Origin: Polaribacter sp. | GTDB taxonomy: Bacteria > Bacteroidota > Bacteroidia > Flavobacteriales > Flavobacteriaceae | Reading direction: 5' to 3' | Length of the DNA: 64,000 bases | Assembly: GCF_051251875.1 (NCBI RefSeq) | Contig: NZ_JBPOGL010000013.1 | Span: 14,683-78,682, forward strand | Part shown: piece by piece, positions 1 through 64,000 of the stretch | How positions within the stretch are numbered: position 1 is the stretch's first letter | Layout: each line of letters opens with the position of its first letter | Translations under genes and position numbers: made by a program | Notes under the pieces: model-generated | What the model was told of the DNA's origin: nothing | What the model saw: only the letters and a program-made list of their open reading frames with translations | Databases searched by the model: none

Positions 1-823
1 AGATTTTAAAATGAACATCATTTTCTAATTCTTCAAAAGAATTATATTTTACATCTATTCTACCATAATACCAACCCGGAATTGCATTGCTTAATGTATC
101 TAAAGTCTCTTCTAATTTTTTAGAGATAAGATGATTTCCAGAAATAAATTGTGTGCCTTTAGAGTGGTTTCCTATAACAGAAAGTGTGATAATTTCTTTG
201 TTTTTAGGAATATTATTTAATGTATTCTGATGAATTTCAGACAATATATCTATGTATAATTTTGCTCTAGTATCCTTTACAATTAAATCTTTTATACTAG
301 ATGTTCCATCACCTAAAACCGTTAAAAATTTTTTTAAAGTGATCGATGTTATTTTTCCCTTTTGTTGATTTGGATTTCTAACATAAAAAACACCACATTC
401 ATTTTTAAAATCTAAAAATTCTTGAATAATAATATCAATTGGGTAGTTTGTTAAATAGGCAATCAATTCGTTTTCAGAAGAAAGTTTTTCTACCAACAAG
501 CCTCTAAAACCAATATCTGGTTTCGCTATTAAAGGATACGAAATATTATTTTTTTTAAGTTGATAAAGTGTGTTTGTAATTTGTGTGTCTTTAGCGTGTA
601 AAACTGTTTTAGGCTTGTACTTTTCTGGAATTAATAGTATGGTATTGTATTTACTTTCGGTACCATTTCCGCTACTTTTAATTGCCGGGTTTGCAGCACT
701 AAAAAATGCTAAATGTTTAGCTTTTAAAGCCAAATACATAGCATACGGAATGTTAGGAATATAAAACAAAGACGATGGCCAGTATTCCCAATTTAAAGTT
801 TTATGTAAGCTTTTGTATCTCAA
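1..823 (-). CDS. ATP-grasp fold protein (D-Ala-D-Ala ligase-like, Bacteroidota type), partial; runs off the window start
   Basis: Missing from the ORF track. Manual minus-strand translation from TTG at 823 is open to base 1: LRYKSLHKTLNWEYWPS...AANP...YPLIAKPDIGFRG...IIQEF...GNHSKGTQF...YYGRIDVKY. These motifs are typical of this family. Confidence 0.75.
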   Translation of the reverse strand, partial: MRYKSLHKTLNWEYWPSSLFYIPNIPYAMYLALKAKHLAFFSAANPAIKSSGNGTESKYNTILLIPEKYKPKTVLHAKDTQITNTLYQLKKNNISYPLIAKPDIGFRGLLVEKLSSENELIAYLTNYPIDIIIQEFLDFKNECGVFYVRNPNQQKGKITSITLKKFLTVLGDGTSSIKDLIVKDTRAKLYIDILSEIHQNTLNNIPKNKEIITLSVIGNHSKGTQFISGNHLISKKLEETLDTLSNAIPGWYYGRIDVKYNSFEELENDVHFKI

Positions 824-829
824 TATATT

Positions 830-1072
830 TTATTTGGTAAAAAGTGCGTTTAAAAGTGTTTGAAAAGTTTTAAAAGCAAAATAGATTGTAAAAAGAATGA
901 GGAGTCCTCCAACAAAAATTAAAGCATAAGCAGCGTAGATTTTTGGGGCTTCGGTAAATTTTTTCAAAGCTTTAAATCCCATGGTTAACGTTATGGGCGC
1001 AGCAATAAAAAACAAAACTAATATACCTAAATACTTTAATCCTTTGCCTAATATTTTAACATCTGTACTCAT
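830..1072 (-). CDS. Small two-TM membrane protein (DUF6095-like)
   Basis: 80 aa with two hydrophobic segments, co-oriented with and just upstream of the ATP-grasp gene. Family name is from recall. Confidence 0.6.
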   Translation of the reverse strand: MSTDVKILGKGLKYLGILVLFFIAAPITLTMGFKALKKFTEAPKIYAAYALIFVGGLLILFTIYFAFKTFQTLLNALFTK

Positions 1073-1244
1073 GTTTATGGTTTTTAATTTGTAGAAAATA
1101 GTTGTCTAGCGTAAAAGAAATTGTGTTGTTCTAATGAATAATATTGATGGATGCATCAGAAACTGTTCTTAAAAACTTGCTGAATAATTCCTGTAAAAGA
1201 AATCATTCAAAAATACTGCTTTTCTTGCAAAGTTTTAAAAAGAG

Positions 1245-2075
1245 TTAGTTTTTATCAATTAAATTGATGGTAAAAGTGTCTGTTTCTGAAATGTGAAAAT
1301 ATCCTAAAGGAAAGTTATCTTCATTTGTTGTATTTGTCATGTTTCCTAATAATGATGAAGGTACACTCTGAAAAGGACCACCAGAATTTTGACCACTTTG
1401 ATTAATTAAAACTTCAAAATAGGTGTAAAACTCTTTTGTAATTCCAGACATTTTTATGTTTACTGTTTCGGGTAATTCTATATCATCTTCAGTGTAAAAA
1501 AATGAAAAATTATATTCAGAACCATTAAAATAACGATCATCTATGGATAGAAATAAATTTTTATCAAAATTAAATAAATAATAATTTTCAATTATAGGAG
1601 CGTCTTTAAATGTAACTTTTAATTCGGTTTCTTTTCCAGAGAATAGTGTTTCATCACCTTGTACAATACTTGTAAGTGGTGTTGATTTTATTTTGGTTGC
1701 TTTTCCTTTATAGGTTTCATTGTTATAGATTACAGTTAATTCGTATGCAAGATCATCTTCTGGAATAAAGGTGTTTGTTGGTAGGAAATTACCATCAGCA
1801 TTTGTATCAGAAAAAAGAATAACCGCGTTGTTTGATAGGTTTGTTAAAAATACTGTGGCATTAGAAACAGTTGGAATTTCTTCATCAAAATAATCTGCTG
1901 ATAACCTTAGTTTCACAACCGTATTTGCTACTATCGGATTTTGGTCAAAAAGTATTTCAAAAGTAGCATCAATAATTAATTTTGGCGCTATTGATGGAAC
2001 ATCAACATCTATTACTTTTTCACAATTTGCAAAAAAGAATATGAATAAAACGATAATAATTTTTATATTTTTCAT
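1245..2075 (-). CDS. DUF4249-family lipoprotein, partner of the TonB-dependent receptor
   Basis: Signal peptide with lipobox FANC|EKVIDV and C-terminal N..PLGYF motif; lies directly downstream of the TBDR. Confidence 0.8.
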   Translation of the reverse strand: MKNIKIIIVLFIFFFANCEKVIDVDVPSIAPKLIIDATFEILFDQNPIVANTVVKLRLSADYFDEEIPTVSNATVFLTNLSNNAVILFSDTNADGNFLPTNTFIPEDDLAYELTVIYNNETYKGKATKIKSTPLTSIVQGDETLFSGKETELKVTFKDAPIIENYYLFNFDKNLFLSIDDRYFNGSEYNFSFFYTEDDIELPETVNIKMSGITKEFYTYFEVLINQSGQNSGGPFQSVPSSLLGNMTNTTNEDNFPLGYFHISETDTFTINLIDKN

Positions 2076-2112
2076 TATTTATTTTTTATCAGCAAGAGAC
2101 TTAAATCCCTTG

Positions 2113-4491
2113 TTAGAATTTAAAATTATAAGTAACGGAAGGTACTAAACCAAAAATAGAAGTTTGTATTGCTTCATTTTTATAGGTTTCTCTATTTTGT
2201 GTGAAATTTATAGAGGCGGCATTTTGCCTTCCGTAGGCATTGTAAATACCAAACACCCATTCTCCTTGCCATTTTCTATTTTTGTTCTTTTCTGGAGTTA
2301 ATGTTGTAGAGATATCTAACCGATGATAAGAAGGTAATCTATCTGCATTTCTTCTATTATCTGCATAAATTGGCACATTTAAACCTTCAAATTCATATTG
2401 TCCTATTGGGTAATTTGTTGGTTGTCCTGTTTGAAAAACGAAATTAGCATTGAATTTCCATTTTTTATTCAACTCATAACTTGCATTGATAGAAAAATCA
2501 TGGGTTTTATCAAACGCTGTATTGTACCACTCACTGTTATTTATTCCTGGTTCATTTGGGGTTCTACCTTCGGTTAATTGTTCTGATTTTGATAAGGTGT
2601 AGGCGAGCCAACCTTTTAATTTTCCTGTATTTTTTTTAAGTAGTAATTCTAAACCATAGGCTCTTGCTTTTCCGTTTAAAATTACAGTTTCAATTTCATT
2701 ATTTGCAATTAAATTGGCGCCGTTTATATAGTCTATTCTGTTTTGAATTTTTTTGTAAAATACTTCAGTTTCTATAGAGTAATCGCCTTCTTTTAAAGAT
2801 TTAAAATAACCAACAGCAAACTGATCTAATAATTGGGGTTTGATGTATTTGCCACTAGGTGTCCATACGTCTAAAGGAGTAGGGGAAGCGGTGTTAGATA
2901 ATAAGTGTAAATACTGTGCCATTCTATTATAACTGGCTTTTATAGAAGTGGTATTGTCTAGTGTATAAGACATAGAAACTCTGGGTTCAAAGTTGTTAAA
3001 ATTAGTAATAACATCGCTTCTTTTAAAAGTTTCTGTATCAATTGCTTCCCCAGATTCATATTTTTTGAATTCTTCATTGTAAATTACAGCTTCATCATTG
3101 GCGTAGCTATTTAATTCATCTTGTCCTAATCTTGTAAAGTTGCTAAAGCGAATGCCATATTGTAATCTTAGTTTGTTATTTAATTTATGTTCTGCGTCTA
3201 TATAAGCGGCAAACTCGTTGGCATATTTGTCAATTAATTTTTCAGCAACAATTCCAGAATCTTCTCTGTTAGGAACAATTTCTCCTGGATTAAATTTTAT
3301 GTAGATATTGTTAATACCATAACTTAATTTAAATTTATTGTTGATGTAATTCTTAAAATCATATTTAAGGTTGAAATTGGTTATTCCAGAATTCCATTCA
3401 AAGCCAACAAAATCTAAGGTTAATCCATAAAAATAATCAGAATAAATAATGGATAAGTTTGAGAATAGTTTATCAGAAAACAAATGATTCCAACGTAAAT
3501 TACCAACGGTATTGCCGTAAGTGTTTACAAAATTATCACTGATACCAAAGACGTCTTTACCAAAATATCCAGAAAAGAAAATACTGTTTCTGTTGTTAAT
3601 TCTAAAATTTACTTTTGTGTTTAAATCGTAAAAATAGGCTTTGTTATCATTGTCAAAAAGTGGTAAAAATAAATGAGCATAAGAAGATCTACCGCCCACT
3701 AAAAACGAAATTTTTTCTTTCTTAATAGGGCCTTCAATTAATAATCTAGAGGAAACCAAGCCAACACCTCCAGTAATATTAAAATCTTTACTGTTTCCTT
3801 CTTTTTGGTAAATGTCTAAAACGGAAGACAATCTACCTCCGTATTTCGCGGGAATTCCTCCTTTGTATAGTTTTACATCTTTTATCACATCTGGATTAAA
3901 AACAGAGAAAAAACCAAATAAATGCGACGAATTAAAGACAATGGCTTCATCTAATAAAATTAAATTTTGATCGGCAGCGCCGCCTCTAACATTAAATCCA
4001 GAAGCTCCTTCACCAGCACTGGTAACTCCTGGTAATAAGATTAAAGATTTAATGATGTCTGCTTCTCCTAATACAACGGGTATTTGTTTAATGGTTGTTG
4101 ATGTTAGTTTGTTTACACTCATTTGTGGTGTTCTAACATTTAAGTTTTCTATATTACTTTCTATAACAATTTCATCCAAACGTTCAGTTTCTTCAGACAT
4201 TTTGAAGTTTTTAGTTTGTTTTTCTGTAAGATTAATGGTTTCAATAATAGAAGAATAGCCCAAATAGCTTATTTCTATTTTATAGGTGCCTTCTGGAATT
4301 GTAAGAGAATAGAAGCCGTATTCATTGGTAGTAGTTCCTGAGTTTAAACTAGGGAAGTAGACAGAAACTCCAATTAAAGTTTCATTGTTGCTTTCATCAT
4401 AAATGGTACCACTAATGGTGTTTTTTTCTTGAGAGAATACAGTTAAACTGAACAAAAATAGCAAAAAGAACAATTTTTTGAAACGACACAT
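2113..4491 (-). CDS. TonB-dependent outer membrane receptor with N-terminal carboxypeptidase-regulatory-like domain
   Basis: Signal peptide, ETLIGVS/TNEYGFYSL N-domain, plug motif LLPGV...GFNVRGG..DQNLILLD, C-terminal YNFKF. Confidence 0.92.
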   Translation of the reverse strand: MCRFKKLFFLLFLFSLTVFSQEKNTISGTIYDESNNETLIGVSVYFPSLNSGTTTNEYGFYSLTIPEGTYKIEISYLGYSSIIETINLTEKQTKNFKMSEETERLDEIVIESNIENLNVRTPQMSVNKLTSTTIKQIPVVLGEADIIKSLILLPGVTSAGEGASGFNVRGGAADQNLILLDEAIVFNSSHLFGFFSVFNPDVIKDVKLYKGGIPAKYGGRLSSVLDIYQKEGNSKDFNITGGVGLVSSRLLIEGPIKKEKISFLVGGRSSYAHLFLPLFDNDNKAYFYDLNTKVNFRINNRNSIFFSGYFGKDVFGISDNFVNTYGNTVGNLRWNHLFSDKLFSNLSIIYSDYFYGLTLDFVGFEWNSGITNFNLKYDFKNYINNKFKLSYGINNIYIKFNPGEIVPNREDSGIVAEKLIDKYANEFAAYIDAEHKLNNKLRLQYGIRFSNFTRLGQDELNSYANDEAVIYNEEFKKYESGEAIDTETFKRSDVITNFNNFEPRVSMSYTLDNTTSIKASYNRMAQYLHLLSNTASPTPLDVWTPSGKYIKPQLLDQFAVGYFKSLKEGDYSIETEVFYKKIQNRIDYINGANLIANNEIETVILNGKARAYGLELLLKKNTGKLKGWLAYTLSKSEQLTEGRTPNEPGINNSEWYNTAFDKTHDFSINASYELNKKWKFNANFVFQTGQPTNYPIGQYEFEGLNVPIYADNRRNADRLPSYHRLDISTTLTPEKNKNRKWQGEWVFGIYNAYGRQNAASINFTQNRETYKNEAIQTSIFGLVPSVTYNFKF

Positions 4492-4586
4492 TTTGTTTAA
4501 TGATTAAGTTGATAATATAAACAAAAATACAATACTTAATTTTAATGCAATGTTAATCAATAGTTTTTTATGTGTTAATTGAAAAC

Positions 4587-4622
4587 AAAAAAAAAGTCGA
4601 TGTTTACCACCGACTTTTTTTT
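4587..4622 (-). terminator. Intrinsic terminator after icd
   Basis: AAAAAAGTCG-N11-CGACTTTTTT stem just downstream of the icd stop. Confidence 0.7.
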
Positions 4623-4648
4623 AATAATAATAAGTATTTTTTAAAGAA

Positions 4649-6949
<2,301 letters not shown>

Positions 6950-7514
6950 TTAAAAATTACAATTTTATTGATTAATTATTATTAATTATATTGCTTTGTT
7001 GTGAATGTAATAATAAAAAATATGAATTGATAGGAATATGGTTTTTTGTAAAAATAAAAGCCATATCATACAATTTCTTGCAGTGATATGGCTTCTTTGA
7101 AATAGTGTTATCGTACTGAATTACATTGCTGCAAGTTCAAATAAAAGTTTCCTTTTATATTTCTTTTTTTACAAAGAAATTATTTATTACTACTTCGGTT
7201 TTTGAAACATCCTTAATTATAAATAAGCCTAAACTTTTTCAAATTTTTATTAATGTTTCGGTTGTTGTCATTAAAATGGAACATTTTCAGATCTGTTAAT
7301 TATTTTCATAATTGTACAGGTTTCACTTAAAATTTCGATTTAGTTTTTCAAATAAAAAGCTATTTTAATTTGTTGTATTTAATAAACAATAAGTTAATGA
7401 ACGATAATTTTAGTAATTATGATATAAAGATAGTATTATTTTACGAATATGCAAATATTTATAGGTGATAATTATTAACATTGTATGAACTGTACTTGTA
7501 AACAATTGTTAACT

Positions 7515-7548
7515 AAAAAAGCGCTGTGATAAAATCACAACGCTTTTT
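7515..7548 (-). terminator. Intrinsic terminator after rplS
   Basis: AAAAAGCGCTGTGAT / ATCACAACGCTTTTT near-perfect stem about 22 nt past the rplS stop. Confidence 0.7.
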
Positions 7549-7570
7549 AGATACTTTTATGTAAAAGAAA

Positions 7571-7921
7571 TTATCTTCTTTTTTCAGTAATTCTAGCTTT
7601 TTTACCAGTAAGACCTCTAAAGTAGAAAATACGCGCTCTACGTACTTTACCTCTTTTATTAACTTCAATTTTTTGAATAGAAGGTAAGTTAACAGGAAAA
7701 ATTCTTTCTACTCCAACAGTACCAGACATTTTTCTGATAGTAAAAGTTTCTGAAGTTCCGCTTCCTTTACGTTGAATAACTACACCTCTAAAAAACTGAG
7801 TACGTACTTTTTCACCCTCTTTAATTTCGTAATACACAGTAATTGTATCACCTGCAGCAAATTCTGCATATTCTTTTTTTGGTACAAATTCGTCTTGTAC
7901 AAATTTTAATAAAGCTTCCAT
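7571..7921 (-). CDS. rplS: 50S ribosomal protein L19 (start corrected to ATG 7921)
   Basis: [25 protein letters not shown]...[19 protein letters not shown]...[12 protein letters not shown]. Confidence 0.98.
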
Positions 7922-7990
7922 ATTTATATGTTTATGGTTTTTGTAAATCAACTTTCACGATTTCTTCGTCAGAGGTTAATTTAGCGCTTG

Positions 7991-7998
7991 CAAAAGTA
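7991..7998 (-). promoter_or_regulatory. -7 promoter element for rplS
   Basis: TACTTTTG on the minus strand 70 nt upstream of the ATG. Confidence 0.55.
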
Positions 7999-8165
7999 AT
8001 AATTATTTTTTGTTGATAAAACTAAAATTAATTATTTTTTATTTTAATTGTTTTGTGAGTAAAAAACGAAGCACCAGGTAGTTTCTGAATATTTATTAAA
8101 ATAAATACCTTAGTTTTTTTTATGAATATAATGAGCGACTCTGTTTTGTGTAAAAATTTACAATG

Positions 8166-8843
8166 TTATTCATCAAGTAAGTCTGGTCTTATTTGTTGAG
8201 TTCTTTTGTAAGCTTGGTTGCTTCGCCAATCATCAATTTTTGGAAAATTACCAGATAATAATATTTCCGGAACCTTTGTGCCTTCAAACTCAGCAGGTCT
8301 GGTATAAACAGGTGGTGATAATAAATTATCTTGAAAAGAATCTGTGAGCGCAGATTGTTCGTCTCCAATTACACCAGGAATTAAACGTACAACAGCATCT
8401 ACTAAAACAGCTGCAGCTAATTCGCCGCCAGTTAAAACATAATCGCCTATAGATATTTCTTTGGTGATAAAAAGATCTCGTATCCGTTGATCTACACCTT
8501 TATAATGTCCTGTTAAAATTAAGATGTTTTCTTTTAAAGAAAGGGTGTTTGCTGTAGATTGATTTAGCGTTTTAGCATCTGGCGTCATGTAAATGATTTC
8601 ATCATATTGACGTTCAGATTGTAATTTTCGTATGCAATTTGCAATAGGTTCTATCATTAAAACCATACCAGCGCCTCCGCCAAATTGAGTGTCGTCTATT
8701 TGTCTGTAGTTGCCCAAACCAAAGAGGCGTAAATCGTGTAAATAAATTTCTGCTAGTCCTTTATTTTGAGCACGCTTTATGATGGAGTGTTCAAATGGAC
8801 TTTTTAGTAATTCTGGAGAAACAGTAATGATATCTATGCGCAT
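8166..8843 (-). CDS. trmD: tRNA (guanine37-N1)-methyltransferase
   Basis: [45 protein letters not shown]; next to rplS. Confidence 0.98.
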
Positions 8844-8848
8844 GCTTG

Positions 8849-8856
8849 CAAAAGTA
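8849..8856 (-). promoter_or_regulatory. -7 promoter element immediately upstream of trmD
   Basis: TACTTTTG ends 5 nt before the ATG. Confidence 0.5.
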
Positions 8857-9077
8857 CAAGAATTTAAAATCTTATTCGGAATATTTTATACACTTTGTTA
8901 AAGGTAATAGTGGATTATTTTTTTTTGAGTTTTTGCTACTAAGAAAATATATTAGCATGTAATTAAAGTAGGTGTTTTAGTGTTTTTTACATTAAAAAGT
9001 GATAAATTGTTGTATCAATAATACTATTAAAAATACAATGTATTCAGGGCTTTTTTTAATAATTTAATACTTACACC

Positions 9078-9521
9078 ATGGCAAAAATTTTATCAGTAAA
9101 ATTAGTTTCAATTCCAGAAGTTATTATTGTGAATGATAGTAACAACGATTTTACAATTGATGCAAAAATAGAATTCCATGAATTAGACCTACAATTAAAG
9201 ATGGAATATTGTTTGCATTTATTTGTATATGAAGTTCATGGGCAATTAGACGCACCACTTATTGTTTCTAACTGGGATGAGAGTAGGGTAGTGTCCATTT
9301 CGCAAGATAGAAAAGATGAGTATTTAGGCAGAGAAACAAAAATGATTGTGGCTACATTAAAAAAGCAATCGTATGAGATTCCTATGAGCTTAAATCTGGG
9401 TAAATTAACAAATAGAAGTTCTCATTTTTCAAAGAAAATAGAAGTGTTTGCTACAATGACGCCCGCTATTGGTAGAGCTTCTAAATGGTCTCTTCCTTTT
9501 GAGTCAAAAATTGTATTTTAA
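9078..9521 (+). CDS. Hypothetical protein (147 aa)
   Basis: Clean ORF with an A-rich leader; no motif recognised. Confidence 0.7.
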   Translation: MAKILSVKLVSIPEVIIVNDSNNDFTIDAKIEFHELDLQLKMEYCLHLFVYEVHGQLDAPLIVSNWDESRVVSISQDRKDEYLGRETKMIVATLKKQSYEIPMSLNLGKLTNRSSHFSKKIEVFATMTPAIGRASKWSLPFESKIVF

Positions 9522-10059
9522 TGTATTTATCAACATAAAGAAAACAATAATACTTTAAAGAGTAGGTGTTTGGTGTGTTTTGTTGATGATAAATTAAAAG
9601 TGAATTATAATTCAGTTTTTTAAAACAATATTGGTATACATACTATTAACAGTTTGTATTAATGGTTCAGAAGCTAATTTTTTTAATAGTTACGTGAAAT
9701 TGTTAATTTAAAATGAACAAACAAAGAGTTTCTGTGCGAAGTTTCTTTAAAAAGAACAGATATTTTAAGTATTTTTGAAGTATTGGCAAAAGTTGCTTTG
9801 TAAATTTTATTAATTGAATACTAATTTTAAAAATCGCTATTTCATTCATTATTTAATAACCGCAGCATGGTAACTATAGTAATAAAGTATGAGTTTTTGT
9901 GAGGTCATTTTTAAAATAATGAACAGATTTTATGAATGTTGATTTTTTTATTAAGTTTCCTTTATTCTGGTTTAAAGATAAGAAATATACCAAAGAATTA
10001 GCAGCTATTATAAATAGTGTAGGCACTTATTGCAAGACAACTAATACATTTAAAAATAC

Positions 10060-12402
10060 ATGAATACAGTAACCAAGGTAGCTATTCAAAAAAATATCTT
10101 AAAAACGTTTCAAGAAGATCTACAAACGTATACTAAAAAATTAGATACAATACATAATAGAATAGAGCTTAAGTCATATATAGCGCATGAATTTAAAGCA
10201 TTTATAGAATGCTTTATAGTGTTTGGTGATGAAATAAGTACAACATCTTCTAATGCAAATGATATATATATGGTAAACTATGTATTGTCAGAAGGTTTTA
10301 AAATTGTTGCGCTATTACACAGAGATGTTTTTTTGGAATTAAACAAGGTTTCAATTTCAAATCAGGAAAATCAATTAACGGAAAATCAAATCTATAATCA
10401 TTATACAAGTTCTAAGACTATTTTAGAAAAAAAATTAGTAGATTTTAACAATCTAATCGTATTAGATAAGAACGCTACCAACAATACGAACGCTGTTTAT
10501 AAAAAAAATGCCCAAAAAATATCCTTACAAAAAAATCCTTGGGATATTTACAAATCTCAATATAAAACTATAATTAATCAGTTAAAAGAAATTGATATAC
10601 AAAAAGTATTGGCATTTGAAACTATTGTTACTTTTAATAACCTAAAACAAGTGGTAATAGATATTACAACCAATCATAACCTATTGGTGAATGAGATGGA
10701 AAAAATAGAAAACCATATTTTTAATAATACAAAAGATAGTTTAGATCATGATAGACTTTATACTTATGTTGATGAGCAATTGGCTGTAAAAACTACTATA
10801 GAAAATAAACATTTTACTTTTTCAGAGACCGTTAATAATCAAATTAATCAACTACAAAAATTAGCAATACCCATTAGCGCAAAAGGTGGTTTGTTGTCTG
10901 TTAGAGAAATAGAACTCAAAAAAATAACTCAAAAATGGTTTGATTATCAAATTCTGCCAGAATTTATGGATTTAGTAAACATAGAAACTAGCTTAATTAG
11001 TAAATTTAATCTTAGTCTGCTAAACCTTAAGAATAGTTTACAGTATTCAAAAGAGAAACAAGAAGATGTTAAAATTGATACTATTTTAAGTACATTATCT
11101 CATCTAAAAGAAGACGTAAAAAAGATTAAGGAAAGTGGTAAAATTATTTCTCAATCACTAATTAATAAAGTAAATACGAAACTTTTAGTTACCCACTTAA
11201 TTCAAGGGAAAGATTTTCTTGATGTTACTTTAAATTCTTCTTTACATATTGAGCGCAATTCCATTATAAAGAAAATAAAGGATGTTTTTAAAGAAAGAAC
11301 GTTGTATTTTAATTCGCAATATAAAAAGTCTTTGCAATATGAAGCGCTATCAAATATGGAGCTTTCTACCCAGTGTATATCGCATAGAATGTTTCAGAAT
11401 AAAAACACGCATTATGATTCTTTATTTCTAAACAAGCAGTTTATTGGAGATTTGTTTTTAATTCCTAGAAAAAGTCAAGAACATAAAATGAAACAAATTG
11501 TAGCTCATTGGAATGAAGGGTTTCATAAATCTGTTTTAATTACAGGAGACAGATTAAGTGGTAGAAGCACTTTTTTAGATTATTGTGCAAAGAAATTTTT
11601 TGGAAAAGATATTGTTGTGTTACAACCAAATAGTGATGCAACTATTGATGGTAGAAAATTTAATACAACAAATGATTTAAAAGAGGCGCTTCTTTATATA
11701 AAAAATAATAATGGAAAAAGCACAAGACCTATTATTCTTATTGATGATTTAGAGTTGTGGAGAGATGATAAATTTAGTTTTTTGTACAATATAAAAGCAT
11801 TGGTAAACTTTATTGAAACAACTTCTGATGAAACATTTGTGATGGCTTCTACAACAAACATAATGCTAGATCATTTAAACAATCGTATGAATTTTTCTGA
11901 TGCTTTTAGTCGTGTAATTAATATAAATGAGGCTGATGAAGATGAAATAATAAACGCAATTTTATTACGTCATGGCGCTGCACATAGAGATTTATTTTCT
12001 GAAGATTTAGAAGTTATTTCAGAAAATAAAATTCGTAGACTTTCGCTTAAATTGTGTAAGAATAACGCGTATAATTTTGGGAACACGCTTCAATCTTGGA
12101 CCTTTCATACCTCTGTACAAGACGATGAAAAAGTGGTGTTCAAAGAATCTTTTTATGAATTTTTAGATTTTTTCACAGCACAAGAGATTATCATTCTTAA
12201 ACAAGTTTTAGTTTTTAAATTTATTTCTGAATTTAGTATTAAAAACGTAACAACTACGTCTTTTGATGCAGAATTTAAATCTGCATTAAGGCGTTTGGTA
12301 AATGTGAAAGTATTGTTGAGAGATTTAAACGGTAGTTTGTACTTAAACCCAGTTGTTGTAAACGATGTTGCAAGAATTGTAAATAACAAAATTAACACTT
12401 AA
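10060..12402 (+). CDS. Large helical protein with C-terminal degenerate P-loop NTPase domain
   Basis: ITGDRLSGRST (Walker A with K to R), IILIDDLE (Walker B), helical N-terminal half, possible C-terminal wHTH. Confidence 0.7.
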   Translation: MNTVTKVAIQKNILKTFQEDLQTYTKKLDTIHNRIELKSYIAHEFKAFIECFIVFGDEISTTSSNANDIYMVNYVLSEGFKIVALLHRDVFLELNKVSISNQENQLTENQIYNHYTSSKTILEKKLVDFNNLIVLDKNATNNTNAVYKKNAQKISLQKNPWDIYKSQYKTIINQLKEIDIQKVLAFETIVTFNNLKQVVIDITTNHNLLVNEMEKIENHIFNNTKDSLDHDRLYTYVDEQLAVKTTIENKHFTFSETVNNQINQLQKLAIPISAKGGLLSVREIELKKITQKWFDYQILPEFMDLVNIETSLISKFNLSLLNLKNSLQYSKEKQEDVKIDTILSTLSHLKEDVKKIKESGKIISQSLINKVNTKLLVTHLIQGKDFLDVTLNSSLHIERNSIIKKIKDVFKERTLYFNSQYKKSLQYEALSNMELSTQCISHRMFQNKNTHYDSLFLNKQFIGDLFLIPRKSQEHKMKQIVAHWNEGFHKSVLITGDRLSGRSTFLDYCAKKFFGKDIVVLQPNSDATIDGRKFNTTNDLKEALLYIKNNNGKSTRPIILIDDLELWRDDKFSFLYNIKALVNFIETTSDETFVMASTTNIMLDHLNNRMNFSDAFSRVININEADEDEIINAILLRHGAAHRDLFSEDLEVISENKIRRLSLKLCKNNAYNFGNTLQSWTFHTSVQDDEKVVFKESFYEFLDFFTAQEIIILKQVLVFKFISEFSIKNVTTTSFDAEFKSALRRLVNVKVLLRDLNGSLYLNPVVVNDVARIVNNKINT

Positions 12403-12405
12403 TTT

Positions 12406-13104
12406 ATGGATACTAATATCACATGGTTTAACTTTTTTACTGTTATTGCTACGTTAATTGCCTTGTACGTTTTTTTAATAATAGTGTTGCGATTTCTTCC
12501 TCAGATTTTCAAAAGAAATTCAGTAATTCATAAAGTTAGTCTAGTCTTAAATAAGATTATTGAAATATATAAACCTTCTGCTGTATTGTTTATATTGTTG
12601 AGTTTTGTAAGTATAGATTATAAGATTCATGGTGTTCTTTTCTTGCTTTTTTTAGTGATTACTTTTTCATATATAAAACGCTATCTACATGGTGTTTTGT
12701 TTAAAATAAATCCGTTAGTAAATATTGGATCTAACATTTCTACAGGTGAGTTTAAAGGTGATATTAGTAAATTTTTACATTTTGGACTTATTATAAATGA
12801 AGTAGAAGGAAATAGATTTATCAATTATTCATTTATAGATAAAAATGGTTTTAGTATTAATCAGAATGATATTGCTTCCGTTAGAAGAACAATTTATATT
12901 TATGAACAAGATAAAAGCTCACCAATTCTAGACCTGCTTTTTGAAAATCCGAATATAGATTTTAAGAACAAACCTATTATAAAAAAGATTCCTAATGAAA
13001 AAACGCTTCAACTTCAAGTTGCCTTAGAAAACGGAGCTAAAATGGAATCTCTTCTTGCATATTTAAATAAAAATAATATTAAAACTAGTTCAACAAAAAT
13101 TTAA
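12406..13104 (+). CDS. Membrane protein, MscS-like (3 TM plus beta domain)
   Basis: Three hydrophobic segments then IGSNISTGEFKGDISKFLHFGLII, resembling the MscS beta domain; 3 nt after the ATPase gene. Confidence 0.55.
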   Translation: MDTNITWFNFFTVIATLIALYVFLIIVLRFLPQIFKRNSVIHKVSLVLNKIIEIYKPSAVLFILLSFVSIDYKIHGVLFLLFLVITFSYIKRYLHGVLFKINPLVNIGSNISTGEFKGDISKFLHFGLIINEVEGNRFINYSFIDKNGFSINQNDIASVRRTIYIYEQDKSSPILDLLFENPNIDFKNKPIIKKIPNEKTLQLQVALENGAKMESLLAYLNKNNIKTSSTKI

Positions 13105-13109
13105 GGAAT

Positions 13110-14378
13110 ATGGAAATTCTATCATCTTATAACCTCATTATTGAAGTTTCATTAATAATAATCATTTCCTTTATTTTTAATGGAATTTCAAAGAAAACAA
13201 GTGTCCCTGCTGTGTTAATGTTAATTATTTTAGGAGTTGGTTTACAGTATGCCTTAGAATACTTTACTACAGATAAGTTAAATTTTTTACCAATTTTAGA
13301 AGTATTAGGTATTGTTGGTTTAATAATGATTGTTCTTGAAGCTGCTTTAGAATTAGAGCTAAAACGAGAAAAGTTAATACCAATTTTAAAATCTATGGCT
13401 ATTGCTCTTATTGGTTTGGTAAGTTCTGCATGGGTTGCCGCTTTAATTTTGTATAATTTTATACCAGAAATGAGTATGCAGTCTGCTTGGCTGTATGCAA
13501 CACCTTTGTCTATACTTTCTAGTGCTATAATTATACCAAGTGTGGGGCTTTTAAATGTTGATAAAAAGGAATTTCATATTTACGAAAGTACTTTTTCTGA
13601 CATTATGGGAATTATGATGTTTTACTTTTTAATTGGTAAATTAAACCCTACTGAAGACTCTGGAGTTGTTGGTTTTACTGGTAATATTTTGTTAACTATA
13701 GTAATCTCTTTAATTGCTAGTTATGCCATAATTTTAATATTCCAGAGAATTAAGAGTCAGGCAAAATTATTTTTATTAATTGCGGTGTTGTTGTTGTTGT
13801 ATGCGCTTGGTAAGAAAATGCATTTATCATCACTTATAATCATTTTAATTTTTGGATTAGTAATTGCAAATATGAAGGTGTTTTTCTCTGGGAAATTGGC
13901 TAAATATTTAGAGTTTAAAAAGGCGCATCAAATTTATCATGAATTACATATTATTACCTTAGAAACCGCTTTTGTAGTAAGAACCTTCTTTTTTGTAATA
14001 TTTGGTTTAACAATAGCCATTACTTCGCTTTTTAATTTGAATGTTGCCTTAATTAGTTTATCCATTATTGCATCTATTTATATCATTAGATTTATGCTGC
14101 TAAGAATTTTTGTGGGTAGCGATATTTTACCGCAACTTTTTATAGCACCGCGTGGATTGATAACAGTGTTGCTTTTTTATGCAATTCCGGCAGAAGCACA
14201 AGTTGCTACTTTTGAGCCTGGTATTCTCTTATTTGTAATTATTGGTACAAGTTTAATTATGACTGGCGCAATGATTTTTGATAAGAGAAGGAGTTCTAAA
14301 GCTACACAAATAGCAAGTTCAAATGCGGTTGGAAATGTAAAATGGGAAGCACCTACAATAGAATCTTCTAATATTTAG
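13110..14378 (+). CDS. Cation:proton antiporter (CPA family)
   Basis: About 12 TM segments; VP.VLMLI.LG, LEAALEL, ESTFSDIMG, APRGLIT motifs. Confidence 0.85.
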   Translation: MEILSSYNLIIEVSLIIIISFIFNGISKKTSVPAVLMLIILGVGLQYALEYFTTDKLNFLPILEVLGIVGLIMIVLEAALELELKREKLIPILKSMAIALIGLVSSAWVAALILYNFIPEMSMQSAWLYATPLSILSSAIIIPSVGLLNVDKKEFHIYESTFSDIMGIMMFYFLIGKLNPTEDSGVVGFTGNILLTIVISLIASYAIILIFQRIKSQAKLFLLIAVLLLLYALGKKMHLSSLIIILIFGLVIANMKVFFSGKLAKYLEFKKAHQIYHELHIITLETAFVVRTFFFVIFGLTIAITSLFNLNVALISLSIIASIYIIRFMLLRIFVGSDILPQLFIAPRGLITVLLFYAIPAEAQVATFEPGILLFVIIGTSLIMTGAMIFDKRRSSKATQIASSNAVGNVKWEAPTIESSNI

Positions 14379-14427
14379 AAGGTTTAGGTGAGCTGTTTTA
14401 TTATAAAGAAAAATTGTATTTTAAAAG

Positions 14428-14475
14428 AAAGGACACTATAAATACTTTGTTAAAAGTGTGTATAGTGTCCTTTTT
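14428..14475. terminator. Bidirectional terminator between the antiporter and lutC
   Basis: AAAGGACACTATA / TATAGTGTCCTTT 13-bp stem between convergent genes. Confidence 0.7.
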
Positions 14476-14505
14476 AATTCAACCAATAAACCAATAAAAA
14501 TATTG

Positions 14506-15096
14506 TTATTTTTTCAAAAACACGGTAAGACTTAAGGCGCCATGTGCACCAATTACTAATGATTGTTCTATATCGGCAGTTTTAGAAGGACCGGCTATAA
14601 ACACACCAAAATCGGAATTTATAATAGGTAATTTGTCATACGCCTGATGCATATACGCTACAATATCTTTAGCTGATAAAACCAAAACCAGATGCTTTGT
14701 AATAAAAGGCAACACACGTACTGGTATGTTGTTGTCTGATAACCAAATAGCGCCGTTTTCTGCAACGCCCAATTTACTTTCTAAAATTAAAACATCTAAA
14801 TCTTCTAAGTCATGTGGTTTCTGTAAAGAAGCTAAAGAAATAGTGTTAAAAGATGTGCTGTTGTCTAAGTTAGAGAAATTTACTTTTGTGTCTGGAAATG
14901 TTTTTTGAATGAGTGGTATAATTTCTTCGTTAGAATTTGCGGCAATAACATTACCACCAACAACTTCTACTTTTTTAGTAAATTCCTGTATCAGGTCTAA
15001 TCCTTCGTCAAAAATAGAAGGATTGATAATTGGTAAATCTAGAAGTTCTGGTTTATTTGCCTTTATTCTGTCTAATATTTGATTTCTACTTCCCAT
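14506..15096 (-). CDS. lutC: Lactate utilization protein C (LUD domain)
   Basis: GVAENGAIW and FIAGPSKTADIEQSLVIGAHG. Confidence 0.9.
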   Translation of the reverse strand: MGSRNQILDRIKANKPELLDLPIINPSIFDEGLDLIQEFTKKVEVVGGNVIAANSNEEIIPLIQKTFPDTKVNFSNLDNSTSFNTISLASLQKPHDLEDLDVLILESKLGVAENGAIWLSDNNIPVRVLPFITKHLVLVLSAKDIVAYMHQAYDKLPIINSDFGVFIAGPSKTADIEQSLVIGAHGALSLTVFLKK

Positions 15097-15099
15097 AAT

Positions 15100-16473
15100 T
15101 TAACTTTTTTTCTCGTTCTCTCTATCTGTAAACCATTGATCAAAACTTTTCTTAGGACCTAAAGGTAAATCTCTCGCTTTTCCCCATGCATTTGGTTTAG
15201 AGTTAATGACAGCTTTTGGTAAATTTCTTAAAGACCAACGTGCAACTTTTCCTACCATTTCAAATTGACCAGGATTTTCAAATATTTTACCCATTGCTTT
15301 CATGGATACTTTTTTAACAAAAGGCTGTGGAGTTTCTTTGGTAATTATTTGTCGCCATTTGTATAACTGCGTATGTATGTCGATTTTTACAGGACAAACA
15401 TCTGAACAAGAGCCACAAAGTGTGGATGCAAATGGTAATGTACTGTGTTTTTTTAAATCTTTTCCTGGTGATAAAATAGAGCCAATTGGTCCTGGTATTG
15501 TAGCATCATAACTATGTCCGCCACTTCTTCTGTAAATAGGACAAGTATTCATACAAGCACCACAACGAATACAGTGTAATGAAGCTCTAAAATCTGGTCT
15601 GCTTAATTGTTCAGAACGACCATTGTCTACAATTACAATGTGCATTTTAGCACCTTTTCTCGCTTTTTTAAAGTGAGATGAGTAGGTAGTAATTGGTTGT
15701 CCGGTTGCAGATCTTGCCAATAATCTTAAAAATACGCCTAAATGTTCTTGCTTCGGAATAATTTTTTCTACACCCATAGAAGCAATATGAACCGGCGCTA
15801 AATGTGCGCCCATATCTGCATTTCCTTCGTTGGTACAAACAACAAAACCTCCAGTTTCCGCAATGGCAAAATTTACACCTGTAAGAGCTGCATCTGCTTC
15901 AATAAATTTGGTTCTTAAATGTTTTCTTGCTTCGCCTGTTAAATATTGAGGATCTCCATCGCAGGGTTTTGTGCCTAAATGTTCTTGAAATAATTCATCT
16001 ACTTCATGTCTGTTTTTATGAATTGCAGGTAAAACAATATGGCTTGGTGCTTCTTTTGCTAATTGTACAATGCGTTCTCCTAAATCTGTGTCTATAACTT
16101 CTATGTCTTCTGCTTCCAAAAAAGGATTCAAATGACATTCTTCCGTTAACATAGATTTACTTTTAACTATTTTTTTGGCATTATTATCTTTAAGAATCTG
16201 AAGTACAATTTTATTGTGTTCTTCGGCATTTGCAGCCCAATGAACTTCTACGTCATTTTTTATTGCGTTTTCTTCAAACTGAATTAAATAATTGTCTAAG
16301 TTAGACAGCATGTGTGCTTTAATTCCGTGACCTAGGTTTCTTAATTCTTCCCAGCCTTCTACATTATGAACAGATAAATCTCTTTTATGACGCACAAACC
16401 ACAAGGCTTTGTCGTGCCAATCAACCCTTTTTTCGTCTTTATTAAAAATACTTGCTAATTTTGAATGACTCAT
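15100..16473 (-). CDS. lutB: Lactate utilization protein B (Fe-S)
   Basis: KSKSMLTEE, TDLGERIVQL, HIVLPAIH, CIRCGACMNTCP, STLCGSCSDVCPVKI. Confidence 0.93.
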   Translation of the reverse strand: MSHSKLASIFNKDEKRVDWHDKALWFVRHKRDLSVHNVEGWEELRNLGHGIKAHMLSNLDNYLIQFEENAIKNDVEVHWAANAEEHNKIVLQILKDNNAKKIVKSKSMLTEECHLNPFLEAEDIEVIDTDLGERIVQLAKEAPSHIVLPAIHKNRHEVDELFQEHLGTKPCDGDPQYLTGEARKHLRTKFIEADAALTGVNFAIAETGGFVVCTNEGNADMGAHLAPVHIASMGVEKIIPKQEHLGVFLRLLARSATGQPITTYSSHFKKARKGAKMHIVIVDNGRSEQLSRPDFRASLHCIRCGACMNTCPIYRRSGGHSYDATIPGPIGSILSPGKDLKKHSTLPFASTLCGSCSDVCPVKIDIHTQLYKWRQIITKETPQPFVKKVSMKAMGKIFENPGQFEMVGKVARWSLRNLPKAVINSKPNAWGKARDLPLGPKKSFDQWFTDRENEKKS

Positions 16474-16488
16474 TTTTTGGTATTTTAA

Positions 16489-17226
16489 TTATAGATTGCT
16501 GTTTAAGATTTCAGCAATATGCAATATTTTTAAAGGGTGATTGTTGCGATTAACCAAACCTTCTAAATGCATTAAGCAAGAAGTATCTGTAGCTGTTATT
16601 ACTTCTACACCGCTATCTAAATGATCTTTAATTTTATCTTTTCCCATTTTTACAGAAACTGCTTCTTCAGTAACGGCAAAAGTACCTCCAAAGCCACAGC
16701 ATTCGTCGTTTCTATTTAAAGGCATTAATTCTGCTCCTTTTACTTCTTGCAGCAATTCTTCGATATAAGAATATTTATTACCAACAACTTCAGAGCAAGA
16801 ACCTAAACGCAGGCCTCTTAAACCATGACAGCTTTTATGCACGCCAATTTTATGAGGGAAAGCAGCGCCAACATCTTTTATTTTTAAGATATTAAGTATA
16901 AAATCACATAATTCATATACATTATTTCTAACCTTTACAACTTCTTCTGTTTGAGGAATAATATTATAGTGTTTTTTCACATGATACGCACAACTTCCAG
17001 AAGGAGTAACGATGTAATCAAAATCTTTAAAATTTTCTACAAAATTATTGCAAGCACCAACAGATTCATATTCAAAACCAGAGTTTGCCATAGGTTGCCC
17101 GCAACAAGTTTGTCCTGAAGGATAGCTAACTTCAATATTTAGTTTTTCTAAAAGTTCTATGGTTGCAATTCCAACTTGTGGGTATAACTGATTAATGTAA
17201 CAAGGAATAAATAGACCTACTTTCAT
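16489..17226 (-). CDS. lutA: Lactate utilization protein A (CCG-domain Fe-S protein)
   Basis: LFIPCYINQ, QTCCGQP, PSGSC, ECCGFGGTF, DTSCLMHL. Confidence 0.92.
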   Translation of the reverse strand: MKVGLFIPCYINQLYPQVGIATIELLEKLNIEVSYPSGQTCCGQPMANSGFEYESVGACNNFVENFKDFDYIVTPSGSCAYHVKKHYNIIPQTEEVVKVRNNVYELCDFILNILKIKDVGAAFPHKIGVHKSCHGLRGLRLGSCSEVVGNKYSYIEELLQEVKGAELMPLNRNDECCGFGGTFAVTEEAVSVKMGKDKIKDHLDSGVEVITATDTSCLMHLEGLVNRNNHPLKILHIAEILNSNL

Positions 17227-17256
17227 GTGTAATAATGATTAATAATGATATCAATT

Positions 17257-18555
17257 TTATTTATAAATTTTCATAGTTCTATATCCGTAAACTGCAATAA
17301 AGCAGAAACAAATAAAAGGTAAAATAAATGAAAAGTTAACTCCAGAAAACGGACCAATTTTTTCCATATCTATCATTAAACCTTGTAATATTGGCATTAA
17401 AGCTCCACCAACAATTGCCATTACCAAACCTGCAGCACCTAAAGCAGAATCTTCTTCACTTAATCCGTTTAAAGCAATTCCGTAAATAGTTGGGAACATT
17501 AAAGACATAAATGCAGAGGTTGCAACTAATAAATATAAACCAGTCATTCCTTCAATTAAAATAACTCCTGCAATGGTAGTCATTGCACCAAGTGCGAAAA
17601 TCATTAGTAATTTTTTAGCGTTGATATATTTCATCATAAAAGTACTGATAAACCTACTTCCTAAGAAAATAGACATGGCAACAATATTAAAGTTTTGCGC
17701 TGTTGATTTTGCGATACCTAAATTTCCTGCATATTGAATGATGAATGTCCAACACATAATTTGTGCTGCTACATAAAACATTTGAGCTAAAACACCTTCT
17801 TTGTACTTTCCGTTAGCAAACAATCTTTTAAAAGAATCTGATGCACTAGAATATTTTTGAGTAGTGTCTCTTTTTGGCATTTTAGTAACTGCAATTAAAA
17901 CAAGCATTGCTATCACCACAAAACCAAGAATTACATACGGGTTTCTAATGATACCCAAGTCATGTGTTCTAATAATTGCTTTTTGTGCTTCGTCTAAAGT
18001 GCTAAAAATTAGTTCACCTGCTTCGTTTCTTTTATCAGAATCTAAGGCTACTAAAATAAATTTTGAAGCCACAAACATTCCGAATAAAGACCCAATAGGG
18101 TTAAAGGCTTGTGCTAAATTTAAACGTTGAGTGGCTGTGCGTTCATCTCCCATAGAAAGGATGTATGGGTTTGCTGTTGTTTCTAAAAACGCCAATCCGA
18201 ATGTTAGAATATAAAGTGATCCTAAAAAGAAGCCAAAGACTTCAAATTGGGCTGCTGGAAAGAATAATAAGGCTCCTATTGCGTATAATGTTAAGCCTAA
18301 AAGAATTCCTTTTTTATAGCTATATTTTCTAACAAATAAAGCTGCAGGTATTGCCATAGTTGCATACCCGCCATAAAAAGCAAGTTGTACCAAAGCGGCT
18401 TTGGCGGTAGAGATTTCCATAACAGTACCAAATGCGGCAACCATTGGGTTGGTAATATCATTGGCAAAACCCCATAAAGAAAATAATGAAGTAATGATAA
18501 TAAAAGGTATTAGAGCTTCTTTAGAAACTACGGGTATTTTTGTTGTGTTAGACAT
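17257..18555 (-). CDS. fucP: L-fucose:H+ symporter-like MFS permease
   Basis: FSLWGFA, QLAFYGGY, FLETTANPY, RLNLAQAFNPIG, SLMFPTIYG, MAIVGGA. Confidence 0.88.
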   Translation of the reverse strand: MSNTTKIPVVSKEALIPFIIITSLFSLWGFANDITNPMVAAFGTVMEISTAKAALVQLAFYGGYATMAIPAALFVRKYSYKKGILLGLTLYAIGALLFFPAAQFEVFGFFLGSLYILTFGLAFLETTANPYILSMGDERTATQRLNLAQAFNPIGSLFGMFVASKFILVALDSDKRNEAGELIFSTLDEAQKAIIRTHDLGIIRNPYVILGFVVIAMLVLIAVTKMPKRDTTQKYSSASDSFKRLFANGKYKEGVLAQMFYVAAQIMCWTFIIQYAGNLGIAKSTAQNFNIVAMSIFLGSRFISTFMMKYINAKKLLMIFALGAMTTIAGVILIEGMTGLYLLVATSAFMSLMFPTIYGIALNGLSEEDSALGAAGLVMAIVGGALMPILQGLMIDMEKIGPFSGVNFSFILPFICFCFIAVYGYRTMKIYK

Positions 18556-18651
18556 TTTGTTTTTTTATTTAATAGAAAAACACTTTTAAAAAGATACTTA
18601 ATTTGGGGGTTATCTATATTTAAAAGTGTTTCTAATTATGTTTTACTAATT

Positions 18652-20091
18652 CTATCTGTATTGTGCATATATAACTTTGGTTTGAAGATATTCTTCCATT
18701 CCATGTTTACCATCAGCACCACCAATTCCAGATTTTTTCCAACCAGCGTGGAAACCTTGAATTGCTTCAAAATGTTCTCTGTTAATATATGTTTCTCCGT
18801 ATTGTAATTCTTCTGCAGCATGCATTACTTTGTTAAAGTTTTCAGAGAATATAGAAGATGTTAATCCAAATTCACAGTCATTCGCTAGAGCAATAGCTTC
18901 ATCAAGAGTACCAAATTTCATCACTGGTAAAACAGGACCAAATACTTCTTCTTGAATAATTTGCATGTTTTGTGTTACATTGGTTAATAAGGTTGGTTGG
19001 TAAAAATAACCTTTATTAAATTCACTCATACCAGACCCACCAACTACAACTTCTGCACCTTCTTTTTTAGCATATTCTACCATTTCGGTAACTTTATCTA
19101 ATTGTGCTTTAGAAACCAAGGCACTCATATCTGGGTTGTTTTCAGAAAAAGCATCTTCTACTTTTAAAGTTTTCATTTTTGCTGCAACCATATCCAAAAA
19201 TTGATCATGAATAGATTCTTCTACATAAAGACGTTCTGCACAGTTACATACTTGTCCGCTAAAAGTAACTCTTGAGGTAACAACTGCATTCACAGCCAAT
19301 TCTAAATTAGCATCTGCACATACAATAGCAGGTGCTTTACCACCTAATTCTAAAGATACTTTTGTAATGTTTTCTGCAGCTGCACGCATTACCATTTGAC
19401 CAGCGCCAACACTACCTGTTAAACTAATAATTCCTGTAATTGGACTTCTTGAAAGTGCATCACCTACAATACTACCTTTACCACAAACATAGTTTAATAC
19501 ACCTGCAGGCATTTTTATAGCTTCAATTAGTTTCGCAAATTCCATAACGGTATTAGGTGCAATAGAACTTGGGTTTATAACACAAGTATTACCTGTAATT
19601 AAAGAACCAGCAACTTTTCTAGCCATTACAAAGAAAGGAAAGTTCCAAGGTAAAATACCTACAGCTACACCAATTGGTGCTTTGTGTAAAAAGATGTGTT
19701 CTTTACTACGATCACTTTGTATGATTTCTCCTTCTATTCTTCTTGCAAAACCTGCATAGTAATCAAAATAATCTGCAGTAACATCAATTTCAACTTGCGC
19801 TAAACCTATTACTTTTGCTTGCTCTGCTGCTAATGTTTTTGCTAAGGATATTCTGTTTTGGCGAATAACATCGGCCATTTTATTTAAATAATTAGCTCTT
19901 TGAATTGCAGGAAGAGATTTCCATCCATGTTGAGAAGCTTGTGCTGCTTCTAAAGCTAATTGAGCATCCACTTTACTACCTACTGGCATTAAAGATAAAA
20001 CTTCTTCGGTACAAGGATTTAAAATTTCAATTACATCTGTAGATGTAGATTTTACAAATTTCCCGTTGATAAACTGTTCAAATTGCTGCAT
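18652..20091 (-). CDS. aldA: Aldehyde dehydrogenase, lactaldehyde dehydrogenase-like
   Basis: GILPWNFP, LTGS, LELGGKAP, GQVCNC, EEVFGP, GETYINRE..EAIQGFHAGWKKSGIGGADGKHG. Confidence 0.88.
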   Translation of the reverse strand: MQQFEQFINGKFVKSTSTDVIEILNPCTEEVLSLMPVGSKVDAQLALEAAQASQHGWKSLPAIQRANYLNKMADVIRQNRISLAKTLAAEQAKVIGLAQVEIDVTADYFDYYAGFARRIEGEIIQSDRSKEHIFLHKAPIGVAVGILPWNFPFFVMARKVAGSLITGNTCVINPSSIAPNTVMEFAKLIEAIKMPAGVLNYVCGKGSIVGDALSRSPITGIISLTGSVGAGQMVMRAAAENITKVSLELGGKAPAIVCADANLELAVNAVVTSRVTFSGQVCNCAERLYVEESIHDQFLDMVAAKMKTLKVEDAFSENNPDMSALVSKAQLDKVTEMVEYAKKEGAEVVVGGSGMSEFNKGYFYQPTLLTNVTQNMQIIQEEVFGPVLPVMKFGTLDEAIALANDCEFGLTSSIFSENFNKVMHAAEELQYGETYINREHFEAIQGFHAGWKKSGIGGADGKHGMEEYLQTKVIYAQYR

Positions 20092-20381
20092 AAAATATTG
20101 TTTAAGTTAATTGTATTTATAAAAAAGTAATCAAAAAATGTAATTTGTATTTTTGAAAACTGCTTGTTTTTTAGGTAAACTAGGATGCTTGTTTTTAGAT
20201 AAACAAGTATGCTAGTTAAACCCGATAAGCAAATTTATTAATAGAAGTGATTAAAATTTTTATCCATATTAAGCAATAATATGTACAATTTAAACATGTT
20301 CTTAATTTTAAATAGAAAAATGTGTCTAAAATCTATGTGGAGGTGGAAAAAGTGGCGTTGATAAAAAAAAGGATTATTGAA

Positions 20382-21281
20382 CTATGTGTATTTTCCAGAT
20401 TTATAAATGCCAGGAGTTAAACCGGTAATTAATTTAAACACTCTAGAAAAATGGTATCTATCTGAAAAGCCTAAATCAAAAGCAACATCTTCTATGGTTT
20501 TGTTAGTGTGTTCAAACAACTCACAAGATCTTGCAATTTTTCTATTTTGAATAAAATTATGAAGTGAAATATTCATTTCTTTTTTGAATAAACGCGCAAA
20601 TGAATTAGGGGCCATGTTAACAATGGTGGCAATTTCTGCATTACTTAATTTTTTTTCAATATTAGCTTCAATAAAACGAATTACTTTTAAAACACGATCA
20701 TCTATATTTATGGCTTTCCAAAGTTCTGGACCTATATTAGTAAGTGTTTCTTTAATAAATGCTTGCAATTTTAAATTAAACGTTAATTTAAAATCTTTGT
20801 TTTCAATTTTTAATCTACCTGTTAAATACTCTAATCTATCTTTTAAGAAATCTGTTACTTCAATTTTTAAGATACCAGGATATACGTTATCAAAAGGAAC
20901 ACCTAGGTTAAAATGAATAAAAAAATGAATTAGTGATGAATCTATATAATCGTTTTCGTCAAATTCACTTGTTAAGTGTCTTCCTTCAACATGAATGCCA
21001 TTATTATAAATATGTTTTTTTGAAAAACGAGAAGAAAAAGAGGTAAAGGGTGGAATTATATATAAAGTATCTGGTGTCATTTTATAAACTTCATCTAAAT
21101 GAATTAATTCTCCACCTTCATTTCTATTCCAATAAATTCTCCAGAATGGAAAAATCATATCATGGCAATCCCATAAATTTAGCAACCAGTACCTACAACA
21201 TAGCAACTTTAATTTTAGATCTATAAAATTTTGAAAGTTGGATGAAGGATCTCCTAATTCTATTTTTTTTACAAACTTCAA
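20382..21281 (-). CDS. AraC-family transcriptional regulator
   Basis: C-terminal double HTH (MAPNSFARLFKKEM...IEDVAFDLGFSDRYHFSRVFK..TG.TP); upstream of aldA. Confidence 0.92.
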   Translation of the reverse strand: MKFVKKIELGDPSSNFQNFIDLKLKLLCCRYWLLNLWDCHDMIFPFWRIYWNRNEGGELIHLDEVYKMTPDTLYIIPPFTSFSSRFSKKHIYNNGIHVEGRHLTSEFDENDYIDSSLIHFFIHFNLGVPFDNVYPGILKIEVTDFLKDRLEYLTGRLKIENKDFKLTFNLKLQAFIKETLTNIGPELWKAINIDDRVLKVIRFIEANIEKKLSNAEIATIVNMAPNSFARLFKKEMNISLHNFIQNRKIARSCELFEHTNKTIEDVAFDLGFSDRYHFSRVFKLITGLTPGIYKSGKYT

Positions 21282-21452
21282 AATATGAATATGTTTAAAT
21301 TAGATACAATAATACTCTTTTTTAATATTTTTCAGGGTGTATTCTGCAAGTATTTTTATTATATCAAAATGTGCTAGAATATATAAGAGATTAGGACTTT
21401 CTTTCAGCAGTAGAGATAGAATTATAAAAAGTCATTAACCATATTTCCAAAA

Positions 21453-22571
21453 TTAGATAATTTTTATATGTAGTTCATAACGACTACTTTTTAAAGTTCC
21501 AGTTTTTGTTAAAACTCCTTTATCAACCATATCTTTTAAATCTCTAGTAGCGGTTGAAGCTGATGTTTTAGCAATTTTGGTATATTTTTCGGCACTCAAG
21601 CCACCTATAAAACCAGTATGTCCTGCTTCAAAAACTCTTAACAATACTTTATTTTGTCTTTCGTTTAATTGATTTTTATTTCGTTCAAAAAACTTTGCTT
21701 TTTCTATAATAAAATCAACACGTTTTATAGTGTTTTCTTGAGCACTTAAAATAGTTTCACTAAAGTATTGTAACCAATTAGTAATTTCTAATGTTGCATT
21801 GTTGGTTTCAAGTGATGTGTAATACATTTTTTTATTATCTTCTATGGTGTATGATAATGAACTTAATGTTGGTTGTTTAGAACTGATGGCAATAGATTTC
21901 TCAGTTAATGCTCTTGCAATTCTTCCGTTCCCATCTTCAAAAGGATGAATACAAACAAAATATAAATGTGTAATACTAGCTTTTGCCAGTGGTAATATAC
22001 TTGTATTGTTTGGGTGATGAACTTGATTAAACCACAGAATAAATTGTTCCATTTCGATAGGCACTTTGTCCGATGGAGGGGCTTCAAAATGGATAGTGGG
22101 TTTATCAAGTCTTCCAGAAACAACTTGCATTGGATCTGTATGTGTTCTATAGCTTCCAATATTTGCTAAATCTCTTCTACTATAGGTGATCATTTTATGC
22201 CAATCAAATAGCTGCTTATGACTTAATGGTTTATTGAAGTTATGATACAAATCGACCATCATTTCAGAAATTCCAAGTTCTGCGGGTGCTATTTTTCTTT
22301 TATTCGTAGCAAAACCAAGATTTTTTTTAATAGAGGATTGTACACTTTCTCTATTCAAAATTTCGCCTTCAATTTCTGAAGTTTTTATAGCTTCTTCACT
22401 AAGTATTTCTACTAATAAATCATCTTTAGAGACACCTTCTATATGTTTTATAGCGCCCAATACAAGCCCTGAATTTTTAGAAAATTGCATTTCTAATTGT
22501 TCAAGAATCTCTTTGTTGTATGTAAAATGAGGCCATTCTTTGTGTAACCAATTCCAATTTTTATACGCCAT
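21453..22571 (-). CDS. Fic family protein with DUF4172 N-terminus and C-terminal wHTH
   Basis: Canonical Fic motif HPFEDGNGRIAR; WNW..KEWPHF N-terminus; TSASTATRDL wHTH. Confidence 0.92.
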   Translation of the reverse strand: MAYKNWNWLHKEWPHFTYNKEILEQLEMQFSKNSGLVLGAIKHIEGVSKDDLLVEILSEEAIKTSEIEGEILNRESVQSSIKKNLGFATNKRKIAPAELGISEMMVDLYHNFNKPLSHKQLFDWHKMITYSRRDLANIGSYRTHTDPMQVVSGRLDKPTIHFEAPPSDKVPIEMEQFILWFNQVHHPNNTSILPLAKASITHLYFVCIHPFEDGNGRIARALTEKSIAISSKQPTLSSLSYTIEDNKKMYYTSLETNNATLEITNWLQYFSETILSAQENTIKRVDFIIEKAKFFERNKNQLNERQNKVLLRVFEAGHTGFIGGLSAEKYTKIAKTSASTATRDLKDMVDKGVLTKTGTLKSSRYELHIKII

Positions 22572-22643
22572 GAGCTATAAATGTGTTTTGTATAGCTCAA
22601 ATATAATGAAATTATGAGCTATAATTATGTTTATATAGCTCAT
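22570..22643. promoter_or_regulatory. Two tandem palindromic operators over the Fic start and promoter
   Basis: TGAGCTATA-N11-TATAGCTCA (22571-22599) and TGAGCTATA-N10-TATAGCTCA (22615-22642). Confidence 0.6.
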
Positions 22644-22878
22644 TTATTATTTTGAATTGATAAAATAAATTAGACTTTAGAAAATTAGCTGTTTTATCAA
22701 GATTAACAAATGACAGGGTAGGACTTATTAATAAAAAATTAGCTTTAGAAAATAAGCTAGAAACTAATACTATAATAAATAAGGCTTTAGAAGATGTCAT
22801 TTTTGCTTTTACAAAAGTAAAGGAAGAAGAAATGGTATTTCATCTAATGAATTAATCAAAAACGTTTAGAACAAAAAA

Positions 22879-23102
22879 GAATTATCAATTACGAATGTAG
22901 AATTACGAGTTATGAATTACGAATTACGAATTAAGAATTATGAAAGAAAATATGGTACAAGTAAAATTTTAAATCTAGGTAAATCATTTTTCTATGTTAG
23001 AAAAAAATCTGCATTTATCAACGTAATCAGCGGGGAATTAAAAAAACGGCTCATTAAGCATCAAGTAGCAATACCATTAGTGAATATAACCACATAAAAA
23101 CA
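22879..23102 (+). repeat. About 210-220 bp direct repeat, copy 1
   Basis: Near-identical to 24329-24538: GAATTAC/GAATTAT heptamer run, then AAATCTAGGTAAATC...AATCTGCATTTATCA.CGTAATCAGCGGGGA...ACCACATAAAAACA. Confidence 0.9.
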
Positions 23103-23150
23103 TAACCATTAGTGAGTGTAATCACCAAAAAACATAACCATTGGTGATTA
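23073..23150 (+). repeat. 32-bp-period tandem repeats upstream of the AAA gene promoter
   Basis: CCATT(A/G)GTGA at 23074, 23106 and 23138; TACATTTG (-7) at 23166-23173. Confidence 0.75.
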
Positions 23151-23188
23151 CGATGTAATAATTTGTACATTTGTATAAAAATTAAAAC

Positions 23189-24307
23189 ATGTATCAACGT
23201 ACATTAAAAGCAACTTTAGAAAGTAAAATAAATAAAGGAAAGGCTATTATTTTAACAGGACCAAGACAAGTTGGTAAAACAACTTTATTAAAAGATCTTG
23301 TTGATACTAAGAAATATCTTTTTTTAGATGGAGATGATTCTACTGTAAGAAGCCTTTTAAACAACCCAAATACAGAACAAATTAAAAGTATTATAGGTTC
23401 TCATAAACTTGTTTTTATAGATGAAGCACAAAGAATAGAAGGTATTGGTTTAACGCTAAAAATTATTATAGATCAATTAAAAGATGTACAGTTATTTGTA
23501 AGTGGTTCTTCATCATTTGATCTGTCTACAGTATTAAATGAACCTTTAACTGGTAGAAAATGGGAGTATGAATTACACCCAATAAGTTGGGAAGAATTTG
23601 AAGACAAACAAGGCTTTTTAGTAGCAGAACAACAACTAGAAAATAGATTATTATATGGCTTTTATCCAGATGTTTTAAATAATATTGGAGAAGAACAAGA
23701 GATTTTAAAACAACTCGTAAATAGCTACCTATACAGAGACATATTAGCGTTTTCAAATATTAGAAAACCAGAAGTGCTAGAAAAACTAGTTCAGGCTTTA
23801 GCTTTACAATTAGGAAGTGAAGTAAATTATAATGAGTTGGCTCAAATTGTAGGAGTTGATAAAAATACGGTTTCTAATTACATCGATATTCTAGAAAAAG
23901 GAGACGTAATTTTTAAATTGAAAAGCTTTAGTAGTAACCTAAGAAAAGAAATTAAAAAGAATAAAAAAATATATTTCTATGACAATGGTGTTCGTAATAT
24001 GATACTAGGCAACTTTACCCCTTTAGATTTAAGACAAGATAAAGGTGCTTTGTGGGAAAACTTTTTAATTTCAGAACGTTTAAAGCAGCATAGCTATAAA
24101 AACACAAATACCAAAATGTATTTCTGGAGAACAAAGCAACAACAAGAAGTAGATTTAGTTGAACAAAAAAATGGAATTATCACTGGCTTTGAGTTTAAAT
24201 GGAGTGCAAATAAAAAAGTAAGATTACCCAAAACTTTTGTAAATGAATACAACGCAAAAGAAGAAATTATTGATAGAACAAATTTTAGAAAATTTACGAC
24301 AATTTAA
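23189..24307 (+). CDS. AAA_14 ATPase with DUF4143 (C-terminal PD-(D/E)xK-like) domain
   Basis: GPRQVGKT, VFIDEAQ, VSGSSS, LTGRK, KIYFYDNGVRN, GALWENF, FWRTKQQQEVD, FEFKW. Confidence 0.92.
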   Translation: MYQRTLKATLESKINKGKAIILTGPRQVGKTTLLKDLVDTKKYLFLDGDDSTVRSLLNNPNTEQIKSIIGSHKLVFIDEAQRIEGIGLTLKIIIDQLKDVQLFVSGSSSFDLSTVLNEPLTGRKWEYELHPISWEEFEDKQGFLVAEQQLENRLLYGFYPDVLNNIGEEQEILKQLVNSYLYRDILAFSNIRKPEVLEKLVQALALQLGSEVNYNELAQIVGVDKNTVSNYIDILEKGDVIFKLKSFSSNLRKEIKKNKKIYFYDNGVRNMILGNFTPLDLRQDKGALWENFLISERLKQHSYKNTNTKMYFWRTKQQQEVDLVEQKNGIITGFEFKWSANKKVRLPKTFVNEYNAKEEIIDRTNFRKFTTI

Positions 24308-24328
24308 GAAATATCAATTATGAATTTG

Positions 24329-24538
24329 GAATTATCAATTATGAATTACGAATGTAGAATTACGAATTATGAATTACGAAAGAAAATATAGTCTAAATAA
24401 AATTTTAAATCTAGGTAAATCATTTTTATATGTTAGAAAAAAATCTGCATTTATCAGCGTAATCAGCGGGGAGTTAAAAAAACGGCTCATTAAGCATCAA
24501 GTAGCAATACCATTAGTGAATATAACCACATAAAAACA
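24329..24538 (+). repeat. About 210 bp direct repeat, copy 2
   Basis: See copy 1 at 22879-23102. Confidence 0.9.
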
Positions 24539-24555
24539 GAACCAAAAGTGAATGC

Positions 24556-24660
24556 AAAACAAATTATTTAACCAAAGAACAAACAACACCATTACTAAAT
24601 GATATAGAAGAATTATTATGAATTATTGGAAGCATCCAAAAAACAATTAGAAATTCGTAA
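24556..24660 (+). pseudogene. C-terminal relic of a four-helix-bundle protein gene
   Basis: Manual translation KTNYLTKEQTTPLLNDIEELL*IIGSIQKTIRNS*, with an internal TGA; followed by inverted heptamers (AATTCGTAATT). Confidence 0.6.
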
Positions 24661-24728
24661 TTAAAAATTGATAATTCTAAAGCGTAATTCTAGAGCGAAG
24701 TTGAGAAAAAACAATCTCTATAATAAAC

Positions 24729-24759
24729 AGATTGCCGCGTCGTTCCTCCTCGCAATGAC
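24729..24759. repeat. REP-like element of flavobacterial type
   Basis: AGATTGCCGCGTCGTTCCTCCTCGCAATGAC with ATTGC/GCAAT arms; resembles a dispersed Flavobacteriaceae repeat (from recall). Confidence 0.55.
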
Positions 24760-24782
24760 ATCAGAATACTAAAAAAAAAGCT

Positions 24783-25160
24783 AAGAACAAATATGGACAA
24801 ACAGCTTTAAAAGCTGTACAAAATTATAAAGACTCTTATTCTATTGTAGAGATATGGTCGAGAGCTGCAAAAGAAATTTTTCCTAACTCAAAAAGTTCAC
24901 AAGAAAAAGGGTGTCCGAAAGGTACTTTTTTAGGTTTGTGTGAGGCAGGCTTGGTAAAAGGCATACCAAAAGGAAATTATACAAAGTCCGTTAAAAATAA
25001 AGAATATGCTTTAAAAGCTATAGCCATTTTAAAACAAAATACCCAAACTACATTGTCTCCAAAAGAATTGTGGGAGCAATTAGAACTAGGAGATAAAAGA
25101 TCTAATTCTCAAATGGATGTTGTTTTGGCTCTTTGGGAGAATGGGTTGATTGTTAGTTAA
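24783..25160 (+). pseudogene. DUF6979-like gene lacking a normal start codon
   Basis: The frame of the 74-aa ORF stays open back to 24759 and reads KNKYGQTALKAVQ...SQEKGCPKGTFLGLCEAG; no ATG upstream (AAG where ATG is expected). Confidence 0.55.
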
Positions 25161-25193
25161 ACAGCTATTGAAAAATCAGAAAAATGAATACAA

Positions 25194-25388
25194 TTAAGAT
25201 TTTATTCTCATTAAATATTTATTTGCTATTTGTTCCATTTCTTCTTGTGTAGAAATTTTATTTTCCAAAACCCATTTTGTCACTATTTCTTTATCAAAAT
25301 ATAATTTTTTACCTTTTTTTGAGTGAGGTATATTATTAGAGCTAGTCATTTTGTAGATACTTGAAGAGTAGAATTTAAAACTGTACAA
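25194..25388 (-). pseudogene. 5'-truncated excisionase-like HTH_17/AlpA gene
   Basis: SIYKMTS.NNIPHSKKGKKLYFDKE...W...NK; the first helix of the HTH is missing. Confidence 0.65.
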
Positions 25389-25427
25389 AAGATGTTATTT
25401 ACACCTTTTTTGATGTTGTTAAAAAAC

Positions 25428-25460
25428 AAAACCCTCTAAATCAAACGATTAGAGGGTTTT
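25428..25460 (-). terminator. Hairpin/terminator following the att copy on the minus strand
   Basis: AAAACCCTCTAA / TTAGAGGGTTTT 12-bp stem. Confidence 0.7.
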
Positions 25461-25461
25461 T

Positions 25462-25476
25462 TTGTGGAGACGCCGA
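25462..25476 (-). repeat. att site: displaced tmRNA-type 3' fragment (left boundary of island A)
   Basis: TTGTGGAGACGCCGA, identical to 57935-57949; minus strand TCGGCGTCTCCACAA = T-stem 3' half + acceptor strand CGTCTCC + discriminator A. Confidence 0.8.
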
Positions 25477-25590
25477 TACCCGAAGTTTAATTTGTTTTGA
25501 ATTTCATTATATCTGTAAATGGTTGTTGATGCTAGTTATATTGCGTTTTTTGTTTAAAATAGTTTAAAATAGTTTAAGTAAGTGTATTAA

Positions 25591-25612
25591 AACGGACACA
25601 AAAACGGACACA
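25591..25612 (+). promoter_or_regulatory. Putative integrase arm-type sites (left arm, island A)
   Basis: AACGGACACA twice, 12 nt apart, just upstream of the integrase -7 box TATCTTTG (25618-25625). Confidence 0.65.
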
Positions 25613-25651
25613 TTTTGTATCTTTGTTTTGAATAAATAAATTTCTTTAAAA

Positions 25652-27106
25652 ATGGCAACCTTACAATTTTTATATAGAAGCAAAAAAGATAAAGGAAACT
25701 TAACGATACGATTTAGACACTCTTCTAATATACATTATAGATATGCAACTAAAATAGTTTCAGAAAAGAAATATTGGTTTACTACAAAAGGAAAGCATAA
25801 GAATTTAAATAACATTACAATTGGTGGTGATAGCTTTGTTAAAAATCATAAAAAAGATTTAGAAGATATACGTGAAAAATTTTTATTGAAATTTACAAAA
25901 GAGTTTAATAATGGTGTAATAATTTCAAAAGAATGGTTTATAGAAACACTCTCTGAAATTATAACAATTACAATAGATAAATCGGAAATAGAAAAAAGGC
26001 AGAAATCTAAAGAAATAAAGGAGATTAATTTATTAAATAAAGAGCAAAACGATTATAAAACTAATTTAGTTACAACGGCAATACAAAGAGTAATTGATAT
26101 CGAGTATTTTGATAAAAAAGATTCTTTAAGGCTGTATAGTCAACTAATGAGTAAGATTGTGGGGTATCAAAAAATAAAGAAGGTAAAGCTGAAAATAAAA
26201 GACATAAACCAAGATTTTATATATGGATTTTATGCTTTTCTAGTTTCTTATTTAGAACATAGTCATGCAACATCAAATAAGCACTGTAAAAGTCTTATTC
26301 ATGCAATACGATATCAAAAGGATACATTTCCAGATATTGTTGAGGTTTCGCACAATATTCACAATATAAAATATAAGAAGCAAACAAAATCAGAAATAAG
26401 GACACAAAAAGATGAGATTGTAATTACTTTGTCTTTTAATGAATTAGATTTAATACATAATACCGATGTACCTGAAAGACTTCTAGATGTTAAGAAAACT
26501 ATTTTGTTTATAAGTGAAGTAGGGTTAAGAGTGTCAGATTTTAATAAATTAACAGACGAAAATGTTAAAGTTAATAACCAAGGAGCTAAATATTGGGGTT
26601 TTTGGAATAGAAAAACAGGTTATGATGTTGTGCTACCAATTAATAAAAGAATATTAAAATATATTGATTGTTATGGTAAACCTAAAATATCATTTAAAGA
26701 AAATGATAATGTAACATTAAACAAGGAAATTAAGGAGATTTGTAAAATAGCAGGAATTGATGAGGTTATTCAAAGTAGAAAATCACTAAGTGTTATTGTG
26801 AATGACAAGAAAACAAGGCGTACAATATCAAACACCTATAAAAAATATGAGGTAATTACAAATCATAGTTTTAGACGTTCATTTGCAACAAATTATATTA
26901 ATATAATAGGAGCTTACAATGTTAGGGCAGTAACGGGTCATAAAAGCGATGAAATGTTGTATAAATACATTAATGAAAGCTCTGTAAATGATGATCAAAT
27001 AACTCAAATGCTGAGGGGCATGAATGAGAATGCTGTAAGATTAGAAGAGGCACAAATAAAACCTCAATTTAATATTTATAAAGACACTATCCTAAAATCT
27101 GTGTAA
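25652..27106 (+). CDS. Tyrosine recombinase/integrase of island A (last 7 codons and stop supplied by IS256)
   Basis: GLRVSD (R), HSFRRSFATN (HxxR), GHKSDEMLYKY (H, Y); Bacteroidota arm-binding-like N-terminus. Confidence 0.92.
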   Translation: MATLQFLYRSKKDKGNLTIRFRHSSNIHYRYATKIVSEKKYWFTTKGKHKNLNNITIGGDSFVKNHKKDLEDIREKFLLKFTKEFNNGVIISKEWFIETLSEIITITIDKSEIEKRQKSKEIKEINLLNKEQNDYKTNLVTTAIQRVIDIEYFDKKDSLRLYSQLMSKIVGYQKIKKVKLKIKDINQDFIYGFYAFLVSYLEHSHATSNKHCKSLIHAIRYQKDTFPDIVEVSHNIHNIKYKKQTKSEIRTQKDEIVITLSFNELDLIHNTDVPERLLDVKKTILFISEVGLRVSDFNKLTDENVKVNNQGAKYWGFWNRKTGYDVVLPINKRILKYIDCYGKPKISFKENDNVTLNKEIKEICKIAGIDEVIQSRKSLSVIVNDKKTRRTISNTYKKYEVITNHSFRRSFATNYINIIGAYNVRAVTGHKSDEMLYKYINESSVNDDQITQMLRGMNENAVRLEEAQIKPQFNIYKDTILKSV

Positions 27107-28422
27107 GTTTAAAAACTCAGGATTAAATTATTTATAGTTTAATCCTGTTTTCAAATATAGCTAAAAATTGGTTTAATATAATTCCCCAATTTCTAATTGG
27201 CATTGTCCATTTTTTTGTGCTTTCTCTTAGTGCTAAATAAACAGATTTCATAACAGCTTCGTCTGTTGGAAAAGAGAGTTTATTTTTGGTGTATTTTCTA
27301 ATTTTTCCATTAAGGTTTTCTATTAAGTTTGTGGTATAAATAATGGTCCTTATTTCAACAGGAAAATCAAAGAAAATAGTAAGTTCGTCCCAGTTGTTTT
27401 CCCAACTTCTAATGGCATAAGAATATTTAGATTCCCATTTAGCTTTAAAGTCTTTTAAGGCAGCTTTTGCAGCTTCTTTTGTAGGAGCTGTATAGATTTG
27501 TTTCATATCTCTAGTAAACTCTTTTTTGTCTTTCCATACCACATAACGACAGGAGTTTCTAATTTGATGAACAACACATATTTGAGTTACAGAGTTTGGG
27601 AAAATGGTTTTTATGGTGTCTGTAAATCCGTTTAAATTATCTGTTGCGGTTATTAATATATCTTGTGTTCCTCTGGCTTTTATGTCTGTTAGAACTGTCA
27701 TCCAAAAGGCTGAGGATTCATTTTTACCTAACCACAAGCCAAGCACTTCCTTTTTACCATCAACTCTAAGTCCAACAGCTATGTAGATGGTTTTATTAAT
27801 GACTTTAGAGTTTTCTCTTACTTTAAAAACAATGCCATCCATCCACACGATTAAATAGGTGGCTTCTAAAGGTCTATTTTTCCAAGCAATAATATCGTTT
27901 GTAATGGTGTCTGTTATTCTTGAAATGGTGGAGGTTGAAACGTTAAAATCGTAGAGTTCGCGTATTTGTTCTTCTATATCACTATTGCTCATTCCTTTTG
28001 CATACAGCGATATAATAACGTTTTCAATGCCTTCTGTTGTGCTTTGTCGCTTCTTTATAATCATTGGGTTAAAAGAACTCTCGCGATCTCTAGGTACTTG
28101 GATTTCTGTCTCTCCTAAAGTTGTTTTTAGCTTCTTTTTTGTATAACCATTACGAAGGTTAGTAGTTTTACTTTTTTGATGCTTATCGTAGTCTAAATGT
28201 GCATCGAGCTCACCTTCTAAAATCTTTTCGATGCCTCGCTTATGGAGTTGTTCTAAAAAGCTAGTGAGTTCTGTTCCGTTTTTAAATTGCTTTAAAAAGT
28301 CTTCGTTTAAAATGTCTTCTGGTTTCATAAATGTGTAAAGTTTAAAGTTAATAAAATAAAAAACTCAGGATTGAATTCAATCCTGAGTTTTTTGAAACTT
28401 ACACACTTTATGGGTTATTGCC
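27083..28422 (-). mobile_element. IS256-family insertion sequence (1340 bp)
   Basis: Imperfect terminal inverted repeats GACACTATCCTAAAATCTGTGTAAGTTT and GGCAATAACCCATAAAGTGTGTAAGTTT, with TGTGTAA at position 18 as in IS256; no 8-9 bp target duplication. Confidence 0.92.
27132..28328 (-). CDS. IS256-family (Mutator) transposase
   Basis: [45 protein letters not shown]. Confidence 0.96.
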
Positions 28423-29555
28423 ATATTATGATAAAGATTATGTATACAAACCCTCATTTTGGTTTTACCTTTCCAAATCCTCAGGTCTAAGAAGAGCAGA
28501 ACCTCTAGTTGTATCTTGGTGTTCAGGTAATCATACTACACTATCTATAGACCAAGGCTTTCTGAGTGCCTTTTCGCTATCTCCTCGTTTATCAGATAAT
28601 GAAATTTTTTGGGATGATTTAAAAAAACCAGTATACAATGTTGTAAAAAACAAACTTTTATCTGAATACAATTCTTCTTTCTTCTTTTTCTACTTCTACG
28701 ATTTTTAAATACTCAGAGAACACCTTAGGATCATATTTAAAATTCATCGCTTTATCAGCTATGAAGGGAAGTAGTGTTAAACGCTGAGGATCTTTAGTAG
28801 CAGTATCAATATTATCAGCAATTTTAGGAAAGTTTTTTGCTAACTCTTTTCCAAGCCCCCTCGTACCAAATCTTATGTTTAACCATTACTTCTTCTCTTT
28901 CTTCACTTGCAAAATCATTTATAAAATCGTCATTAGAAGTATCTACTTGACAAAATAATTTAAATCCATTTCCACTTGGTGATACAAAAGCCATATAGGG
29001 TTTTACATTTTTGGTGCCTTTCCAAACTTTGTTCATCCAATCGATGGTTGTCTTTTCATCTTCAATTTTATCAAAGTCAAAAACAAACCTTCCAGTATGT
29101 TTGAACTCCATTATCTTTTCGTCTCTAGTGTCGGTGTCTAAGGAAATCATAATGGCAGGTAAAAATAATTTGACCAATTTAACATCTCCACCTGCGGTGT
29201 CTAATAATCTCTTTATAGAGCTTGTTGGGTTTGTCATTTCTTCTATAAGTTCTGACTCAGTTATCTGATCAGCAATTAGATCATCATTCTTTCCAAAGGA
29301 CCTCACGCTAGATTACCATTTAAGATGAAACCCAAGGTAGTCTCTAAGGAAATACTTAAGTGAATAACCCAACTTATTGATTAATCTTTTAAAATCTTGA
29401 TGATGATTGGTAATAAAGTCAGAACAATAATTGAGAACAGTTTTGCTTTTGTCTCTTTTACGATAACCTTTGGTTAATAATTCTAGTAAATCTTGTTCTT
29501 CTTTGGGTAAATTTTTATACTGAACTCCTGCTGTTAGGAATCTGTATACCTACTC
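28423..29555 (-). pseudogene. Frameshifted, truncated BT4734/VirE-N-like primase-associated gene relic
   Basis: ORF 28824-29306 has TGRFVFDFD...AFVSPSGNGFK; removing one A at about 28848 continues it as AWKELAKNFPKIADNIDTATKDPQRL; more shifts follow; cut off by the IS at 28422. Confidence 0.65.
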
Positions 29556-29864
29556 ATTTGTTGTGTGTGTTGCAAAATAATAGTAATTCTTACTCATTAA
29601 TTCTATTTAATGCATTAATAAACTTCTTATGTGTACCAGTTGCGCATTCGTATATGTAGTTATATAATAGGATGCGCTAATTGTCAAGTGGTACATTCAA
29701 ATATCTAGTTTAAGGTCTTGGCTTTTTTACTCGCTGTTTGAGCTTTAGATATAAAATCACAAATAAAAAACCATTTTTTTTAGAAAAAAGCAAAATAATT
29801 AAACTATATTTCATTATCATTTAAAATAAAAAAATCTTTTTCAATTGAATATCATCATATATTT

Positions 29865-32800
29865 ATGACTTCTAAAGGTTTCTTAAATTTATTTAAAAAG
29901 AGTCTTGATCTTTTTCAGTCAAAACATGCTGTAATCGACAGATCGGGTTCATTAACCTACTTAGAGGTAGAAAATTTGTCAAACATAATTTGCCACAACC
30001 TATCAACAAATAAAAATACAGCAAATGGTACTATTGTTTTATTTCTGCCAAGGACTTCAGCTACTATCGTTTCAATACTTGGAATATGGAAGGCTGACTG
30101 TATTTACTTACCGATTGATCCAACTTTTCCGCAAGAAAGAATAAATTACATCATTCAAGATTCAAAAGCATCAGCTATCATCTCAACACCTGAATTTTCT
30201 GAAAAACTAGAACATTTAGCTATCGATATACTTCATTTTGATGACCTTGTCGAGGAAAGAAATCAAAACATTTCACCTTTATTTCAAGAGGAGAAGAGTG
30301 CCTATAAAATATACACTTCAGGATCTACTGGGCTACCAAAAGGAGTAAATATTAGTCATGCTTCTTTTTCTAATCTTCTGCAGGCCATGCAAGAGATTCT
30401 AGATCTTCAGGAATCAGATCAATTTTATGCCCTAACCACAATCTCCTTTGATATTTCTCTACTTGAATTGTTTCTACCTCTTACTTTAGGTGCTACCGTA
30501 GTAATAGCGGGGAATTTATCTAGAGATAATCCTCAAATGATGATTGAGGATCTACATACGTTTAATATATCGGCAATGCAGGCGACACCTGCACAATGGC
30601 AACTATTATTGGATGTAGGTTGGTCTGGAAACTCTAAATTGAAAGCAATATCCGGAGGGGAAAACCTTACTACTAAACTTGCTAATAGGCTCTTTACTAA
30701 AGTAGGGAAACTATGGAATATGTATGGCCCAACAGAAACAACAATCTGGTCCACTTATTACATCGTTGATGATGCAATACTTGATTCTAAAAACTCTAAA
30801 CGCTCAATTCCTATTGGATATCCAATACGCAAAACCTCTTTGTATGTTTTGGACGATGCGGGGAATAACGTAAGTGCGGATCAACTAGGAGAGTTATTTA
30901 TTGGTGGAGATGGTGTTGCTATTGGTTACATAAATGATCTTGAGAAAACCGCAGAGAGATTTGTAACAATTACAAGAAGTGGAACAGAACAACGCGTATA
31001 TAAAACAGGTGATATTGTAAAAATACTGCCCAATGGTGCCCTTGAGTTCATTCAACGAAATGACCTTCAGGTTAAGTTAAACGGTCACCGTATTGAATTA
31101 AAAGAAATAGAATCAGTAATTCGATCCTCTAACATCGTTAAAGAGGTTGTTGTTAAACCCATCACACCTTTGGAAGAAACGACCTATTTAACCGCTTTCT
31201 ATACAATTAATCAAGAATCAAAGAGTGCAAAAACACTGGGTATTAATCAGATTCGATCACTGTATGACAATATATACTCCTATAATAAGGCTGATGAACC
31301 AGTTATAGGATGGATCAACAGCTATACAAATCAACCATTTACTGCTGAAGAAATGGAGTCGTTCTACCAAAACACATATCATCGAGTTTCCAATTATATT
31401 AGCGGCGACATTCTTGAAATTGGTTTTGGTGAAGGTCATCTTATGAAAAAAATGATTCCATCATGTAATAATTATACAGGGATTGAGCTTTCTAAAAATA
31501 CATCTGAACATATAAACAAAAACCTTTTTAAGAATTATAAAAACAAAGTGCAATTACTATATGGTGAACCGGTAGAAGTTATTCAAAACCTGGATCAATT
31601 TGACTTTATCCTCATTAATTCAGTTGCTCAATACTTTCCTTCCATAAGCTACTTAAAGGAGTTATTGATTTCACTATGTAATAAAATTGGTGAGGGATTC
31701 ATATTCATTGGAGATGTTAGAAATCCGAGGCTTCAAAAATCATTTTACAGATCCCTTTTATCACAAAGAAATAACGGTACTTCTTCCAGTGATGATGAGG
31801 AAATAATTGAACAGATGTTTCAATCGGAAACCGAACTTTTTATTGACTATTTGGAATTCCAAAACCTATTGAACATAGAAAAGGTTGCAGACATTCGGTT
31901 CTTAACCAAGGATAGTCCATTTGATACTGAAATGGATCTCTTTAGGTATGATGTTTTGATCCATATCTCTTCCAATTCTAAAAAACCATCGCCAGAGCAT
32001 AGCATTGACTACATTGACAGTTATCCTGATCAATTAACTAATAAATTAAACGCTGGAAAACACTCAATTGTAAAGCTTTCAAATGTTCCCGATATTCGAT
32101 TGATCCCTTTTTCAGAAAAGCAACCAGGCTCTTCAATAATCACGTATGGAATTCCAAATTGGAAAGCTATCGCAGATCAATACAATTATAGGTTAGAAAT
32201 TCAGCCATCAAGTACTTCGAACAATAATCTTGACCTTTATTTTTATACACCCTGTATTGAGGCTATAAACCTACCAAGTTCTACTCCTCCGCGAGAGAAT
32301 TTTACCCCACAAACCGATTCGACTAAAAACATTAAGAATGCAGAGATTTTTGAAGAAATTCTTCGTGAAACTCTTCGAGAAAAATTACCTGCATATATGA
32401 TTCCAGAGCGGTATGTTATGTTAGATGAATTTCCTCTGACACACAACTGGAAGATTGATCGAGACCGTTTAACAGTTTCGGATAAAAAGGTAGAGCGTAA
32501 AAATGCTAGTGTAGCTCCAAAAAATGAACGCGAGAAGTTATTGGTCGAAATTTGGAAGGAGGTTCTGGGTATGGATGACCTTGGAATTACAGACAATTTC
32601 TTTTCACTTGGTGGAAGCAGTATTAAGGCATTACTAATCATTGCTAAGGTATATAAACAACATGGATTGACTTTACACGTTCAGGATTTCTTCCAATTCC
32701 CGATCATTGAAAAAATGGTGCAAGCACTTACTCAAGATGCAAAAGAAATTGTACTGGTTGATGAAAGCAGTTATTACCCTGTTTCACCAATGGAAGAGAG

Positions 32801-35800
32801 CATTTGGCTTCTATGCAATGACGCGGATGCAAGTCGCGCTTACAATATCGTTTATATATCCGATTTTTTATCGGAGCCTGACTTTCAATTGGTTGAAAAA
32901 ACGATTCTGTGTCTTATAAATAAACATGAATCTCTACGAACAGCTTATTCATTTTCGGATGAACTCAATGGTGTTCAACAGTATATTTCCCCCACAGACA
33001 ATACTCAATTCAGCCTAAATGTTGACGATAAGTTGCATTCCAATGCTAAGCTTACTCAATTCATCATTGATGAAAAAAACTACTTATTCGATTTAAGTAA
33101 TCCTTCACTTTTCAGGTGCTTCGTCAAAAAGAAGGAAAACGGAAAATGGGTGTTAATTTGGAATATTCATCACATAATTACTGATGGTTGGTCAATGAAT
33201 ATGCTTTTTGATGAGTTTGAAGAGATTTACAAACAGTTAGCTGAACTACGTTACATTCCTGATCATTCTAAAATTCAGAACAAAGACCATTCGATTTGGT
33301 ACAGGAAGCTGCAAGAGTCTGATTCTACAAAGAAGATGCTAAACTATTGGCGTGATCAACTAAGTGATTACGTTCCTTTTGAACTTACTTCTGATCGTCC
33401 ACGAGCAAAACTTAAGACCTATAATGGGGATCAACTTACTGTTCCTTTCACAGCTGATTTAGCCAAAATTCAGACTGATCTTGCCAGAAAAGAAAAAACG
33501 AGTGAATATACAATTGCGCTTTCTGCTTTTTTCATACTACTCAAACGATACACACAACAATCAGATTTACTGGTTGGGACACCAATAACAACGCGTACTC
33601 ATAGCCAATTGCAATCCATCGCAGGAATGCTGCTCAATACTGTGCCGATTCGTTCAAAGCTATCTGAAGAAAAAACATTCAATGAGGTACTACTCTCAAC
33701 TGAAAGGTCCGTTCAAAATGCTAGAGAAAATGGAGTTCTTGCCTTTAACAAAGTAGTTTCTGAGCTTGTAGATTCACCAGATTTAGCAAGAAATCCTTTG
33801 TTTGATATAATGTTCGTCTGGGAAGAATATTTTTCGGAGGAAAAAACCGAACGAAATGTAATTGCCAAACAGAAACTCACTACAAGTCATTCAAGTTTTG
33901 TGAAATTTGACCTTACGATTCTTATTCAAAAGGAAGAAGGTATTCCTAAGCTAACTCTTGAGTATAACACCGATTTGTTTGACAAATGGAGAATACAACA
34001 AATAGCCCAACACTTTTTCGCGATACTCCAAGCTTCAATTAAACAGGCTGATGCTCCGATTAAAAACATAAATGTACCTGTTCGACCATTACCTGTTCCC
34101 GCACAAGAAACACAACATCCATTGTCAACGTTGATGCATAGATTTGAACAACAAGTAGTTTCAAATCCAAATAATACGGCTGTAATTTTTTGTAACAACG
34201 CACTGACCTACGAAACACTTAATCGTAAAGCAAACCAACTAGCGAATCATTTAATTAGCTCATATCAAATTAAACCCGGAGATGTCATTGCTTGCTTTAT
34301 GGATCGCTCTGACAATTATATAGTAACTCTTTTAGGGATTCTTAAAACAGGAGCATGCTATATTCCATTAGCGTCTGATCTTCCAACAGAAAGAATTCAA
34401 CACATTCTTAACGAATCTGAGACTTCTGTTGTAATTACCTCTTCTGAAATGCACTTCCCTGTTTCAGACGTGGCTGTTCTTCTACTTGATGGTGAGTCTC
34501 TCAATTCGTCTGTTGAAAATCCTAAGATTCAACAAGTACCTGAGTCATTGGCTTATATAATTTATACTTCTGGTACAAGTGGGCAACCAAAGGGGGTTAT
34601 GATTTCTCATTCTGCCATTGTCAGCTATTGCAATCACCTTACTGAACAACATCCAATAAGTAAAAAAGACTGCATGGGAATGATCACCTCCCCTACTTTT
34701 GACTTATCTTACACAGCTCTTTGGCCTGCACTATTGACGGGTGCTTCAGTATGCGTTTTACCCGAAATTAAATCTCTAAACCATGAAGAGATTTCGAATT
34801 TCTTTAGGTCAATGCCCATCAATATTCTGAAATTAACACCAACGATTCTTCAATCTTTTCTGGACTTAAACATCGAGTTTCATCCAAATCTCCGTAGGTT
34901 GTTTGTTGGAGGTGAAGTTCTCCCCATGAGATTGGTTGAACAATTTCAAAAGAGATTTAATTCGGTTGAAATAGTCAATCATTACGGACCAACAGAAACG
35001 ACTGTTGGAGTTATCACTCATGCGTTAAAACCGGGTGAAATATGTCCGACTGCAACAGTACCTATAGGTAAACCTTTACCGGGTATCGAAGTCTTCGTCT
35101 TTGATGCTGAACTACATCATCGACCGATTGGATTTTCAGGTGAATTGTACATCGCTGGTCAACAACTTTCCAAGGGATATTTATGTCAGCCTGAAGTAAC
35201 AGCCAAAAGCTTTATTAAGCATCCAAAGAGTGGGGCGGTACTTTATAAAACGGGAGACATTGTACAACAAATGCCTGATGGAACGATTCTATATATAGGA
35301 AGAAAAGATCATCAGGTAAAGGTCAATGGAATTCGGGTTGAGATTGAGGAAATCATACATCAAATTGGTAGTATTTCAGAAATTAAAAATGTAGCGATTT
35401 CCTTTGTTGATAATTCAATCAATGCATATATAGTTACAACCAGGGACGTTGAATTATCTGAGCTAAGGAATCAACTTGCACTGAAGCTACCTGAATACAT
35501 GATTCCAACTCATTTTTATAGTGTAGATTCAATTCCTGTAACTCCAAATGGCAAAACAGATTTTGAAAAACTCAAAGAGAATCATAAACAAGCCGTAGAG
35601 TTTCAAAATATTGAGCGGGGTGCTTTACACGAGAAAATTTTACAATTATTCAAGGAAGTTCTGAACCGCGATGATATCCAATATTCAGATAGCTTTTTTA
35701 ATTCAGGAGGACACAGTTTAAAAGCCATGCAATTGTGCTTTCTCATTCAATCTGAGTGTAATTTATTCCTTGAACTCAATTCAATTTTCAGGTACCCAAC

Positions 35801-37190
35801 AGTTGACCAACTCACCGTATATCTAAACGAGAAAAAAACGCTGGGTGGCATACCAAAAATTAAGGACACAGAATTATATAAAACTTCTCCTCAACAACAG
35901 AGTATTTGGAGTTTATCTCAAACAACGGAGGGAAATCAAGCTTATAATGCGACTAAGGTGTATAAGCTAACAGGAGCTGTTGATGCTTTAAGTTTGGAGC
36001 AATGCTTTAAGCTTCTTCTGAAAAAGCATACATCTTTGCGTACTGCAATTATTGCAGAGCAGGGAGGGTTATTTCAGAGAATTCTTCCCGTTTCAACATC
36101 TGCATGGAAATACATTGACCAGCGATCTCAACCAGCAACGGACACTCAAATAAATTTCCTAATTCGAAAAACACTAAATTTCTCATTTAATCTTGAGGAA
36201 GGTTCTTTGTTTAAAGCCATTTTTGTGGAGTTTGATAAAGAAGTTTCATTTCTGCTTTTCTACATGCATCATATTTGTATTGATAAGTGGTCTTTCGACT
36301 TATTCTTTAACAATCTTCTTGAAGCCTATGTCACAGGAGGAGAAAAGCCATCTGAATCAGAACTTTCCTATGGAGATTATACTCATTGGTTAAGAACCGA
36401 AATTCATTCAGATGAGAATAGTTCCAAAAGTTACTGGAACCAACAATTATCCGGTTCATTGCCCTATTTGGAACTCCCTTTCTCAGGTAATCGTTCTGAC
36501 CACAAATCATTTCTGGGAAAAACGAGTGTTTTGATTTTACCTGATGTAGATTCTAAAAAGGTTCAACAACTTGCAGTTCAGCACCAGGTAAGTCCATTTT
36601 CAATTTACTATTCACTGACATGTCTATTGCTGTACACTGAAACAAGAGTAACAGACATTATTACTGGAACTCATTTTCTTGGGCGCTCCAGAAGTGACTT
36701 AGAGAAAATCGTTGGCATGTTTGTAAACACTCTACCAATTCGCGTTCAAATAAATAAAGAGCTGTCAATTGTGGAACTAGCAAAACAAGTGTACCATAAT
36801 ATCGTTTCGGGACAAATACATGAAACCTATCCATTTGCTCAGATTGTGAGCGATCTAGGGCTTAAACCTGAGATAAATAAAAACCCATTGTTTGGAATTA
36901 CGGTAGCTTACAATCAGATAACTGTTCCCCAAACGAGCGACTTGTTACCGTTTCAAATCGAACCTATTGAATCTGACACCTATGGTGGTTCAAGTAAATT
37001 CGATATATCCTTTACGTTTAATGAACATACGTTGAACAATGCTGTTCATTTTTCCATTGAATACAACGCATCACTTTATAATGATGAACAAATAGCCAAT
37101 CTTTCGAAATTGTTTTTACAGCTCCTCGATGAAGCAACTTTTTATCCTGACTTAAAAATTTCAACACTGAAATCGCCATCACAGGATTAA
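29865..37190 (+). CDS. NRPS, A(MT-interrupted)-T-C-A-T-C
   Basis: YTSGSTGLPKG/YGPTETT A cores; LEIGFGEG and INSVAQYFPS N-methyltransferase motifs; T GGSS and GGHS; C HHIITDG and terminal HHICIDK; no TE. Confidence 0.93.
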   Translation: MTSKGFLNLFKKSLDLFQSKHAVIDRSGSLTYLEVENLSNIICHNLSTNKNTANGTIVLFLPRTSATIVSILGIWKADCIYLPIDPTFPQERINYIIQDSKASAIISTPEFSEKLEHLAIDILHFDDLVEERNQNISPLFQEEKSAYKIYTSGSTGLPKGVNISHASFSNLLQAMQEILDLQESDQFYALTTISFDISLLELFLPLTLGATVVIAGNLSRDNPQMMIEDLHTFNISAMQATPAQWQLLLDVGWSGNSKLKAISGGENLTTKLANRLFTKVGKLWNMYGPTETTIWSTYYIVDDAILDSKNSKRSIPIGYPIRKTSLYVLDDAGNNVSADQLGELFIGGDGVAIGYINDLEKTAERFVTITRSGTEQRVYKTGDIVKILPNGALEFIQRNDLQVKLNGHRIELKEIESVIRSSNIVKEVVVKPITPLEETTYLTAFYTINQESKSAKTLGINQIRSLYDNIYSYNKADEPVIGWINSYTNQPFTAEEMESFYQNTYHRVSNYISGDILEIGFGEGHLMKKMIPSCNNYTGIELSKNTSEHINKNLFKNYKNKVQLLYGEPVEVIQNLDQFDFILINSVAQYFPSISYLKELLISLCNKIGEGFIFIGDVRNPRLQKSFYRSLLSQRNNGTSSSDDEEIIEQMFQSETELFIDYLEFQNLLNIEKVADIRFLTKDSPFDTEMDLFRYDVLIHISSNSKKPSPEHSIDYIDSYPDQLTNKLNAGKHSIVKLSNVPDIRLIPFSEKQPGSSIITYGIPNWKAIADQYNYRLEIQPSSTSNNNLDLYFYTPCIEAINLPSSTPPRENFTPQTDSTKNIKNAEIFEEILRETLREKLPAYMIPERYVMLDEFPLTHNWKIDRDRLTVSDKKVERKNASVAPKNEREKLLVEIWKEVLGMDDLGITDNFFSLGGSSIKALLIIAKVYKQHGLTLHVQDFFQFPIIEKMVQALTQDAKEIVLVDESSYYPVSPMEESIWLLCNDADASRAYNIVYISDFLSEPDFQLVEKTILCLINKHESLRTAYSFSDELNGVQQYISPTDNTQFSLNVDDKLHSNAKLTQFIIDEKNYLFDLSNPSLFRCFVKKKENGKWVLIWNIHHIITDGWSMNMLFDEFEEIYKQLAELRYIPDHSKIQNKDHSIWYRKLQESDSTKKMLNYWRDQLSDYVPFELTSDRPRAKLKTYNGDQLTVPFTADLAKIQTDLARKEKTSEYTIALSAFFILLKRYTQQSDLLVGTPITTRTHSQLQSIAGMLLNTVPIRSKLSEEKTFNEVLLSTERSVQNARENGVLAFNKVVSELVDSPDLARNPLFDIMFVWEEYFSEEKTERNVIAKQKLTTSHSSFVKFDLTILIQKEEGIPKLTLEYNTDLFDKWRIQQIAQHFFAILQASIKQADAPIKNINVPVRPLPVPAQETQHPLSTLMHRFEQQVVSNPNNTAVIFCNNALTYETLNRKANQLANHLISSYQIKPGDVIACFMDRSDNYIVTLLGILKTGACYIPLASDLPTERIQHILNESETSVVITSSEMHFPVSDVAVLLLDGESLNSSVENPKIQQVPESLAYIIYTSGTSGQPKGVMISHSAIVSYCNHLTEQHPISKKDCMGMITSPTFDLSYTALWPALLTGASVCVLPEIKSLNHEEISNFFRSMPINILKLTPTILQSFLDLNIEFHPNLRRLFVGGEVLPMRLVEQFQKRFNSVEIVNHYGPTETTVGVITHALKPGEICPTATVPIGKPLPGIEVFVFDAELHHRPIGFSGELYIAGQQLSKGYLCQPEVTAKSFIKHPKSGAVLYKTGDIVQQMPDGTILYIGRKDHQVKVNGIRVEIEEIIHQIGSISEIKNVAISFVDNSINAYIVTTRDVELSELRNQLALKLPEYMIPTHFYSVDSIPVTPNGKTDFEKLKENHKQAVEFQNIERGALHEKILQLFKEVLNRDDIQYSDSFFNSGGHSLKAMQLCFLIQSECNLFLELNSIFRYPTVDQLTVYLNEKKTLGGIPKIKDTELYKTSPQQQSIWSLSQTTEGNQAYNATKVYKLTGAVDALSLEQCFKLLLKKHTSLRTAIIAEQGGLFQRILPVSTSAWKYIDQRSQPATDTQINFLIRKTLNFSFNLEEGSLFKAIFVEFDKEVSFLLFYMHHICIDKWSFDLFFNNLLEAYVTGGEKPSESELSYGDYTHWLRTEIHSDENSSKSYWNQQLSGSLPYLELPFSGNRSDHKSFLGKTSVLILPDVDSKKVQQLAVQHQVSPFSIYYSLTCLLLYTETRVTDIITGTHFLGRSRSDLEKIVGMFVNTLPIRVQINKELSIVELAKQVYHNIVSGQIHETYPFAQIVSDLGLKPEINKNPLFGITVAYNQITVPQTSDLLPFQIEPIESDTYGGSSKFDISFTFNEHTLNNAVHFSIEYNASLYNDEQIANLSKLFLQLLDEATFYPDLKISTLKSPSQD

Positions 37191-40163
37191 AAACTGTTCT
37201 ATTTTTGACCAGTTCGATTTCCAGGATTCAATCAATTGATCAATTACAATATTGTCAATTTTCGCTTCATCCCAATAGACAAACAACTGTATTTCTTCCC
37301 TCTGTTCTTTAAATACAAATCCAACACCATTAAGGGACGAACGTGCTTCAAAGGGGGGAAGTAAATCTGATAAATCATCCAATTCTCCGGATCTTGGAGT
37401 AATATCAGGTATAAAGTTGAAATAGACCGGAAAGTCGGACTCAAGTTGATGCCCTAACTGTTCTTTTTGCTGAAGGAACTCATACCAAGCGTCTTTCGAT
37501 TTCATTAATGAATGAAATTGTTCAACACGCGCAATAACTGCAAATGGGTCACTATCATACTTGATCAGAAAAGGGAAATGATAGGCGAGCCATCCTACAG
37601 TTGCAGTATCATCCATACTTTCCATCTCTCCTCTTCCCGATAAAACAATCCGTGACAAGGCAGATTTCAACTCAAAAACTTCCATTACAGAAAGAGCTGA
37701 AGTAGTCAGTAGATAATTAAACGTTTCTTTGATAGCTATTCCCTTGAATGGGTTTGGGAATGAAATCATTTGAACTGCTTCTCCTTCAGTTTTTTTTACT
37801 TTAATTGATGAGGGAATAGCAACATCGTAATCTGATAGCAATGTGTTGCAATACTCTGTAGATCTTTCCGCATCCTCACTTGTTATTTGTTCTAACCAAT
37901 CGCAATAATCGGGTGAAGGTGGCAATATATTCTCTTCACATCTCAACAGATATTCCAGATTATTACGCAGCACTCTAAAGGAAATTCCATCGATTATAAA
38001 ATGATTGCACGCTAAATAAATAATTGTCTTTTCTCCATTGGGGTAAACTACAATACGCGAAAACACGCCTTCAAATGGATCAATCTCTTTCCTGTAAGTC
38101 TCTAGATTCTCAACAAACTCTTTGCTCGAAGTGTAATCACTTCCTGCGTTTATTAGTGTAAGTTGTGGCCGTTTATCAAATACTATTTCCTGTGATTCAA
38201 GATCCAATTCGAGTGCAGAAAACACGCGATAATGTTCTATCATTTTACTCAAGGCTATCGTCACAGCATCTATCTGATGACTTGCTTCCAGGAGTACTTC
38301 TAAATTGTTCGAAGAAATCTCCATTCTAGACTGTTCAATGAGCATTACTCTTTGGGAATAGTGCATCTTAACCTTACGGTAATCAAATACATGAAGATGG
38401 GCCTGATCCTTCTTCATTTTCTCCTTGATCAACATTCCCATCTGACCAATATTTTCATTGCTAATCAGGTCATTAACCGTAACGTTAACCGACCATTTCT
38501 CAAAGATTTTCAATTTCAGTAACACGACATTAATAGAGTTCCCTCCCAATGCGAAAAAGTTTGAACTTTCAGATGGAACAATCCCTTCGATTGATACTAC
38601 CTCTTTCCAAATATTAAAAAGATCCATTTGAAATTCTCCAGAGAGTTTCTGGTCTTCTTTTTGTGATTGTGGAAGTTTAAACAAACGAGCGATTGACTTT
38701 CTATCTACTTTTCCGGTTGTTCCCAAAGGAACACTATCAACCCGCATAAACCTCAAGGGAATCATATATTTTGGCAACTTAACAGCGATTGTTTCAGTTA
38801 ACTCTCTGATAAAAGCACCTTCGTCTTGTGGATCTTCGTAGGTTTTTAAACAAGTTACCAATTGATTTCCTTCCACAACGCAATAGGCTTCCTGAATTCC
38901 ATTACACGCAGAAAGAACTTGCTCAATTTCAATTAACTCAATTCTGTAACCGTTAACTTTTACTTGCAAATCCCGACGCTCAACAAACTGAACACTTTGA
39001 TCATCCTTTCTTCGAACAAGATCCCCTGTGCGAAATAGACGTAATTGTTTTCCGTTGAGGTTGATATCAACAATAGCTTTTTGCGTTAATTCATCTTGCC
39101 CAACATACCCTTTCATCAACCCAGGTGAACTTATGAAAACCTCGCCTGTTTCATCAATTTTAACAGGCACGAATTGATCATTAAGTACGTAATATTCCGT
39201 TCCATCAATGGGGTTCCCAATGAGTACAGGAATGTCTCTTTCTACTTTTGTTGCAGTTGCCCAAACAGTTGTTTCTGTTGGGCCGTAAAGATTCCATAAT
39301 TCTACTTTGCCCAAATCCAGCAATTCATTTTTCATTGCTTCTGTCATTGCTTCACCTCCACAAAACAAACGGATACTGTGATCTATTTTCCACCCATTGT
39401 TGAGCATTTGCCGATAAAACGAAGGTGTTCCTTGAATTAAAGTAACCTTGCACTTATCAATTAGCTGTGTGAGATTATCAGGGTTACCAACTTCATGTTT
39501 GGCAGCGAGTACAATTGTACTTCCTAGTATTAATGGAATGAACAGTTCAACAACATGCGGATCAAATGCAAAAGACGTTTGTGCCAAGAACACATCCCTG
39601 GATGTAAACTTCATCTGCCCCCTAAAGGCATTCATGAAATAATTAAGACCATCTTTTCGAATTGCAATTCCTTTTGGTTTACCAGTAGTTCCTGACGTAT
39701 AAATAGTATAAACTATTTCATCCGCTGCTTCAAATGGAGTATCCTTATTTCCACTGTGCAACTCTCCTTTTTGCATTAAATCACTTACAGAATGAGTCTG
39801 GACATTCATCAATTGGAATTCCTTATTCTCATCATTTGCGATTACCTGACGTATCCCCATATCTTCGAGAATAAACATCATTCGATCTTTGGGAGAATCA
39901 GGGGGAATGAACACATAAGCTCTATTCAATGACATTAGCGCAATGCTTGCAATGAGAAATTCAGGTGAACGTTCGAGGTGAATCCCAATGGTTTCATTTT
40001 TGTCGAATTGAAGAGTCGTAAGTCCTCTTCGCATCTCCGAAATTTCTTTTTCTAGATCACCATATGAAATTTCTTTTCCATCACAAATAACTGCTACTGA
40101 ATTTTGAATGTTCAATGCATGATTCTGCAACACTTCATATATTTCTAGAGTTGGTTCATTCAT
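37179..40163 (-). CDS. NRPS, A-T-C/E-like
   Basis: YTSGTTGKPKG, YGPTETT, TGKVDR; T FFALGGNS; terminal domain NHFIIDG...TVGW. Confidence 0.9.
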   Translation of the reverse strand: MNEPTLEIYEVLQNHALNIQNSVAVICDGKEISYGDLEKEISEMRRGLTTLQFDKNETIGIHLERSPEFLIASIALMSLNRAYVFIPPDSPKDRMMFILEDMGIRQVIANDENKEFQLMNVQTHSVSDLMQKGELHSGNKDTPFEAADEIVYTIYTSGTTGKPKGIAIRKDGLNYFMNAFRGQMKFTSRDVFLAQTSFAFDPHVVELFIPLILGSTIVLAAKHEVGNPDNLTQLIDKCKVTLIQGTPSFYRQMLNNGWKIDHSIRLFCGGEAMTEAMKNELLDLGKVELWNLYGPTETTVWATATKVERDIPVLIGNPIDGTEYYVLNDQFVPVKIDETGEVFISSPGLMKGYVGQDELTQKAIVDINLNGKQLRLFRTGDLVRRKDDQSVQFVERRDLQVKVNGYRIELIEIEQVLSACNGIQEAYCVVEGNQLVTCLKTYEDPQDEGAFIRELTETIAVKLPKYMIPLRFMRVDSVPLGTTGKVDRKSIARLFKLPQSQKEDQKLSGEFQMDLFNIWKEVVSIEGIVPSESSNFFALGGNSINVVLLKLKIFEKWSVNVTVNDLISNENIGQMGMLIKEKMKKDQAHLHVFDYRKVKMHYSQRVMLIEQSRMEISSNNLEVLLEASHQIDAVTIALSKMIEHYRVFSALELDLESQEIVFDKRPQLTLINAGSDYTSSKEFVENLETYRKEIDPFEGVFSRIVVYPNGEKTIIYLACNHFIIDGISFRVLRNNLEYLLRCEENILPPSPDYCDWLEQITSEDAERSTEYCNTLLSDYDVAIPSSIKVKKTEGEAVQMISFPNPFKGIAIKETFNYLLTTSALSVMEVFELKSALSRIVLSGRGEMESMDDTATVGWLAYHFPFLIKYDSDPFAVIARVEQFHSLMKSKDAWYEFLQQKEQLGHQLESDFPVYFNFIPDITPRSGELDDLSDLLPPFEARSSLNGVGFVFKEQREEIQLFVYWDEAKIDNIVIDQLIESWKSNWSKIEQFLIL

Positions 40164-41320
40164 AGATTGTTCACCTTGTAAATTGGAAAATAAGAATCAA
40201 TTGTGCCCTTTTTATAATCCTGGTTTAAAGTCAATATCTCGTCCCATTCATAAACATGATTCGTATCAATAACAGGCATCCAATCATTAGAAATGGCGTA
40301 CTCCATTGCTTCTATAGCATCGCTATATCTAGCATAATGGGTATGTATATGTTGATGCCTTTGAATACTTTCGATTGCTCTAAAATAGGACAGCTTCATA
40401 CCTTCTTTCCAACCTGAAGTCGTTATCACGCCTTGTCTGGAAAGTGCTTTTAATGTTGCTCTATACACAGGCAATCCGATATTATCAATGAAGATTGCAA
40501 CTTGACGGTTATTTGTTGCCGCATTAATGTTATTGAGAAAGATTTTCTCGCTCTTAATATAGCATTCCCGATAATTTGAATCCCTTTCATATTTATCAGG
40601 ATTAAAGTTCAAATCTGCAAATTCATTTCGATCTAGCGAATTGATTCCCAAATCAGCCAAATTTGTAAATCGCTTTTCTTTAGAGGTAATCATTAAAGTC
40701 TTAAAACCTTTTTCTTTGGCAAGTAATAACTCTGCGAATCCTACTCCACCTCCCCAAGAGGCTACCGTCATTTCAGATAAAGACACATCTGTCATTTGTG
40801 ACCTCCAGCACTTGTAACTGATTTTCCAATTTGACCAGGCCGTTATATATCTCAGTGAAAAGGCAGCCCATTGTTTCAATGAAAAATTACTTCGTGAAGG
40901 TATTCTAATTAAAGTATTCGAAGGAAGTACAGTTCTTTTTGCGAGTATACCCATTGTTCCCTTAGCATCATATCCAAGAATTTTTTTCGGAAACCCATAT
41001 TCGTCTGCTACTGCATTACAGAACACCAATGCATAATCTCCTTGTTTAAGATGGGATTGTGGGCTACCTGTTTTGAGGATTCTCACAACCCCAGCATTCC
41101 CAAGAACAATTTCCTTTTCTTTTCTCTGTAAACATATATCTACTGGGTCTCTCATAATTGCATGATGCATATTACCTTCCCAACATCCATAAATTGGTTC
41201 AACTAATATCGTCTTTATTGATAAGGTGGGAAGTTCTATTTTCTTTAAAATTAATTCACCTGGTACTCTATGTATTTTACCTTGTTCTAAAACCCATGCA
41301 TCTGTTAATTCTCTACTCAT
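40160..41320 (-). CDS. MDR-family NAD(P)H oxidoreductase, divergent crotonyl-CoA carboxylase/reductase-like
   Basis: WGGGVG Rossmann motif; LGYD and HTHYARYSDAIEA align by eye with CCR WGFE and GSHFANYREAWEA. Confidence 0.65.
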   Translation of the reverse strand: MSRELTDAWVLEQGKIHRVPGELILKKIELPTLSIKTILVEPIYGCWEGNMHHAIMRDPVDICLQRKEKEIVLGNAGVVRILKTGSPQSHLKQGDYALVFCNAVADEYGFPKKILGYDAKGTMGILAKRTVLPSNTLIRIPSRSNFSLKQWAAFSLRYITAWSNWKISYKCWRSQMTDVSLSEMTVASWGGGVGFAELLLAKEKGFKTLMITSKEKRFTNLADLGINSLDRNEFADLNFNPDKYERDSNYRECYIKSEKIFLNNINAATNNRQVAIFIDNIGLPVYRATLKALSRQGVITTSGWKEGMKLSYFRAIESIQRHQHIHTHYARYSDAIEAMEYAISNDWMPVIDTNHVYEWDEILTLNQDYKKGTIDSYFPIYKVNNL

Positions 41321-41330
41321 ACCTAATTGT

Positions 41331-42074
41331 TTAAAGATTAATTACAAATATTTTGCATAAATAATTGATCTTGATTAATCTATTTTTTTTAAATTTTATA
41401 AAAAGCTGTTCGATACTATCTCGAAATTCTTTTTTATGAACTTGGATAAAATATGAATTAGATTCAAGCCTTCCTACAAATCCATCGATGTCTAATATCT
41501 GACTATTAGCTATTTCTTTATACTCCACTGATTTAGACATAAATTTCCTTTTTAGTATATCTGCATCATACAAAACTTCCTTATTTATACTATATAAAGG
41601 AAAAAGTCGTAAAAGTATTTCTTCAAATTCCTGATTAAATGCATCCTCAGTTTTCTCTCTGTCATTCCAACAAATAAGAATTTTCCCACTGGGTTTAAGT
41701 ATTCTTTTTGCTTCAATAATAGATTTTGGATTATCACACCAATGAAAAGATTGCCCAAATGAAACCATATCCATTGAATCATTTGGTAGTCCTGTTGATT
41801 CCGAATTACTATTTATAGCATGAAAAGTATTGAATTTTTCATATTTATGAATCATCAATTTAACCATTTTTTCATTGGGTTCAATGGCGAATACGATGAA
41901 TCCCTGATCTAAAAATCGTTCCGATAAACGTCCTGTTCCTGCTCCTATATCAGCTATTTTTTTTACTGTAGAATCTCTTTCATTATTTATTAAAGAAACA
42001 ATTCCTGTGGGATATTCTGGTCTGAATTTATCGTACAGAATTTCCTTTTTATCATATAATTTTGTTGTATCCAT
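41331..42074 (-). CDS. Class I SAM-dependent methyltransferase
   Basis: YDKFRPEYP, ADIGAGTG, AIEPN, QSFHW motifs. Confidence 0.9.
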   Translation of the reverse strand: MDTTKLYDKKEILYDKFRPEYPTGIVSLINNERDSTVKKIADIGAGTGRLSERFLDQGFIVFAIEPNEKMVKLMIHKYEKFNTFHAINSNSESTGLPNDSMDMVSFGQSFHWCDNPKSIIEAKRILKPSGKILICWNDREKTEDAFNQEFEEILLRLFPLYSINKEVLYDADILKRKFMSKSVEYKEIANSQILDIDGFVGRLESNSYFIQVHKKEFRDSIEQLFIKFKKNRLIKINYLCKIFVINL

Positions 42075-42077
42075 TTT

Positions 42078-42872
42078 CTAACCTTTAATGCGAATTCTTC
42101 TCGTTGTTTTGGGGTATTGGGAATCTAGATCGAGAGCTTTATGCATTAGTGAATAATTATCCCATATAAGTAAGTCATTCTTTTCCCACTTGTGATAATA
42201 CAAATACTTTTTTTCTGTTGCGAAGTCATACAAATACTTGAGTAATTCGTCACTCTCCTCTTTAGGAATACCATCAAGCCCCTTTAGCCAATTTTCATTT
42301 AAGTACAAGGCTTTAATTCCAGATATTGGATGAATTTTAACTAATGGATGTTTTAAGTTATGTAAGCTATTGACGATTTCCGTTTCTGGCTCAAGTCCCA
42401 TTTCTATTAAGTCATCTACATAAATTTGCCTACATGGATAATTCCCTTCCAAATGTTCAATTCTTAATTTCATATCTTCAGGGATGTCGGAATAGGCTTG
42501 AGATAGATTACAAAATACGGTTTCTCCTCCCACCAATGGTGCTTCCTCACAAGACAATAAGGTAATTCTTGAAGGCTCTTTTGTTTGAGGTCCATCAGAA
42601 TGCCAGTACATGCCTCCTCCATTCATTCCTTTCCCCTCTACATTTGATTGCAACCTGATTGTCTCAAAGCCCAGAGCTTGATATTTGTAAGGATAAGCAA
42701 CTTCTGGTACTCCAAAATAATTAGAAAACGAATCGAAACCTGCAAAATCCAAGTTGGCATTTCTTAAAACCAAAAGTTTGTTCTTAAGTAGTAATTTCCT
42801 AAGTTTATCTTTCGTGTATTTATGAAATTCTAATATTTCAAGCACAAAATCATCTGAATTATTTATAATCAT
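42078..42872 (-). CDS. TauD/TfdA-family Fe(II)/2OG dioxygenase
   Basis: WHSDG (HxD), GGETVF, HPLVKIHP.SG.KALY, WDN..LMH, RRI. Confidence 0.92.
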   Translation of the reverse strand: MIINNSDDFVLEILEFHKYTKDKLRKLLLKNKLLVLRNANLDFAGFDSFSNYFGVPEVAYPYKYQALGFETIRLQSNVEGKGMNGGGMYWHSDGPQTKEPSRITLLSCEEAPLVGGETVFCNLSQAYSDIPEDMKLRIEHLEGNYPCRQIYVDDLIEMGLEPETEIVNSLHNLKHPLVKIHPISGIKALYLNENWLKGLDGIPKEESDELLKYLYDFATEKKYLYYHKWEKNDLLIWDNYSLMHKALDLDSQYPKTTRRIRIKG

Positions 42873-42874
42873 AT

Positions 42875-45800
42875 TTAAATATTTATTTCTTCTAAAATTG
42901 AATGGTACAATTTCTTAATATATTCAACTTTAAAACGTTTTTCGTGATACCAAAAATTAAATGATAAACCTCCTTCAAGTTCATTAACCACGAGGTGTAT
43001 CCCTGGAATTCGTTTTATAGATGAAGGAGGACATTCAACAAATTCTTCTTCTAGAGTAGGGCCTAAAATCTCAATTATTTTGACATTTTTAGATTTTTTC
43101 TCCTTTTTATAATTCGTAAAATTGATACCTATATCCGTAAAATATGTATCCATCGGAAACCCAGAAAAAAGACCTACGTGTTTAGTCATATCAGATACAG
43201 GATAGTGTGACCTCATATTATATTGGATGACTAAATGATTTAGACGTAAAGCAGTATTTAAAATGGGTTCATCCCTCAAATCAATTTTCAAAGGGAAAGG
43301 TGCCGTAAATGGACCTATGGTATTGGCATATTTTTCTTCAGCTCTTCCACTTGAGATTACCGCAATTAAAACTTCTCTAAGCGATTTTATTTTGCCTATG
43401 GCTCGTGCATATGCTGAAAAGATAATTGAAAAAAGGGAGACTCCCTCTTTTATAGAAACTAGGCTTAATTGATTATATTTTTCTATCGATAAACTTTGGC
43501 TCCAACGAACTGATTTTTGTGGTTGAGTTATTTTTAACGAATGCTTTTCAGAAAGCAATGTTGATTCAGTAGTTGTACTAAAAACACCTTGAAAAAAGGA
43601 ACGGTCATTTTTTATATCATTCTGACAATATTTTTGCTGCCAGTCTATATAATCTTCATATTGTTTGTAATTAGGTAATATGTGTTTTCCAATACCTAGT
43701 TCATTTTCATAGGTCTTTTTTAACTCTTCTGAAAAAGTTGTCAGAGAGACTCCGTCAAAATCAATATGTTGTAGACACAGAAAAAGAACGAACCTATTTT
43801 CTTTCAGTTTAAAAATTTTTATTTCCCAAGGAATGCTGATTTTTCCAGAACGTGTTACTTTATACCTCTCTTCACAAAATCTTTTAAGTACTATTTGTTT
43901 TTCTTCTAGATTCAACTTGCTAATATTTGTAAAAAGTGCATTATCATCAAAAATAGGCATCTCATTTACATTCAATATCTTAACACAATCTTCACCGTAA
44001 TAATACCTTAGGGAATTATGACGACTTATAATTTTTCTTAAAGCTATTCGTAATTTATTTTCATCAAGTTTATAATTAAATATAATTGGAACTACTCGAT
44101 ATCCATATCCTTTTTGAATAAGCTGAACCCATCTTTCTTGTTGGAAAGAAAGTTTCTCTAGTTGACCGTTTATGACTTTTTCATTTTTGTTTTCTTTTTC
44201 TATTTCCTGACTCGTTTGAAGTTTTTCAGTTAACAAGTTAGTAATGCCTTTAATTGTTGGATTATCAAAAATAAATGTAACACTTATCTCTACTTCAAAA
44301 ATACGTTTTAATTTATTTCGAACTTGAATGCTCGTAAGCGAATCTACACCATATTCAAAAACACTTTTATTTTCATCAAGTTCAAAAGATTCGTTATGCA
44401 AATATCCAATAACAGAATTAAAAACTTCTTTCACTTTTAAAATTACAAACTGATTTTGTTCATTTATTGATAAATCGACAAATTGTTGCTTTATTGATTT
44501 TTTCTTTTCATTTTCCGTAACTATTTTCGGAATAAATGTTTCATATCGATTCTTCTGTCGGTTAGGAATAGTTTCTAAATAATTGGACCAATTCATAGGA
44601 ATTACAATTAATTGATTCCAATCCATATTTATCACATTTCCAATAACTCTTTTACCTTCATTGTTTCCAATTAAATTAAATCCTAATGATTTTAGATGTT
44701 GTTGAATTTCTAATTTCCCTTTCAATTCACCAGCTTCAGACCAAGCCCCCCAGTTTATATTATGAGAAGGTAGATGCTGGCTTTTTCTATAACTGCTAAG
44801 TGCATCCATAAATGCATTCGCGCCCCCATGATTACTTTGCCCATGATTACCAATAATTGAAACGATTGACGAAAAAGTTACAAAGTATTTTAATTCCTTA
44901 AAGTATTTAATCGAATTATTATGCAAAACTATCGTTCCAAGAACCTTAGGAATAAAACAAGTTTCTATTGTCTTAATACTCTGGTTTAGAATTGTTGCAT
45001 CTTCTATTGCTCCTGCTGTTTGAAATATCCCTAAAACTGGTAATTCTTTGTTGGATATACTTTCGAAAAAACTAGATACTTCCTCTTCTTTAGAACAATC
45101 TATTTTATAATAGTTAATTTCTGTATTAGGATATTGATGTTTAAAGTTTTTCAAGTAAGTATTTCTATCTTGATTCAATGAACTTCTACCAAATAATATA
45201 ATTTGCTGAACACCATGTTCTCCTAAAAATTCAGCAGTAATTTTCCCTAGTCCACCAAAGCCTCCTGAAATTATATATACCCCATTTTCATCCAATTTAC
45301 TTTGTTTGCTTTTTGGGATTTTATTTTTTGACTTAAGATATGGTAAATAAACCCTATTTTCCCTGATAGCAATTTCTTGCCTATTTAACAATATGGCAAA
45401 TACCTTTTCAAAAGTATCTTTATTAATGGTTTCCCCTTTACTAAAATCTAAAAAACCAAAATTAATTTCAGTAATCTCCAAACTCAAGGAACGCAATACC
45501 CCCTGAATACATCTTCCAATAAAATTACAGACAATATCATCATCCATTACTTTTTGTGCAGATGCTGTTATTTGGTAAAAATTAATATTATCGTATTTAA
45601 TCTGAATGAGTTTTTGGAAAAAAGTAATGATTTGATGAATTTGATGTTTTAGTTTTTCATAAAAAGAAGAATTAAAGGACAAATCAGTTTCTAATTCAGA
45701 AACATATACAAACATCAAATTTTCTTTTCCTCCAATTATCTTATCTAAGAAAACAATTTCATTGTTGATATCAGAAATATTAAAACATGTATAATTTGCA

Positions 45801-48800
45801 AATGCATTTTCCAAAAATTGTCGAGAATGATTTGTTAGTGGTTTATCAATTAAGACTATAACCTGATATGACAAAGAATCAATTCCATGGAATTCAGTTA
45901 TATTACTATCATTTCGTTCCCAAATTATTTGACAATATGCATCTTTCATATTATCAGATTCCGTTGAATTAACTAAAACGAAATTTCCCTTTTCTGGAGG
46001 AGCAATCCAATATTTCTGTTTAGCAAATTTGTATGGAATAGGGGATTTTTTCTTTTCATCAAAAGAATTAGAATTCATTGATTTCCAATTTATGTTTACA
46101 CCACTCTCATATAAAGCTGAAATACTATTATAAAATTCCTTTTCTTGAAGTAATATATTACGTTTTGATGAACGAGAAAATGTAGGGATTAGTTTAAGTC
46201 CTGAATCGGGAAAACTCGCTTCAATTAACCCAAGTAGTACAGGACTAGGACCTATCTCCAAAAATGTCGTAACCCCCTTATTTAAAAGATGTTCGATTCC
46301 ATTATAAAACAATACAGTTTCACGAGTATGCCTACTCCAATATTCAGGTCTTATAAAATCTTCTTTCTGTCCTGATACACCTGAAAGATTAGATACAATT
46401 GGGATTTTTGGAATATTATAATCAATCTGTCTCAGAACTTCCATAAAGGGTATCTTCATAGCATCCATTAATGGGGAATGTCCTGCTCTATCAATAATTA
46501 ACTCTTTCCATTTTATTCCTTCTTCGCTACACTTTTTTGATAATTCTTCAATCCCTACCTTATCTCCTGATGCAACAGTACTCACAATACCATTTATCGC
46601 AGCAATGGAAATAGATATTTCATATTGTTCTATCCATTTTTCAACTTTATCTGTTCCTGTAAGGATGGATATCATTCTTCCTTCTTCCGAAACAAATTCA
46701 TCCATAAGTTTTCCTCGTTCCAAACTTAGCCATAGACCTTCTTCAAGCGAAAAAACTTCGGCAACACAAGCTGCTACATACTCTCCTGTACTATGGCCGA
46801 TTAATACGTCTGGAATGATACCCAATGATAAGTAACATTGTGTTAATGCATATTCAAAAGAAAACACAGCAACCTGAGTGTATTTAATTTGGTGCATCAA
46901 GCTTTTGTCTTTTTCAGAAAAAAGCAAATCAAGTAATGATACTTTATCGATTTTTTGTAAATATTGATCACATTTTATGATTACCTCTCGAAACACTTCA
47001 TTTGATTCAAAAAGATATTTCCCCATAGAAGAATATTGAACTCCTTGTCCTGTATAAACAAATGCTAATTTTCTTTTCTGAACAGGAGTTGTATTTATAA
47101 AATCATTTTCTTCTATGATTTTTTGTTCCAATAATATTTGCGTTTTGGAAGTCAATTCCTCTAATGATTTGGCAGAAATAAGTGTCCGGTTAGAATACAA
47201 TGGTTTTAGCATAATCTGACTAAACGCCAAATCACTAATAGATTTACAATTCCCTTTTTGCAAATAGTCCATTAATCCTCTTAATTGATTTTCAAGCCCT
47301 TCAACACTTGGGGCACTTATAGGAATGCATTCTACTTTCTGATTTAAATTAATAGTTCGTTCCTTTGGATGATCATGTTCTTCCAAAATAGCATGAGCAT
47401 TTGTACCACCTATTCCAAAAGAACTAACTGCTGCTCTTCTTGAAGAGTTTGTTTCCCATATTTTAGATGTACCATTATTAATATAAAAAGGGGAATCTGA
47501 AAGATTCATTCTTTCATTCGCTTGTTCGAAATTAATTTGAGGAGGAATGGTTTCATAGTAAAGGCAAAGTGCTGTTTTAATAAACCCAACAACTCCAGAT
47601 GCCCAAGAAAGATGTCCAATATTTGCTTTTACGCTGCCTAAAGCACAAAACGAAAGTTGATCTGTATACTTCCTATATACTTTTGATAAAGAACGGATTT
47701 CAAGTGGGTCACCAAGAATTGTACCTGTACCATGTGCCTCAACATAACCAATTGTATCAGGGTTAATTTTAGCTGCTCGAATAGACTTGAGGATAACATC
47801 CTGTTGCCCAAAAGAACTTGGTGTAATGAATCCTGCTTTCTCACCTCCATCATTATTTATAGCAGAACCCAATAAAACAGAATAAATGCGGTCACCATCT
47901 TTGATTGCTTTATCATAATCTTTCAAAACAACCATTCCAATACCACTTCCAAAGACTGTTCCTGTGGCATTCTTATCAAATGGACGACACTGACCATTTT
48001 TTGAAAAAACCATATCTGGCTGGTATAGGTATCCACATTTTTGAGGAACAGTAATATTTACTCCACCTGCAATAGCTGCTTCACATTCCCCTTTCAAAAT
48101 ACTTTCTGCTGCCATATGGATTGCTACTAATGAAGTAGAGCAAGCAGTTTGTACTGTAACAGCTGGTCCTTTTAAATTTAATTTAAATGCTATTCTAGTT
48201 GCCAGATAGTCTTTATCATTAGCAACCATCAATTGCAGTTCGTTTGATGATTCCAGAAAAGTACGATTTTGATGCATTCCAGTTGCTGGATGAACATTAT
48301 TTAAAAGATAAGTACTGAAACCACAACCTGCAAAAACACCAACTCTGCTAATAGATTGCTTACCATAATATCCAGCATTTTCTAATGCTTGATAGGCACA
48401 TTGCAATGCTAGTCTATGTTGGGGATCCATTATTGAAGCTTCCCTAGCACTAAATCCAAAAAAATCCGCATCAAAATATTCAATATCGTCAAGGATTCCT
48501 GCATAATGCATATAGTCTTCGTCTTCTCTAAGTTGAATATTCCCTGACTCTATATCTCCCTTTGGAATTGACTGAACAGATAATTTTCCTCCCTTAATAT
48601 TTTTCCAAAAATTTTCTAAATCAGCTGCTCCAGGAAGATTACAAGCCATTCCTACAATGGCTATTCTCTTTATTTTTTCTTTATTTTCTAAAGGTGCATC
48701 TTTTTCTTCTTCATTATTTAACAAATCTCCTTGAAGTAAATTGGCAATCCCTCTTATAGTTGGATATTCAAATAATGAAATAATATCTAATGATTTTTCT

Positions 48801-50470
48801 AAATCTAATGTTTGGTTAATTTGTTCTATTACAGTAACTGCTAAAATAGAATTCCCTCCCAAATCGAAAAAAGGATCATTCACACCTATGTCTTCTATTA
48901 CTAAGCATCTCTCCCATATTTCCTTCACCTGATTTTCCAAACTATTATTTGGAGATTTATATTGACTCATCAATGGTGGCCTAACCCTGTCTAATTTCAG
49001 TTTAGAACGATCAATTTTACCAGACACTGTCTTCGGTATCTCATCGAGTTTTGTTAATTTTGAAGGCAACATGTATTCAGGAAGTTGCTCTCTCAAATAT
49101 TGTTTTATTGAACTGAAACAATCAACTTGATTTTTTTCTTTTAGAATATAAAAAGCACAAACCAATGGTATTAAACCATCTTTATATATCTGAACTACAG
49201 CCTGTGAAACTTGAGGGTGTCCAGCAATAACTACTTCAATTTCTGCAGGCTCGACTCGATACCCACTAATTTTGACCTGATAGTCAGACCGTCCACAAAA
49301 AAGGATATTACCATCTTCTTGAACTTTTACTAAATCCCCTGTTTTGTAACTTTTTATTGATGTATCAGTTGGTAGAGGAATAAATAACTCATTTGTTAAT
49401 TCATCATTATTTATATACCCTTGAGCAAGGCAAACCCCGCTAATAAATAATTCCCCAATTTCTCCTTTAGCAGTCTCTTTACCATCTGAAATTATATGTA
49501 AGCCAACGTTATCAATTGCAATGCCTATAGGTGCAATTTCAGCCCAGTCATCTACATTAGGGGGAAGTGCATAAGCACTTACAACATGTGCTTCTGTCGG
49601 TCCATATTGATTAATTAATCTACAATCAGATTCTTCTTTGAAGAACGTTTTAATAGGTTTAGTAAGTAGTAATTGTTCTCCAGCAGAAATCACTTCTTTC
49701 AGAAAGATAGGGATAGGTTCTTTTTCATAAGCTACTGTAAGTTCTTGTATCATAACATAAGGCAAAAAAATTCTACCAATATTATTTTCATTCAAGAATT
49801 GAAGTAAGCTCTTTGGAACCCTACGTATCTGTTCACTAATCAAAACTAAAGTTTTCCCAAAACAAAGGGTTGATAAAATTTCCTGTAATGAAACATCAAA
49901 CCCCAAAGGTGCAAATTGTGCTACTCTTTCAATTTCAGGATCTAAGTGTAAAAGCTGCCATTCTATCAAATTTTCAAAAGAGACCGTTCGGAATAAAACC
50001 CCTTTAGGCAAACCTGTAGAACCAGAGGTGTAAAGAATATATAAGAATTCTCCTTCCTCTGATTTCACTTCAACATCTTGATTTCTATCTATATCTATAT
50101 TTTTAAAATTCAGCCAATTAACTTGGTCAATCTCTATTACAGGTTCTTTATCCGTTAAAATAAACTTCACCCCAGAATTAGCTATTATATACTCTATTCT
50201 TTTGGTAGGTAATTTATTGTCTAATGGTAAATAAATAGCCCCTTTCTTAATTATGGCAATAAGGCTTGCTATCTGCATAAATGATTTATCTGACTTCAAA
50301 CCAACAATATCTCCTGGCTCTATCCCTGAATCATCAAGTATTTTAAACAAACAATTGACCATCCTTCCTAAATCCTTATAAGTATATTCAGAATTACTAC
50401 TAAGAATAGCTTTCTTTAATGGTATTTCTTTGACATTCCTTTCAATGTATTTTAATAATATATTCCTCAT
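42875..50470 (-). CDS. Hybrid NRPS-PKS, A-T-KS-AT-KR-ACP-C
   Basis: A cores; T GGNS; KS VQTACSTS/EAHGTGT/NIGH; AT GHSTG and RAGH; KR GGFGGLG/GQSNH; ACP GVDSL; terminal QHIDFDG; no TE. Confidence 0.93.
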   Translation of the reverse strand: MRNILLKYIERNVKEIPLKKAILSSNSEYTYKDLGRMVNCLFKILDDSGIEPGDIVGLKSDKSFMQIASLIAIIKKGAIYLPLDNKLPTKRIEYIIANSGVKFILTDKEPVIEIDQVNWLNFKNIDIDRNQDVEVKSEEGEFLYILYTSGSTGLPKGVLFRTVSFENLIEWQLLHLDPEIERVAQFAPLGFDVSLQEILSTLCFGKTLVLISEQIRRVPKSLLQFLNENNIGRIFLPYVMIQELTVAYEKEPIPIFLKEVISAGEQLLLTKPIKTFFKEESDCRLINQYGPTEAHVVSAYALPPNVDDWAEIAPIGIAIDNVGLHIISDGKETAKGEIGELFISGVCLAQGYINNDELTNELFIPLPTDTSIKSYKTGDLVKVQEDGNILFCGRSDYQVKISGYRVEPAEIEVVIAGHPQVSQAVVQIYKDGLIPLVCAFYILKEKNQVDCFSSIKQYLREQLPEYMLPSKLTKLDEIPKTVSGKIDRSKLKLDRVRPPLMSQYKSPNNSLENQVKEIWERCLVIEDIGVNDPFFDLGGNSILAVTVIEQINQTLDLEKSLDIISLFEYPTIRGIANLLQGDLLNNEEEKDAPLENKEKIKRIAIVGMACNLPGAADLENFWKNIKGGKLSVQSIPKGDIESGNIQLREDEDYMHYAGILDDIEYFDADFFGFSAREASIMDPQHRLALQCAYQALENAGYYGKQSISRVGVFAGCGFSTYLLNNVHPATGMHQNRTFLESSNELQLMVANDKDYLATRIAFKLNLKGPAVTVQTACSTSLVAIHMAAESILKGECEAAIAGGVNITVPQKCGYLYQPDMVFSKNGQCRPFDKNATGTVFGSGIGMVVLKDYDKAIKDGDRIYSVLLGSAINNDGGEKAGFITPSSFGQQDVILKSIRAAKINPDTIGYVEAHGTGTILGDPLEIRSLSKVYRKYTDQLSFCALGSVKANIGHLSWASGVVGFIKTALCLYYETIPPQINFEQANERMNLSDSPFYINNGTSKIWETNSSRRAAVSSFGIGGTNAHAILEEHDHPKERTINLNQKVECIPISAPSVEGLENQLRGLMDYLQKGNCKSISDLAFSQIMLKPLYSNRTLISAKSLEELTSKTQILLEQKIIEENDFINTTPVQKRKLAFVYTGQGVQYSSMGKYLFESNEVFREVIIKCDQYLQKIDKVSLLDLLFSEKDKSLMHQIKYTQVAVFSFEYALTQCYLSLGIIPDVLIGHSTGEYVAACVAEVFSLEEGLWLSLERGKLMDEFVSEEGRMISILTGTDKVEKWIEQYEISISIAAINGIVSTVASGDKVGIEELSKKCSEEGIKWKELIIDRAGHSPLMDAMKIPFMEVLRQIDYNIPKIPIVSNLSGVSGQKEDFIRPEYWSRHTRETVLFYNGIEHLLNKGVTTFLEIGPSPVLLGLIEASFPDSGLKLIPTFSRSSKRNILLQEKEFYNSISALYESGVNINWKSMNSNSFDEKKKSPIPYKFAKQKYWIAPPEKGNFVLVNSTESDNMKDAYCQIIWERNDSNITEFHGIDSLSYQVIVLIDKPLTNHSRQFLENAFANYTCFNISDINNEIVFLDKIIGGKENLMFVYVSELETDLSFNSSFYEKLKHQIHQIITFFQKLIQIKYDNINFYQITASAQKVMDDDIVCNFIGRCIQGVLRSLSLEITEINFGFLDFSKGETINKDTFEKVFAILLNRQEIAIRENRVYLPYLKSKNKIPKSKQSKLDENGVYIISGGFGGLGKITAEFLGEHGVQQIILFGRSSLNQDRNTYLKNFKHQYPNTEINYYKIDCSKEEEVSSFFESISNKELPVLGIFQTAGAIEDATILNQSIKTIETCFIPKVLGTIVLHNNSIKYFKELKYFVTFSSIVSIIGNHGQSNHGGANAFMDALSSYRKSQHLPSHNINWGAWSEAGELKGKLEIQQHLKSLGFNLIGNNEGKRVIGNVINMDWNQLIVIPMNWSNYLETIPNRQKNRYETFIPKIVTENEKKKSIKQQFVDLSINEQNQFVILKVKEVFNSVIGYLHNESFELDENKSVFEYGVDSLTSIQVRNKLKRIFEVEISVTFIFDNPTIKGITNLLTEKLQTSQEIEKENKNEKVINGQLEKLSFQQERWVQLIQKGYGYRVVPIIFNYKLDENKLRIALRKIISRHNSLRYYYGEDCVKILNVNEMPIFDDNALFTNISKLNLEEKQIVLKRFCEERYKVTRSGKISIPWEIKIFKLKENRFVLFLCLQHIDFDGVSLTTFSEELKKTYENELGIGKHILPNYKQYEDYIDWQQKYCQNDIKNDRSFFQGVFSTTTESTLLSEKHSLKITQPQKSVRWSQSLSIEKYNQLSLVSIKEGVSLFSIIFSAYARAIGKIKSLREVLIAVISSGRAEEKYANTIGPFTAPFPLKIDLRDEPILNTALRLNHLVIQYNMRSHYPVSDMTKHVGLFSGFPMDTYFTDIGINFTNYKKEKKSKNVKIIEILGPTLEEEFVECPPSSIKRIPGIHLVVNELEGGLSFNFWYHEKRFKVEYIKKLYHSILEEINI

Positions 50471-50508
50471 AGTTTTTTTGATATATTCATTCTTTACCCA
50501 TTCTGCTG

Positions 50509-51714
50509 TTATAAATTATTTTGAAGTGCTGAATAGACCATATTTTGAAATAAATCTAGATTAAATTCATAATAATCCGTTTTAACATCATAAGTTCGAA
50601 TAGAACTTAAGAATACTCCTACTAACTCATTTTTAGGATCCCCCCAAATACCAACACCAAATGAACCTTCATGGTGAAATGCATTTATAGGTATTAAAGA
50701 ACCATTTATGTATTTCCATCTTTCTTCACTTTGAACCGCCCAACCATAGCCTCTTGAAGCTTGGTGAATCCATAAACCATCTCTATTTTTTGCCTTTATA
50801 TTAGGGATTTGATTTTGAGTCATAATATCTATGCTCGATCTACTCAATATTCTTTTGTCCCCATAACATCCACCATTTAAAAACATTTGACAAAACTTAG
50901 CCATATCTATTGAATTAGATATTAATCCTCCTGATGCATGGGGAATAGTCAATCTCTTAAAGTTATTAGGGTCTCTTCCTGTACCCTCATAAATTTTGGG
51001 ATTTGCTGTAACTCTAGCATCTTCCGCTTCTTGTTTTAGACCAAACCATGAACTCTTCATCTCTAATGGCGTAAAAATAAACTCTTGCGAAAATTCATTT
51101 AAACTTTTTGAGCTTAGCCTTCTAACTATTTCTGAAACTAGTATATAATTAAACCCGCAATACATCATTATCCGACCAGGTTTGCACCTCGGCTTGAGTT
51201 GACTATAGCACAACTCTAACATTGAGTGAATATAAGGATGTTGATTCAGTTCACAATCAACTTGATCTCTAGGAATATCATAAGGCAGTTTTCCAATTAA
51301 TTTAAACCAATCATTTGCATTATAACCAGAGGTATGAGTTAATAAATTCCCTACCATGACCCCAGATGAAAGATTATTTTTCAATTCAGGAATATAGTCG
51401 GTAACAGGTCTAGTCAAACTCAAAATTCCATCCTCAACTAATATCATTGCTAAGGTAGCAATGACAGGTTTTGAGCAAGATGATAAACTAAATACAGCAT
51501 CTGGAGTTAATATTGAAGTTGGAATATCATATTTCAATCTACCAAAAGAATAATTAGAAACAATTACTCCTTTCCTTGCTATTAAATAAGTTAAAGCCGA
51601 AGTATTATTGTTTTCTACCCATTCTTCAGCTCTTTTTTTAATTAATTCAAGTCTCTCGTCGATGAATCCTACATCTTCGTTTTTTCCCAATACTAAAGTG
51701 GAATTGTTTATCAT
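50509..51714 (-). CDS. Serine hydrolase, beta-lactamase/PBP family, cytoplasmic
   Basis: SxxK (SCSK), LLTHTSG, YCG at the YxN position, HEG; no signal peptide or TM segment evident. Confidence 0.88.
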   Translation of the reverse strand: MINNSTLVLGKNEDVGFIDERLELIKKRAEEWVENNNTSALTYLIARKGVIVSNYSFGRLKYDIPTSILTPDAVFSLSSCSKPVIATLAMILVEDGILSLTRPVTDYIPELKNNLSSGVMVGNLLTHTSGYNANDWFKLIGKLPYDIPRDQVDCELNQHPYIHSMLELCYSQLKPRCKPGRIMMYCGFNYILVSEIVRRLSSKSLNEFSQEFIFTPLEMKSSWFGLKQEAEDARVTANPKIYEGTGRDPNNFKRLTIPHASGGLISNSIDMAKFCQMFLNGGCYGDKRILSRSSIDIMTQNQIPNIKAKNRDGLWIHQASRGYGWAVQSEERWKYINGSLIPINAFHHEGSFGVGIWGDPKNELVGVFLSSIRTYDVKTDYYEFNLDLFQNMVYSALQNNL

Positions 51715-52451
51715 TTCATATTTTTTTTGTAAGAATTAACAATAAATGAATCCCATTCAGGCTTTGGATTATCATAATGAACCATTAGATGTACTCTTCT
51801 TTCTTCAGAGATATTTATAACACTGTGTTCAATACTAATATCGAACTTAAAAGCTTTTCCTTCCTCAAAAGGGATTATACCTTTATCCTTAAGAAGGAAA
51901 TACGCTCCCTTTGGATTCGTTATCGCTATATTTACAGATTTAGGTAAGAAACTTTTCTGAGTATCTGTATGTGGAAGTATATAACCACCTGGTTCCAAAA
52001 CCATTAGTCTTATTCTATGGAAAAATTCAACTTTAAAGGAATTCTTAATTGCATTCGTTGTGATAGGACAGAGATCTGATAATTCAGTCCATTTATATGG
52101 AGTCTCAGAATCACTTTTATAACCATAATGCCTTGGAGATCTAGTTTTATTAGTTGAAAGACCATGTAAACATAAACTCCACCAACCATTATGCATTTCT
52201 TCTCCTCTATGGGTTGAACTGTTTTCATAAAAGTCAAGAACATTTAAGATCTCAGTTCTTATTTTATTTATTGGTAATCTTAAATCTATTTCTAAATAAG
52301 GTATTAAACTATTAGTACTTATCCAATCTCTGGTAATAATATTTTGTTTAGGGAATTTTTGTTTTTGGATACAAAGCGAATGTTTCTTCCAAAATTTTGT
52401 AATTTCATCTGGAAAGGGTAAGTTACTAATTATGGAATAAATATTTTCCAT
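51711..52451 (-). CDS. Aspartyl/asparaginyl beta-hydroxylase-family 2OG-Fe(II) oxygenase
   Basis: RIRLMVLEPGGYILPHTD, HSVIN, RVHLMVH. Confidence 0.85.
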   Translation of the reverse strand: MENIYSIISNLPFPDEITKFWKKHSLCIQKQKFPKQNIITRDWISTNSLIPYLEIDLRLPINKIRTEILNVLDFYENSSTHRGEEMHNGWWSLCLHGLSTNKTRSPRHYGYKSDSETPYKWTELSDLCPITTNAIKNSFKVEFFHRIRLMVLEPGGYILPHTDTQKSFLPKSVNIAITNPKGAYFLLKDKGIIPFEEGKAFKFDISIEHSVINISEERRVHLMVHYDNPKPEWDSFIVNSYKKNMK

Positions 52452-52458
52452 TGTTATA

Positions 52459-53190
52459 TTATTGTTTATTAAAGATAAATGAAAAACTCTTATTCAGAAT
52501 TTCTAAATTTGTTGCTGATGTGTTACAAATTATTGATATTTCCCTATTTTTATTTAATAGAAATATTCTAATTTTTTTTTCTTTTTTTGGAAAACAAATT
52601 GAAATACAATATTTTCTATTAATAACAAATACTAAATAATCTAAACACTCAAGGCTAAAGTTATTTATTCCTTTATAAAATTCAATTTTTGATTGATTTA
52701 AAATTTTAAAGCCAAAACTTGAAGGCTCAACATAAAGTCCTTTACCAATATATTTTAAAAAAGCCTCTTTAATAGTCCAATTTATAATTAATTCTCTATC
52801 ATTATTAATAAAACCAGTTTCTGCATCACATAAAAATGCATTTTTTAAAGGCATGTATCGATTATTAGTGTCAATTATTTTCTCAATATCAACTCCAATT
52901 CTATTTTTAGAAACCCCAAACACACTTGCTCCCTTAGATCGAGATGCGCTAAAATCATAAAAGCTAGAAACTTTTTTTTTACCATTTTTATCGGTAACAT
53001 ATTTAATGTTTTTTGCTAAAACTCCTAATTTCTTTTCTAAAACGCTTCGTTTAATAATTTGATTGGCAGCATAATTTATCTGATCGTCAATAAAAAAAAA
53101 ATTTAAATACCTGTTTATTTCTGTTTTACTTAATGTATTCAAATCTAAATCATTCGCCTGAGAATCAATACAGTAAATATAAATATCCAT
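52459..53190 (-). CDS. Sfp-type 4'-phosphopantetheinyl transferase
   Basis: FSASRS, IGVDIE, WTIKEAFLKYIGKGL. Confidence 0.92.
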   Translation of the reverse strand: MDIYIYCIDSQANDLDLNTLSKTEINRYLNFFFIDDQINYAANQIIKRSVLEKKLGVLAKNIKYVTDKNGKKKVSSFYDFSASRSKGASVFGVSKNRIGVDIEKIIDTNNRYMPLKNAFLCDAETGFINNDRELIINWTIKEAFLKYIGKGLYVEPSSFGFKILNQSKIEFYKGINNFSLECLDYLVFVINRKYCISICFPKKEKKIRIFLLNKNREISIICNTSATNLEILNKSFSFIFNKQ

Positions 53191-53338
53191 GCTCTGAAAA
53201 TAAAACTATTTAACTAATTTGGAATTACAATTTTTTCTAAAATTACCACATTATTTTTTAAAAAAAAAACTACACTTATTAACTCTTGATTTACAACACT
53301 AAATAAAACTTTGAAACCCTTAGATATAAATAAAAATT

Positions 53339-53698
53339 ATGTCTAAATTAAGTAAAAAACAGTTTTTAGAAAATCACAGTTCATTTCCAAATTTCTACAA
53401 GAAATTACTAAAACAAGGTGATGTAGAATGGTCATTACTGATAAAACATACTCAAGATTATTATACAGCAGATAGTGGATCAGTTCCTGGTATGATTTAT
53501 TACAAGGATACTGTTGCTTTTGCAAAAAAGCATCATTTATTAATATTACAAATCCTAGAAGAATTTGAATGCGATTGTGGAACACTAGAAAACAAACCAA
53601 GTCCACAAGATGAAACACAATATTTTAATTGGCTATCCTGGTTCGCTTGGGAGTCTATGATGAGTGAAGTGATTTCTTTTGTAGAAAATAATAATTAA
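53339..53698 (+). CDS. Hypothetical mobile-element protein (119 aa)
   Basis: Clean ORF with its own terminator; GMIYYKDT and LSWFAWE motifs resemble small phage or element proteins. Confidence 0.7.
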   Translation: MSKLSKKQFLENHSSFPNFYKKLLKQGDVEWSLLIKHTQDYYTADSGSVPGMIYYKDTVAFAKKHHLLILQILEEFECDCGTLENKPSPQDETQYFNWLSWFAWESMMSEVISFVENNN

Positions 53699-53699
53699 A

Positions 53700-53730
53700 A
53701 AAAATATGCAACGTTATGTTGCATATTTTT
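53700..53730 (+). terminator. Intrinsic terminator
   Basis: AAAAATATGCAAC / GTTGCATATTTTT 13-bp stem right after the stop. Confidence 0.75.
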
Positions 53731-53797
53731 CTCTGTTTCTCTTTGGTTCCTCTAATAGACTTTCTACTAACCTTTTTGAATCATATTAATACATATA

Positions 53798-54500
53798 GTT
53801 ATAAGGGGTGGTAAACGTGGTAATGCTGGTAAACCTCAACATTAGCAAGAGTTTTGATAGGTTTAAAAGTGGTAAGCGAGTGGTAAGCGTGGTAAGGAGA
53901 AATAAAAAACCACCTATTTAGAATCATTAATTAAATAGAGGGTTTTGTTTAAAACTTAGAGACCCACCCCTCACGAAGTGCTTTCTTCCAATTTACCATA
54001 TCTGTAGTCCTAGTGATAGTAGGGTGTGCATAGAGGAGGGGTTTTGTAAAATAGGCTTAAGTACTATTTTTAGGGTTCATCTAGCAGAGGTTATAAGGGG
54101 GGGGCTGGTAAACCTCAACATTAGTAGGTGTTATAGCTGTTCTTTTACTGGTAATGATTTGGGAATGTGGTAAACAATTTAAAAACCACCTATTTAGAAT
54201 TATTAACTAAATAGATGGTTCTGATTGAAATATAGAGACCCACCCCTCACAAAGTACTTTCTTCTAATTTACTACATCTGCAGTCCTAGTGATAGTTGGG
54301 GTACATAGGGGGTAAAATGTATTTAAGTACTATTTTTAGGGGTCATTTAGTTGAGGTTATAAGGGGTGGTAAACGTGGTAATGCTGGTAAACCTCAGTAT
54401 CGATAAGGGTTAAGAGTGGTAAACTACTGGTAAAGGTGGTAAGGACTAATGAAAAACCACCTACTCAATCTTACAATTGAATAGGTGGCTAGTCTTAAAT
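53798..54500. repeat. About 2.5 tandem copies of a 270-290 bp non-coding unit rich in TGGTAA
   Basis: Units start GTTATAAGGGG at 53798, 54090 and 54356; shared blocks CTGGTAAACCTCA and AAAAACCACCTA (all three), GAGACCCACCCCTCAC, AGTCCTAGTGATAGT and AAGTACTATTTTTAGGG (first two). Confidence 0.88.
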
Positions 54501-54508
54501 AGAGTTTT

Positions 54509-55843
54509 TTAGTTAAACATTTTCTTATAATTACCCCTACTATCAACTCTTTTAAATAATTCCTTTTTATTTAAAAACCTAGCTAAAGAGCCACCGTTAA
54601 CTCCATGCTTTTTAAATAATTCAGCTTGATCACCTTTTTTAAATTCCATTGGTAATTCTTTAAAGAGTTCTTGTTTGTCTTCAGAAAAGTTATCTAGTGG
54701 ATTTGTGGAAGACAGCTTATTGTATACACGTAAAGCATTGGTTCTAAAATACTCTACCAATATTATGGCATTTTCTAAGCTTTTGTCTGATAGCTTATCA
54801 CTAAAGATATCAATCGATGTTTGCTCTATCATCTCTAAAATTAAAGCAAGCCTCCAAACATATGTTTCTAACTTTGATTGTATTAATGTTTCTAGATCGT
54901 CATGATGGCACTCTTTAACTTTTCTACTTTGCCATTCTTTGTAAATTTCTATTTGGCTTTCTGTTGTTTTTAAAGTTTTATTAGTTGTGCCAAATAAATC
55001 TTGGATCAGCTTACTGTAGCTTTGATAGTGGCTTTCATCTATTTGTTTTCCAGTAAATAGTTTTGGTTCTAGATCTTTAGGATATACAAATAAGAAACGA
55101 GCTAAAAATCCATCATCCTCTCTATTGTTAGAAGCCATGTCTTTTAGAACTTTTGGTTGCATACCACCAAGAATGTTTACATTAGGGTTTTCAACACGAA
55201 TAGGCCCCTTAGATACCCTGTCAACAGAAATGGCATCCCCATTAAAGAACTCTAAATACATTTGCTGATCGCCTCCTTTTTTATATTTGTCAAAACTCTT
55301 GATCCAGCCTAGCAACTCGTCTCTAAAAATTAAAACACCTTTTTTATTATGCTGAAGGGTTTCTGATAGTTTTTCTGGAGTAAAGTCACTAAGAATGTTT
55401 TTGTTATAGACAGGTTTCTCTTCATTTTTCTTCTCAGAATTAAAATGTTTCTGCATATCAGATTGGAACCTAGTAAAACTTTTTTTATCCATTTCTGCTA
55501 TGGGTTGTTTAGCAAATTTTAGTGGATGTGTCTTACCGTCTCCAGATCTTCCAATAATATTTAACCATAAAATTGGAGGATTGTGATAGGATCCGTTATG
55601 CAACCTTACTGAACTGCCAATGGCAGTTGCACAAGCAGATAGTATTCCAGCACTTAAATATTCTGGATTATAGCCAACAGTTTCCTCAGCATTTATTATG
55701 AGGTTTTGAACGCTTTTTGGAAATATTTCTGTTGGGAAAGAGTGAATTTTAGTTGATAAGTTGTTTTTGGTTACTCTTGGAGTTCCATTGTAACTTGTTA
55801 TCTGGGTTTTTTTAGCTTTAGATATGGAATTGTTCATAATCAA
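54509..55843 (-). CDS. DUF3987/YfjI-family P-loop protein (element replication helicase-like)
   Basis: FPTEIFP, LWLNIIGRSGDGKT, DFTPEKL, RDELLGW, GGMQP, GFLARFLF. Confidence 0.85.
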   Translation of the reverse strand: MIMNNSISKAKKTQITSYNGTPRVTKNNLSTKIHSFPTEIFPKSVQNLIINAEETVGYNPEYLSAGILSACATAIGSSVRLHNGSYHNPPILWLNIIGRSGDGKTHPLKFAKQPIAEMDKKSFTRFQSDMQKHFNSEKKNEEKPVYNKNILSDFTPEKLSETLQHNKKGVLIFRDELLGWIKSFDKYKKGGDQQMYLEFFNGDAISVDRVSKGPIRVENPNVNILGGMQPKVLKDMASNNREDDGFLARFLFVYPKDLEPKLFTGKQIDESHYQSYSKLIQDLFGTTNKTLKTTESQIEIYKEWQSRKVKECHHDDLETLIQSKLETYVWRLALILEMIEQTSIDIFSDKLSDKSLENAIILVEYFRTNALRVYNKLSSTNPLDNFSEDKQELFKELPMEFKKGDQAELFKKHGVNGGSLARFLNKKELFKRVDSRGNYKKMFN

Positions 55844-56122
55844 TTATTTTTTTATTTTTTTAATTTCAGCTTCTACCTCTGATCTTTTGTATAGAACTCT
55901 ACCAGAAATTTGGTATTTCGTAAGAGTCCCATCCTTAGTAATGTTATGAACACTAGAAGTTTTCATACGTATCATTTCTGCAACTTCTTCTCTTTTCAGA
56001 TATTTATTTGGTTCTTTGGGTTGAAAATGTTGTTTTAATTCTTCGAATTTCTTATCGATGTAATTAAAGATTGGAGAGTTGTGTTCTTCTGTGGTTATAC
56101 CCACTAATTGTACCTGTTTCAT
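55844..56122 (-). CDS. Excisionase-like HTH_17 protein (start corrected to ATG 56122)
   Basis: YLKREEVAEMIRMKTSSVHN...GRVLYKRSEVE; TAATTTTG -7 box at 56172-56179. Confidence 0.85.
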   Translation of the reverse strand: MKQVQLVGITTEEHNSPIFNYIDKKFEELKQHFQPKEPNKYLKREEVAEMIRMKTSSVHNITKDGTLTKYQISGRVLYKRSEVEAEIKKIKK

Positions 56123-56222
56123 TTTTCTAATTTTAAATGATTTATTGATTATCATCGTTAATAATCTTCGGCAAAATTACAAGGTTTTTGAGGCTATCAA
56201 AGGTTTTTTTAGACGAATCGAT

Positions 56223-56244
56223 GGTACTACCGGGGGTACTACCG
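56223..56244. promoter_or_regulatory. Direct repeat pair upstream of the excisionase promoter
   Basis: GGTACTACCG twice, 12 nt apart. Confidence 0.55.
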
Positions 56245-56245
56245 T

Positions 56246-57337
56246 CTATTTTTTCTCTTTTTCTCTTTTGCTTTTTTCGCTTCTTTTTTTTATAATCTCA
56301 TCGTATAAGTTTGATTTTAATTGATCAAGGAAGAGGGGCTCATTGCCATGAATACGTTCTTTTATATGTTCATATAATTTATATGGTTCTTTTATTTCTA
56401 TGTCAAAGAAATTAGCAATTTTATCAGTCAACTCTCCAATTTCACCAATAATCCTTTTGTATAGAAATAGTGCTATTATTAGCTCAATTAACTCTGTTGG
56501 ATTACCCTGCCATTTCAATTTGATATTATCAAATTCTAATTGTTTTGGTTCTTCTTGTTTTGGCTCTTCTTGTTTTAATTCTTCTTGTTTAATTTTATTA
56601 ATCTTATCGCATAAGTTTGATTTTAATTGATCAAGAAATAAGGTCTCACTGTCGATAATACGATTTTTTATATGTTCATATAGCTTATGTGGGGCTCTTA
56701 TTTCTAGGTCAAAGAAATCAGTAACCTTATTAGTCAGCTCTCCAATTTTACCAGTAATACTTTTGTTTAGAAATAGTGCTCTTATTAGTTCAATTAATTC
56801 TGTTGGATTGCCCTGCCATTTTAATTTGATGTTATCAGATTCTAATGGTTTTGATTCTTCTTGTTTGGAGTTTTTTTGCTTCCCCTTTTTAATTTGTTTA
56901 ATTTGATCTGTTAAAAAAGAATTATATTCTAAAAGGGTAGCTAATTCAATTGTACTTTTTACAAAATCTTCCTCTCGTAGTTCTTTGTAGCTTTTAATTT
57001 GAAACAAATTAATAAATAGTTCATCCAAAGACTCAAAGTATTTTATAAAAAAATACTCTTTAATAGCTTTTCTTCTTAAAACAGGATTTAAAGGTTTTTG
57101 ATTTAGGTATATTCTATATTCGTCTATTTCTCTTGTATTTTTATTGGGTATTTCCTTTAGTAAATCCCTTAATTTCGATTTTTCGTCTTTTATATATTTT
57201 AATGTTTCTTTTTTATTAGTAATTGTCTCTATATCTAATCTATATTCCATTATTTTTATTTCTAATGAATTATCGATATCATTTAATACATTCGAAATAA
57301 AATTATTCATGTATTCAAAGTCAATTATTTGTTTCAT
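56246..57337 (-). CDS. Protein with two tandem RteC-like domains
   Basis: KWQGNPTELIELI.AL...FFD.EI...Y..I..R...LFLDQLK.NL repeated with a 102-aa period; matches the RteC consensus as recalled. Confidence 0.75.
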   Translation of the reverse strand: MKQIIDFEYMNNFISNVLNDIDNSLEIKIMEYRLDIETITNKKETLKYIKDEKSKLRDLLKEIPNKNTREIDEYRIYLNQKPLNPVLRRKAIKEYFFIKYFESLDELFINLFQIKSYKELREEDFVKSTIELATLLEYNSFLTDQIKQIKKGKQKNSKQEESKPLESDNIKLKWQGNPTELIELIRALFLNKSITGKIGELTNKVTDFFDLEIRAPHKLYEHIKNRIIDSETLFLDQLKSNLCDKINKIKQEELKQEEPKQEEPKQLEFDNIKLKWQGNPTELIELIIALFLYKRIIGEIGELTDKIANFFDIEIKEPYKLYEHIKERIHGNEPLFLDQLKSNLYDEIIKKRSEKSKREKEKK

Positions 57338-57849
57338 TTTTAAATCCGTTTAGTTATAATTTAATATAAAAAAATCCTTTATCTCACTAAATAACATTTT
57401 TTTTAGTTTAAAAACATTTACATGAGCAACATAAATGCAAATTAAGAAAGAATTTTGAAATCTTAAGAGAAATAAAAATAAACAATTATATAGCTATCAA
57501 AGGCAATAGCTCAAAAGGATTAATTTTTACTATAGTTTTATTAATTTTGAGTAGAAACGTTTTTAATTACTTTTATTATTGGGTTTTCTTTAGCTTGTTG
57601 CTTTTCAAAATTTCTTTTTGCATGAAATAAACCTGTCTGTTCTTTTGTACGTTTTATATTTGTTTCGTCATTATTGTTTATGTCTGCTCTCAACTGATTC
57701 TCATTAAGAATGACTTGTGATAGACGTAATTAAAGAAGTATCTATTTTTCCATAGTAATTTGTTGCAAATGATCATCTAAAAGGCCTTAATTCGTATTTT
57801 GGATATAAACTTAAGGAAGTGGTGTCTGTTTGTTTGCTTAAAAGCAAAG

Positions 57850-57870
57850 TGGACACAAATTCGGACACAA
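57850..57870 (+). promoter_or_regulatory. Putative integrase arm-type sites (right arm, island A)
   Basis: GGACACAA twice, 12 nt apart; same core and spacing as 25591-25612. Confidence 0.65.
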
Positions 57871-57892
57871 AAATAGTTTTTTCTGGATATAT

Positions 57893-57931
57893 AAAAACCT
57901 AATCAATTAAATTTCAATTGATTAGGTTTTT
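57893..57931 (-). terminator. Hairpin/terminator following the att copy on the minus strand
   Basis: AAAAACCTAATCAATT / AATTGATTAGGTTTTT 16-bp stem. Confidence 0.75.
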
Positions 57932-57934
57932 TAA

Positions 57935-57950
57935 TTGTGGAGACGCCGAG
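57935..57950 (-). repeat. att site: tmRNA-type 3' fragment at the island A/B junction
   Basis: Minus strand CTCGGCGTCTCCACAA; 15 nt identical to 25462-25476. Confidence 0.8.
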
Positions 57951-58067
57951 TATTGTATTTATTATTACTGAAAATTATTTTAAATAATAATTAGCTATAA
58001 AACCCTTTATTTTAAGGGTTTTCTTATATTCGTTAAAGTTTAGAGGTATAACCTGATATAACATTTT

Positions 58068-58088
58068 CAGCACCTAAAACAGCACCTA
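58068..58088 (+). promoter_or_regulatory. Putative arm-type sites of island B
   Basis: CAGCACCTA twice, 12 nt apart, just before the integrase ATG. Confidence 0.6.
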
Positions 58089-58100
58089 TAAATTTTAACT

Positions 58101-59354
58101 ATGAAATACTCTTTTAAGCTAAAGCATCCGAATCAAGAAAAAGAAACACTTATCTACTTTACATCATCTTTCAAAAATGAGGGTAAAACTTTTATTTATT
58201 CTACAGGTGAAAAAATTGAGCCCAAGTTTTGGGATTTTAAAAATAAGCTACCATTGTCAAGGGGTAAAACTTCTAAGTTTTCTAATAGTATAAAATTACA
58301 ATTAGATAGACATTCAAACCTTTTCTTAGAAACAGCTAGTTTATATAAGAAAATGAAAGAGGATTTTACATCAAAAACGTTGAAGTCAGCTTTTGATGAA
58401 GAGTTTAAAAAAACTACAGGTAATGCAAATGTTTTTTTTGAAGCTTATGATGTTTTTACGGCTGAGAAAACAAATAGTAAAGAATGGTCAGCAGCTACTG
58501 TTAAAAGATATAAGAATATTAAAAATTTACTTACAAATTTTCAAGATTTAAAAAAATACAAACTAACTTTTACTAGTGTTAATGATCGTTTTTATAGTGA
58601 GTTTACAGCTTATTGTTTGGATGATTTAAAGCATATTAATAATACGTATTCTAGGAATTTAGGGTTGATAAAAACATTTTTGTTTTGGTCTTTAAAAAAT
58701 AAATACACATATAATGATTCTTTTATTTCCTTTAAGAAACTTGAAAGAGTAATAACAAAACAAATAGCTTTAACAATTGAAGACTTAAATAAATTACTTG
58801 AGTTTGATTTTGATTTAGATAAGCATGAAAGAGTTAGAGACGTTTTTGTTTTTGCTTGTGTTACAGGGATGAGATTTGGTGAATTATCATTGATAAAGAA
58901 AAGTAATGTAACCAACGAAAATATAATTCTTAAAGAAGATAAAGACCTCTCAAAGCCAGCAAGAGAAATACCGCTAACAAGTATTTCAAAATACCTCTTA
59001 AAAAAATACGATTATAAACTTCCTTTAATAGCTAATCAAAAGCAAAACGAGTATATCAAAGAGGTTTTTCAAGAACTTGGATATACAGACCTTGTTCAGA
59101 AAGTAACTACTAAAGGGAAAGAAAATATAAAGGTAGAAATGTTTTACTATGACAGAATAAGTACTCATACCGCTAGAAGAACCTTTATTACAATGATGAA
59201 AAGGCAAGGAAAGAGCGATAAATTAATTGCTTCTATTACGGGGCATCGAGATATGAAAACGCTAAATCAGTATTATCAAGTGAGTGAACCAGAAAAGAAA
59301 GAAGCTATGGACGAAGTGTTTAATATTCCATTACCAAAATTAAAGAAAGCATAA
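58101..59354 (+). CDS. Tyrosine recombinase/integrase of island B
   Basis: TGMRFGEL, HTARRTFIT, GHRDMKTLNQY; YSTGEKIEPKFWD arm-binding domain. Confidence 0.95.
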   Translation: MKYSFKLKHPNQEKETLIYFTSSFKNEGKTFIYSTGEKIEPKFWDFKNKLPLSRGKTSKFSNSIKLQLDRHSNLFLETASLYKKMKEDFTSKTLKSAFDEEFKKTTGNANVFFEAYDVFTAEKTNSKEWSAATVKRYKNIKNLLTNFQDLKKYKLTFTSVNDRFYSEFTAYCLDDLKHINNTYSRNLGLIKTFLFWSLKNKYTYNDSFISFKKLERVITKQIALTIEDLNKLLEFDFDLDKHERVRDVFVFACVTGMRFGELSLIKKSNVTNENIILKEDKDLSKPAREIPLTSISKYLLKKYDYKLPLIANQKQNEYIKEVFQELGYTDLVQKVTTKGKENIKVEMFYYDRISTHTARRTFITMMKRQGKSDKLIASITGHRDMKTLNQYYQVSEPEKKEAMDEVFNIPLPKLKKA

Positions 59355-59361
59355 AGAGATT

Positions 59362-60369
59362 ATGAAATTTAATGAATTTATAAGAAAAAGTAAATTAACA
59401 AGGAGAGAAAGACAAGTTGAATATTGGATTGAAATTTATAATGAAGCATATCCTAAGGAAAAAATTATCCCTACAAATGATTCGTTGAAAATTAATGATA
59501 ATGAATTAAAAATCAACAAGTTTAAAAACAAGTACCCTTTTTACGAATCTATTATTAAGCTGAATTTGAATAAAGGGAAATATAACGAGGAAGAAATAAG
59601 AATTAGAGTTGTAGAGGAAATAATAACCTATTTTGAAGTTGTGTATAACAATAAAGAGATTGAAGTAAAAACTAATAATTATACTAGCATATCTTCTAAG
59701 AGAACATTTTCAAATGAAAAAAAGAACATTTTAAAAGACCTTAATAAAATGCTTTTTGAAGCAATTTTATATTGTAAAATAAAAGAACAAAAAACGAAAT
59801 CTAAACTAAAGAAAATTAAAAAAGATGTCGAAACACCTATAAATATTGTAACAAACGAAGTAGATGTTATTCAGTCAGAAAAAGGAAATCCAATAGAACA
59901 ATTTGAAGTTAAAAAAGAGGTTGTTACTGAAGAAAAAAAACCTACGGAAAGTCTTTCTACAGAAGTTAAGCAAGAAGTCGAAACAAATAAAAATTCAGAA
60001 ACAATAGAAGTTATTATTCTTGAACTAAAAACACATAATTTTGTAGAGCTTATAAATCCTCATTGTTCTGAAAAAATTCTAAATCTTCTTCTAAATTATA
60101 ATATAATAAATAATAAAGGGGAATGGATTTCTGAAAAGTTAAAAAGAAAAAGAGATATAGCTTTATTTATTGGAAAGCTATTTGAAAACAACTTACTTAA
60201 TACCGAAAATCAAGCAGATGTATGCAGGAAAGCAACATCTTTTTTTGGTGAAAAAATTGATACAGGTCAATTAAATACAATAATAAAATTCATAAAGGAT
60301 GATAACATACCTACTAATGACAAGGGAAGTTATCAATATTTATCATTTTTAGATGAAATTAAAATATAA
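59362..60369 (+). CDS. Hypothetical protein, possibly a regulator of island B
   Basis: 335-aa ORF between the integrase and HTH genes; no firm motif. Confidence 0.65.
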   Translation: MKFNEFIRKSKLTRRERQVEYWIEIYNEAYPKEKIIPTNDSLKINDNELKINKFKNKYPFYESIIKLNLNKGKYNEEEIRIRVVEEIITYFEVVYNNKEIEVKTNNYTSISSKRTFSNEKKNILKDLNKMLFEAILYCKIKEQKTKSKLKKIKKDVETPINIVTNEVDVIQSEKGNPIEQFEVKKEVVTEEKKPTESLSTEVKQEVETNKNSETIEVIILELKTHNFVELINPHCSEKILNLLLNYNIINNKGEWISEKLKRKRDIALFIGKLFENNLLNTENQADVCRKATSFFGEKIDTGQLNTIIKFIKDDNIPTNDKGSYQYLSFLDEIKI

Positions 60370-60440
60370 AATTGATAATCAATTGATAAATTGATTTCAA
60401 TATCAATCCTAAGTTTGAGCCAAATTAAAAACTCAAAATT

Positions 60441-60722
60441 ATGGACAACACTCATTTATTAATACAATCTTCGGATTTAAAAGAAGTAAAGAGTCTACTA
60501 AACCAATTACTTAATAGACCTAAAGAAGACCTAAGTCAAAAACTGTATACAGTTAAAGAAGCAAGCTTGCTTTTTAAAGTTACAGAACTTACGGTACGTA
60601 ATAAAATAAAGGCTGGCGAAATAAAAGCTTTTAAAATTGGAGATTCAGTTCGTATTAAACACGAGGAAATCTTTAATTCACTTCAAGAAGTAAAATCAAT
60701 TAAATATAAAAGAAAAGCATAG
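60441..60722 (+). CDS. Excisionase-like HTH_17 protein
   Basis: LYTVKEASLLFKVTELTVRNKIKAGEIKAFKIGDSVRI; TAAGTTTG -7 box at 60410-60417. Confidence 0.88.
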   Translation: MDNTHLLIQSSDLKEVKSLLNQLLNRPKEDLSQKLYTVKEASLLFKVTELTVRNKIKAGEIKAFKIGDSVRIKHEEIFNSLQEVKSIKYKRKA

Positions 60723-60812
60723 AGTGTCCGCTCTATGCTTTTTTATTTTTTCAAAAAAACAGTATTAATAATACCGTGTTGTAAAGATACGGTTTTAACT
60801 CTATTCCCAAAA

Positions 60813-61967
60813 ATGGAAGAAGAATTATATGTAAATAAAGATTCTACAAAAGAAACTATTTATGATAAACTACATACTTATATAACTAATAAATACATTC
60901 TTGTTTTTAATGAGATTTCACATGAATTTTTAATCAAATTAATAAACAGCAATAAATGGAATGAGCTAAATATTAGCTCTCTAACAATAGAGCTTGCTAA
61001 AGCTGATTTAGAGGTAAGAATAACTAAGCTCGAAACATATCTAAATTCTGAATTTGTTCCTAAATTAAACCCTTTCAAAGAATATTTTGGAAAAAATGAA
61101 CTTTGGGATGGAATTAATCACATTAAAAATTTATGTAGCTATCTTAAAACAGATGATGATATACTTTTTGAATATCATTTTAAAAAATGGCTAGTAAGAA
61201 GTGTAAAATGTGCTTTGGAAGGAAAAAAATATAATAAGCAATGTTTCGTGTTGGTTCAAAAAACACAAAATTCTGGAAAGACTACTTTTTGTCGGTTTAT
61301 TTGTCCTAGCCGTTTATCAAAATATATCGCTGAAAATATTGGGTATGATAAGGATGCTTTAATTCAACTCGCTAAAAGTTTTATTATTAACCTAGATGAA
61401 ATTGATAAAATTGATAGCAAAGCTCTTAAGGCTTATAAATCCTTTTTTTCAAAAACTAATATAAATATAAGGTTGCCTTATGCTAAAAAGAACTCCTCTC
61501 TTTCAAGAACTTGTTCATTTATAGGTTCTACCAATCAAATCAATTTTTTAAAAGACGAAACAGGAAACGTACGATGGCTATGTTTTGAATTAATTGAAAA
61601 AATTGATTTCAATTATTCAAAAGACATTGACATTAATAAAGTTTGGGCACAAGCCTACCATCTTGCTTATAGTGATGAAAATTTTGAATGCGAACTTACG
61701 CACTATGATGTAATGGAAAATGAGCGAAGAAATGAGAAATACAAGGCTTTTACTGTAGAAGAAGATTTGATTAATCAATTATTTGAAAAATCTGATAAAC
61801 GAGAACATTTTATGACAGCAACTCAAATAACAAATATTATTAAAAAAGACCACAAATACGTCAATCACATAGTGATTGGAAAAGAATTAAATAAAATGGG
61901 GTTTAAAAGAATAAATAATCAAAATACTGGGTATAAAGGTTACATGATTAAGCTTAGAGAAAAATAA
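60813..61967 (+). CDS. VapE/VirE-family P-loop NTPase (start probably ATG 60813)
   Basis: WDGINHI, KKWLV, QNSGKTTF, INLDEID, RLPY, SFIGSTN, FLKDETGNVRWL, VWAQAY. Confidence 0.88.
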   Translation: MEEELYVNKDSTKETIYDKLHTYITNKYILVFNEISHEFLIKLINSNKWNELNISSLTIELAKADLEVRITKLETYLNSEFVPKLNPFKEYFGKNELWDGINHIKNLCSYLKTDDDILFEYHFKKWLVRSVKCALEGKKYNKQCFVLVQKTQNSGKTTFCRFICPSRLSKYIAENIGYDKDALIQLAKSFIINLDEIDKIDSKALKAYKSFFSKTNINIRLPYAKKNSSLSRTCSFIGSTNQINFLKDETGNVRWLCFELIEKIDFNYSKDIDINKVWAQAYHLAYSDENFECELTHYDVMENERRNEKYKAFTVEEDLINQLFEKSDKREHFMTATQITNIIKKDHKYVNHIVIGKELNKMGFKRINNQNTGYKGYMIKLREK

Positions 61968-61982
61968 TAGTTTTTCAAAATC

Positions 61983-62030
61983 ATCTTACCCATCTTACCT
62001 CTTTATTGAAAAAGGTAAGATGGGTAAGAT
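61983..62030. repeat. Perfect 18-bp inverted repeat between VapE and primase
   Basis: ATCTTACCCATCTTACCT-N12-AGGTAAGATGGGTAAGAT; each arm is itself a doublet. Confidence 0.85.
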
Positions 62031-62050
62031 AAAAACACAAAAAGAAAAAA

Positions 62051-62908
62051 ATGAATTGTAAAAAAGCAAAATTAATAGATTTAGTTTCTTACCTGAAAAA
62101 ACAAGGTTTTAGAACAGGTAAAGCCGATACAAAAAATGTTTGGTTTTACTCTCCTTTTAGAAAAAATGAAAGAACCCCATCATTTAAAGTAGACATTACC
62201 AAAAACGCTTGGTATGATTTCTCTGAAGGTTTTGGAGGAACAATAATTGACTTTATAATGAAATACGATAATTGTTCTATTAAAGAAGCCTTAGTTATTT
62301 TATCAGAAGGTACTTTTTCTATTCACCAGCAAAAAGAACAAATTAAGAGTGAGCAAACGCCAATCTATTCTATTAAAAAAGTAACAGAATTAACGAGTCA
62401 AATATTATTAGATTATTTAAGTAGTAGGAAAATCAATTTAACATTTGCTAAGCGATTTTGTTTTCAAGTTCATTACTCATTTTCTAAGGGTAAAGATTTA
62501 TTCGGAATTGGTTTTATGAATGATATAGGTGGATTGGAAATTAGAAATAAATTCTTTAAAGGTTGCTTAGGAAAGAAAGAAATTACAACCATAAATAATA
62601 ATTCTGATGTTGTAAGCTTGTTCGAAAGTTTCTCAGACTATTTAAGTTATTTGAGCATAAAAAAAGAAATTCCTAAAGAGAATTTCATAATCCTTAACTC
62701 TACTTCTTTAGTCAAAAAAACGATTGGTTTGATTGAAGGTTATTCTATTATAAAATTATTTTTTGATAACGATGAAGCAGGAAATAAAGCTACCTATTTT
62801 ATAGTAGAAAATGCTAATGGAAAAATTATAGACAACAGAATACACTATAAAAAATACAATGATTTAAATGATTATTTAGTAGCAATTAACACCAATAATA
62901 AAAGGTGA
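62051..62908 (+). CDS. DNA primase-like protein (CHC2-like N-domain plus Toprim)
   Basis: SPFRKNERTPSFKVD...WYDF..G.GG.IIDF; LFESFSDYLS; LFFDNDEAG; YNDLNDYL. Confidence 0.9.
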   Translation: MNCKKAKLIDLVSYLKKQGFRTGKADTKNVWFYSPFRKNERTPSFKVDITKNAWYDFSEGFGGTIIDFIMKYDNCSIKEALVILSEGTFSIHQQKEQIKSEQTPIYSIKKVTELTSQILLDYLSSRKINLTFAKRFCFQVHYSFSKGKDLFGIGFMNDIGGLEIRNKFFKGCLGKKEITTINNNSDVVSLFESFSDYLSYLSIKKEIPKENFIILNSTSLVKKTIGLIEGYSIIKLFFDNDEAGNKATYFIVENANGKIIDNRIHYKKYNDLNDYLVAINTNNKR

Positions 62909-62916
62909 AAATATAT

Positions 62917-62972
62917 CAAGAGGTGCTATTGTACTGACAAATTTATCAATTTCTCACTCCAATAGCATCTTG
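62917..62972 (+). promoter_or_regulatory. Candidate oriT of island B
   Basis: Imperfect inverted repeat CAAGAGGTGCTATTG / CAATAGCATCTTG; CATCTTG resembles the MOBP nic consensus YATCCTG; sits just upstream of mobC. Confidence 0.45.
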
Positions 62973-63003
62973 TTTTTCTCCCGAAGGTCGCAAAAGTAAA
63001 AAA

Positions 63004-63303
63004 ATGAAAAAAACAAAGAAAATAGAATTTAGAGTTACCCTTACGGAACATCTAATTATTAAAAATAAAGCAAAAAAAACAGGTGGTTCAATGTCTGAGT
63101 ATTTAAGAAGTATAGCGTTGGGTTACGATTTAACTTATAAGTTAACTGCTGAGGAAATTGAAGTCTATAAGCAACTAAATAAGTTTAGTGACAATTTTAG
63201 AAGAATCAGTAATCTATATAAATTAGGAGATGTTACAGGGGTTAAAGAAATTTCTATTGAAACTGCAAAATTAATTAGAAATCATTTAAATAAATTAAAA
63301 TGA
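63004..63303 (+). CDS. MobC-like relaxosome accessory protein (RHH)
   Basis: IEFRVT..E...IK.KA..TG.SMSEYLR..AL; ATGA overlap with the relaxase. Confidence 0.85.
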   Translation: MKKTKKIEFRVTLTEHLIIKNKAKKTGGSMSEYLRSIALGYDLTYKLTAEEIEVYKQLNKFSDNFRRISNLYKLGDVTGVKEISIETAKLIRNHLNKLK

Positions 63304-64000
63304 TAAGTAAAGCTAAATCTTGTACAGGCGGAACAGCTCTCTTTAATTATGTTGTTAATGAAAATAAAGGGTATGAACTTTTACGCAACAATATTTCAGG
63401 AATGACCCCAAAAGAAATGTTTTCAGATTTCTCAATTTTACAGCAACAAAATTTAAGGTGTAAAAACAATACGATAAGTATCGTTTTATCTCCTACAATA
63501 AATGATAGTATCAAGATGACTAATGAGCAGTTGAAAATACTAACAAAAGATTTTTTAAAAGAAATGGATTTAGACCCTAAAACCAATCAGTTTATTGCAT
63601 TTGTTCATACAGAAAAAAAACACAAGCACGTTCACATTATTTTAAATAGAGTTAAAACTGATGGAACTCTAATCAGAGACAATTTTATTAGTAAAAAAGC
63701 TCAATTTGTAGCACATGAAGTTGCAATAAGACACGGTTGGACTTCTGCTAAAGAGTTAAAAATAAAAAAAGAACAAGAACGTAAACTGTTCTACAAAGAG
63801 GTTAGAATTGCTATAAAAAAGGCACACTATTTAGTTTTAAGAATGAAGCCTAAAAATTTACAAGCCTATCAAATTGAAATGGCGAAATTAGGGATTAAAG
63901 TAAACCCGACTATTAATAAGCAAGGAAATATTCAAGGATTTAGATTTGTTCACGAAGTTTCTGGTACTGATTTAAAAGCTAGTGAAGTTGACCGTAATTT
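63300..64000 (+). CDS. MOBP-type relaxase, partial (runs off the window end)
   Basis: Missing from the ORF track. Manual translation from ATG 63300: MISKAKS...FNYV...SIVLSP...FVHTEKKHKHVHIILNRV (3H motif)...IQGFRF; open to 64000. Confidence 0.9.
   Translation, partial: MISKAKSCTGGTALFNYVVNENKGYELLRNNISGMTPKEMFSDFSILQQQNLRCKNNTISIVLSPTINDSIKMTNEQLKILTKDFLKEMDLDPKTNQFIAFVHTEKKHKHVHIILNRVKTDGTLIRDNFISKKAQFVAHEVAIRHGWTSAKELKIKKEQERKLFYKEVRIAIKKAHYLVLRMKPKNLQAYQIEMAKLGIKVNPTINKQGNIQGFRFVHEVSGTDLKASEVDRN

Follow-up and report, generated by a model that had tools for sequence, protein, structure and literature searches.

An NRPS-PKS island in a probable tandem array of integrative islands at the tmRNA gene of Polaribacter

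Tandem arrays in which each island has one tDNA fragment and one integrase are a recognised class of genomic islands, defined in the Islander/TIGER work (Hudson, Lau & Williams 2015, PMC4383910; Williams 2003, 'Traffic at the tmRNA gene', is cited therein). Among the targets of tDNA islands, ssrA, the tmRNA gene, is the most enriched (PMC4383910), and tandem ssrA islands are found in Dehalococcoides (PMC3146451). In Bacteroidota, the integrative mobilizable elements (IMEs) NBU1 and NBU2 use the 3′ ends of tRNA-Leu and tRNA-Ser, respectively; the accretion of IMEs at tDNA 3′ ends has been reviewed, and tandem accretion with decayed elements is described (PMC5704250). Finally, integrase-mediated integration and excision have been shown experimentally for the 10K island of Riemerella anatipestifer (PMC6764341).

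The stretch of Polaribacter DNA considered here (the window, 64,000 nt) very probably represents the distal two-thirds of a tandem array, in which two site-specific integrative islands occupy the 3′ end of ssrA. The array is an ordinary tandem set of tmRNA-targeted islands, of a kind that is already well known. The initial annotation of the window had pointed to an identical 15-mer, TTGTGGAGACGCCGA, at positions 25462 and 57935, with a strong hairpin to the left of each copy and an integrase gene 150–180 nt to its right, and all of this holds. The 15-mer lies on the plus strand at 25462–25476 and 57935–57949; these are the only exact copies in the window, where no third site is found when up to two mismatches are allowed, and also the only ones in the 3.92-Mb draft genome. 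The number expected by chance is 0.02, and two matches were obtained in none of 100 shuffles. The integrase genes, intA and intB, start 175 nt and 151 nt to the right of copies 1 and 2, and the products of both match Pfam Phage_integrase.

The genome has a single tmRNA gene, identified by ARAGORN and Rfam RF00023 on contig C45 (158–551, minus strand), and no tRNA or tmRNA gene is found within the window. The last 13 nt of TTGTGGAGACGCCGA are the reverse complement of the ssrA 3′ end (13 of 13 positions). Because the tmRNA starts with GGGGACG and ends with …TTCGATTCTCGGCGTCTCCAC, the repeat can be read as 4 nt from the end of the T-stem, followed by the 7-nt acceptor strand with its G3-U70 pair, A73 and a C. 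The initial annotation had deduced such a tmRNA end from the minus strand, and both TCGG-CGTCTCC-A-C and the predicted acceptor GGGGACG, with G3-U70 and A73, proved correct; the identity to ssrA, however, spans 13 nt for the copy at 25462 and 14 nt for that at 57935, not 15. The 13-mer core, GTGGAGACGCCGA, has one additional genomic copy, at C45:160, which is the ssrA 3′ end, so that there are three in total.

On the minus strand, copy 1 (core 25464–25476) is a displaced copy of the tmRNA 3′ end and the putative attL, the distal attachment site of island A. Copy 2 (core 57937–57949, minus strand) would be a chimeric middle site (attI), where the right end of island A meets the left end of island B, and it is bridged by a single 22.5-kb contig in four source runs. 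Directly downstream of copy 1, in the tmRNA sense, a terminator-like hairpin lies outside island A at about 25428–25460 (minus strand; −16.5 kcal/mol, z −3.55; equal stability in 0 of 200 shuffles), while the right end of island A carries a second one at about 57893–57931 (minus strand; −18.8 kcal/mol, z −5.41). Both have the shape of an intrinsic terminator, since a U run comes after each on the minus strand, and both are located just downstream of a tmRNA-type 3′ end. A homologous hairpin follows the intact ssrA of another, complete Polaribacter genome (G002).

Island A (25477–57934, 32.5 kb) combines IntA with an NRPS-PKS cluster. The intA gene (25652–27106, plus strand) encodes a tyrosine integrase of 484 aa (Phage_integrase 36.7 bits, above the gathering score), in whose translation the motifs GLRVSD, HSFRRS, GHKS and LYKY are legible. 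Two GGACACA copies, 12 nt apart, are putative IntA arm-type sites (25594–25612, plus strand; 117 nt from the core and 40 nt upstream of intA), and a second pair with the same spacing lies inside the right end (57851–57869, plus strand). The backbone is partly lost or damaged: an IS256-family transposase gene is inserted in it (27132–28328, minus strand; Transposase_mut 1.2e-108; NF033543 418.7 bits), a BT4734-like, primase-type gene is truncated (28824–29306, minus strand; 160 aa versus 569 aa in G002), and no relaxase is found among ORFs of at least 100 aa. The cargo (29865–53190) has a GC content of 33–38%, versus 26–30% at the island ends. It includes NRPS genes at 29865–37190 (plus strand) and 37179–40163 (minus strand), a PKS-NRPS gene at 42875–50470 (minus strand), and genes for ADH-like, methyltransferase, TauD, beta-lactamase-fold, Asp/Asn hydroxylase and PPTase proteins. 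For the one NRPS searched, there is no orthologue in 24 other Polaribacter species; the cluster therefore most likely arrived by horizontal transfer, as part of a site-specific island.

The ssrA-proximal backbone of island A (53339–57337) has the same gene order as the region beside ssrA in G002. It is composed of DUF7222 (53339–53698, plus strand; 77% to G002), DUF3987 (54509–55843, minus strand; 83%), HTH_17 (55844–56155, minus strand; 72%) and RteC-like (56246–57337, minus strand; 38%) genes. On the other side, in the left flank outside island A, a truncated ORF of excisionase type (25194–25388, minus strand) covers only positions 16–50 of the 51 in the HTH_17 profile (E 1.7e-4; 22.2 bits, under the 27-bit cut-off). 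Its neighbours are accessory-type genes, namely a Fic gene (21453–22571) and an AAA/DUF4143 gene (23189–24307), and the ORF is probably the remnant of an older, decayed island.

Homologues of IntA, without stops, occur in G002 (80%) and in the Polaribacter MAG L043 (82%), and both of these share the core and the island end with the present genome. In all three genomes, the core is followed by TACCCGAA, the GGACACA repeats and IntA, while leftward of the core the three sequences are unrelated, so that homology begins exactly at the core. The left repeat pair is kept in G002, where the second copy is GGTCACA, and L043 has three copies; the right-end pair is also present in G002. The G002 element, of 69 kb, is placed between an intact ssrA, which it abuts, and a single 13-mer copy. 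Its right end matches that of island A in genes, repeats and hairpin, and the cargo differs, with GH2 and sulfatase genes for polysaccharide degradation in the place of the NRPS-PKS cluster. These observations bear out the proposal that island A is a discrete unit. Comparison with relatives had also been suggested as a check, and it recovered the shared island end, but no relative with the same outer flanks and an empty site among the Polaribacter genomes compared. Homologues of IntB (49–55%) occupy the distal end of islands delimited by ssrA cores in G007 (24.7 kb), G003 (18.7 kb) and G011. In general, insertions at ssrA are frequent in Polaribacter: different islands occupy it in G002, G003, G007 and G011, and other genes do so in G010 and G012. 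Islands bounded by the same 13-mer are present in at least five sampled genomes, and the cargo at ssrA extends from polysaccharide use to defence by Gabija and restriction-modification.

Island B starts at 57950. Its integrase gene, intB (58101–59354, plus strand), encodes a tyrosine integrase of 417 aa that scores above the Phage_integrase gathering score. IntA and IntB are only 23% identical, with their R, HxxR, H and Y motifs aligned; despite this low identity, the distance from core to repeat is 117 nt in island A and 118 nt in island B. The putative IntB arm-type sites are two copies of CAGCACCT, 12 nt apart (58068–58087, plus strand), and a matching pair is found beside ssrA (see below). 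The backbone (59362–64000, plus strand) continues past the window end and comprises an ORF without assigned function (59362–60369), an excisionase-type HTH gene (60441–60722), a VapE-like gene (60735–61967), a Zn-ribbon/Toprim primase gene (62051–62908), a NikA-like gene (63004–63303) and a MobA/VirD2 relaxase gene (63300 onward). Beyond the window, the same contig (C5) carries genes for a type IIG restriction-modification system, a methyltransferase, GajA and GajB (Gabija) and one unknown ORF (C5 81817–91274). A relaxase with a NikA-like accessory protein, and no type IV secretion genes among the island B ORFs, identify island B, by its gene content, as a predicted IME with anti-phage defence genes. 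A paralogue of IntB (54%) is also encoded in the genome, by a 16.8-kb island located at the intact tRNA-Leu gene on contig C56.

The initial annotation had placed an intact ssrA to the right of the window. The gene is indeed outside the window and in the predicted orientation, and it scores 150.9 bits over the full RF00023 model (1–374), though island DNA starts directly past its 3′ end; it is nevertheless on another contig, C45, and its position to the right is deduced rather than assembled. The flank on the island side (C45 78–159, 82 nt) has the same repeat motif as the region upstream of intB, with the pair CAACACCT/CAGCACCT at C45 97–116, at 12-nt spacing and 44 nt from ssrA. The break between C5 and C45 coincides with a multi-copy IS, whose opposite ends form the end of C5 and the start of C45. 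This IS has about 6–9 genomic copies, and its 4-bp flank at the end of C5, ATTA, occurs in three candidate partners, C45, C18 and C19. As ssrA and the 13-nt fragments are on different contigs, we infer, rather than observe, that island B is physically joined to ssrA on the same replicon. Just before the IS, the C5 end contains fragments of other tRNA genes, which the simple two-island model leaves unexplained. Among these, a piece made up of the 3′-terminal 52 nt of tRNA-Leu(TAG) matches at 100% identity and has a hairpin and a repeat pair of its own (GTGTTACCTA/GTGCTACCTA, 11-nt spacing) in front of it.

In the proposed mechanism, both islands have a tyrosine integrase gene of their own at the ssrA-distal end, and both integrases would recombine at one 13-bp core, TCGGCGTCTCCAC, which covers four bases at the end of the T-stem together with the 3′ acceptor strand, A73 and a C. 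Integration would swap the ssrA 3′ end for an identical island-borne copy and supply a new terminator hairpin, while the displaced 13-mer would be left on the distal side of the island. Island A probably entered ssrA first, as in G002, where the homologous element abuts the intact gene. Island B probably followed into the regenerated end, pushing island A outward and making the chimeric site at 57935. Within both ends of each island lies a repeat pair, spaced by 12 nt and peculiar to that island, besides a terminator hairpin next to the core, and each integrase may bind its own pair (GGACACA for A, CAGCACCT for B). If so, islands A and B should excise separately, A through 25462 × 57935 and B through 57935 × ssrA, each aided perhaps by its own HTH_17 or excisionase-type protein. 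Any transfer of island A would depend on outside help, given its partly damaged backbone and lack of a relaxase. A circle of island A would carry the junction …TTTTTTAATTGTGGAGACGCCGATACCCGAAG….

Perhaps the array is real but now a fixed relic, with island A immobile and the 15-bp repeats as scars of past integration. This is possible, if rather doubtful. It would fit the IS256 transposase, the shortened BT4734-like gene, the missing relaxase and a left flank that already resembles a decayed older island. Likewise, no contig of an excised circle or repaired site is seen in five runs of one study, although this is weak evidence, because assembled contigs drop rare variants. Against this, intA shows no truncation and keeps its catalytic motifs, and its homologues are uninterrupted; the 15-mers are identical, both repeat pairs and the HTH_17 and RteC-like genes are intact, and neither primase nor relaxase is needed for excision. 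That island A may still be able to excise is the reading we favour. By contrast, it is very improbable that the 15-mer is no attachment site but a repeat that arose by chance, or a promoter or operator element common to two paralogous integrase genes. The repeat is short and both copies are upstream of integrase genes, but the low chance expectation, the 13/13 match to ssrA, the divergence of the integrases and the lack of other common sequence upstream of them contradict this idea, as do the start of cross-genome homology exactly at the core and the same core at both ends of the islands in G002 and other relatives.

The right part of the array raises another alternative, namely that island B has been separated from ssrA, by an IS-mediated rearrangement or by recombination between ssrA and tRNA-Leu islands, and that the C5 end leads to another locus. 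Such a separation seems unlikely. C5 91432–91545 does have the full shape of a tRNA-Leu island end (repeat pair, hairpin and 52 nt of the gene), the IntB paralogue resides at tRNA-Leu, the IS is multi-copy, and the ATTA flank is found at three contig ends. Nevertheless, island B begins on its left with the ssrA core, so that an ssrA core is required on its right as well, and the sole remaining genomic copy is ssrA itself. In addition, the 82 nt beside ssrA hold the CAACACCT/CAGCACCT pair at the 12-nt spacing seen upstream of intB, while the repeats on the tRNA-Leu side differ in sequence and spacing. A tandem array joined to ssrA is the more probable reading. At the ssrA-proximal end of island B, tRNA-Arg-like, tRNA-Leu and ssrA fragments are stacked. 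A joint and quite speculative reading, to which a low probability is given, is that the IntA-type element is a cargo-swapping ssrA platform, with genes for polysaccharide degradation on the backbone in one Polaribacter species and a 23-kb NRPS-PKS cluster in another, and that the stacked ends record a lineage that changed targets through exchange of integrase/att modules. If the platform were real, a whole biosynthetic cluster would be an excisable unit, passable between species.

For mobile-element biology in general, the locus adds no new principle. It does give exact boundaries to a 32.5-kb unit with a complete NRPS-PKS cluster, which could be captured or moved as a single piece using intA, the 13-bp core and the flanking repeats.

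Regarding its class, the array does not correspond to an integrative conjugative element of the CTnDOT type: neither island A nor the 19 kb of island B that are sequenced contain conjugation (tra or type IV secretion) genes, and only the RteC-like regulator recalls CTnDOT. A prophage is also rejected, as Pfam detects no capsid, terminase or tail genes. NBU1 and NBU2 have a short common core. The islands described here resemble the published description of these elements in a tyrosine integrase acting at a tDNA 3′ end (PMC5704250). Island B also shares with them a relaxase (NikA-like and MobA/VirD2 proteins) without a mating apparatus, and both islands pair a site-specific recombinase with att sites of its own; the RteC-like regulator and HTH_17 proteins of island A are typical of Bacteroidota elements. 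Here, unlike in NBU1 and NBU2, the target is ssrA, and island A has no relaxase. The R. anatipestifer 10K island (PMC6764341) is likewise a Flavobacteriales island at a tRNA gene, but it is a single 10-kb island with a 53-bp repeat at tRNA-Arg and its integrase beside the tRNA gene. Closer are the Dehalococcoides islands (PMC3146451), several of which lie in tandem downstream of a single-copy ssrA, with the integration module at the distal edge and variable cargo, and are thought to be mobilizable and not conjugative; they use the serine recombinase DsiB and insert at the T-loop, whereas tyrosine integrases and an acceptor-strand core are found here. Compared with the Islander/TIGER tandem islands, the present array has a short identity block (13 bp), located at the very 3′ end, an integrase that is distal to the tDNA, a marine Flavobacteriaceae host and an assembly gap that splits it. 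In common with them, it has an intact tDNA (ssrA on C45, minus strand) and displaced 3′ fragments in direct orientation (13 nt, at 25464 and 57937), one tyrosine integrase and one fragment per island (IntA with copy 1, IntB with copy 2), and a target gene restored by the island, complete over the Rfam model and with a new terminator hairpin next to it.

The 15-mer TTGTGGAGACGCCGA is found on the forward strand of the window at 25462-25476 and 57935-57949, in agreement with the initial annotation in every detail. The window corresponds to C5:14683-78682 of a draft genome (67 contigs, 3.92 Mb) that has no other copy of the 15-mer, and allowing up to two mismatches gives no further site in the window. 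A search for the tmRNA gene (ssrA) with ARAGORN and Rfam RF00023, as had been proposed, returned a single gene in the genome, located on contig C45 at c[160..551], with the tag GEDNYALAA and a match of 150.9 bits that covers the full model; the window itself holds no tRNA or tmRNA genes. The gene starts with GGGGACG and ends in …TTCGATTCTCGGCGTCTCCAC, and the reverse complement of its last 13 nt, GTGGAGACGCCGA, occurs exactly three times in the genome, namely in the two window copies and in ssrA. Two extra bases are common to both displaced copies (CAC-AA) and missing from ssrA (CAC-TT), and one extra base on the other side is common to copy 2 and ssrA. Since these extra matches are only pairwise, the block shared by all three is 13 bp. 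Thus, the proposal that the 15-mer is a tmRNA 3′ end holds for its core, which matches the end of ssrA, and the block of identity has to be shortened from 15 to 13 bp. The acceptor pairing deduced earlier from the repeat is the one that the gene shows: GGGGACG with CGUCUCC, a G3-U70 pair, and A73. The chance expectation for the 15-mer is 0.02. An origin as a chance repeat or a shared promoter element was rejected. Degenerate copies of the core, which might mark older array boundaries, were searched for at up to three mismatches, and no more were found in the window.

As the initial annotation had described, each copy has a hairpin on its left and an integrase gene on its right. The hairpins adjoin the copies directly (−16.5 kcal/mol, z −3.55, for copy 1; −18.8 kcal/mol, z −5.41, for copy 2) and are followed by a U run when read on the minus strand; the integrases are of the tyrosine type, and their genes begin 175 nt (copy 1) and 151 nt (copy 2) away. 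In addition, both islands carry a pair of 12-nt-spaced repeats of the same orientation just inside each end. In island A (25477-57934) these are GGACACA at 25594/25606 and 57851/57863; in island B, which starts at 57950 and continues beyond the window, they are CAGCACCT at 58068/58080 and CAACACCT/CAGCACCT at 97/109 of C45. On the integrase side, the first repeat lies 117 nt from the core in island A and 118 nt in island B, and the order at the ssrA-proximal end is always repeat pair, terminator hairpin, and core. The same layout, each time with its own repeat motif, is seen directly downstream of ssrA in the congeners G002, G003, G006, G007, and G011. Judging from position and conservation, the repeats are putative arm-type integrase binding sites, and the hairpin is probably a replacement ssrA terminator brought by the island.

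Island A (32.5 kb) contains intA (484 aa), an IS256-family transposase gene, a truncated BT4734-like gene of the primase type (569 to 160 aa), an NRPS-PKS cluster of 23 kb that includes tailoring genes and a PPTase, and genes for DUF7222, DUF3987, HTH_17, and RteC-like proteins. The GC content of the cluster is higher than that of the island ends, and no orthologue of the one NRPS searched was found in 24 congeners. No solved structure is related to IntA by sequence, and no NCBIfam family was found for IntA, the RteC-like protein, or DUF3987. Island A has no relaxase, and its backbone has suffered the IS256 insertion and the shortening of the primase-type gene; it may be able to excise, but transfer would depend on other elements. 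Two details of its genes are also worth recording. The NRPS genes at 29865-37190 (+) and 37179-40163 (−) are convergent, with a 12-nt overlap (37179-37190), and both end in condensation-type domains. The RteC-like gene holds a tandem duplication at 56288-56866 (period 306 nt, 1.9 copies, 85% match), and the regulator is therefore internally duplicated; it has 363 aa here and 258 aa in its G002 homologue.

The view of island A as a discrete unit is sustained by related genomes. In G002, a complete genome with a tmRNA of 93% identity, the genes next to ssrA encode, in order, RteC-like, HTH_17, DUF3987 (83%), and DUF7222 proteins; at the far end, 69 kb on, a BT4734-like gene and an IntA homologue (80%) precede another copy of the 13-mer. 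The cargo in between comprises a GH2 glycosidase, sulfatases, and an esterase, with no biosynthetic cluster. Similarly, in the Polaribacter MAG L043 the gene for an IntA homologue (82%) comes after the core and three GGACACA repeats. When the three distal ends are aligned, they are identical over GTGGAGACGCCGATACCCGAA and unrelated leftward, so that the left border of island A coincides with the core. Other genomes thus hold the IntA-type element as a unit, in one case abutting an intact ssrA. No empty site was found among the 24 congeners searched. In the closest complete relative, G002, the 69-kb island occupies the site, and its outer flank is syntenic with contig C67 of the present genome rather than with C5, the contig of the window, so that a strict empty-site comparison is precluded. 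In another congener (G019, contig C24, L013), a 510-aa open frame reaches into the ssrA 3′ end; its N-terminal sequence, the only part compared, resembles large serine recombinases, a hint that elements of another class also target ssrA in this genus.

The backbone of island B consists of intB (417 aa), an unknown ORF, and genes for an excisionase-type HTH protein (TIGR01764, above cut-off), a VapE-like protein, a Zn-ribbon/Toprim primase, a NikA-like protein, and a MobA/VirD2 relaxase, a set by which island B qualifies as an integrative mobilizable element. Its cargo is a defence block beyond the window, at C5 81817-90563 (9817-18563 of L036, which covers the right part of C5). It encodes an HTH control protein, a type IIG restriction-modification enzyme (PADLOC, 1178 bits), a type II methyltransferase (666 bits), and Gabija GajA (914 bits) and GajB (804 bits), with near-full-length matches. 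IntA and IntB are only 23% identical, with their R, HxxR, H, and Y motifs aligned. Homologues of IntB (49-55%) occupy the distal end of two islands flanked by ssrA-core copies, in G007 (24.7 kb) and G003 (18.7 kb); a decayed one is present in G011. Beyond the integrase and HTH genes, only the G003 island shares more with island B, namely the primase (55%), the NikA-like protein (40%), and the relaxase (37%); in the G007 island a single gene weakly resembles the type IIG gene (28%). These three islands, and one on contig C56 of the same genome, are too divergent from the island B backbone to place its right end.

The intact ssrA expected to the right of the window does lie outside it, on C45, and its connection to C5 has to be deduced, as the assembly is broken by an IS. 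The last 145 nt of C5 (91738-91882) and the first 77 nt of C45 are opposite ends of this IS, which has the terminal inverted repeat AACGTGAGTTCGA…TCGAACTCACGTT and AT-rich target duplications of about 4 bp. Its ends are found at six (C5-type) and nine (C45-type) contig ends, at 10-40x single-copy depth; it is the chief source of breaks in the assembly, with at least 15 contig ends falling in it, and its interior is absent from the contigs. The ATTA flank at the end of C5 matches C45, but also C18 and C19, which makes the target-site duplications ambiguous for the partner of C5, and ORF continuity across the IS favours only the C9-C18 pair. Metagenome scans gave no hits for an IS-free C5/C45 junction or for the right end of island B; in each of the runs X1-X4 and X21 the IS is present. 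We infer that island B is physically linked to ssrA, because its right end must be an ssrA core and the sole copy left is ssrA itself, and because the 82 nt beside ssrA carry the IntB motif.

Some features near the end of C5 bear on this arrangement. Beyond the window, a patch of foreign tDNA (C5 91278-91545; L036 19278-19545) separates the final ORF of island B from the IS. It includes a 78-nt stretch 82% identical to the tRNA-Arg(TCT) 3′ end and its downstream flank, a 25-nt piece with weak resemblance to tRNA-Ser(TGA), and the 3′ 52 nt of tRNA-Leu(TAG) at 91494-91545, with 100% identity. The latter is preceded by its own 11-nt-spaced repeat pair, GTGTTACCTA/GTGCTACCTA, and its own hairpin, the whole having the form of an island end made for tRNA-Leu. 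The patch represents either fossil att regions from earlier module exchanges in island B or a sign that the array has been rearranged. A rearrangement would account for a tRNA-Leu-type island end so close to the end of C5, and the same genome has an island with an IntB paralogue at tRNA-Leu. This second island (C56:113527-130457, L042; 16.8 kb) has the same architecture and lies at an intact tRNA-Leu(TAG), with the 16-nt core TTGTACAGGCGGAGAG at both ends. The IntB paralogue (54%) occupies its distal end, and beside the tRNA stand a hairpin and a repeat pair formed by two copies of GACACCC. Set beside the IntB motif adjacent to ssrA, a rearranged array is considered unlikely, and a link of island B to ssrA is the preferred reading.

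With island B next to ssrA, the history of the array most likely began with the entry of island A into ssrA, giving a state like that of G002, and island B later entered the regenerated ssrA 3′ end. In accretion, the newest element usually adjoins the tDNA (PMC5704250, PMC4383910). The middle site at 57935 would then be chimeric, with the repeats and hairpin of island A on its left and the repeats of island B on its right. Both islands have retained their own two repeat pairs and should therefore be able to excise one without the other. Excision of island B would bring back the G002-like configuration; that of island A would give a circle in which its right end is followed by TTGTGGAGACGCCGA and TACCCGAAG, and a repaired site made of the left-flank hairpin, the core, and GTATTGTATT. 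No excised forms or alternative joints were seen among junction-spanning contigs from five runs of one study, a type of data in which rare variants are dropped.

Further observations concern the DNA to the left of the array. The AraC-aldehyde dehydrogenase-MFS-LutABC block at 14506-21281 has a paralogue on C67 (38392-47556; LutB 73% at the amino acid level). G002 has AraC-Aldh-MFS only, in a copy syntenic with C67, and the window block may itself be acquired DNA. Closer to the array, a 252-nt direct repeat (88%) at 22870-23121 and 24306-24557 flanks an AAA/DUF4143 ATPase gene (23189-24307), and both copies contain microsatellite-like runs of 7 nt (GAATTAC); these repeats could bound a small composite or MITE-bounded unit in a decayed flank. 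The 30-nt left-flank hairpin (25429-25458) also appears in lower-depth contigs of runs X3/X4, there beside a tRNA-Leu 3′ end, and other contigs of these runs share the ssrA 3′ end exactly but continue downstream of it, at L001 160-189, into different DNA. These samples probably also contain a second, related strain or species that carries other islands.

Genomic islands inserted at tRNA and tmRNA genes have long been recognised as a class, one that includes tandem arrays with a fragment and an integrase per member, and ssrA is their most enriched target (PMC4383910). In Bacteroidota, integrative mobilizable elements at tRNA gene 3′ ends and their tandem accretion have been reviewed (PMC5704250). 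The Polaribacter array has the structure of the tandem tDNA-island class. What it adds is a new host group, a specific 13-bp core, and an element family with exchangeable cargo; its main value is the access that it gives to a mobile NRPS-PKS cluster. In Dehalococcoides, tandem ssrA islands are bounded by a 20-bp repeat and use a serine recombinase (PMC3146451), in contrast to the tyrosine integrases found here.

What the first reader, a model, noticed from the sequence alone, without database searches (positions are those of the whole stretch)
29865..53190. Intact, unfamiliar nine-gene hybrid NRPS-PKS cluster carried on a tmRNA-type integrated island in a flavobacterium
Seen: three megasynthases (A-MT-T-C-A-T-C; A-T-KS-AT-KR-ACP-C; A-T-C/E), a CCR-like reductase, SAM methyltransferase, TauD and Asp-hydroxylase oxygenases, a PBP-type hydrolase and its own PPTase. 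All frames are full length; eight genes form a tight minus-strand operon with gaps or overlaps under 40 nt. Known: such assembly lines are uncommon in small Polaribacter-type genomes. I cannot match this gene set to a characterised cluster from memory. Inference: it is a horizontally acquired pathway for a short modified peptide-ketide hybrid, and the cargo is conserved while nearby mobility genes decay.
Basis: partly seen in the sequence, partly recalled or inferred. Interest (0 to 1): 0.92.

Follow-up and report, generated by a model that had tools for sequence, protein, structure and literature searches.

The report
Orphan NRPS-PKS cluster on tmRNA island
A marine Polaribacter carries, on a mobile island inserted at its tmRNA gene, an intact nine-gene assembly line for a small proline-derived peptide-polyketide; it belongs to a rare, uncharacterised cluster family whose relatives often sit beside an extra prolyl-tRNA synthetase gene, which hints at the compound's target.

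Summary
Eight form a tight minus-strand operon.

The cluster is cargo of a 32.5-kb island. The island is bounded by two copies of the 13-nt tmRNA 3' end, each next to an integrase. A related complete genome has the same island backbone at its tmRNA but carries a polysaccharide-utilisation locus in the cargo slot.

No close homologue exists. All nine proteins are singletons at 90% identity, and the hybrid has no relative above 39%.

The cluster is still not unique in kind. Its core recurs at 25-48% identity in about eight metagenome contigs. That core comprises:
- a hybrid A(Pro)-T-KS-AT-KR-ACP-C;
- a terminal A-T-E* module, where E* is a degenerate epimerase-family domain;
- a methyltransferase, two oxygenases and a beta-lactamase-fold hydrolase;
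- a CCR-type reductase.

Family hallmarks are an AT with the motif RAGHS, a KR with His in place of the catalytic Tyr, and no thioesterase. Three independent relatives carry an adjacent ProRS gene.

Predicted product: Sar-Asp capping a proline-alkylmalonate unit linked to a small achiral amino acid, released in trans.

It is a new variant of a known kind. It is a good discovery target but not a surprise; interest 0.5.

The parts
25464..25476 (-). att-like copy 1 of the tmRNA 3' end (TCGGCGTCTCCAC) plus downstream hairpin; distal border of island A
   Evidence: the same extended repeat TTCGGGTATCGGCGTCTCCAC closes the homologous island in genome G002
25652..27106 (+). tyrosine integrase of island A (484 aa)
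   Evidence: PF00589; 81% DNA identity to the integrase next to the distal repeat in G002
27085..28420 (-). single-copy IS256/Mutator-family IS (transposase 27132-28328) inserted at the integrase 3' end
   Evidence: PF00872; terminal inverted repeats; one copy in the genome
28824..29306 (-). truncated BT4734-like (primase-type) backbone gene, 160 aa
   Evidence: PF08800 N-terminal domain only; 66% to the G002 backbone
29865..37190 (+). NRPS1, 2441 aa: A(Gly code DILQIGMIWK, with MT inserted between a8 and a9, giving sarcosine)-T-C(HHIITDG)-A(Asp code DLTKFGHVGK)-T-C(HHICIDK). Present only in the Polaribacter version of the cluster
   Evidence: absent from relatives L014, L018, L019, L078, L081
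37179..40163 (-). NRPS3, 994 aa: A(code DPVQFGLVWK, Gly-like, unassigned)-T-E*. E* (37182-38396) belongs to the epimerase-domain family but has NHFIIDG for HHxxxDG and LSGRGE for EGHGRE
40160..41320 (-). divergent CCR/ECR-like MDR reductase, 386 aa
41331..42074 (-). class I SAM methyltransferase, 247 aa
   Evidence: conserved next to the hybrid in L014, L019, L078
42078..42872 (-). TauD-family Fe(II)/2OG oxygenase, 264 aa
   Evidence: 42-48% identical orthologues in L014, L018, L019
42875..50470 (-). hybrid, 2531 aa: A(Pro-like DVQFIAQVVK; 50443-49016)-T(48931-48734)-KS(48670-47525)-AT(47062-46160; GHSTG, RAGHS)-KR(45283-44735; catalytic Tyr replaced by His)-ACP(44428-44189)-C(44080-42893; QHIDFDG)
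50509..51714 (-). cytoplasmic beta-lactamase-fold (family VIII esterase / EstG-like) serine hydrolase, 401 aa; SCSK, YCG, HEG; single domain
51711..52451 (-). AspH/LpxO-family (PF05118) 2OG oxygenase, 246 aa, HxD...H intact; fused to the hydrolase in relatives
52459..53190 (-). Sfp-type phosphopantetheinyl transferase, 243 aa
   Evidence: PPTase-AspH-hydrolase order repeated in L016 at 49/63/73% identity
53339..57337 (.). island A backbone: DUF7222, DUF3987, HTH_17 (excisionase-like), RteC with an internal 306-nt duplication
   Evidence: 67-80% DNA identity to the tmRNA-proximal end of the G002 island
57937..57949 (-). att-like copy 2 of the tmRNA 3' end; junction between island A and a second island B (integrase 58101-59354, VapE, primase, NikA, relaxase)

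Best explanation
This is an intact, probably functional, horizontally acquired hybrid NRPS-type I PKS gene cluster. It is the cargo of a 32.5-kb integrase-bearing island (window about 25476-57937). That island lies in tandem with a second island at the 3' end of the tmRNA gene of a Polaribacter.

Shown:
- gene and domain content;
- island borders, and replacement of the cargo in a relative;
- existence of a conserved cassette in distant metagenomic relatives.

Inferred assembly logic:
1. The PPTase primes five carrier domains.
2. NRPS1 makes N-methyl-Gly-Asp.
3. Its terminal C domain transfers this dipeptide onto the nitrogen of proline loaded on the hybrid. In relatives that lack NRPS1 the hybrid simply starts with free proline.
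4. The KS extends the prolyl chain. The extender is selected by an unusual RAGH-type AT and supplied by the CCR-like reductase, so it is probably an alkylmalonyl unit such as ethylmalonyl.
5. The atypical KR (Tyr replaced by His) may or may not reduce the beta-keto group.
6. The hybrid's terminal C domain links the chain to a small achiral amino acid on NRPS3 (Gly-like here, beta-Ala-like in relatives).
7. The line ends in T-E* with no thioesterase. The chain is then taken off in trans by the beta-lactamase-fold serine hydrolase, through hydrolysis or cyclisation.
8. TauD, the AspH-like oxygenase and the methyltransferase decorate the proline-ketide core. The model here is proline-ring hydroxylation in detoxin/rimosamide-type compounds.

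The product would be a roughly 400-500 Da 'dolaproine/detoxinine-like' peptide-ketide.
For: Intactness and domains.

A-domain codes:
- Gly (DILQIGMIWK, plus MT in a8-a9).
- Asp (DLTKFGHVGK).
- Pro-like (DVQFIAQVVK; canonical DVQFYAHVVK and DVQFFAHVVK in relatives).
- Gly-like (DPVQFGLVWK).

The conserved cassette carries the same peculiarities throughout: RAGHS, KR His, QHxxFDG, and an E* with an altered first His (N, S or H). It is seen in L014, L018, L019/L059, L078, L081 and a JGI contig.

Only the hybrid-to-A-T-E* order is possible in relatives without NRPS1. That leaves Pro-S-T as the one free acceptor for NRPS1's terminal C domain.

CCR link:
- True CCRs sit beside the hybrid in L018 (TIGR01751 at 531 bits), L081 and L080.
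- The profile of the window enzyme's family hits CCR structures best (7.7e-14).
- Its AF2 model (pLDDT 89.7) is closest to ECR/CCR, TM 0.76-0.80.
- It keeps counterparts of the Asn, aromatic-acidic pair and His of the CCR pocket.

E* is an epimerase-family domain: 1e-16 to 1e-23 against TycA/GrsA E domains, versus 3e-4 against C domains.

The hydrolase has an intact SxxK and no signal peptide. It is fused to the AspH-like enzyme in three relatives.

A TauD-type enzyme hydroxylates the proline ring of the Pro-malonate unit in DRL compounds (PMC12828459).

Island.
Against:
- The KR lacks the catalytic Tyr, so the oxidation state at C3 is open.
- The window's reductase is far below the CCR family cut-off (52.6 vs 378.55 bits). 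It belongs to a widespread separate clade that is also found beside fatty-acid-type genes.
- The hydrolase is not SurE-like. It is a single domain with no lipocalin domain, and its nearest folds are family VIII esterases, EstG and a macrolactin acyltransferase. It could therefore be an acyltransferase or esterase and not the release enzyme.
- The order of the three synthetases is deduced, not shown.
- The code DPVQFGLVWK matches no substrate I can assign.
It reproduced DAWTIAAICK at the ten code positions only; the rest of the sequence was not verified.
Confidence: 0.55

Rival explanations
1. Release is not performed by the beta-lactamase-fold enzyme. The terminal E*-like domain releases the chain itself, as hydrolytic or cyclising condensation-family domains do (crocacin-type hydrolytic C; fungal CT). 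Alternatively the chain cyclises spontaneously. The serine hydrolase would then act as a LovD/macrolactin-acyltransferase-type acyltransferase, a de-esterifying partner of the methyltransferase, or an immunity enzyme.
For: Foldseek puts family VIII esterases, EstG and the macrolactin acyltransferase 6KJH first. SurE and Ulm16 are absent from the top 50. E* keeps the second His and the Asp of the motif (NHFIIDG) in the window and its closest relatives. The methyltransferase's best NCBIfam hit, though weak, is BioC. The crocacin and LovD precedents come from my own knowledge.
Against: E* is closest to true epimerase domains, not to C or CT domains. The first His varies (N, S or H) and the last motif residue drifts (G, D, A or E) across the family. 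The hydrolase is one of the few invariant genes of the cassette and lies next to the megasynthase genes.
Confidence: 0.3
2. The cluster makes a beta-hydroxyaspartate-type siderophore. TauD and/or the AspH-like enzyme hydroxylate the Asp loaded by NRPS1, as in marine hydroxyaspartate siderophores.
For: There is an Asp-specific A domain, two Fe/2OG oxygenases sit in the operon, and the host is marine.
Against: Both oxygenases are conserved in relatives that have no Asp module at all (L014, L018, L019), and in L078 two P450s replace them. Island A has no TonB receptor, ABC importer or reductase gene. The product would have at most one bidentate ligand.
Confidence: 0.08
3. The cluster is a silent or non-functional relic. 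The degenerate KR (Tyr to His), the degenerate E domain and the lack of a thioesterase would mean the line no longer makes a product.
For: KR His, the E* motif changes, no TE, an IS and truncated backbone genes nearby, and no expression data.
Against: All nine frames are open over 23 kb. The same 'defects' are conserved in relatives only 32-33% identical, which indicates selection, not decay. All other catalytic motifs are intact.
Confidence: 0.1

Closest known systems
Detoxin/rimosamide-like (DRL) clusters (detoxins, rimosamides, pseudovibriamides, chitinimides, pseudotetraivprolides; PMC12828459)
   Same: A proline-specific A-T is followed directly by one PKS module (KS-KR-ACP), which builds a Pro-plus-malonate unit. 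A conserved TauD-type dioxygenase accompanies it and, in DRL, hydroxylates the proline ring. Extra NRPS modules add a short peptide.
   Different: All DRL hybrids lack an AT (FabD acts in trans) and end in a TE. A second TE-bearing NRPS makes an ester. Here there is a cis-AT with an RAGH motif plus a CCR-type enzyme, no TE anywhere, a terminal C domain, an extra A-T-E* module, an AspH-like oxygenase and a beta-lactamase-fold hydrolase. No sequence relationship above generic domain level was seen.
SurE-type PBP-type thioesterase systems (surugamide, desotamide/wollamide, ulleungmycin; PMC11735501)
   Same: The assembly line has no cis thioesterase, and its last module ends T-E. A stand-alone penicillin-binding-protein-fold serine enzyme is encoded beside it. 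Some members (WolJ, Ulm16) accept a C-terminal Gly.
   Different: [quoted passage not shown] This enzyme is a single 401-aa domain whose nearest folds are family VIII esterases, EstG and a macrolactin acyltransferase, not SurE or Ulm16. In relatives it is fused to a 2OG oxygenase. The E domain here appears catalytically degenerate.
CCR-dependent unusual-extender PKS modules (e.g. cinnabaramide CinF, antimycin AntE, salinosporamide SalG)
   Same: A crotonyl-CoA carboxylase/reductase-type enzyme is encoded next to a PKS module whose AT lacks the malonyl (HAFH) and methylmalonyl (YASH) motifs.
   Different: The window's enzyme is only 18% identical to solved CCRs and is far below the TIGR01751 cut-off. 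It belongs to a separate, widespread clade with a shortened WGGGV nucleotide motif. True CCRs occupy this role in relatives L018, L080 and L081.
tRNA/tmRNA-targeting integrative islands of Bacteroidota (RteC/excisionase-regulated mobilisable elements)
   Same: There is a tyrosine integrase, direct repeats of the ssrA 3' end, tandem accretion of two islands, RteC plus an HTH_17 excision module, and variable cargo at one site in different strains.
   Different: The cargo is a secondary-metabolite cluster, not a PUL or resistance genes. No CTnDOT-type transfer genes are present (TraJ absent).

Membership tests
Hybrid NRPS / type I PKS assembly line | Adenylation, carrier, condensation, KS and AT domains with intact catalytic motifs, plus a PPTase | tested here: met
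   Pfam/NCBIfam. Motifs: TSGxTGxPK, NxYGPTE and the A10 Lys; GGxS / GVDSL; HHIITDG; TACSTS/HGTGT/NIGH; GHSTG.
Hybrid NRPS / type I PKS assembly line | Chain-terminating thioesterase or reductase domain | tested here: not met
   No PF00975 or PF07993 hit in any of the nine proteins. The same is true in relatives L014, L018, L019, L078 and L081.
Detoxin/rimosamide-like (DRL) BGC | Signature hybrid without an AT domain, ending in a TE (PMC12828459) | tested here: not met
   Acyl_transf_1 is present at residues 1137-1437 (161 bits). The hybrid has a C-terminal Condensation domain and no TE.
Detoxin/rimosamide-like (DRL) BGC | Pro-specific A domain feeding one KS-KR-ACP module, plus a conserved TauD-type dioxygenase | tested here: met
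   Code DVQFIAQVVK here, and DVQFYAHVVK / DVQFFAHVVK in relatives. TauD at 158 bits. Orthology to PipE was not tested.
PBP-type thioesterase (SurE family) | Stand-alone PBP-fold enzyme with a catalytic SxxK, next to a TE-less NRPS whose last module ends T-E | tested here: met
   SCSK at 79-82, no signal peptide. NRPS3 ends in an E-family domain.
PBP-type thioesterase (SurE family) | C-terminal lipocalin-like domain, and closest structural similarity to SurE/Ulm16 (PMC11735501) | tested here: not met
   The AF2 model (pLDDT 94) is one domain of 401 aa. Foldseek top hits are 4IVI, 7U1C and 6KJH; 6KSU and 8FEK are not among the top 50. phmmer against PDB gave no SurE hit at 1e-5.
PBP-type thioesterase (SurE family) | C-terminal D-amino acid (or Gly) on the released chain | tested here: inconclusive
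   The terminal A domain code is Gly-like here and beta-Ala-like in relatives. E* lacks the first His and the EGHGRE Glu.
Crotonyl-CoA carboxylase/reductase (TIGR01751) | Score above the family's curated cut-off | tested here: not met
   52.6 bits against a cut-off of 378.55. The L018 neighbour scores 531.6.
Crotonyl-CoA carboxylase/reductase (TIGR01751) | ECR fold and counterparts of the CO2-pocket residues (Asn, Phe-Glu, His) | tested here: inconclusive
   Foldseek's best hits are ECR/CCR, TM 0.76-0.80. The alignment with the L018 CCR gives N50, Y117-D118 and H328, invariant in the family. The assignment of pocket residues rests on my memory of the literature.
tmRNA-integrating genomic island | Tyrosine integrase plus direct repeats of the ssrA 3' end bounding the element, with different cargo at the same site in relatives | tested here: met
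   The 13-mer occurs three times in the genome, each copy with a hairpin and two of them with integrases. G002 has a 69-kb island with the same repeats and backbone but a PUL as cargo.
tmRNA-integrating genomic island | Physical continuity with the intact tmRNA gene | tested here: inconclusive
   The tmRNA is 157 nt from the start of contig C45. The C5 end and the C45 start both abut the same multi-copy repeat, so the join is plausible but not assembled.
Hydroxyaspartate siderophore NRPS | Asp module with a dedicated beta-hydroxylase, plus uptake genes | tested here: not met
   The oxygenases are conserved without Asp modules in relatives. There are no receptor or transporter genes in island A.

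The most novel reading that the evidence does not exclude
The conserved cassette makes a proline-mimicking inhibitor of prolyl-tRNA synthetase. Three independent relatives keep a ProRS gene inside or beside the cluster as a self-resistance copy: L014, L019/L059, and L078, where it lies in the same-strand operon. The Polaribacter version has no second ProRS. It has acquired NRPS1 instead, whose Sar-Asp cap on the proline nitrogen would mask the warhead. That would make the compound a Trojan-horse or prodrug form, unmasked by peptidases in target cells. If so, this is a new natural-product class against ProRS, with two alternative self-protection strategies in one cluster family.
Probability: 0.15. 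Interest if true: 0.8.

Novelty: new variant of a known kind. Interest (0 to 1): 0.5.

Why it matters
The cluster defines a rare NRPS-PKS family: roughly 15 clusters at 50% identity among 1.84 bn representative proteins. No product is known for it.

The family combines several features that are unusual together:
- TE-less T-E* termination with a beta-lactamase-fold hydrolase, often fused to a 2OG oxygenase.
- An RAGH-type AT coupled to CCR enzymes.
- A KR with a conserved His in place of the catalytic Tyr.

Recurrent linkage to ProRS gives a concrete target hypothesis that can be tested.

The Polaribacter strain appears to be an isolate and is the only species genome found to carry the family. 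That would make it the practical entry point for finding the compound.

The island comparison also shows one flavobacterial tmRNA island backbone carrying either a glycan-utilisation locus or a secondary-metabolite cluster. This is a clear example of cargo exchange in marine Bacteroidota.

Tried and rejected
- **tmRNA in the window.** None found by ARAGORN or Rfam. This was resolved by finding the 13-nt repeats and the tmRNA on another contig.
- **Genome-contig scans.** Scans with the reductase and with an AspH-like alignment found no relative in 185,579 species genomes.
- **Chitinophaga and Myxococcus neighbours of the reductase family**. They are not syntenic with this cluster, so I rejected them as cluster relatives.
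- **Myxococcota tandem hydrolase paralogues (L015).** No NRPS context.
- **About 40 low-GC metagenome contigs with AspH-like genes.** They carry no other cluster gene, so the context is unrelated.
- **The genome search with the 2531-aa hybrid over the family.** The call errored.
- **Record behind L014.** Not held.
- **The look-up of sequencing runs.** Closed, so there is no expression evidence.
- **Literature.** Nothing found on an RAGH AT motif or on a ProRS resistance gene in an NRPS-PKS cluster.
- **CTnDOT-type TraJ.** Absent from this genome and from G002, so the island is not a CTnDOT-like conjugative element.
- **Siderophore reading.** Rejected because the oxygenases are conserved without Asp modules.
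- **SurE-family membership of the hydrolase.** Rejected on structure.


Full report
**1. The observation**

The window is G000:C5:14683-78682 of a 3.92-Mb, 67-contig genome. The organism is a Polaribacter: its aldehyde dehydrogenase falls in the same 90%-identity cluster as that of 'Polaribacter sp. Asnod1-A03'.

Among the eight minus-strand genes the spacings are 7, -4, 38, 2, 3, 10 and -4 nt. The plus-strand NRPS converges on them with a 12-nt overlap.

Pfam and NCBIfam confirm the domain strings:
- NRPS1: A(MT)-T-C-A-T-C.
- Hybrid: A-T-KS-AT-KR-ACP-C.
- NRPS3: A-T plus a weak condensation-superfamily domain.
- An MDR protein whose only family-level resemblance is to crotonyl-CoA carboxylase/reductase (52.6 bits, cut-off 378.55).
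- A class I methyltransferase, TauD, a PF00144 serine hydrolase, a PF05118 (Asp/Arg-hydroxylase family) oxygenase, and an Sfp-type PPTase.

Core motifs are intact.

**2. Domain detail**

Specificity codes were read against GrsA-PheA.

| A domain | Code | Reading |
|---|---|---|
| NRPS1-A1 | DILQIGMIWK | Gly; about 430-aa MT inserted between a8 and a9, hence sarcosine |
| NRPS1-A2 | DLTKFGHVGK | Asp |
| Hybrid A | DVQFIAQVVK | Pro-like |
| NRPS3-A | DPVQFGLVWK | Gly-like, not assignable |

Other domains:
- The AT has GHSTG and RAGHS, neither the malonyl HAFH nor the methylmalonyl YASH motif.
- The KR keeps its nucleotide motif, Lys and Ser. It has His where the catalytic Tyr should be (GQSNHGGANAF).
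- Condensation motifs are HHIITDG and HHICIDK in NRPS1 and QHIDFDG in the hybrid.
- A profile of NRPS3's C-terminal domain with two relatives hits epimerisation domains (TycA, GrsA, BacC, PvdL) at 1e-16 to 1e-23, and condensation domains only at 3e-4. It is therefore an E-family domain. It reads NHFIIDG instead of HHxxxDG and LSGRGE instead of EGHGRE, and it follows an A domain for an achiral substrate. I call it E* and doubt that it epimerises.

**3. The accessory enzymes**

*Reductase.* It has no PDB relative by single-sequence search. A 32-member family profile hits CCR structures first (4GI2 at 7.7e-14, full length). Its AlphaFold model (pLDDT 89.7) is closest to ECR/CCR structures, TM 0.76-0.80 at 18% identity. 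Aligned with a bona fide CCR, it keeps an Asn, a Tyr-Asp pair and a His at the positions I recall as the CO2 pocket.

*Hydrolase.* It has SCSK, YCG and HEG motifs and no signal peptide. Its model (pLDDT 94) is a single domain. The closest folds are family VIII carboxylesterases, EstG and a macrolactin acyltransferase. SurE and Ulm16 are not among the top 50 hits.

*AspH-like enzyme.* It has an intact HxD...H triad.

**4. Relatives**

All nine proteins are singletons at 90% identity among about 15 bn sequences. The hybrid has no relative above 39% identity in 5.8 bn clusters. Two scans of 185,579 species genomes found nothing.

The hydrolase search then revealed proteins in which the AspH-like and hydrolase parts are fused. 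Their contigs carry a syntenic cassette. Further members came from a metagenome scan with the AspH-like alignment, from six-frame comparison, and from a profile search with E* followed by context look-ups.

Members found:

| Locus | Gene content |
|---|---|
| L014 | ProRS, TauD, MT, hybrid, AspH~hydrolase fusion, A-T-E* |
| L018 | hybrid, true CCR (TIGR01751 at 531 bits), TauD, AspH~hydrolase fusion, A-T-E* |
| L019/L059 | A-T-E*, hybrid, MT, TauD, AspH, hydrolase, ProRS |
| L078 | hybrid, MT, two P450s, PF00144 hydrolase, A-T-E*, two unknowns, ProRS; all on one strand |
| L081 | CCR, hybrid, A-T-E*, PPTase |
| L080, L079, one JGI contig | fragments |
| L016/L017 (GC 0.35) | PPTase-AspH-hydrolase in the window's order at 49/63-76/73% identity; the nearest relative, on very short contigs |

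The hybrids align colinearly over about 2500 residues at 32-33% identity with the window's hybrid.

RAGHS and QHxxFDG are seen in all six hybrids examined. The KR His is seen in the five whose KR could be read (the KR motif was not recovered from the partial L078 hybrid). The Pro-type code is seen in the four whose A domain could be read. These oddities are therefore selected features, not decay.

None of the relatives has NRPS1. The terminal A domain is beta-Ala-like (VDxVxSxxDK) in three family members and DPxQ(L/F)GxV(W/Y)K in nine, including the window.

**5. Mechanism**

In relatives without NRPS1, the only possible order is the hybrid (free Pro starter) followed by A-T-E*. The hybrid's terminal C domain therefore serves the A-T-E* carrier. 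In the window, the single remaining acceptor for NRPS1's terminal C domain is Pro-S-T on the hybrid. That gives the order NRPS1, then hybrid, then NRPS3.

The predicted chain is Sar-Asp-Pro-[C3 keto or hydroxy, C2 alkyl]-CO-(Gly-like). The CCR association and the non-canonical AT motif argue for an alkylmalonyl extender.

Termination by T-E* with no TE, plus a neighbouring PBP-fold serine enzyme, mirrors the logic of SurE-type systems (PMC11735501). The enzyme fails two defining features of that family, the lipocalin domain and structural proximity. I therefore claim only that it may work like one. I keep a substantial rival in which it is an acyltransferase or esterase and E* or spontaneous chemistry releases the chain.

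TauD and the AspH-like enzyme cannot be there for Asp, because they are conserved where no Asp module exists. By analogy with DRL compounds, where the conserved TauD-type PipE hydroxylates the proline ring of the Pro-malonate unit (PMC12828459), I assign them to the Pro-ketide core.

**6. ProRS**

A prolyl-tRNA synthetase gene lies beside the cluster in L019/L059 (TIGR00408 at 484.7 bits). One lies beside it in L014, in a different arrangement, recognised by its N-terminus. One lies inside the same-strand operon of L078. The three copies are only 35-53% identical to one another, so this is not one inherited neighbourhood.

For a proline-derived product, a resistance copy of the target is the obvious reading. 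It remains an inference.

The Polaribacter genome has one ProRS, on contig C28, and none in the island. It is also the only member with the Sar-Asp module. A prodrug or masking role for that cap is my most novel, low-probability reading.

**7. The island**

The left flank up to about 21 kb is core chromosome: isocitrate dehydrogenase, trmD, the L19 leader, lutABC, ALDH and AraC.

The 13-mer TCGGCGTCTCCAC occurs three times in the genome. The copies are at the tmRNA 3' end (C45:172), at window 25464-25476 and at window 57937-57949. All three are in the same orientation and are followed by a hairpin. The two window copies are each followed by an integrase.

Island A (about 25.5-57.9 kb) holds the cluster. 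Island B starts at 57.9 kb with an integrase, VapE, a primase, NikA and a relaxase. The end of contig C5 and the start of C45 abut the same multi-copy repeat, so the order tmRNA - B - A is plausible but not assembled.

In the complete genome G002 of the same genus, the flank is 76% identical. Its tmRNA is followed by a 69-kb island bounded by the same repeats. The integrase end and the DUF7222-DUF3987-HTH-RteC end match island A at 66-82%. The cargo slot instead holds a PUL with two GH2 beta-galactosidases and a SusC-type receptor.

In the window, an IS256-family element sits at the integrase's last codons, and the BT4734-like gene is a 160-aa stump.

Within the genus, 23 of 151 species genomes have condensation domains. 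None has a module more than 33% identical to NRPS1 module 2.

**8. Verdict**

This is a real, intact, horizontally acquired cluster of an uncharacterised but recurrent family: a new variant of a known kind. Orphan NRPS-PKS clusters on islands are common, so a specialist would be interested rather than astonished.

Its value lies in the following:
- it is the one species genome found to carry the family, and apparently a cultured isolate;
- the unusual enzymology (T-E* plus esterase-fold release, oxygenase-hydrolase fusion, His-KR, RAGH-AT/CCR);
- the ProRS lead.

Noticed in passing
window 57937-64000: A second island (B) starts at the second tmRNA-3'-end repeat. It carries an integrase (58101-59354), a 335-aa unknown, HTH_17, VapE, a CHC2/Toprim primase, NikA and a MobA/VirD2 relaxase, and runs off the window. 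It looks like a mobilisable element that inserted at the tmRNA after island A.
   Followed up: partly
window 56288-56866: The RteC-like gene (56246-57337) contains an internal tandem duplication: period 306 nt, 1.9 copies, 85% matches. It also has a 15-nt repeat at 56540-56590.
   Followed up: partly
window 27085-28420: A single-copy IS256/Mutator-family IS with about 31-nt imperfect terminal inverted repeats. It is inserted so that its left end overlaps the last codons of the island A integrase. Homology to the G002 integrase stops at 27076.
   Followed up: partly
L074-L077 (G002:C1:1901469-1970486): A congeneric complete genome has a 69-kb island at its tmRNA with the same att repeats and backbone. 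Its cargo is a polysaccharide-utilisation locus: GH2 beta-galactosidases and a SusC-like receptor, plus (by eye) a hybrid two-component regulator, a sulfatase and T9SS-tagged proteins.
   Followed up: partly
window 40160-41320 and P0002-P0120: The reductase belongs to a large, unannotated clade: 1424 hits, about 50% identity across Bacteroidota, Myxococcota, Chloroflexota and Acidobacteriota. It is ECR-like with a shortened WGGGV nucleotide motif. It is found beside an NRPS-PKS hybrid in Chitinophaga sp. HK235 and beside KAS III/ACP/SDR genes in a Myxococcus. Its function appears to be unstudied.
   Followed up: partly
window 44735-45283 (KR of the hybrid): The catalytic Tyr of the KR is His in the window and in four distant relatives, while the NADPH motif, Lys and Ser are kept. 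I know of no described KR class with this substitution.
   Followed up: partly
L020-L062: About 40 mostly low-GC metagenome contigs carry stand-alone homologues (31-45% identity) of the AspH-like oxygenase with none of the other cluster genes. Their context was not examined.
   Followed up: no
G000:C67:41144-43733: The genome holds a second copy of the ALDH-AraC pair at 79-80% DNA identity to window 18652-21281.
   Followed up: no
window 21453-25160: Between the core flank and the island border lie a Fic/DUF4172 gene, an AAA_14/DUF4143 ATPase and a short unannotated ORF region. They may be remains of an older insertion. Window 25000-25200 is 73% like C13:64479-64681.
   Followed up: no
window 7949-7978: Rfam L19-Flavobacteria ribosomal-protein leader (38.3 bits), upstream of rplS. 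Ordinary.
   Followed up: no

Follow-up and report, generated by a model that had tools for sequence, protein, structure and literature searches.

Among described systems, the hybrid synthases of detoxin/rimosamide-like (DRL) clusters, such as PipC/PipE of pseudotetraivprolide, lack an acyltransferase (AT), draw on FabD in trans and end in a thioesterase (TE); they follow an upstream C-A-T, and ester formation falls to a second TE (PMC12828459). They have as hallmarks a proline-loading A-T ahead of KS-KR-ACP and a neighbouring TauD dioxygenase (PMC12828459). The window, by which we mean the whole stretch of 64,000 nucleotides of Polaribacter sp. DNA analysed here, carries a cluster that resembles them in placing proline and one ketide on a KR-bearing NRPS-PKS next to a conserved TauD dioxygenase gene. 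It differs in having a hybrid with a cis-AT that bears a RAGH motif, a His-type KR and a terminal C domain, in an A-T-X partner protein without DRL counterpart, and in the lack of a TE. The core of this cluster places it in a family of small proline-ketide assembly lines that spans phyla, had not been described before and in many cases encodes a prolyl-tRNA synthetase of its own.

Open reading frames, Pfam matches and motifs give the genes and domain orders that the earlier note had implied. NRPS1 (29865..37190, plus strand, 2441 aa) reads A1-T-C-A2-T-C, where A1 has a Gly code and is interrupted by an N-methyltransferase and A2 has an Asp code. The hybrid NRPS-PKS (42875..50470, minus strand, 2531 aa) reads A(Pro)-T-KS-AT-KR-ACP-C, and NRPS2 (37179-40163, minus strand) reads A-T-X. 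An Sfp-type phosphopantetheinyl transferase (52459..53190, minus strand; Pfam ACPS, NCBIfam HetI/AusB-like) is encoded alongside, and motif reading finds the active sites of the KS, T and ACP domains intact, with Cys/His/His present in the hybrid KS. Pfam detects no TE (PF00975) in any cluster protein, and the gene tables of the four-gene relatives likewise list none. The cluster has a G+C content of 32-38%, against 26-30% in its flanks, and is surrounded by integrases, a transposase, DUF3987 and RteC genes; it is carried on a mobile island, and the Polaribacter genome has no other NRPS locus. It is probable that an intact hybrid NRPS-PKS cluster was acquired horizontally by a Polaribacter-like marine flavobacterium, and that its core is common to Dactylosporangium and several metagenome contigs.

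To read the binding pockets, the four A domains were aligned to GrsA PheA by MAFFT and positions 235/236/239/278/299/301/322/330/331/517 were extracted. The GrsA PheA sequence used as reference reads DAWTIAAICK at these positions, so the reference numbering is right, and the FDxS, GGE and NxYGPTE motifs and the A10 Lys provide unambiguous anchors. The resulting codes are DILQIGMIWK and DLTKFGHVGK for A1 and A2 of NRPS1, DVQFIAQV(V)K for the hybrid and DPVQFGLVWK for NRPS2. They agree letter for letter with the codes that had been aligned manually in the earlier note, so that software alignment, which could have given other pocket residues, gave the same ones. A1 fits the Gly pattern D-I-L-Q-x-G-x-[IV]-W-K, A2 (34143..35555, plus strand) fits the Asp pattern DLTKxGH[VI]GK with His322, where Glu322 would point to Asn, and the hybrid domain fits DVQ[FYLH][IVA]A[HQ]VVK.

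We compared the codes with a published table of 508 codes (PMC12283262 Table S7). A1 matches Gly(5), (6), (7), (10) and (16) at 9/10 positions, and some of these entries come from N-Me-Gly modules. A2 matches DLTK[I/L/V]GHVGK at 9/10, with Phe at position 299; codes of this form are listed for β-OH-Asp 27 times, for Asp 7 times and for Asn once (PMC12283262), so the earlier assignment to Asp is upheld, while the β-hydroxy-Asp type of the code had been overlooked. The hybrid code is identical (10/10) to Pro(16), listed for leupyrrin LeuE and a Chitinophaga NRPS (PMC12283262), in agreement with the proline proposed before. Whole-domain comparison of the hybrid A domain with solved A domains places TycB1 (Pro) above Phe domains, but ClbH-like and LgrA chains score higher still, and this ranking was set aside as substrate evidence. 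A full-text literature search for the four codes returned no match, published codes being printed letter by letter in the supplement. As predictors, the codes point to Gly, Asp, Pro and a Gly-like residue as the likely substrates.

The insert in NRPS1 A1 (residues about 452-830; 31218..32354, plus strand) lies between A8 and A9, flanked by QRNDLQVKLNGHR and LPAYMIP. Among solved structures it has one significant relative, the N-methyltransferase that interrupts the A domain of TioS (A4-M4; 5wmm, E 5.7e-20), which is inserted at the same place and shares the motifs ILEIGxGxG, NSVxQYFP and GDVRN (ILEIGFGEG, INSVAQYFP and GDVRN in NRPS1); Pfam matches to Methyltransf_12/25/23/11 are all weak. Position, SAM motif and NSVxQYFP/GDVR motifs thus mark it as an A-embedded NRPS N-methyltransferase, which bears out the embedded N-methylation of Gly suggested by the earlier note. 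The sarcosine-forming Gly modules MscH, AjuL, Arg2 and CdeK have a Gly-type code as well (PMC12283262). Unlike interrupted-A modules of this kind, A1 belongs to a loading module: its protein has no C domain ahead of it, which leaves room for either one or two methyl groups. The active sites of the C domains are HHIITDGWS in C1 and HHICIDKWS in the terminal C2.

With respect to its second residue, NRPS1 resembles the β-OH-Asp modules of siderophores and lipopeptides in its code (9/10) and in having Fe(II)/2OG oxygenases encoded alongside. The studied cases use TauD/SyrP-type oxygenases, whereas the cluster-specific oxygenase of the window is AspH-type, a member of the Asp/Asn β-hydroxylase family (PF05118, Pfam E 1.2e-16; 51711..52451, minus strand). 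Like NRPS1, it is seen only in the window's cluster, and the gene tables of the relatives list no PF05118 gene. The TauD/TfdA-family Fe(II)/2OG dioxygenase (PF02668, E 4.5e-46; 42078..42872, minus strand) belongs instead to the conserved core: it lies directly downstream of the hybrid, is 36% identical to the TauD adjoining the Dactylosporangium A-T-X gene, is also adjacent in locus L094 and a JGI contig, and is kept in relatives without any Asp module. In syringomycin biosynthesis Asp is hydroxylated by the TauD-type SyrP and not by an AspH enzyme (Singh et al. 2008, in the summary given by PMC7100376), and by this precedent the TauD might serve Asp in the window's cluster. Going by co-occurrence, we would assign Asp to the AspH-type enzyme.

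The AT domain of the hybrid (46160..47062, minus strand; PF00698 Acyl_transf_1, E 5e-47, residues 1137-1437) contains GHSTGE. Malonyl and methylmalonyl ATs are expected to show HAFH or YASH, respectively, about 100 residues past GHSxG; the hybrid has neither and carries RAGHS in their place, while HAFH occurs in 21 of 31 AT domains from 25 aligned sequences. A functional type I PKS KR has a catalytic Lys-Ser-Tyr and an NADPH-binding GGxGxLG. The hybrid KR (44735..45283, minus strand) keeps the Lys, the Ser and the Rossmann/NADPH motif, but has His1881 (codon CAT at 44828-44830) where the catalytic Tyr is expected; this His aligns to the Tyr of the MlnE, PksJ and MAS KRs, a residue nearly invariant among 24 homologues. 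The terminal C domain (42893..44080, minus strand) has the active site QHIDFDGVS.

The A domain of NRPS2 (38664..40163, minus strand) has a genuine Pro at position 236, within an FDPH motif. The nearest codes in the published table are Gly/Ala codes at 7/10, tied with one Gln code at 7/10, and in a whole-domain BLAST against 58 A domains the best 27 all have Gly-type codes, to which the NRPS2 domain is just 31-35% identical. The earlier note was right to call this fourth code non-standard, and these comparisons favour the small residue that it suggested; what it could not see is the conservation of the code. It follows the pattern DP-x-Q-x-G-x-V-[WY]-K, found in 12 of the 15 readable codes of A-T-X proteins, whose consensus DPVQLGVVWK is a Gly code with the changes I236P and L239V. 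The code is therefore not a product of drift, as judged from these sequences, but marks a family of stand-alone A-T-X proteins of about 1000 residues. The two pocket changes could shift the specificity of the NRPS2 domain.

This family is defined by the X domain (37182..38390, minus strand), a C/E-superfamily domain of divergent sequence with the motifs NHFIIDGIS and SGRGEME...TVGWLAYHFP. Its score against Pfam Condensation (26.6 bits) is under the cut-off and its best solved relatives are epimerisation domains (E 1.9e-5), with a Ser in place of the first Glu of EGHGRE, which may argue against an active epimerase; its His and Asp are invariant across the family. It is probably a chain-releasing domain. 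Word-indexed searches, with the hybrid and with NRPS2 as queries, listed only partial matches of at most 39% identity and one full-length NRPS2 relative, P0196; the A-T-X family came to light solely when the X domain was searched for exhaustively. Among 185,579 species genomes, a pattern scan found no close relative of the hybrid; NRPS2 has no orthologue among 40 relatives, and the X domain has none among 400 Bacteroidota genomes.

In Dactylosporangium and in three metagenome contigs, the A-T-X genes adjoin homologues that match the hybrid from one end to the other; taken by locus, the match is end to end in L092, L094 and L095 and partial in L093. The window and these four loci all have both genes side by side and the conserved motifs; end-to-end alignment of the hybrid with a family homologue gives 29.5% identity over 2594 columns. 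The RAGHS AT motif and the C domain motif QH[IL][DE]FDG are present in 5/5 hybrids, and all four readable hybrid A domains have a Pro code (DVQFIAHVVK, DVQFVAHVVK or DVQFIAQVVK in the homologues). The KR Tyr is His in four of the five (window, L092, L094 and L095), while L093 has the normal Tyr. NRPS1 is found only in the window's cluster among the family loci compared, although the metagenome contigs are short and genes that appear absent may lie off-contig.

L092 and L094 encode no synthetases besides the hybrid and the A-T-X protein, so these two must work together. Since the C domain of the hybrid is paired with A-T-X in these relatives, NRPS1 is placed upstream of the hybrid, and comparison with these two fully read relatives favours the order NRPS1, hybrid, NRPS2. 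Codes and relatives together thus back the Gly/Asp/Pro/small-residue scaffold of the earlier note and the order in which it would be assembled.

Three further genes lie in the cluster. The first product is an MDR-superfamily oxidoreductase that is only distantly CCR-like (40160..41320, minus strand): it scores 52.6 bits against TIGR01751, for which the cut-off is 378.55, and so does not qualify as a crotonyl-CoA carboxylase/reductase. It has no solved relative at E 0.01, and its homologues (50-58% identity) adjoin PKS/FAS genes. None of the relatives has an orthologue, the MDR of L095 being 18% identical and L092, L093 and L094 having none. A free-standing class I SAM methyltransferase (Pfam; 41331..42074, minus strand) shares 29% identity along its entire length with the methyltransferase of the L093 cluster. 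The beta-lactamase-fold serine hydrolase (Pfam; 50509..51714, minus strand) has the esterases EstG (7uda) and EstU1 (4ivi) as its nearest solved relatives, and L093 and the JGI contig likewise encode members of its superfamily. A role as PBP-type (SurE-like) offloading cyclase, which would go with a terminal T-E module, appears less likely, as esterases are nearest and SurE is outside the best 60; the X domain at the end of NRPS2 resembles E domains but lacks the first Glu of EGHGRE.

We propose the following pathway, to which as a whole we assign a probability of about 0.6. NRPS1 would build N-methyl (or N,N-dimethyl) glycine by means of its embedded N-methyltransferase and join it to aspartate, which is probably β-hydroxylated by the AspH-type oxygenase. 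The hybrid would load proline and add one ketide unit through its RAGH AT and a KR that in most members has His for Tyr, and the terminal C domain of NRPS1 would most likely acylate the prolyl nitrogen on the hybrid. The QHIDFDG C domain of the hybrid would then hand the chain to a small Gly-like residue on the A-T-X protein, whose divergent C/E-type X domain with its invariant His and Asp most likely frees the product, and a TauD-type oxygenase would tailor the core. The predicted chain is Me(1-2)Gly-(β-OH)Asp-Pro-[CO or CHOH]-CH(R)-CO-(Gly-like residue).

The earlier note had proposed an α-alkyl, β-hydroxy ketide, similar to statine or dolaproine; in this reading the CCR-like MDR would make an alkylmalonyl extender and the KR would reduce the keto group. 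The KR does retain its NADPH motif, Lys and Ser, the His might serve as proton donor, and the L093 KR has a normal Tyr; the AT has a Gly at the site of the Phe of malonyl-specific ATs, a 58% identical MDR homologue adjoins a VAGH-type AT in Chitinophaga, and the free methyltransferase could O-methylate the product. However, the replacement of the catalytic Tyr in the window and three of its four homologues weakens the β-hydroxy group, and the α-alkyl group is weakened because RAGH is present in all five hybrids while no relative has an orthologue of the MDR or, in the four-gene relatives, any extender-unit pathway. A Chloroflexi MDR homologue lies beside a malonyl-type (HAFH) AT and DH-KR without ER, which suggests a trans-ER role and further loosens the link between MDR and alkylmalonyl. 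We consider this ketide unlikely. Statine- and dolaproine-type γ-amino-β-hydroxy acid modules also combine an amino acid with one KR-containing PKS module, but the hybrid has His for the KR Tyr and no C- or O-methyltransferase domain in its module, so with both details weakened the resemblance is loose at most. The codes of the earlier interpretation are confirmed and its scaffold and order are supported, whereas the details of its ketide are not. The opposite outcome, a non-reducing KR, would leave a β-ketoacyl amide that the X domain could release by a Dieckmann-type reaction as a 3-(peptidyl-prolyl)tetramic acid or related cyclised product, maybe O-methylated. A KR devoid of its catalytic Tyr, an X domain that keeps its His and Asp, and the absence of a TE here and in the four-gene relatives are consistent with this, as is the layout: tetramate assembly lines run from a PKS module through a C domain and a small amino acid to a non-TE terminal domain. 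Yet the NADPH site is intact across the family, which argues that the KR is in use, the beta-lactamase-fold hydrolase could instead hydrolyse the chain off, and we know of no Dieckmann cyclase in the C/E superfamily; a tetramate is doubtful.

Other alternatives concern how the proline is used. Pro could be a free starter, as the earlier note had allowed, with NRPS1 making a separate dipeptide or acting elsewhere, for instance on the completed core, which it would esterify or acylate. The A domain comes first in all hybrid homologues, NRPS1 forms its own transcription unit on the opposite strand, Dactylosporangium has no further NRPS within 10 kb, and Pro must be a free starter in the four-gene relatives. 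In the window, on the other hand, the last domain of NRPS1 is a C domain whose HHxxxD is intact, and the protein has no releasing domain; NRPS1 hence needs an acceptor. The prolyl nitrogen is the only free carrier-bound amine besides the NRPS1 starter, and the A-T-X residue is already paired with the conserved C domain of the hybrid; a free starter here is quite improbable. Least credible is that the cluster is a DRL member which makes a detoxinine-type unit from Pro and acetate by keto-reduction and TauD ring hydroxylation: the TauD neighbour is present, but the AT-less hybrid and the TEs are not, and we regard membership as highly improbable.

The family also suggests a target. The mupirocin and borrelidin clusters make aminoacyl-tRNA synthetase inhibitors and carry an extra synthetase copy. 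The same holds for the ascamycin (AcmD) and SB-203208 (SbzA) clusters (PMC12945691). Likewise, a full proline-tRNA ligase gene lies inside the cluster in three relatives, though not in the window's own, and a literature search found no precedent for an NRPS-PKS cluster linked to prolyl-tRNA synthetase (ProRS). It is conceivable, if on balance not expected, that the TauD-tailored core of Pro, ketide and small residue is a proline-mimicking ProRS inhibitor, and that in Polaribacter the MeGly-(β-OH)Asp cap added by NRPS1 to the prolyl nitrogen gives an inactive prodrug that is unmasked by peptidases of the target cell. An inhibitor of this kind would explain the extra ProRS in the three related clusters, and the Polaribacter product would then resemble other peptide-carried synthetase inhibitors. 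The recurrent ProRS link makes this a directly testable target hypothesis. Beyond routine code annotation, the odd fourth code has led to an uncharacterised assembly-line family across phyla, with three conserved and unexplained features: the RAGH AT, the His-for-Tyr KR and the stand-alone A-T-X protein, which has a pocket signature peculiar to it. In Dactylosporangium, whose genome also retains a housekeeping type II ProRS, the pathway takes a compact form of four genes, and expressing it should be straightforward.

The cluster region comprises nine genes. NRPS1 (29865-37190; A-T-C-A-T-C, with ~380 extra residues within its first A domain, A1) lies on the plus strand, and the other eight are closely packed on the minus strand: NRPS2 (37179-40163; A-T and a weak C-like domain), an MDR oxidoreductase (40160-41320, 386 aa), a methyltransferase (41331-42074), a TauD-family oxygenase (42078-42872), a hybrid synthase (42875-50470; A-T-KS-AT-KR-ACP-C), a beta-lactamase-fold hydrolase (50509-51714), an AspH-family oxygenase (51711-52451) and a PPTase (52459-53190). 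NRPS1 and NRPS2 are convergent, and their 3' ends overlap by 12 bases (37179-37190). The only condensation domains in the whole 3.9-Mb genome are those of this cluster. G+C content is 32-38% in the cluster versus 26-30% outside, and mobile-element genes lie on both flanks (25652-29306 and 54509-62908): an integrase, a Mutator transposase and a truncated BT4734-like N-domain ORF on one side, and DUF3987, RteC, a second integrase, a VapE-like gene and a Toprim/CHC2 primase on the other. An aldehyde dehydrogenase in the flank is 92-93% identical to Polaribacter and Formosa counterparts. The cluster is therefore the cargo of a mobile island in a marine flavobacterium. Just beyond the island (21453-24307), a Fic/DOC protein with DUF4172 and an AAA_14/DUF4143 ATPase sit beside an AraC-type regulator.

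MAFFT alignment to GrsA PheA reproduced exactly the four pocket codes of the earlier note: DILQIGMIWK (A1), DLTKFGHVGK (A2, the second A domain of NRPS1), DVQFIAQVVK (hybrid) and DPVQFGLVWK (NRPS2). The ten canonical positions of the reference read DAWTIAAICK, so the numbering is right. We scored the codes against 99 entries of a 508-code table from characterised assembly lines (supplement of PMC12283262). Among these, the hybrid code is a verbatim Pro entry (leupyrrin LeuE and the Chitinophaga eiseniae pentaciditin NRPS), and A1 matches five Gly codes at 9/10 positions, several of them from N-methyl-Gly modules. The A1 insert lies between A8 and A9; among solved structures it matches significantly only the N-methyltransferase that interrupts the A domain in TioS A4-M4 (5wmm, E 5.7e-20), with which it shares the motifs ILEIGxGxG, NSVxQYFP and GDVRN. 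A2 matches DLTKIGHVGK, DLTKLGHVGK and DLTKVGHVGK at 9/10, codes that in the tabulated entries combine to beta-hydroxy-Asp 27 times, Asp seven times and Asn once; the ending HIGK is that of the unmodified Asp of surfactin, lichenysin and bacitracin. The NRPS2 code has no near entry among the 99 compared: it scores 7/10 at best, with two Gly or Gly/Ala codes and with a Gln code that is mismatched at 239 and 331, which are the decisive positions. In a whole-domain BLAST against 58 A domains from its top database matches, 27 Gly-type domains rank first, at only 31-35% identity, above Thr, Asn and other domains of the same proteins. These comparisons support the proposed reading of N-methyl-Gly, Asp, Pro and a small residue as the predicted substrates.

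Judged by sequence, the fourth code is the signature of a family. One database match (P0196, 999 aa, code DPIQLGLVYK) aligns with NRPS2 end to end. An exhaustive HMMER search with the divergent C-terminal domain of NRPS2 alone, here called X, returned a distinct set of ~1000-residue A-T-X proteins with X at the C-terminus (E 1e-29 to 1e-12). Twelve of the 15 with a readable code fit D-P-[VLIT]-Q-[LFI]-G-[VLIA]-V-[WY]-K; their consensus, DPVQLGVVWK, differs from the Gly code DILQLGVVWK by I236P and L239V. In the X domains the His and Asp of an xHxxxD motif are invariant, and an SGRG...TVGWLAHHxP block is common to them. The top solved relatives of X are, weakly, epimerisation domains (E 1.9e-5), and EGHGRE has Ser in place of its first Glu.

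Of all the results, this family, with its recurring prolyl-tRNA synthetase (ProRS) gene, is the most useful. The Dactylosporangium sp. NPDC051485 cluster encodes a methyltransferase, TauD, A-T-X, a 473-aa aminoacyl-tRNA synthetase (aaRS) and a 2518-aa A-T-KS-AT-KR-ACP-C hybrid, which aligns with that of the window over its full length (29.5% identity, 1203 bits). Short metagenome contigs carry TauD, A-T-X, an aaRS and a 2502-aa hybrid (L094); a 2555-aa hybrid, a methyltransferase, two P450s, a beta-lactamase-fold protein, A-T-X and a 517-aa aaRS (L093, with no TauD in the examined part); and an MDR, a 2539-aa hybrid, A-T-X and a PPTase (L095). A JGI contig has TauD, A-T-X, PhyH and a beta-lactamase-fold protein. 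The hybrid homologues have the Pro codes DVQFIAHVVK, DVQFVAHVVK and DVQFIAQVVK. All three cluster aaRS genes (Dactylosporangium, L093 and L094) score as proline-tRNA ligase above the curated cut-off of 437 bits, at 497.6, 467.9 and 492.4. Three ProRS-like genes occur in the Dactylosporangium genome (C7:18938-19951 and C18:107397-109133): a type II housekeeping copy and two of type I, only one of the latter within the cluster. The window's genome has a single ProRS, whose match (C28:28481-29995) contains one in-frame TGA, perhaps from an overrun of the alignment, perhaps of another origin. Additional aaRS genes within clusters are known to serve either in resistance or in biosynthesis (PMC12945691); a limited literature search found no ProRS-linked cluster.

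The clusters of Dactylosporangium and L094 contain no synthetases other than the hybrid and A-T-X, so the hybrid's C domain, whose QH[IL][DE]FDG motif is conserved in 5/5 hybrids, would have to pass the chain on to the residue loaded by A-T-X, with X as the probable release domain. NRPS1 ends in a C domain with intact HHxxxD and lacks a releasing domain; taken with this pairing, it could act only upstream of the hybrid, on the prolyl nitrogen. Both features favour the proposed order N-methyl-Gly, Asp, Pro, ketide, small residue. The alternative that proline is a free starter suits the relatives. Among the clusters compared, some on short metagenome contigs, only that of the window has an AspH-type gene and NRPS1, and TauD is kept in relatives without an Asp module; co-occurrence thus links AspH to Asp and TauD to the core. 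In syringomycin, SyrP is active and AspH inactive (cited in PMC7100376), a precedent that argues against this assignment.

Among described systems, the detoxin/rimosamide-like family comes nearest, as it likewise has a Pro-loading hybrid with KR and a conserved TauD. Membership fails, however: hybrids of that family have no AT and carry a terminal TE (PMC12828459), whereas the window hybrid has a cis-AT and a terminal C domain. The beta-lactamase-fold protein was considered as SurE-like; its closest solved relatives are the esterases EstG and EstU1, not SurE.

Unlike the scaffold and its order, the ketide details of the earlier note are not supported. A beta-hydroxy group is doubtful, as the NADPH site of the KR is intact but its catalytic Tyr is missing. 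In its place is His1881 (codon CAT, 44828-44830), which aligns with the Tyr of the MlnE, PksJ and MAS KRs; this His is conserved, not accidental, occurring in four of the five hybrids, while Tyr is almost invariant in 24 other homologues. L093, with its two P450 genes (5576-8051), is the sole relative to keep the Tyr. An alpha-alkyl group is likewise unsupported: the RAGH motif is a family trait (RAGHS in 5/5 hybrids), the four-gene relatives encode no extender-unit pathway, and the L095 MDR is unrelated to that of the window. The window MDR has many homologues (50-58% identity) adjoining PKS/FAS genes, one next to a VAGH-type AT and another next to a malonyl-type AT that is accompanied by DH-KR but no ER; no solved relative of the protein was found. 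This large, well-conserved MDR family is present in Chitinophaga, myxobacteria and Chloroflexi (loci L005, L007, L009 and L010), repeatedly beside PKS or KASIII/ACP/SDR genes. The Chitinophaga sp. HK235 locus (L005) encodes a C-A-T-KS-AT-ACP-C-A-T hybrid (294-9923) whose AT has VAGHS, then the MDR homologue (10001-11161) and a type II thioesterase. In myxobacteria, the MDR is the first gene of a conserved operon, MDR-hexapeptide protein-KASIII-ACP-SDR-KASIII-acyl ligase.

Follow-up and report, generated by a model that had tools for sequence, protein, structure and literature searches.

Background

Of all steps on NRPS and PKS assembly lines, chain release is the hardest to predict, and gene clusters that lack a thioesterase (TE) are often mis-annotated or dismissed as incomplete. 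The known parts that bear on the cluster described here are the subunit splits between condensation (C) and adenylation (A) domains found in McyE and SalA, the inactive epimerisation (E) domain of LgrA and the release in trans by SurE-type enzymes. In microcystin biosynthesis McyE ends in a C domain and McyA starts with A-NMT, and in salinosporamide biosynthesis, for which the cluster holds a CCR homologue for an unusual extender, the PKS SalA ends in a C domain and SalB consists of A-T. In both cases the C domain at the end of one subunit acylates the aminoacyl-T of a separate protein starting with A, as we predict for the NRPS-PKS hybrid analysed below, but both systems have dedicated release (the McyC TE and SalC, respectively), unlike the present cluster, and the QHxxFDG-type C domain of the hybrid forms a separate deep branch. 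The siderophore 'interface' domain is another domain of C/E fold near the end of a module, which serves an oxygenase in trans and not elongation.

A non-epimerising E-type domain that follows a Gly module at the C-terminus of a subunit, as in the protein that we denote NRPS2, occurs in LgrA (F-A-T-C-A(Gly)-T-E*), where it is described as inactive in a passage of PMC10510592. The domain of LgrA hands the chain to LgrB, which starts with a C domain, whereas no protein starts with C here; moreover, the terminal domain of NRPS2 (E* hereafter) is not a recently decayed E domain but a member of a conserved sister clade in which a His, an Asp and an Arg are invariant. In the case of the SurE-type systems (surugamide, wollamide/desotamide, ulleungmycin) the likeness is that there is no TE in cis, that the last module is of E type and that a stand-alone beta-lactamase/PBP-fold serine enzyme is encoded. 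[quoted passage not shown] The hydrolase encoded here differs in that it is family VIII esterase-like, too short at 401 aa for such a lipocalin-like domain, and partnered with (in one case fused to) an AspH-like oxygenase, and E*, unlike the E domain of SurE-type systems, has no catalytic Glu. The glycopeptide X domain is, like E*, a C/E-fold domain near the module end, in its case serving oxygenases in trans (passages of PMC11546977). Its motif is HRxxxDD and its partners are P450s, whereas the catalytic His is retained in E*, and Foldseek ranks the X domain 48th against the E* model, after E and C domains.

A TE-less cluster split into three proteins

The window, i.e. the whole stretch of 64,000 nt that was analysed, lies on contig NZ_JBPOGL010000013.1 of Polaribacter sp.; genome-wide searches covered the 3.92-Mb assembly, roughly 3% of the genome being unassembled. 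The three synthetases, with domain orders from Pfam and the translations, are:

29865..37190, plus strand: NRPS1, 2441 aa, A(MT)-T-C-A-T-C
37179..40163, minus strand: NRPS2, 994 aa, A-T-E*
42875..50470, minus strand: hybrid, 2531 aa, A-T-KS-AT-KR-ACP-C

As the initial annotation had it, every megasynthase starts with A, ends in a domain of the C superfamily and is separated from the others between C and A. In all three proteins the A domain begins within about 10-16 residues of the N-terminus, at its first helix, and the C-terminus is the end of a C-type domain (in NRPS1 a linker stub of 18 residues is retained), which places the cuts in the C-A linker. A genome-wide search recovered exactly four C-superfamily domains, all inside the cluster, and none of the encoded proteins has a C domain at its N-terminus. 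The cluster holds five carriers and, besides E*, four condensing domains.

Not a single PF00975 thioesterase scored above the cut-off in the whole 3.92-Mb assembly (the sole match, 21.5 bits, is on a different contig), PF07993 (R domain) matched ORFs of 290-480 aa on other contigs and nothing on the cluster contig, and neither a TE nor an R domain was found by Pfam in the three synthetases. The initial statement that there is no thioesterase therefore holds for the TE and R families, but it overlooked a conserved cytoplasmic beta-lactamase-fold serine hydrolase that accompanies E*.

ORF translation and motif look-up recovered all motifs named at the outset, none of them further than about 9 nt from the position first given, and their rarity was judged in a set of 680 C/E domains. 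The C-domain phylogeny that had been suggested as a check (a tree of the C superfamily without fungal CT reference sequences) placed the terminal domain of NRPS1 in the LCL clade, that of the hybrid on a deep branch and that of NRPS2 as sister to E. The three terminal domains are thus three different things and not one phenomenon, and the original grouping of three non-canonical domains as a single anomaly is to be abandoned, the G-to-K change in NRPS1 being only a minor variant.

The terminal C domain of NRPS1 is of the LCL type

The features of NRPS1, for which the codes of the A domains were taken by hand from the motif positions and the T domains from Pfam and the translation, are:

31347-31802, plus strand: methyltransferase embedded in A1, the A domain having the Gly-type code DILQIGMIWK
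32610-32630, plus strand: Ser motif of T1
32718..34097, plus strand: internal C, LCL clade, canonical HHIITDG at 33168-33188
34143-35555, plus strand: A2, Asp-type code DLTKFGHVGK
35706-35726, plus strand: T2
35823..37187, plus strand: terminal C, LCL type, HHICIDK at 36267-36287

The HHICIDK motif (residue 2135, the K codon being AAG) lies exactly where it was first reported. Together, the two C domains of NRPS1 score 538.9 bits against PF00668 (Condensation); in the tree they pair with each other (support 0.955) within the LCL clade of T-preceded C domains (n=126, support 0.933). The terminal domain has its best solved match in TycC C6 (PDB 2JGP), a canonical LCL domain, and is matched over its full length (E 6e-40, residues 10-446 of 455); the differences are the HHxxxDK instead of HHxxxDG and the lack of an A-T in cis. 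Both His and the Asp of the motif are kept, and the Lys that replaces the Gly occurs in two of the 680 C/E domains; within the LCL clade, 15 of the 126 members have a residue other than Gly at this position (including three R and two K). The terminal C domain of NRPS1 is, as judged from these comparisons, an ordinary LCL condensation domain with a rare substitution that is seen elsewhere in its clade. C|A subunit splits are common, and C-terminal placement occurs in 16/126 of the LCL-clade domains. Since NRPS1 stops 18 residues past this domain, with no A-T module downstream in cis, the acceptor must come in trans, and the domain looks like a working amide-forming domain that uses such an acceptor.

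A conserved QH-type C domain ends the hybrid

The hybrid comprises:

49016-50443, minus strand: A, Pro-type code DVQFIAQVVK
48734-48931, minus strand: T
47525-48670, minus strand: KS
46160-47062, minus strand: AT
44735-45283, minus strand: KR
44189-44428, minus strand: ACP
42881..44209, minus strand: terminal C, QHIDFDG at 43751-43771 (residue 2234; about 9 nt from the initially given 43760-43780)

A Gln in place of the first His is found in just two of the 680 C/E domains, namely the hybrid and its orthologue in related locus L023, and the two domains join (support 1.0) on a branch that lies deep within the C superfamily and apart from the others. Identity of the terminal C domain is 31-43% to its counterparts in L023, L028, L029, L038 and L039 and 30% to that of Photorhabdus L040; these are the six loci with orthologues of the hybrid. 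QH(I/L)xFDG and the other motifs are conserved in the three aligned orthologues (L023, L028, L029), and about 19 homologous Pro-loading hybrids, whose lengths leave the QH-type C domain terminal in every case, show clear purifying selection on it. Pro-type codes DVQF..(H/Q)VVK were read in L029, L038 and L040, with L039 deviating, and a methyltransferase is present in or beside every related A(Pro code)-T-KS-AT-KR-ACP-C cluster. This defines a rare, cross-phylum cluster family built on a Pro-loading hybrid with a terminal QH-type C domain.

None of the about 19 homologues is a Rosetta-stone fusion of the QH-type C domain to a downstream A-T, and no second carrier-protein gene was called in the 25.8-kb stretch that was read around the PKS of L040, as would be expected if a soluble acceptor, or one in trans, released the chain by aminolysis. 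The conservation and position of the domain agree with a putative role in forming an amide with an acceptor that comes in trans. The earlier proposal that each terminal C domain accepts the A-T of the next protein may be retained for NRPS1 and the hybrid, both of which look amide-forming, but not for NRPS2, the terminal domain of which is related to E.

The terminal domain of NRPS2 belongs to a sister family of E domains

For NRPS2 the features are:

38709-40118, minus strand: A, code DPVQFGLVWK, Gly-like, positions mapped by hand
38439-38618, minus strand: T, GGNSI
37194..38414, minus strand: E*, with NHFIIDG at 37986-38006 (residue 720), LSGRG at 37629-37643, TVGWLAYHFP at 37572-37601 (TVGW itself at 37590-37601) and YFNFIP at 37407-37424

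Current HMMs barely detect this family: the Pfam Condensation model gives the NRPS2 domain 26.5 bits, under the cut-off of 30.6. In the tree, the E* domains, 17-18 in number and all C-terminal, make up a clade of their own (support 0.999), which is sister to, and not nested in, the 246 canonical E domains. An E* HMM that was built without it gives the NRPS2 domain 171 bits, versus 70 bits from a canonical-E HMM, and canonical E domains show the reverse preference. The best Foldseek matches of an AlphaFold model (pLDDT 74.6) are the E domains of TycB3, TycA, PvdL and GrsA. The Glu of EGHGRE, nearly universal among the 246 canonical members, is absent in all 18 E* members, where the aligned segment reads VLSGRG or LSGRGE. 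In the family alignments of seven sequences, by contrast, His131, Asp135 and a new Arg248 never vary. On the evidence of sequence and predicted fold, E* is thus a separate, conserved sister family of epimerisation domains that lacks the catalytic Glu and has an E-like fold, and the invariant His and Asp suggest a catalytic role, not mere docking.

The family is sparsely sampled by the searches. A word-based homologue search with the E* region returned only the query itself, a metagenome scan added one short true E* locus (L026) and nothing more, scans of contigs yielded one stand-alone E-like ORF of 435 aa in an Actinomycetota MAG that scores canonical-E-like, and 400 genomes of the same phylum contained canonical E domains and no second E*. 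Neither an E-like subtype without the Glu nor the interface domain was found described in the passages seen of reviews and a data-mining paper.

E* is the last domain in all full-length members examined, most of which (as far as read) share the Gly-code-like A code DP(V/L)QLGVVWK; subclade P0011 has an Ala-type code. The NRPS2 code DPVQFGLVWK we tentatively take to be that of Gly, on the basis of hand-mapped positions. With a Gly-like substrate epimerisation would be meaningless, and no DCL C domain follows E*, the genome holding no further C domain. If E* is left aside, there is one condensing domain fewer than there are carriers in each of three architectures: four for five in the present cluster, two for three in the two-protein loci L023/L029, and likewise in L031, where the E* protein has an LCL-like N-terminal C domain of its own and is fed by an NRPS ending in T. 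By this count E* is surplus and non-elongating, and NRPS2 is probably the last module; this distinct family agrees with the initial expectation of a different function for one or more of the terminal domains.

An oxygenase-hydrolase pair accompanies E*

The remaining genes of the cluster are:

40160..41320, minus strand: CCR-like / zinc-ADH-family enzyme, its stop overlapping the NRPS2 start; 46% identical to the equivalent in L038, 41% to that in L039
41331..42074, minus strand: stand-alone class I methyltransferase, which in every related locus adjoins the hybrid or lies close to it
42078..42872, minus strand: TauD-family Fe(II)/2OG oxygenase, with counterparts of 44% identity in L038 and 36% in L028
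50509..51714, minus strand: beta-lactamase-fold (family VIII esterase-like) serine hydrolase, 401 aa, without signal peptide; SxxK at 51469-51480, HxG at 50665-50673
51711..52451, minus strand: AspH/LpxO/OlsC-family 2OG oxygenase, its stop overlapping the hydrolase start by 4 nt
52459..53190, minus strand: Sfp-type phosphopantetheinyl transferase (PPTase), first gene of the minus-strand operon

In the hydrolase, Ser79-x-x-Lys82, Tyr185 and His348-x-Gly are invariant in four orthologues, the esterase-type match spans positions 4-360 of the 388-position profile, and family VIII carboxylesterases and EstG head the PDB matches. A SurE-type PBP thioesterase was considered and rejected, the protein being too short and SurE and Ulm16 being absent from the best 60 of 167 matches. 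The AspH and hydrolase orthologues of L031 are 40-42% identical to those described here, in L029/L030 the two are fused into one protein of 637 aa, and A-T-E* also has a PF00144 gene as its neighbour in L023 and on the P0010 contig. Both the fusion and the lack of a signal peptide suggest that the hydrolase is cytoplasmic and integrated in the pathway. Its orthologue occurs in L029 and L031 but not in the stretches read of L038 and L040, i.e. it tracks E* and not the hybrid, and we infer that the pair provides the best candidates for release.

Predicted module order, release and alternatives

The order NRPS1, hybrid, NRPS2 that was originally put forward is possible, and its last position is reasonably supported by the carrier count; gene order lends that position no support, the A-T-E* gene being upstream of the hybrid (A-T/KS genes) in half of the related loci (L024, L029, L031). 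The comparison with L040, L038 and L031 leans instead towards the Pro-loading hybrid as chain starter, its A-T clearly serving as a loading module in L040 (that the PKS of L031 ends in C was deduced from protein length only). NRPS1 may act either before the hybrid or between the hybrid and NRPS2. In L031, the elongation-type C domain at the N-terminus of the E* protein shows that E* is not on an initiation module there. A role of this C domain as a lipo-initiation starter was rejected, its best matches being elongation C domains of Txo1, Txo2 and fuscachelin, with starter-C structures absent.

We give about an even chance to the whole explanation in which the cluster is a single NRPS-PKS assembly line that has five carriers and no TE, split at C|A linkers into three proteins, with three different roles for the three terminal domains, NRPS2 last and release by hydrolase and oxygenase. 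The hybrid would load proline, add one (alkyl)malonate unit and reduce the beta-keto group, after which its QHxxFDG C domain would pass the chain to an amine acceptor supplied in trans; the terminal LCL domain of NRPS1 would acylate an aminoacyl-T on another protein; and E* would hold or process the finished glycyl-thioester chain without elongation, for release by the co-conserved AspH-like 2OG oxygenase and the cytoplasmic beta-lactamase-fold hydrolase. Condensation in trans, the last position of NRPS2 and release by the pair are each predictions from sequence. The stronger claim that E*, as a terminal domain next to the carrier of a glycine-loading module, is a new functional class of the condensation superfamily, which together with the (sometimes fused) AspH and hydrolase unloads a TE-less line, we consider unlikely as it stands; in one concrete version the C-alpha of the tethered C-terminal glycine would be hydroxylated, followed by hydrolysis or collapse. 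If true, this would parallel, on an NRPS, both peptidylglycine amidation and the glycine sacrifice of MtaG/MelG, and would be a release mechanism not described before, common to a cross-phylum family of Pro-ketide clusters. Should E* and the pair be the release system, they would offer a new off-loading logic for genome mining and NRPS engineering. Even if the release reading fails, the three terminal domains have been shown not to be one anomaly, and the Pro-hybrid/QH-C cluster family, the E* terminal family and the recurrent AspH-esterase-fold pair are defined here.

E* might itself be the release catalyst, like the fungal CT domain, with its His cyclising or transferring the chain and the hydrolase and AspH left for tailoring or self-protection. 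Its place at the end of its protein and its invariant His131/Asp135 are compatible with this, some short contigs have A-T-E* with a methyltransferase and a PPTase alone, and the class A beta-lactamases (PF13354) in the E*-less sister clusters L038 and L040 hint at a possible immunity or maturation role for beta-lactamase-fold genes here. However, we know of no E-type domain that releases chains, and both the fusion and the cytoplasmic location of a hydrolase that follows E* speak for its integration in the pathway. We take this alternative to be improbable, at roughly one chance in five. We hold it to be clearly less probable still that E* is a trans-acting condensation domain of an early NRPS2 that gives Gly to the A-T of the hybrid or NRPS1, another terminal C domain effecting release. 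The upstream A-T-E* genes, the probable release by aminolysis through the QH-type C domain in L040 and the frequency of proteins ending in C-type domains would suit such a role; against it stand the surplus of E* in all three architectures, the in-line E* module of L031, the loading A-T of L040 and the descent of E* from E-type domains, none of which to our knowledge forms peptide bonds.

Stand-alone A-T(-X) proteins with an oxygenase and a hydrolase are a classical cassette, and NRPS2, AspH and the hydrolase could be an off-line unit of this BpsD/OxyD/Bhp type, in which an amino acid would be loaded on A-T-E*, hydroxylated in its tethered form and set free by hydrolysis, with E* recruiting the oxygenase. 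The free product would serve as soluble acceptor for a terminal C domain, which would so release the chain; the QH-type C domain may use such acceptors in L040. Altered C-type domains do act as recruitment platforms in the case of the X domains (passages of PMC11546977), but the E* module of L031 is in-line, behind an elongation-type C domain, and on a Gly-like substrate there is little besides C-alpha to hydroxylate; we rate this cassette as very unlikely. That the non-canonical terminal domains are decayed relics of a wholly or partly non-functional cluster is the least credible alternative, at a few chances in a hundred. The cluster is horizontally acquired; it is located on a mobile element and missing from 40 relatives, and the Pfam score of the NRPS2 domain is under the cut-off, which could be read as decay, but all ORFs are intact, the genes are tightly packed with overlapping stop and start codons, and both unusual domains belong to families with motifs conserved across phyla.

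A dolastatin-like analogy (Dap/O-methyl) was also considered and is a loose parallel only.

Layout and genomic setting of the cluster

The window cluster contains three megasynthases (NRPS1, NRPS2 and an NRPS-PKS hybrid), each of which begins with an adenylation (A) domain and ends in a domain of the condensation (C) superfamily.

Genes of the cluster (window coordinates, strand, product; domain orders from Pfam)
29865-37190, +, NRPS1, A(MT)-T-C-A-T-C
37179-40163, -, NRPS2, A-T plus a sub-threshold Condensation match, same operon as the PPTase
40160-41320, -, CCR-like enzyme, same operon as the PPTase
41331-42074, -, stand-alone methyltransferase, same operon as the PPTase
42078-42872, -, TauD-family oxygenase, same operon as the PPTase
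42875-50470, -, hybrid NRPS-PKS, A-T-KS-AT-KR-ACP-C, same operon as the PPTase
50509-51714, -, beta-lactamase-fold protein (the hydrolase), same operon as the PPTase
51711-52451, -, AspH-like oxygenase (AspH), same operon as the PPTase
52459-53190, -, Sfp-type PPTase, in a tightly packed operon

NRPS1 and NRPS2 are convergent and their 3' ends overlap by 12 nt. The flanks (window 27132-29306 and 54509-57337) encode RteC, DUF3987, a BT4734-like N-terminal domain and a Mutator-family transposase, the synthetase genes have a G+C content of 32-38% as against 26-30% for the flanks, and no NRPS2 orthologue was found in 40 related genomes. On these three grounds the cluster looks horizontally acquired, probably as cargo of a Bacteroidota-type conjugative element or transposon.

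The genome holds only four C-superfamily domains, every one of them in this cluster, and the motifs described for them in the initial annotation were all recovered: HHICIDK (36267-36287) and the internal HHIITDG (33168-33188) in NRPS1, NHFIIDG (37986-38006), TVGW (37590-37601) and LSGRG (37629-37643) in NRPS2, and QHIDFDG (43751-43771, about 9 nt from the place first given) in the hybrid. The reported lack of a thioesterase (TE) extends to the whole genome, in that PF00975 gave no match over the cut-off in the 3.92-Mb assembly (97% complete), and the cluster has no reductase (R) domain, PF07993 matching only small ORFs of housekeeping size on other contigs. The initial observation as a whole was thereby confirmed.

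The terminal condensation domain of NRPS1

From 150 proteins (exhaustive HMMER search), the window cluster and the related loci, 712 C-superfamily domains were extracted, and a tree was built of the 680 that were full-length. Its labels derive from context rather than from curated subtype references (E by the presence of EGHGRE, DCL if located after an E domain, N-terminal, or T-preceded). The terminal C of NRPS1 pairs with the internal C of the same protein (support 0.955) inside a 126-member, T-preceded clade of the LCL type (0.933), and it matches TycC C6 with an E-value of 6e-40. The last motif position within this clade is Gly in 111 members, Ala in 4, Arg in 3 and Lys in 2. Given this placement and these counts, the domain is, as far as sequence goes, an ordinary LCL domain except for HHxxxDK, a rare form of the motif. 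Nor is it unusual for a protein to end in a C-type domain, 16 of these 126 domains being the last of their protein. The Lys variant and the splits between C and A, which the initial annotation had singled out, are ordinary features; its interpretation is supported in part, as for the split at the hybrid (see below).

An epimerization-related domain family

In the case of NRPS2, the best match of the terminal domain among solved structures is, by sequence, the TycB3 E domain, and an AlphaFold model (pLDDT 74.6, pTM 0.73) first matches the E domains of TycB3, TycA, PvdL and GrsA, so that by sequence and predicted fold the domain is E-related. In the tree it falls within an exclusive clade, here called E* (17-18 domains, support 0.999), sister to 246 members of the canonical E clade. 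All E* domains are C-terminal, mostly in A-T-E* proteins of about 1000 aa. The NRPS2 domain scores 171 bits with an E* family HMM built without it versus 70 bits with a canonical-E HMM; for canonical E domains, taken from 400 genomes of the same phylum, the two HMMs rank the other way round. E* retains xHxxxD, TVGW..HHYP, GYGWLRY and YFNYLP and has a new invariant Arg, but does not conserve the Glu of EGHGRE, which nearly all canonical E domains have.

A-domain codes were read by mapping positions by hand. Most E*-family A domains read share the code DP(V/L)QLGVVWK, which resembles that for glycine (DILQLGLIWK). In the window (29886-35555, 38709-40118 and 49016-50443) NRPS1-A1 reads as Gly with an embedded methyltransferase, suggesting N-methyl-Gly, NRPS1-A2 as Asp, the hybrid as Pro and NRPS2 as Gly-like. 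A Gly-like substrate would make epimerization pointless, which argues that E* is not an epimerase. LgrA likewise has an E-type domain after a Gly module, described as inactive (PMC10510592); unlike the LgrA system, the present one has no C-first protein.

One genus of the same phylum (g86; locus L036 and six further matches) carries conserved E-like ORFs that stand alone; at 413-441 aa they have no room for an A or T domain. The L036 ORF, the only one scored, is canonical-E-like (240 bits).

The hybrid and its related loci

Most relatives of the cluster are metagenomic fragments.

Related loci compared with the window cluster
L023: hybrid, MT, two P450s, beta-lactamase-fold, A-T-E*, then housekeeping ProRS
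L028: hybrid, MT, TauD, PPTase, PhyH, A-T-E*
L029/L030: A-T-E*, single 637-aa AspH-beta-lactamase-fold fusion, hybrid, MT
L031: NRPS ending in T, C-A-T-E*, TauD, AspH, beta-lactamase-fold, split hybrid
P0010 contig: TauD, A-T-E*, PhyH, beta-lactamase-fold
L038, without E*: A-first NRPS downstream, class A beta-lactamase
L039 (Staphylococcus gallinarum), without E*: separate A and T proteins, PF00144 gene
L040 (Photorhabdus tasmaniensis), without E*: only A-T and KS-AT-KR-C, then type II TE, class A beta-lactamase

The closest relative is L038 (CCR-like enzyme 46% identical, TauD 44%). In the 680-domain tree the terminal C of the hybrid groups with that of a metagenomic orthologue (support 1.0) on an otherwise deep, separate branch. 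A targeted search gave about 19 homologues at E <= 1e-50, all either A-T-KS-AT-KR-ACP-C (about 2440-2610 aa) or split KS-AT-KR-ACP-C (about 1810-1990 aa), and this QH-type C is therefore always terminal. Its QH(I/L)xFDG and later motifs are kept in L023, L028 and L029, and its identity to the window domain is 31-43% (L023, L028, L029, L038, L039) or 30% (L040). A proline-type code, DVQF(I/Y)(A/S)(H/Q)VVK, is common to most hybrids read, those of L039 and L031 deviating.

Around the PKS of L040, a stretch of 25.8 kb was read and shows no called gene for a second carrier protein. For this reason the A-T of the hybrid looks like a loading module in this cluster family, with the hybrid starting the chain, and the QH-type C would hand the Pro-ketide chain to an acceptor from outside the protein. 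The C-to-A splitting proposed initially is on the same evidence supported for the hybrid.

Going by the hand-read codes, the hybrid, with its KR and helped by the stand-alone methyltransferase, would yield a Pro-ketide unit resembling dolaproine. A homologous hybrid with terminal QH-type C is carried by two named, cultured bacteria of other phyla, S. gallinarum (L039, JAMRJP010000009.1) and P. tasmaniensis (L040, JBHFKZ010000001.1), either of which might offer a more convenient route to the product class. The loading module before the KS in L024 (4956-8372) is MT-A-T, i.e. its MT is N-terminal, that of NRPS1 being embedded in the A domain.

A surplus domain and the order of the proteins

Leaving E* aside, the condensing domains equal the carriers minus one in three architectures. 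The window cluster has an internal C, a terminal C, a KS and the QH-type C for five carriers, and the two-protein loci have a KS and a QH-type C for three. The third is L031, where the protein with E* also begins with a C, one that its PDB matches mark as elongation-type, and where the upstream NRPS terminates in T; that the PKS of L031 ends in a C is deduced from its length of 1991 aa and from homologues. From this count, E* is most simply read as a surplus, non-elongating domain whose module comes last.

The order proposed initially (NRPS1, hybrid, NRPS2) keeps the ancestral junction between QH-type C and A-T-E*; the alternative, hybrid, NRPS1, NRPS2, parallels L038 and L031 and provides the QH-type C once more with Gly as acceptor (NRPS1-A1). 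Either order may hold. The arrangement of the genes differs between loci, three having A-T-E* upstream and three downstream of the hybrid.

Candidates for chain release

No TE or R domain was called in L023, L028, L029 or L031. The pair of AspH and hydrolase recurs, with orthologues 40-42% identical to the window proteins and once as a fusion, and is the best candidate for off-loading, which would proceed through the two enzymes. In the hydrolase SxxK, Tyr and HxG are invariant, there is no signal peptide, and family VIII carboxylesterases match its profile best. The combination of a terminal E-type domain with a PBP-fold enzyme acting in trans resembles the SurE logic, and WolJ, a PBP-type thioesterase, accepts a C-terminal Gly (PMC11735501). 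Assignment of the hydrolase itself as a SurE-type PBP thioesterase was rejected, the test for SurE membership being negative; the 60 matches listed for its profile, out of 167, include no SurE-type enzyme. Given the class A beta-lactamases of the sister clusters, the beta-lactamase-fold genes may instead serve immunity or maturation. What is of interest is the E* family, together with the oxygenase and hydrolase that accompany it in a TE-less pathway; that these constitute a new release mechanism we consider rather unlikely.

The AspH and hydrolase genes of the window are adjacent with a 4-nt overlap (50509-52451), and the fused protein (L029:4473-6386, L030:3902-5815) is 41% (AspH part) and 40% (hydrolase part) identical to them. 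In L031 the gene of an 870-aa protein with a LanB-type dehydratase N-terminal domain (5260-7872) separates the PPTase from the upstream NRPS, and the type II thioesterase of L040 directly follows the PKS. The class A (PF13354) genes in the sister clusters without E* (L038:20247-21089, L040:17776-18642) may indicate either that this cluster family makes beta-lactamase-sensitive products or that recruitment of hydrolases with such a fold took place more than once.
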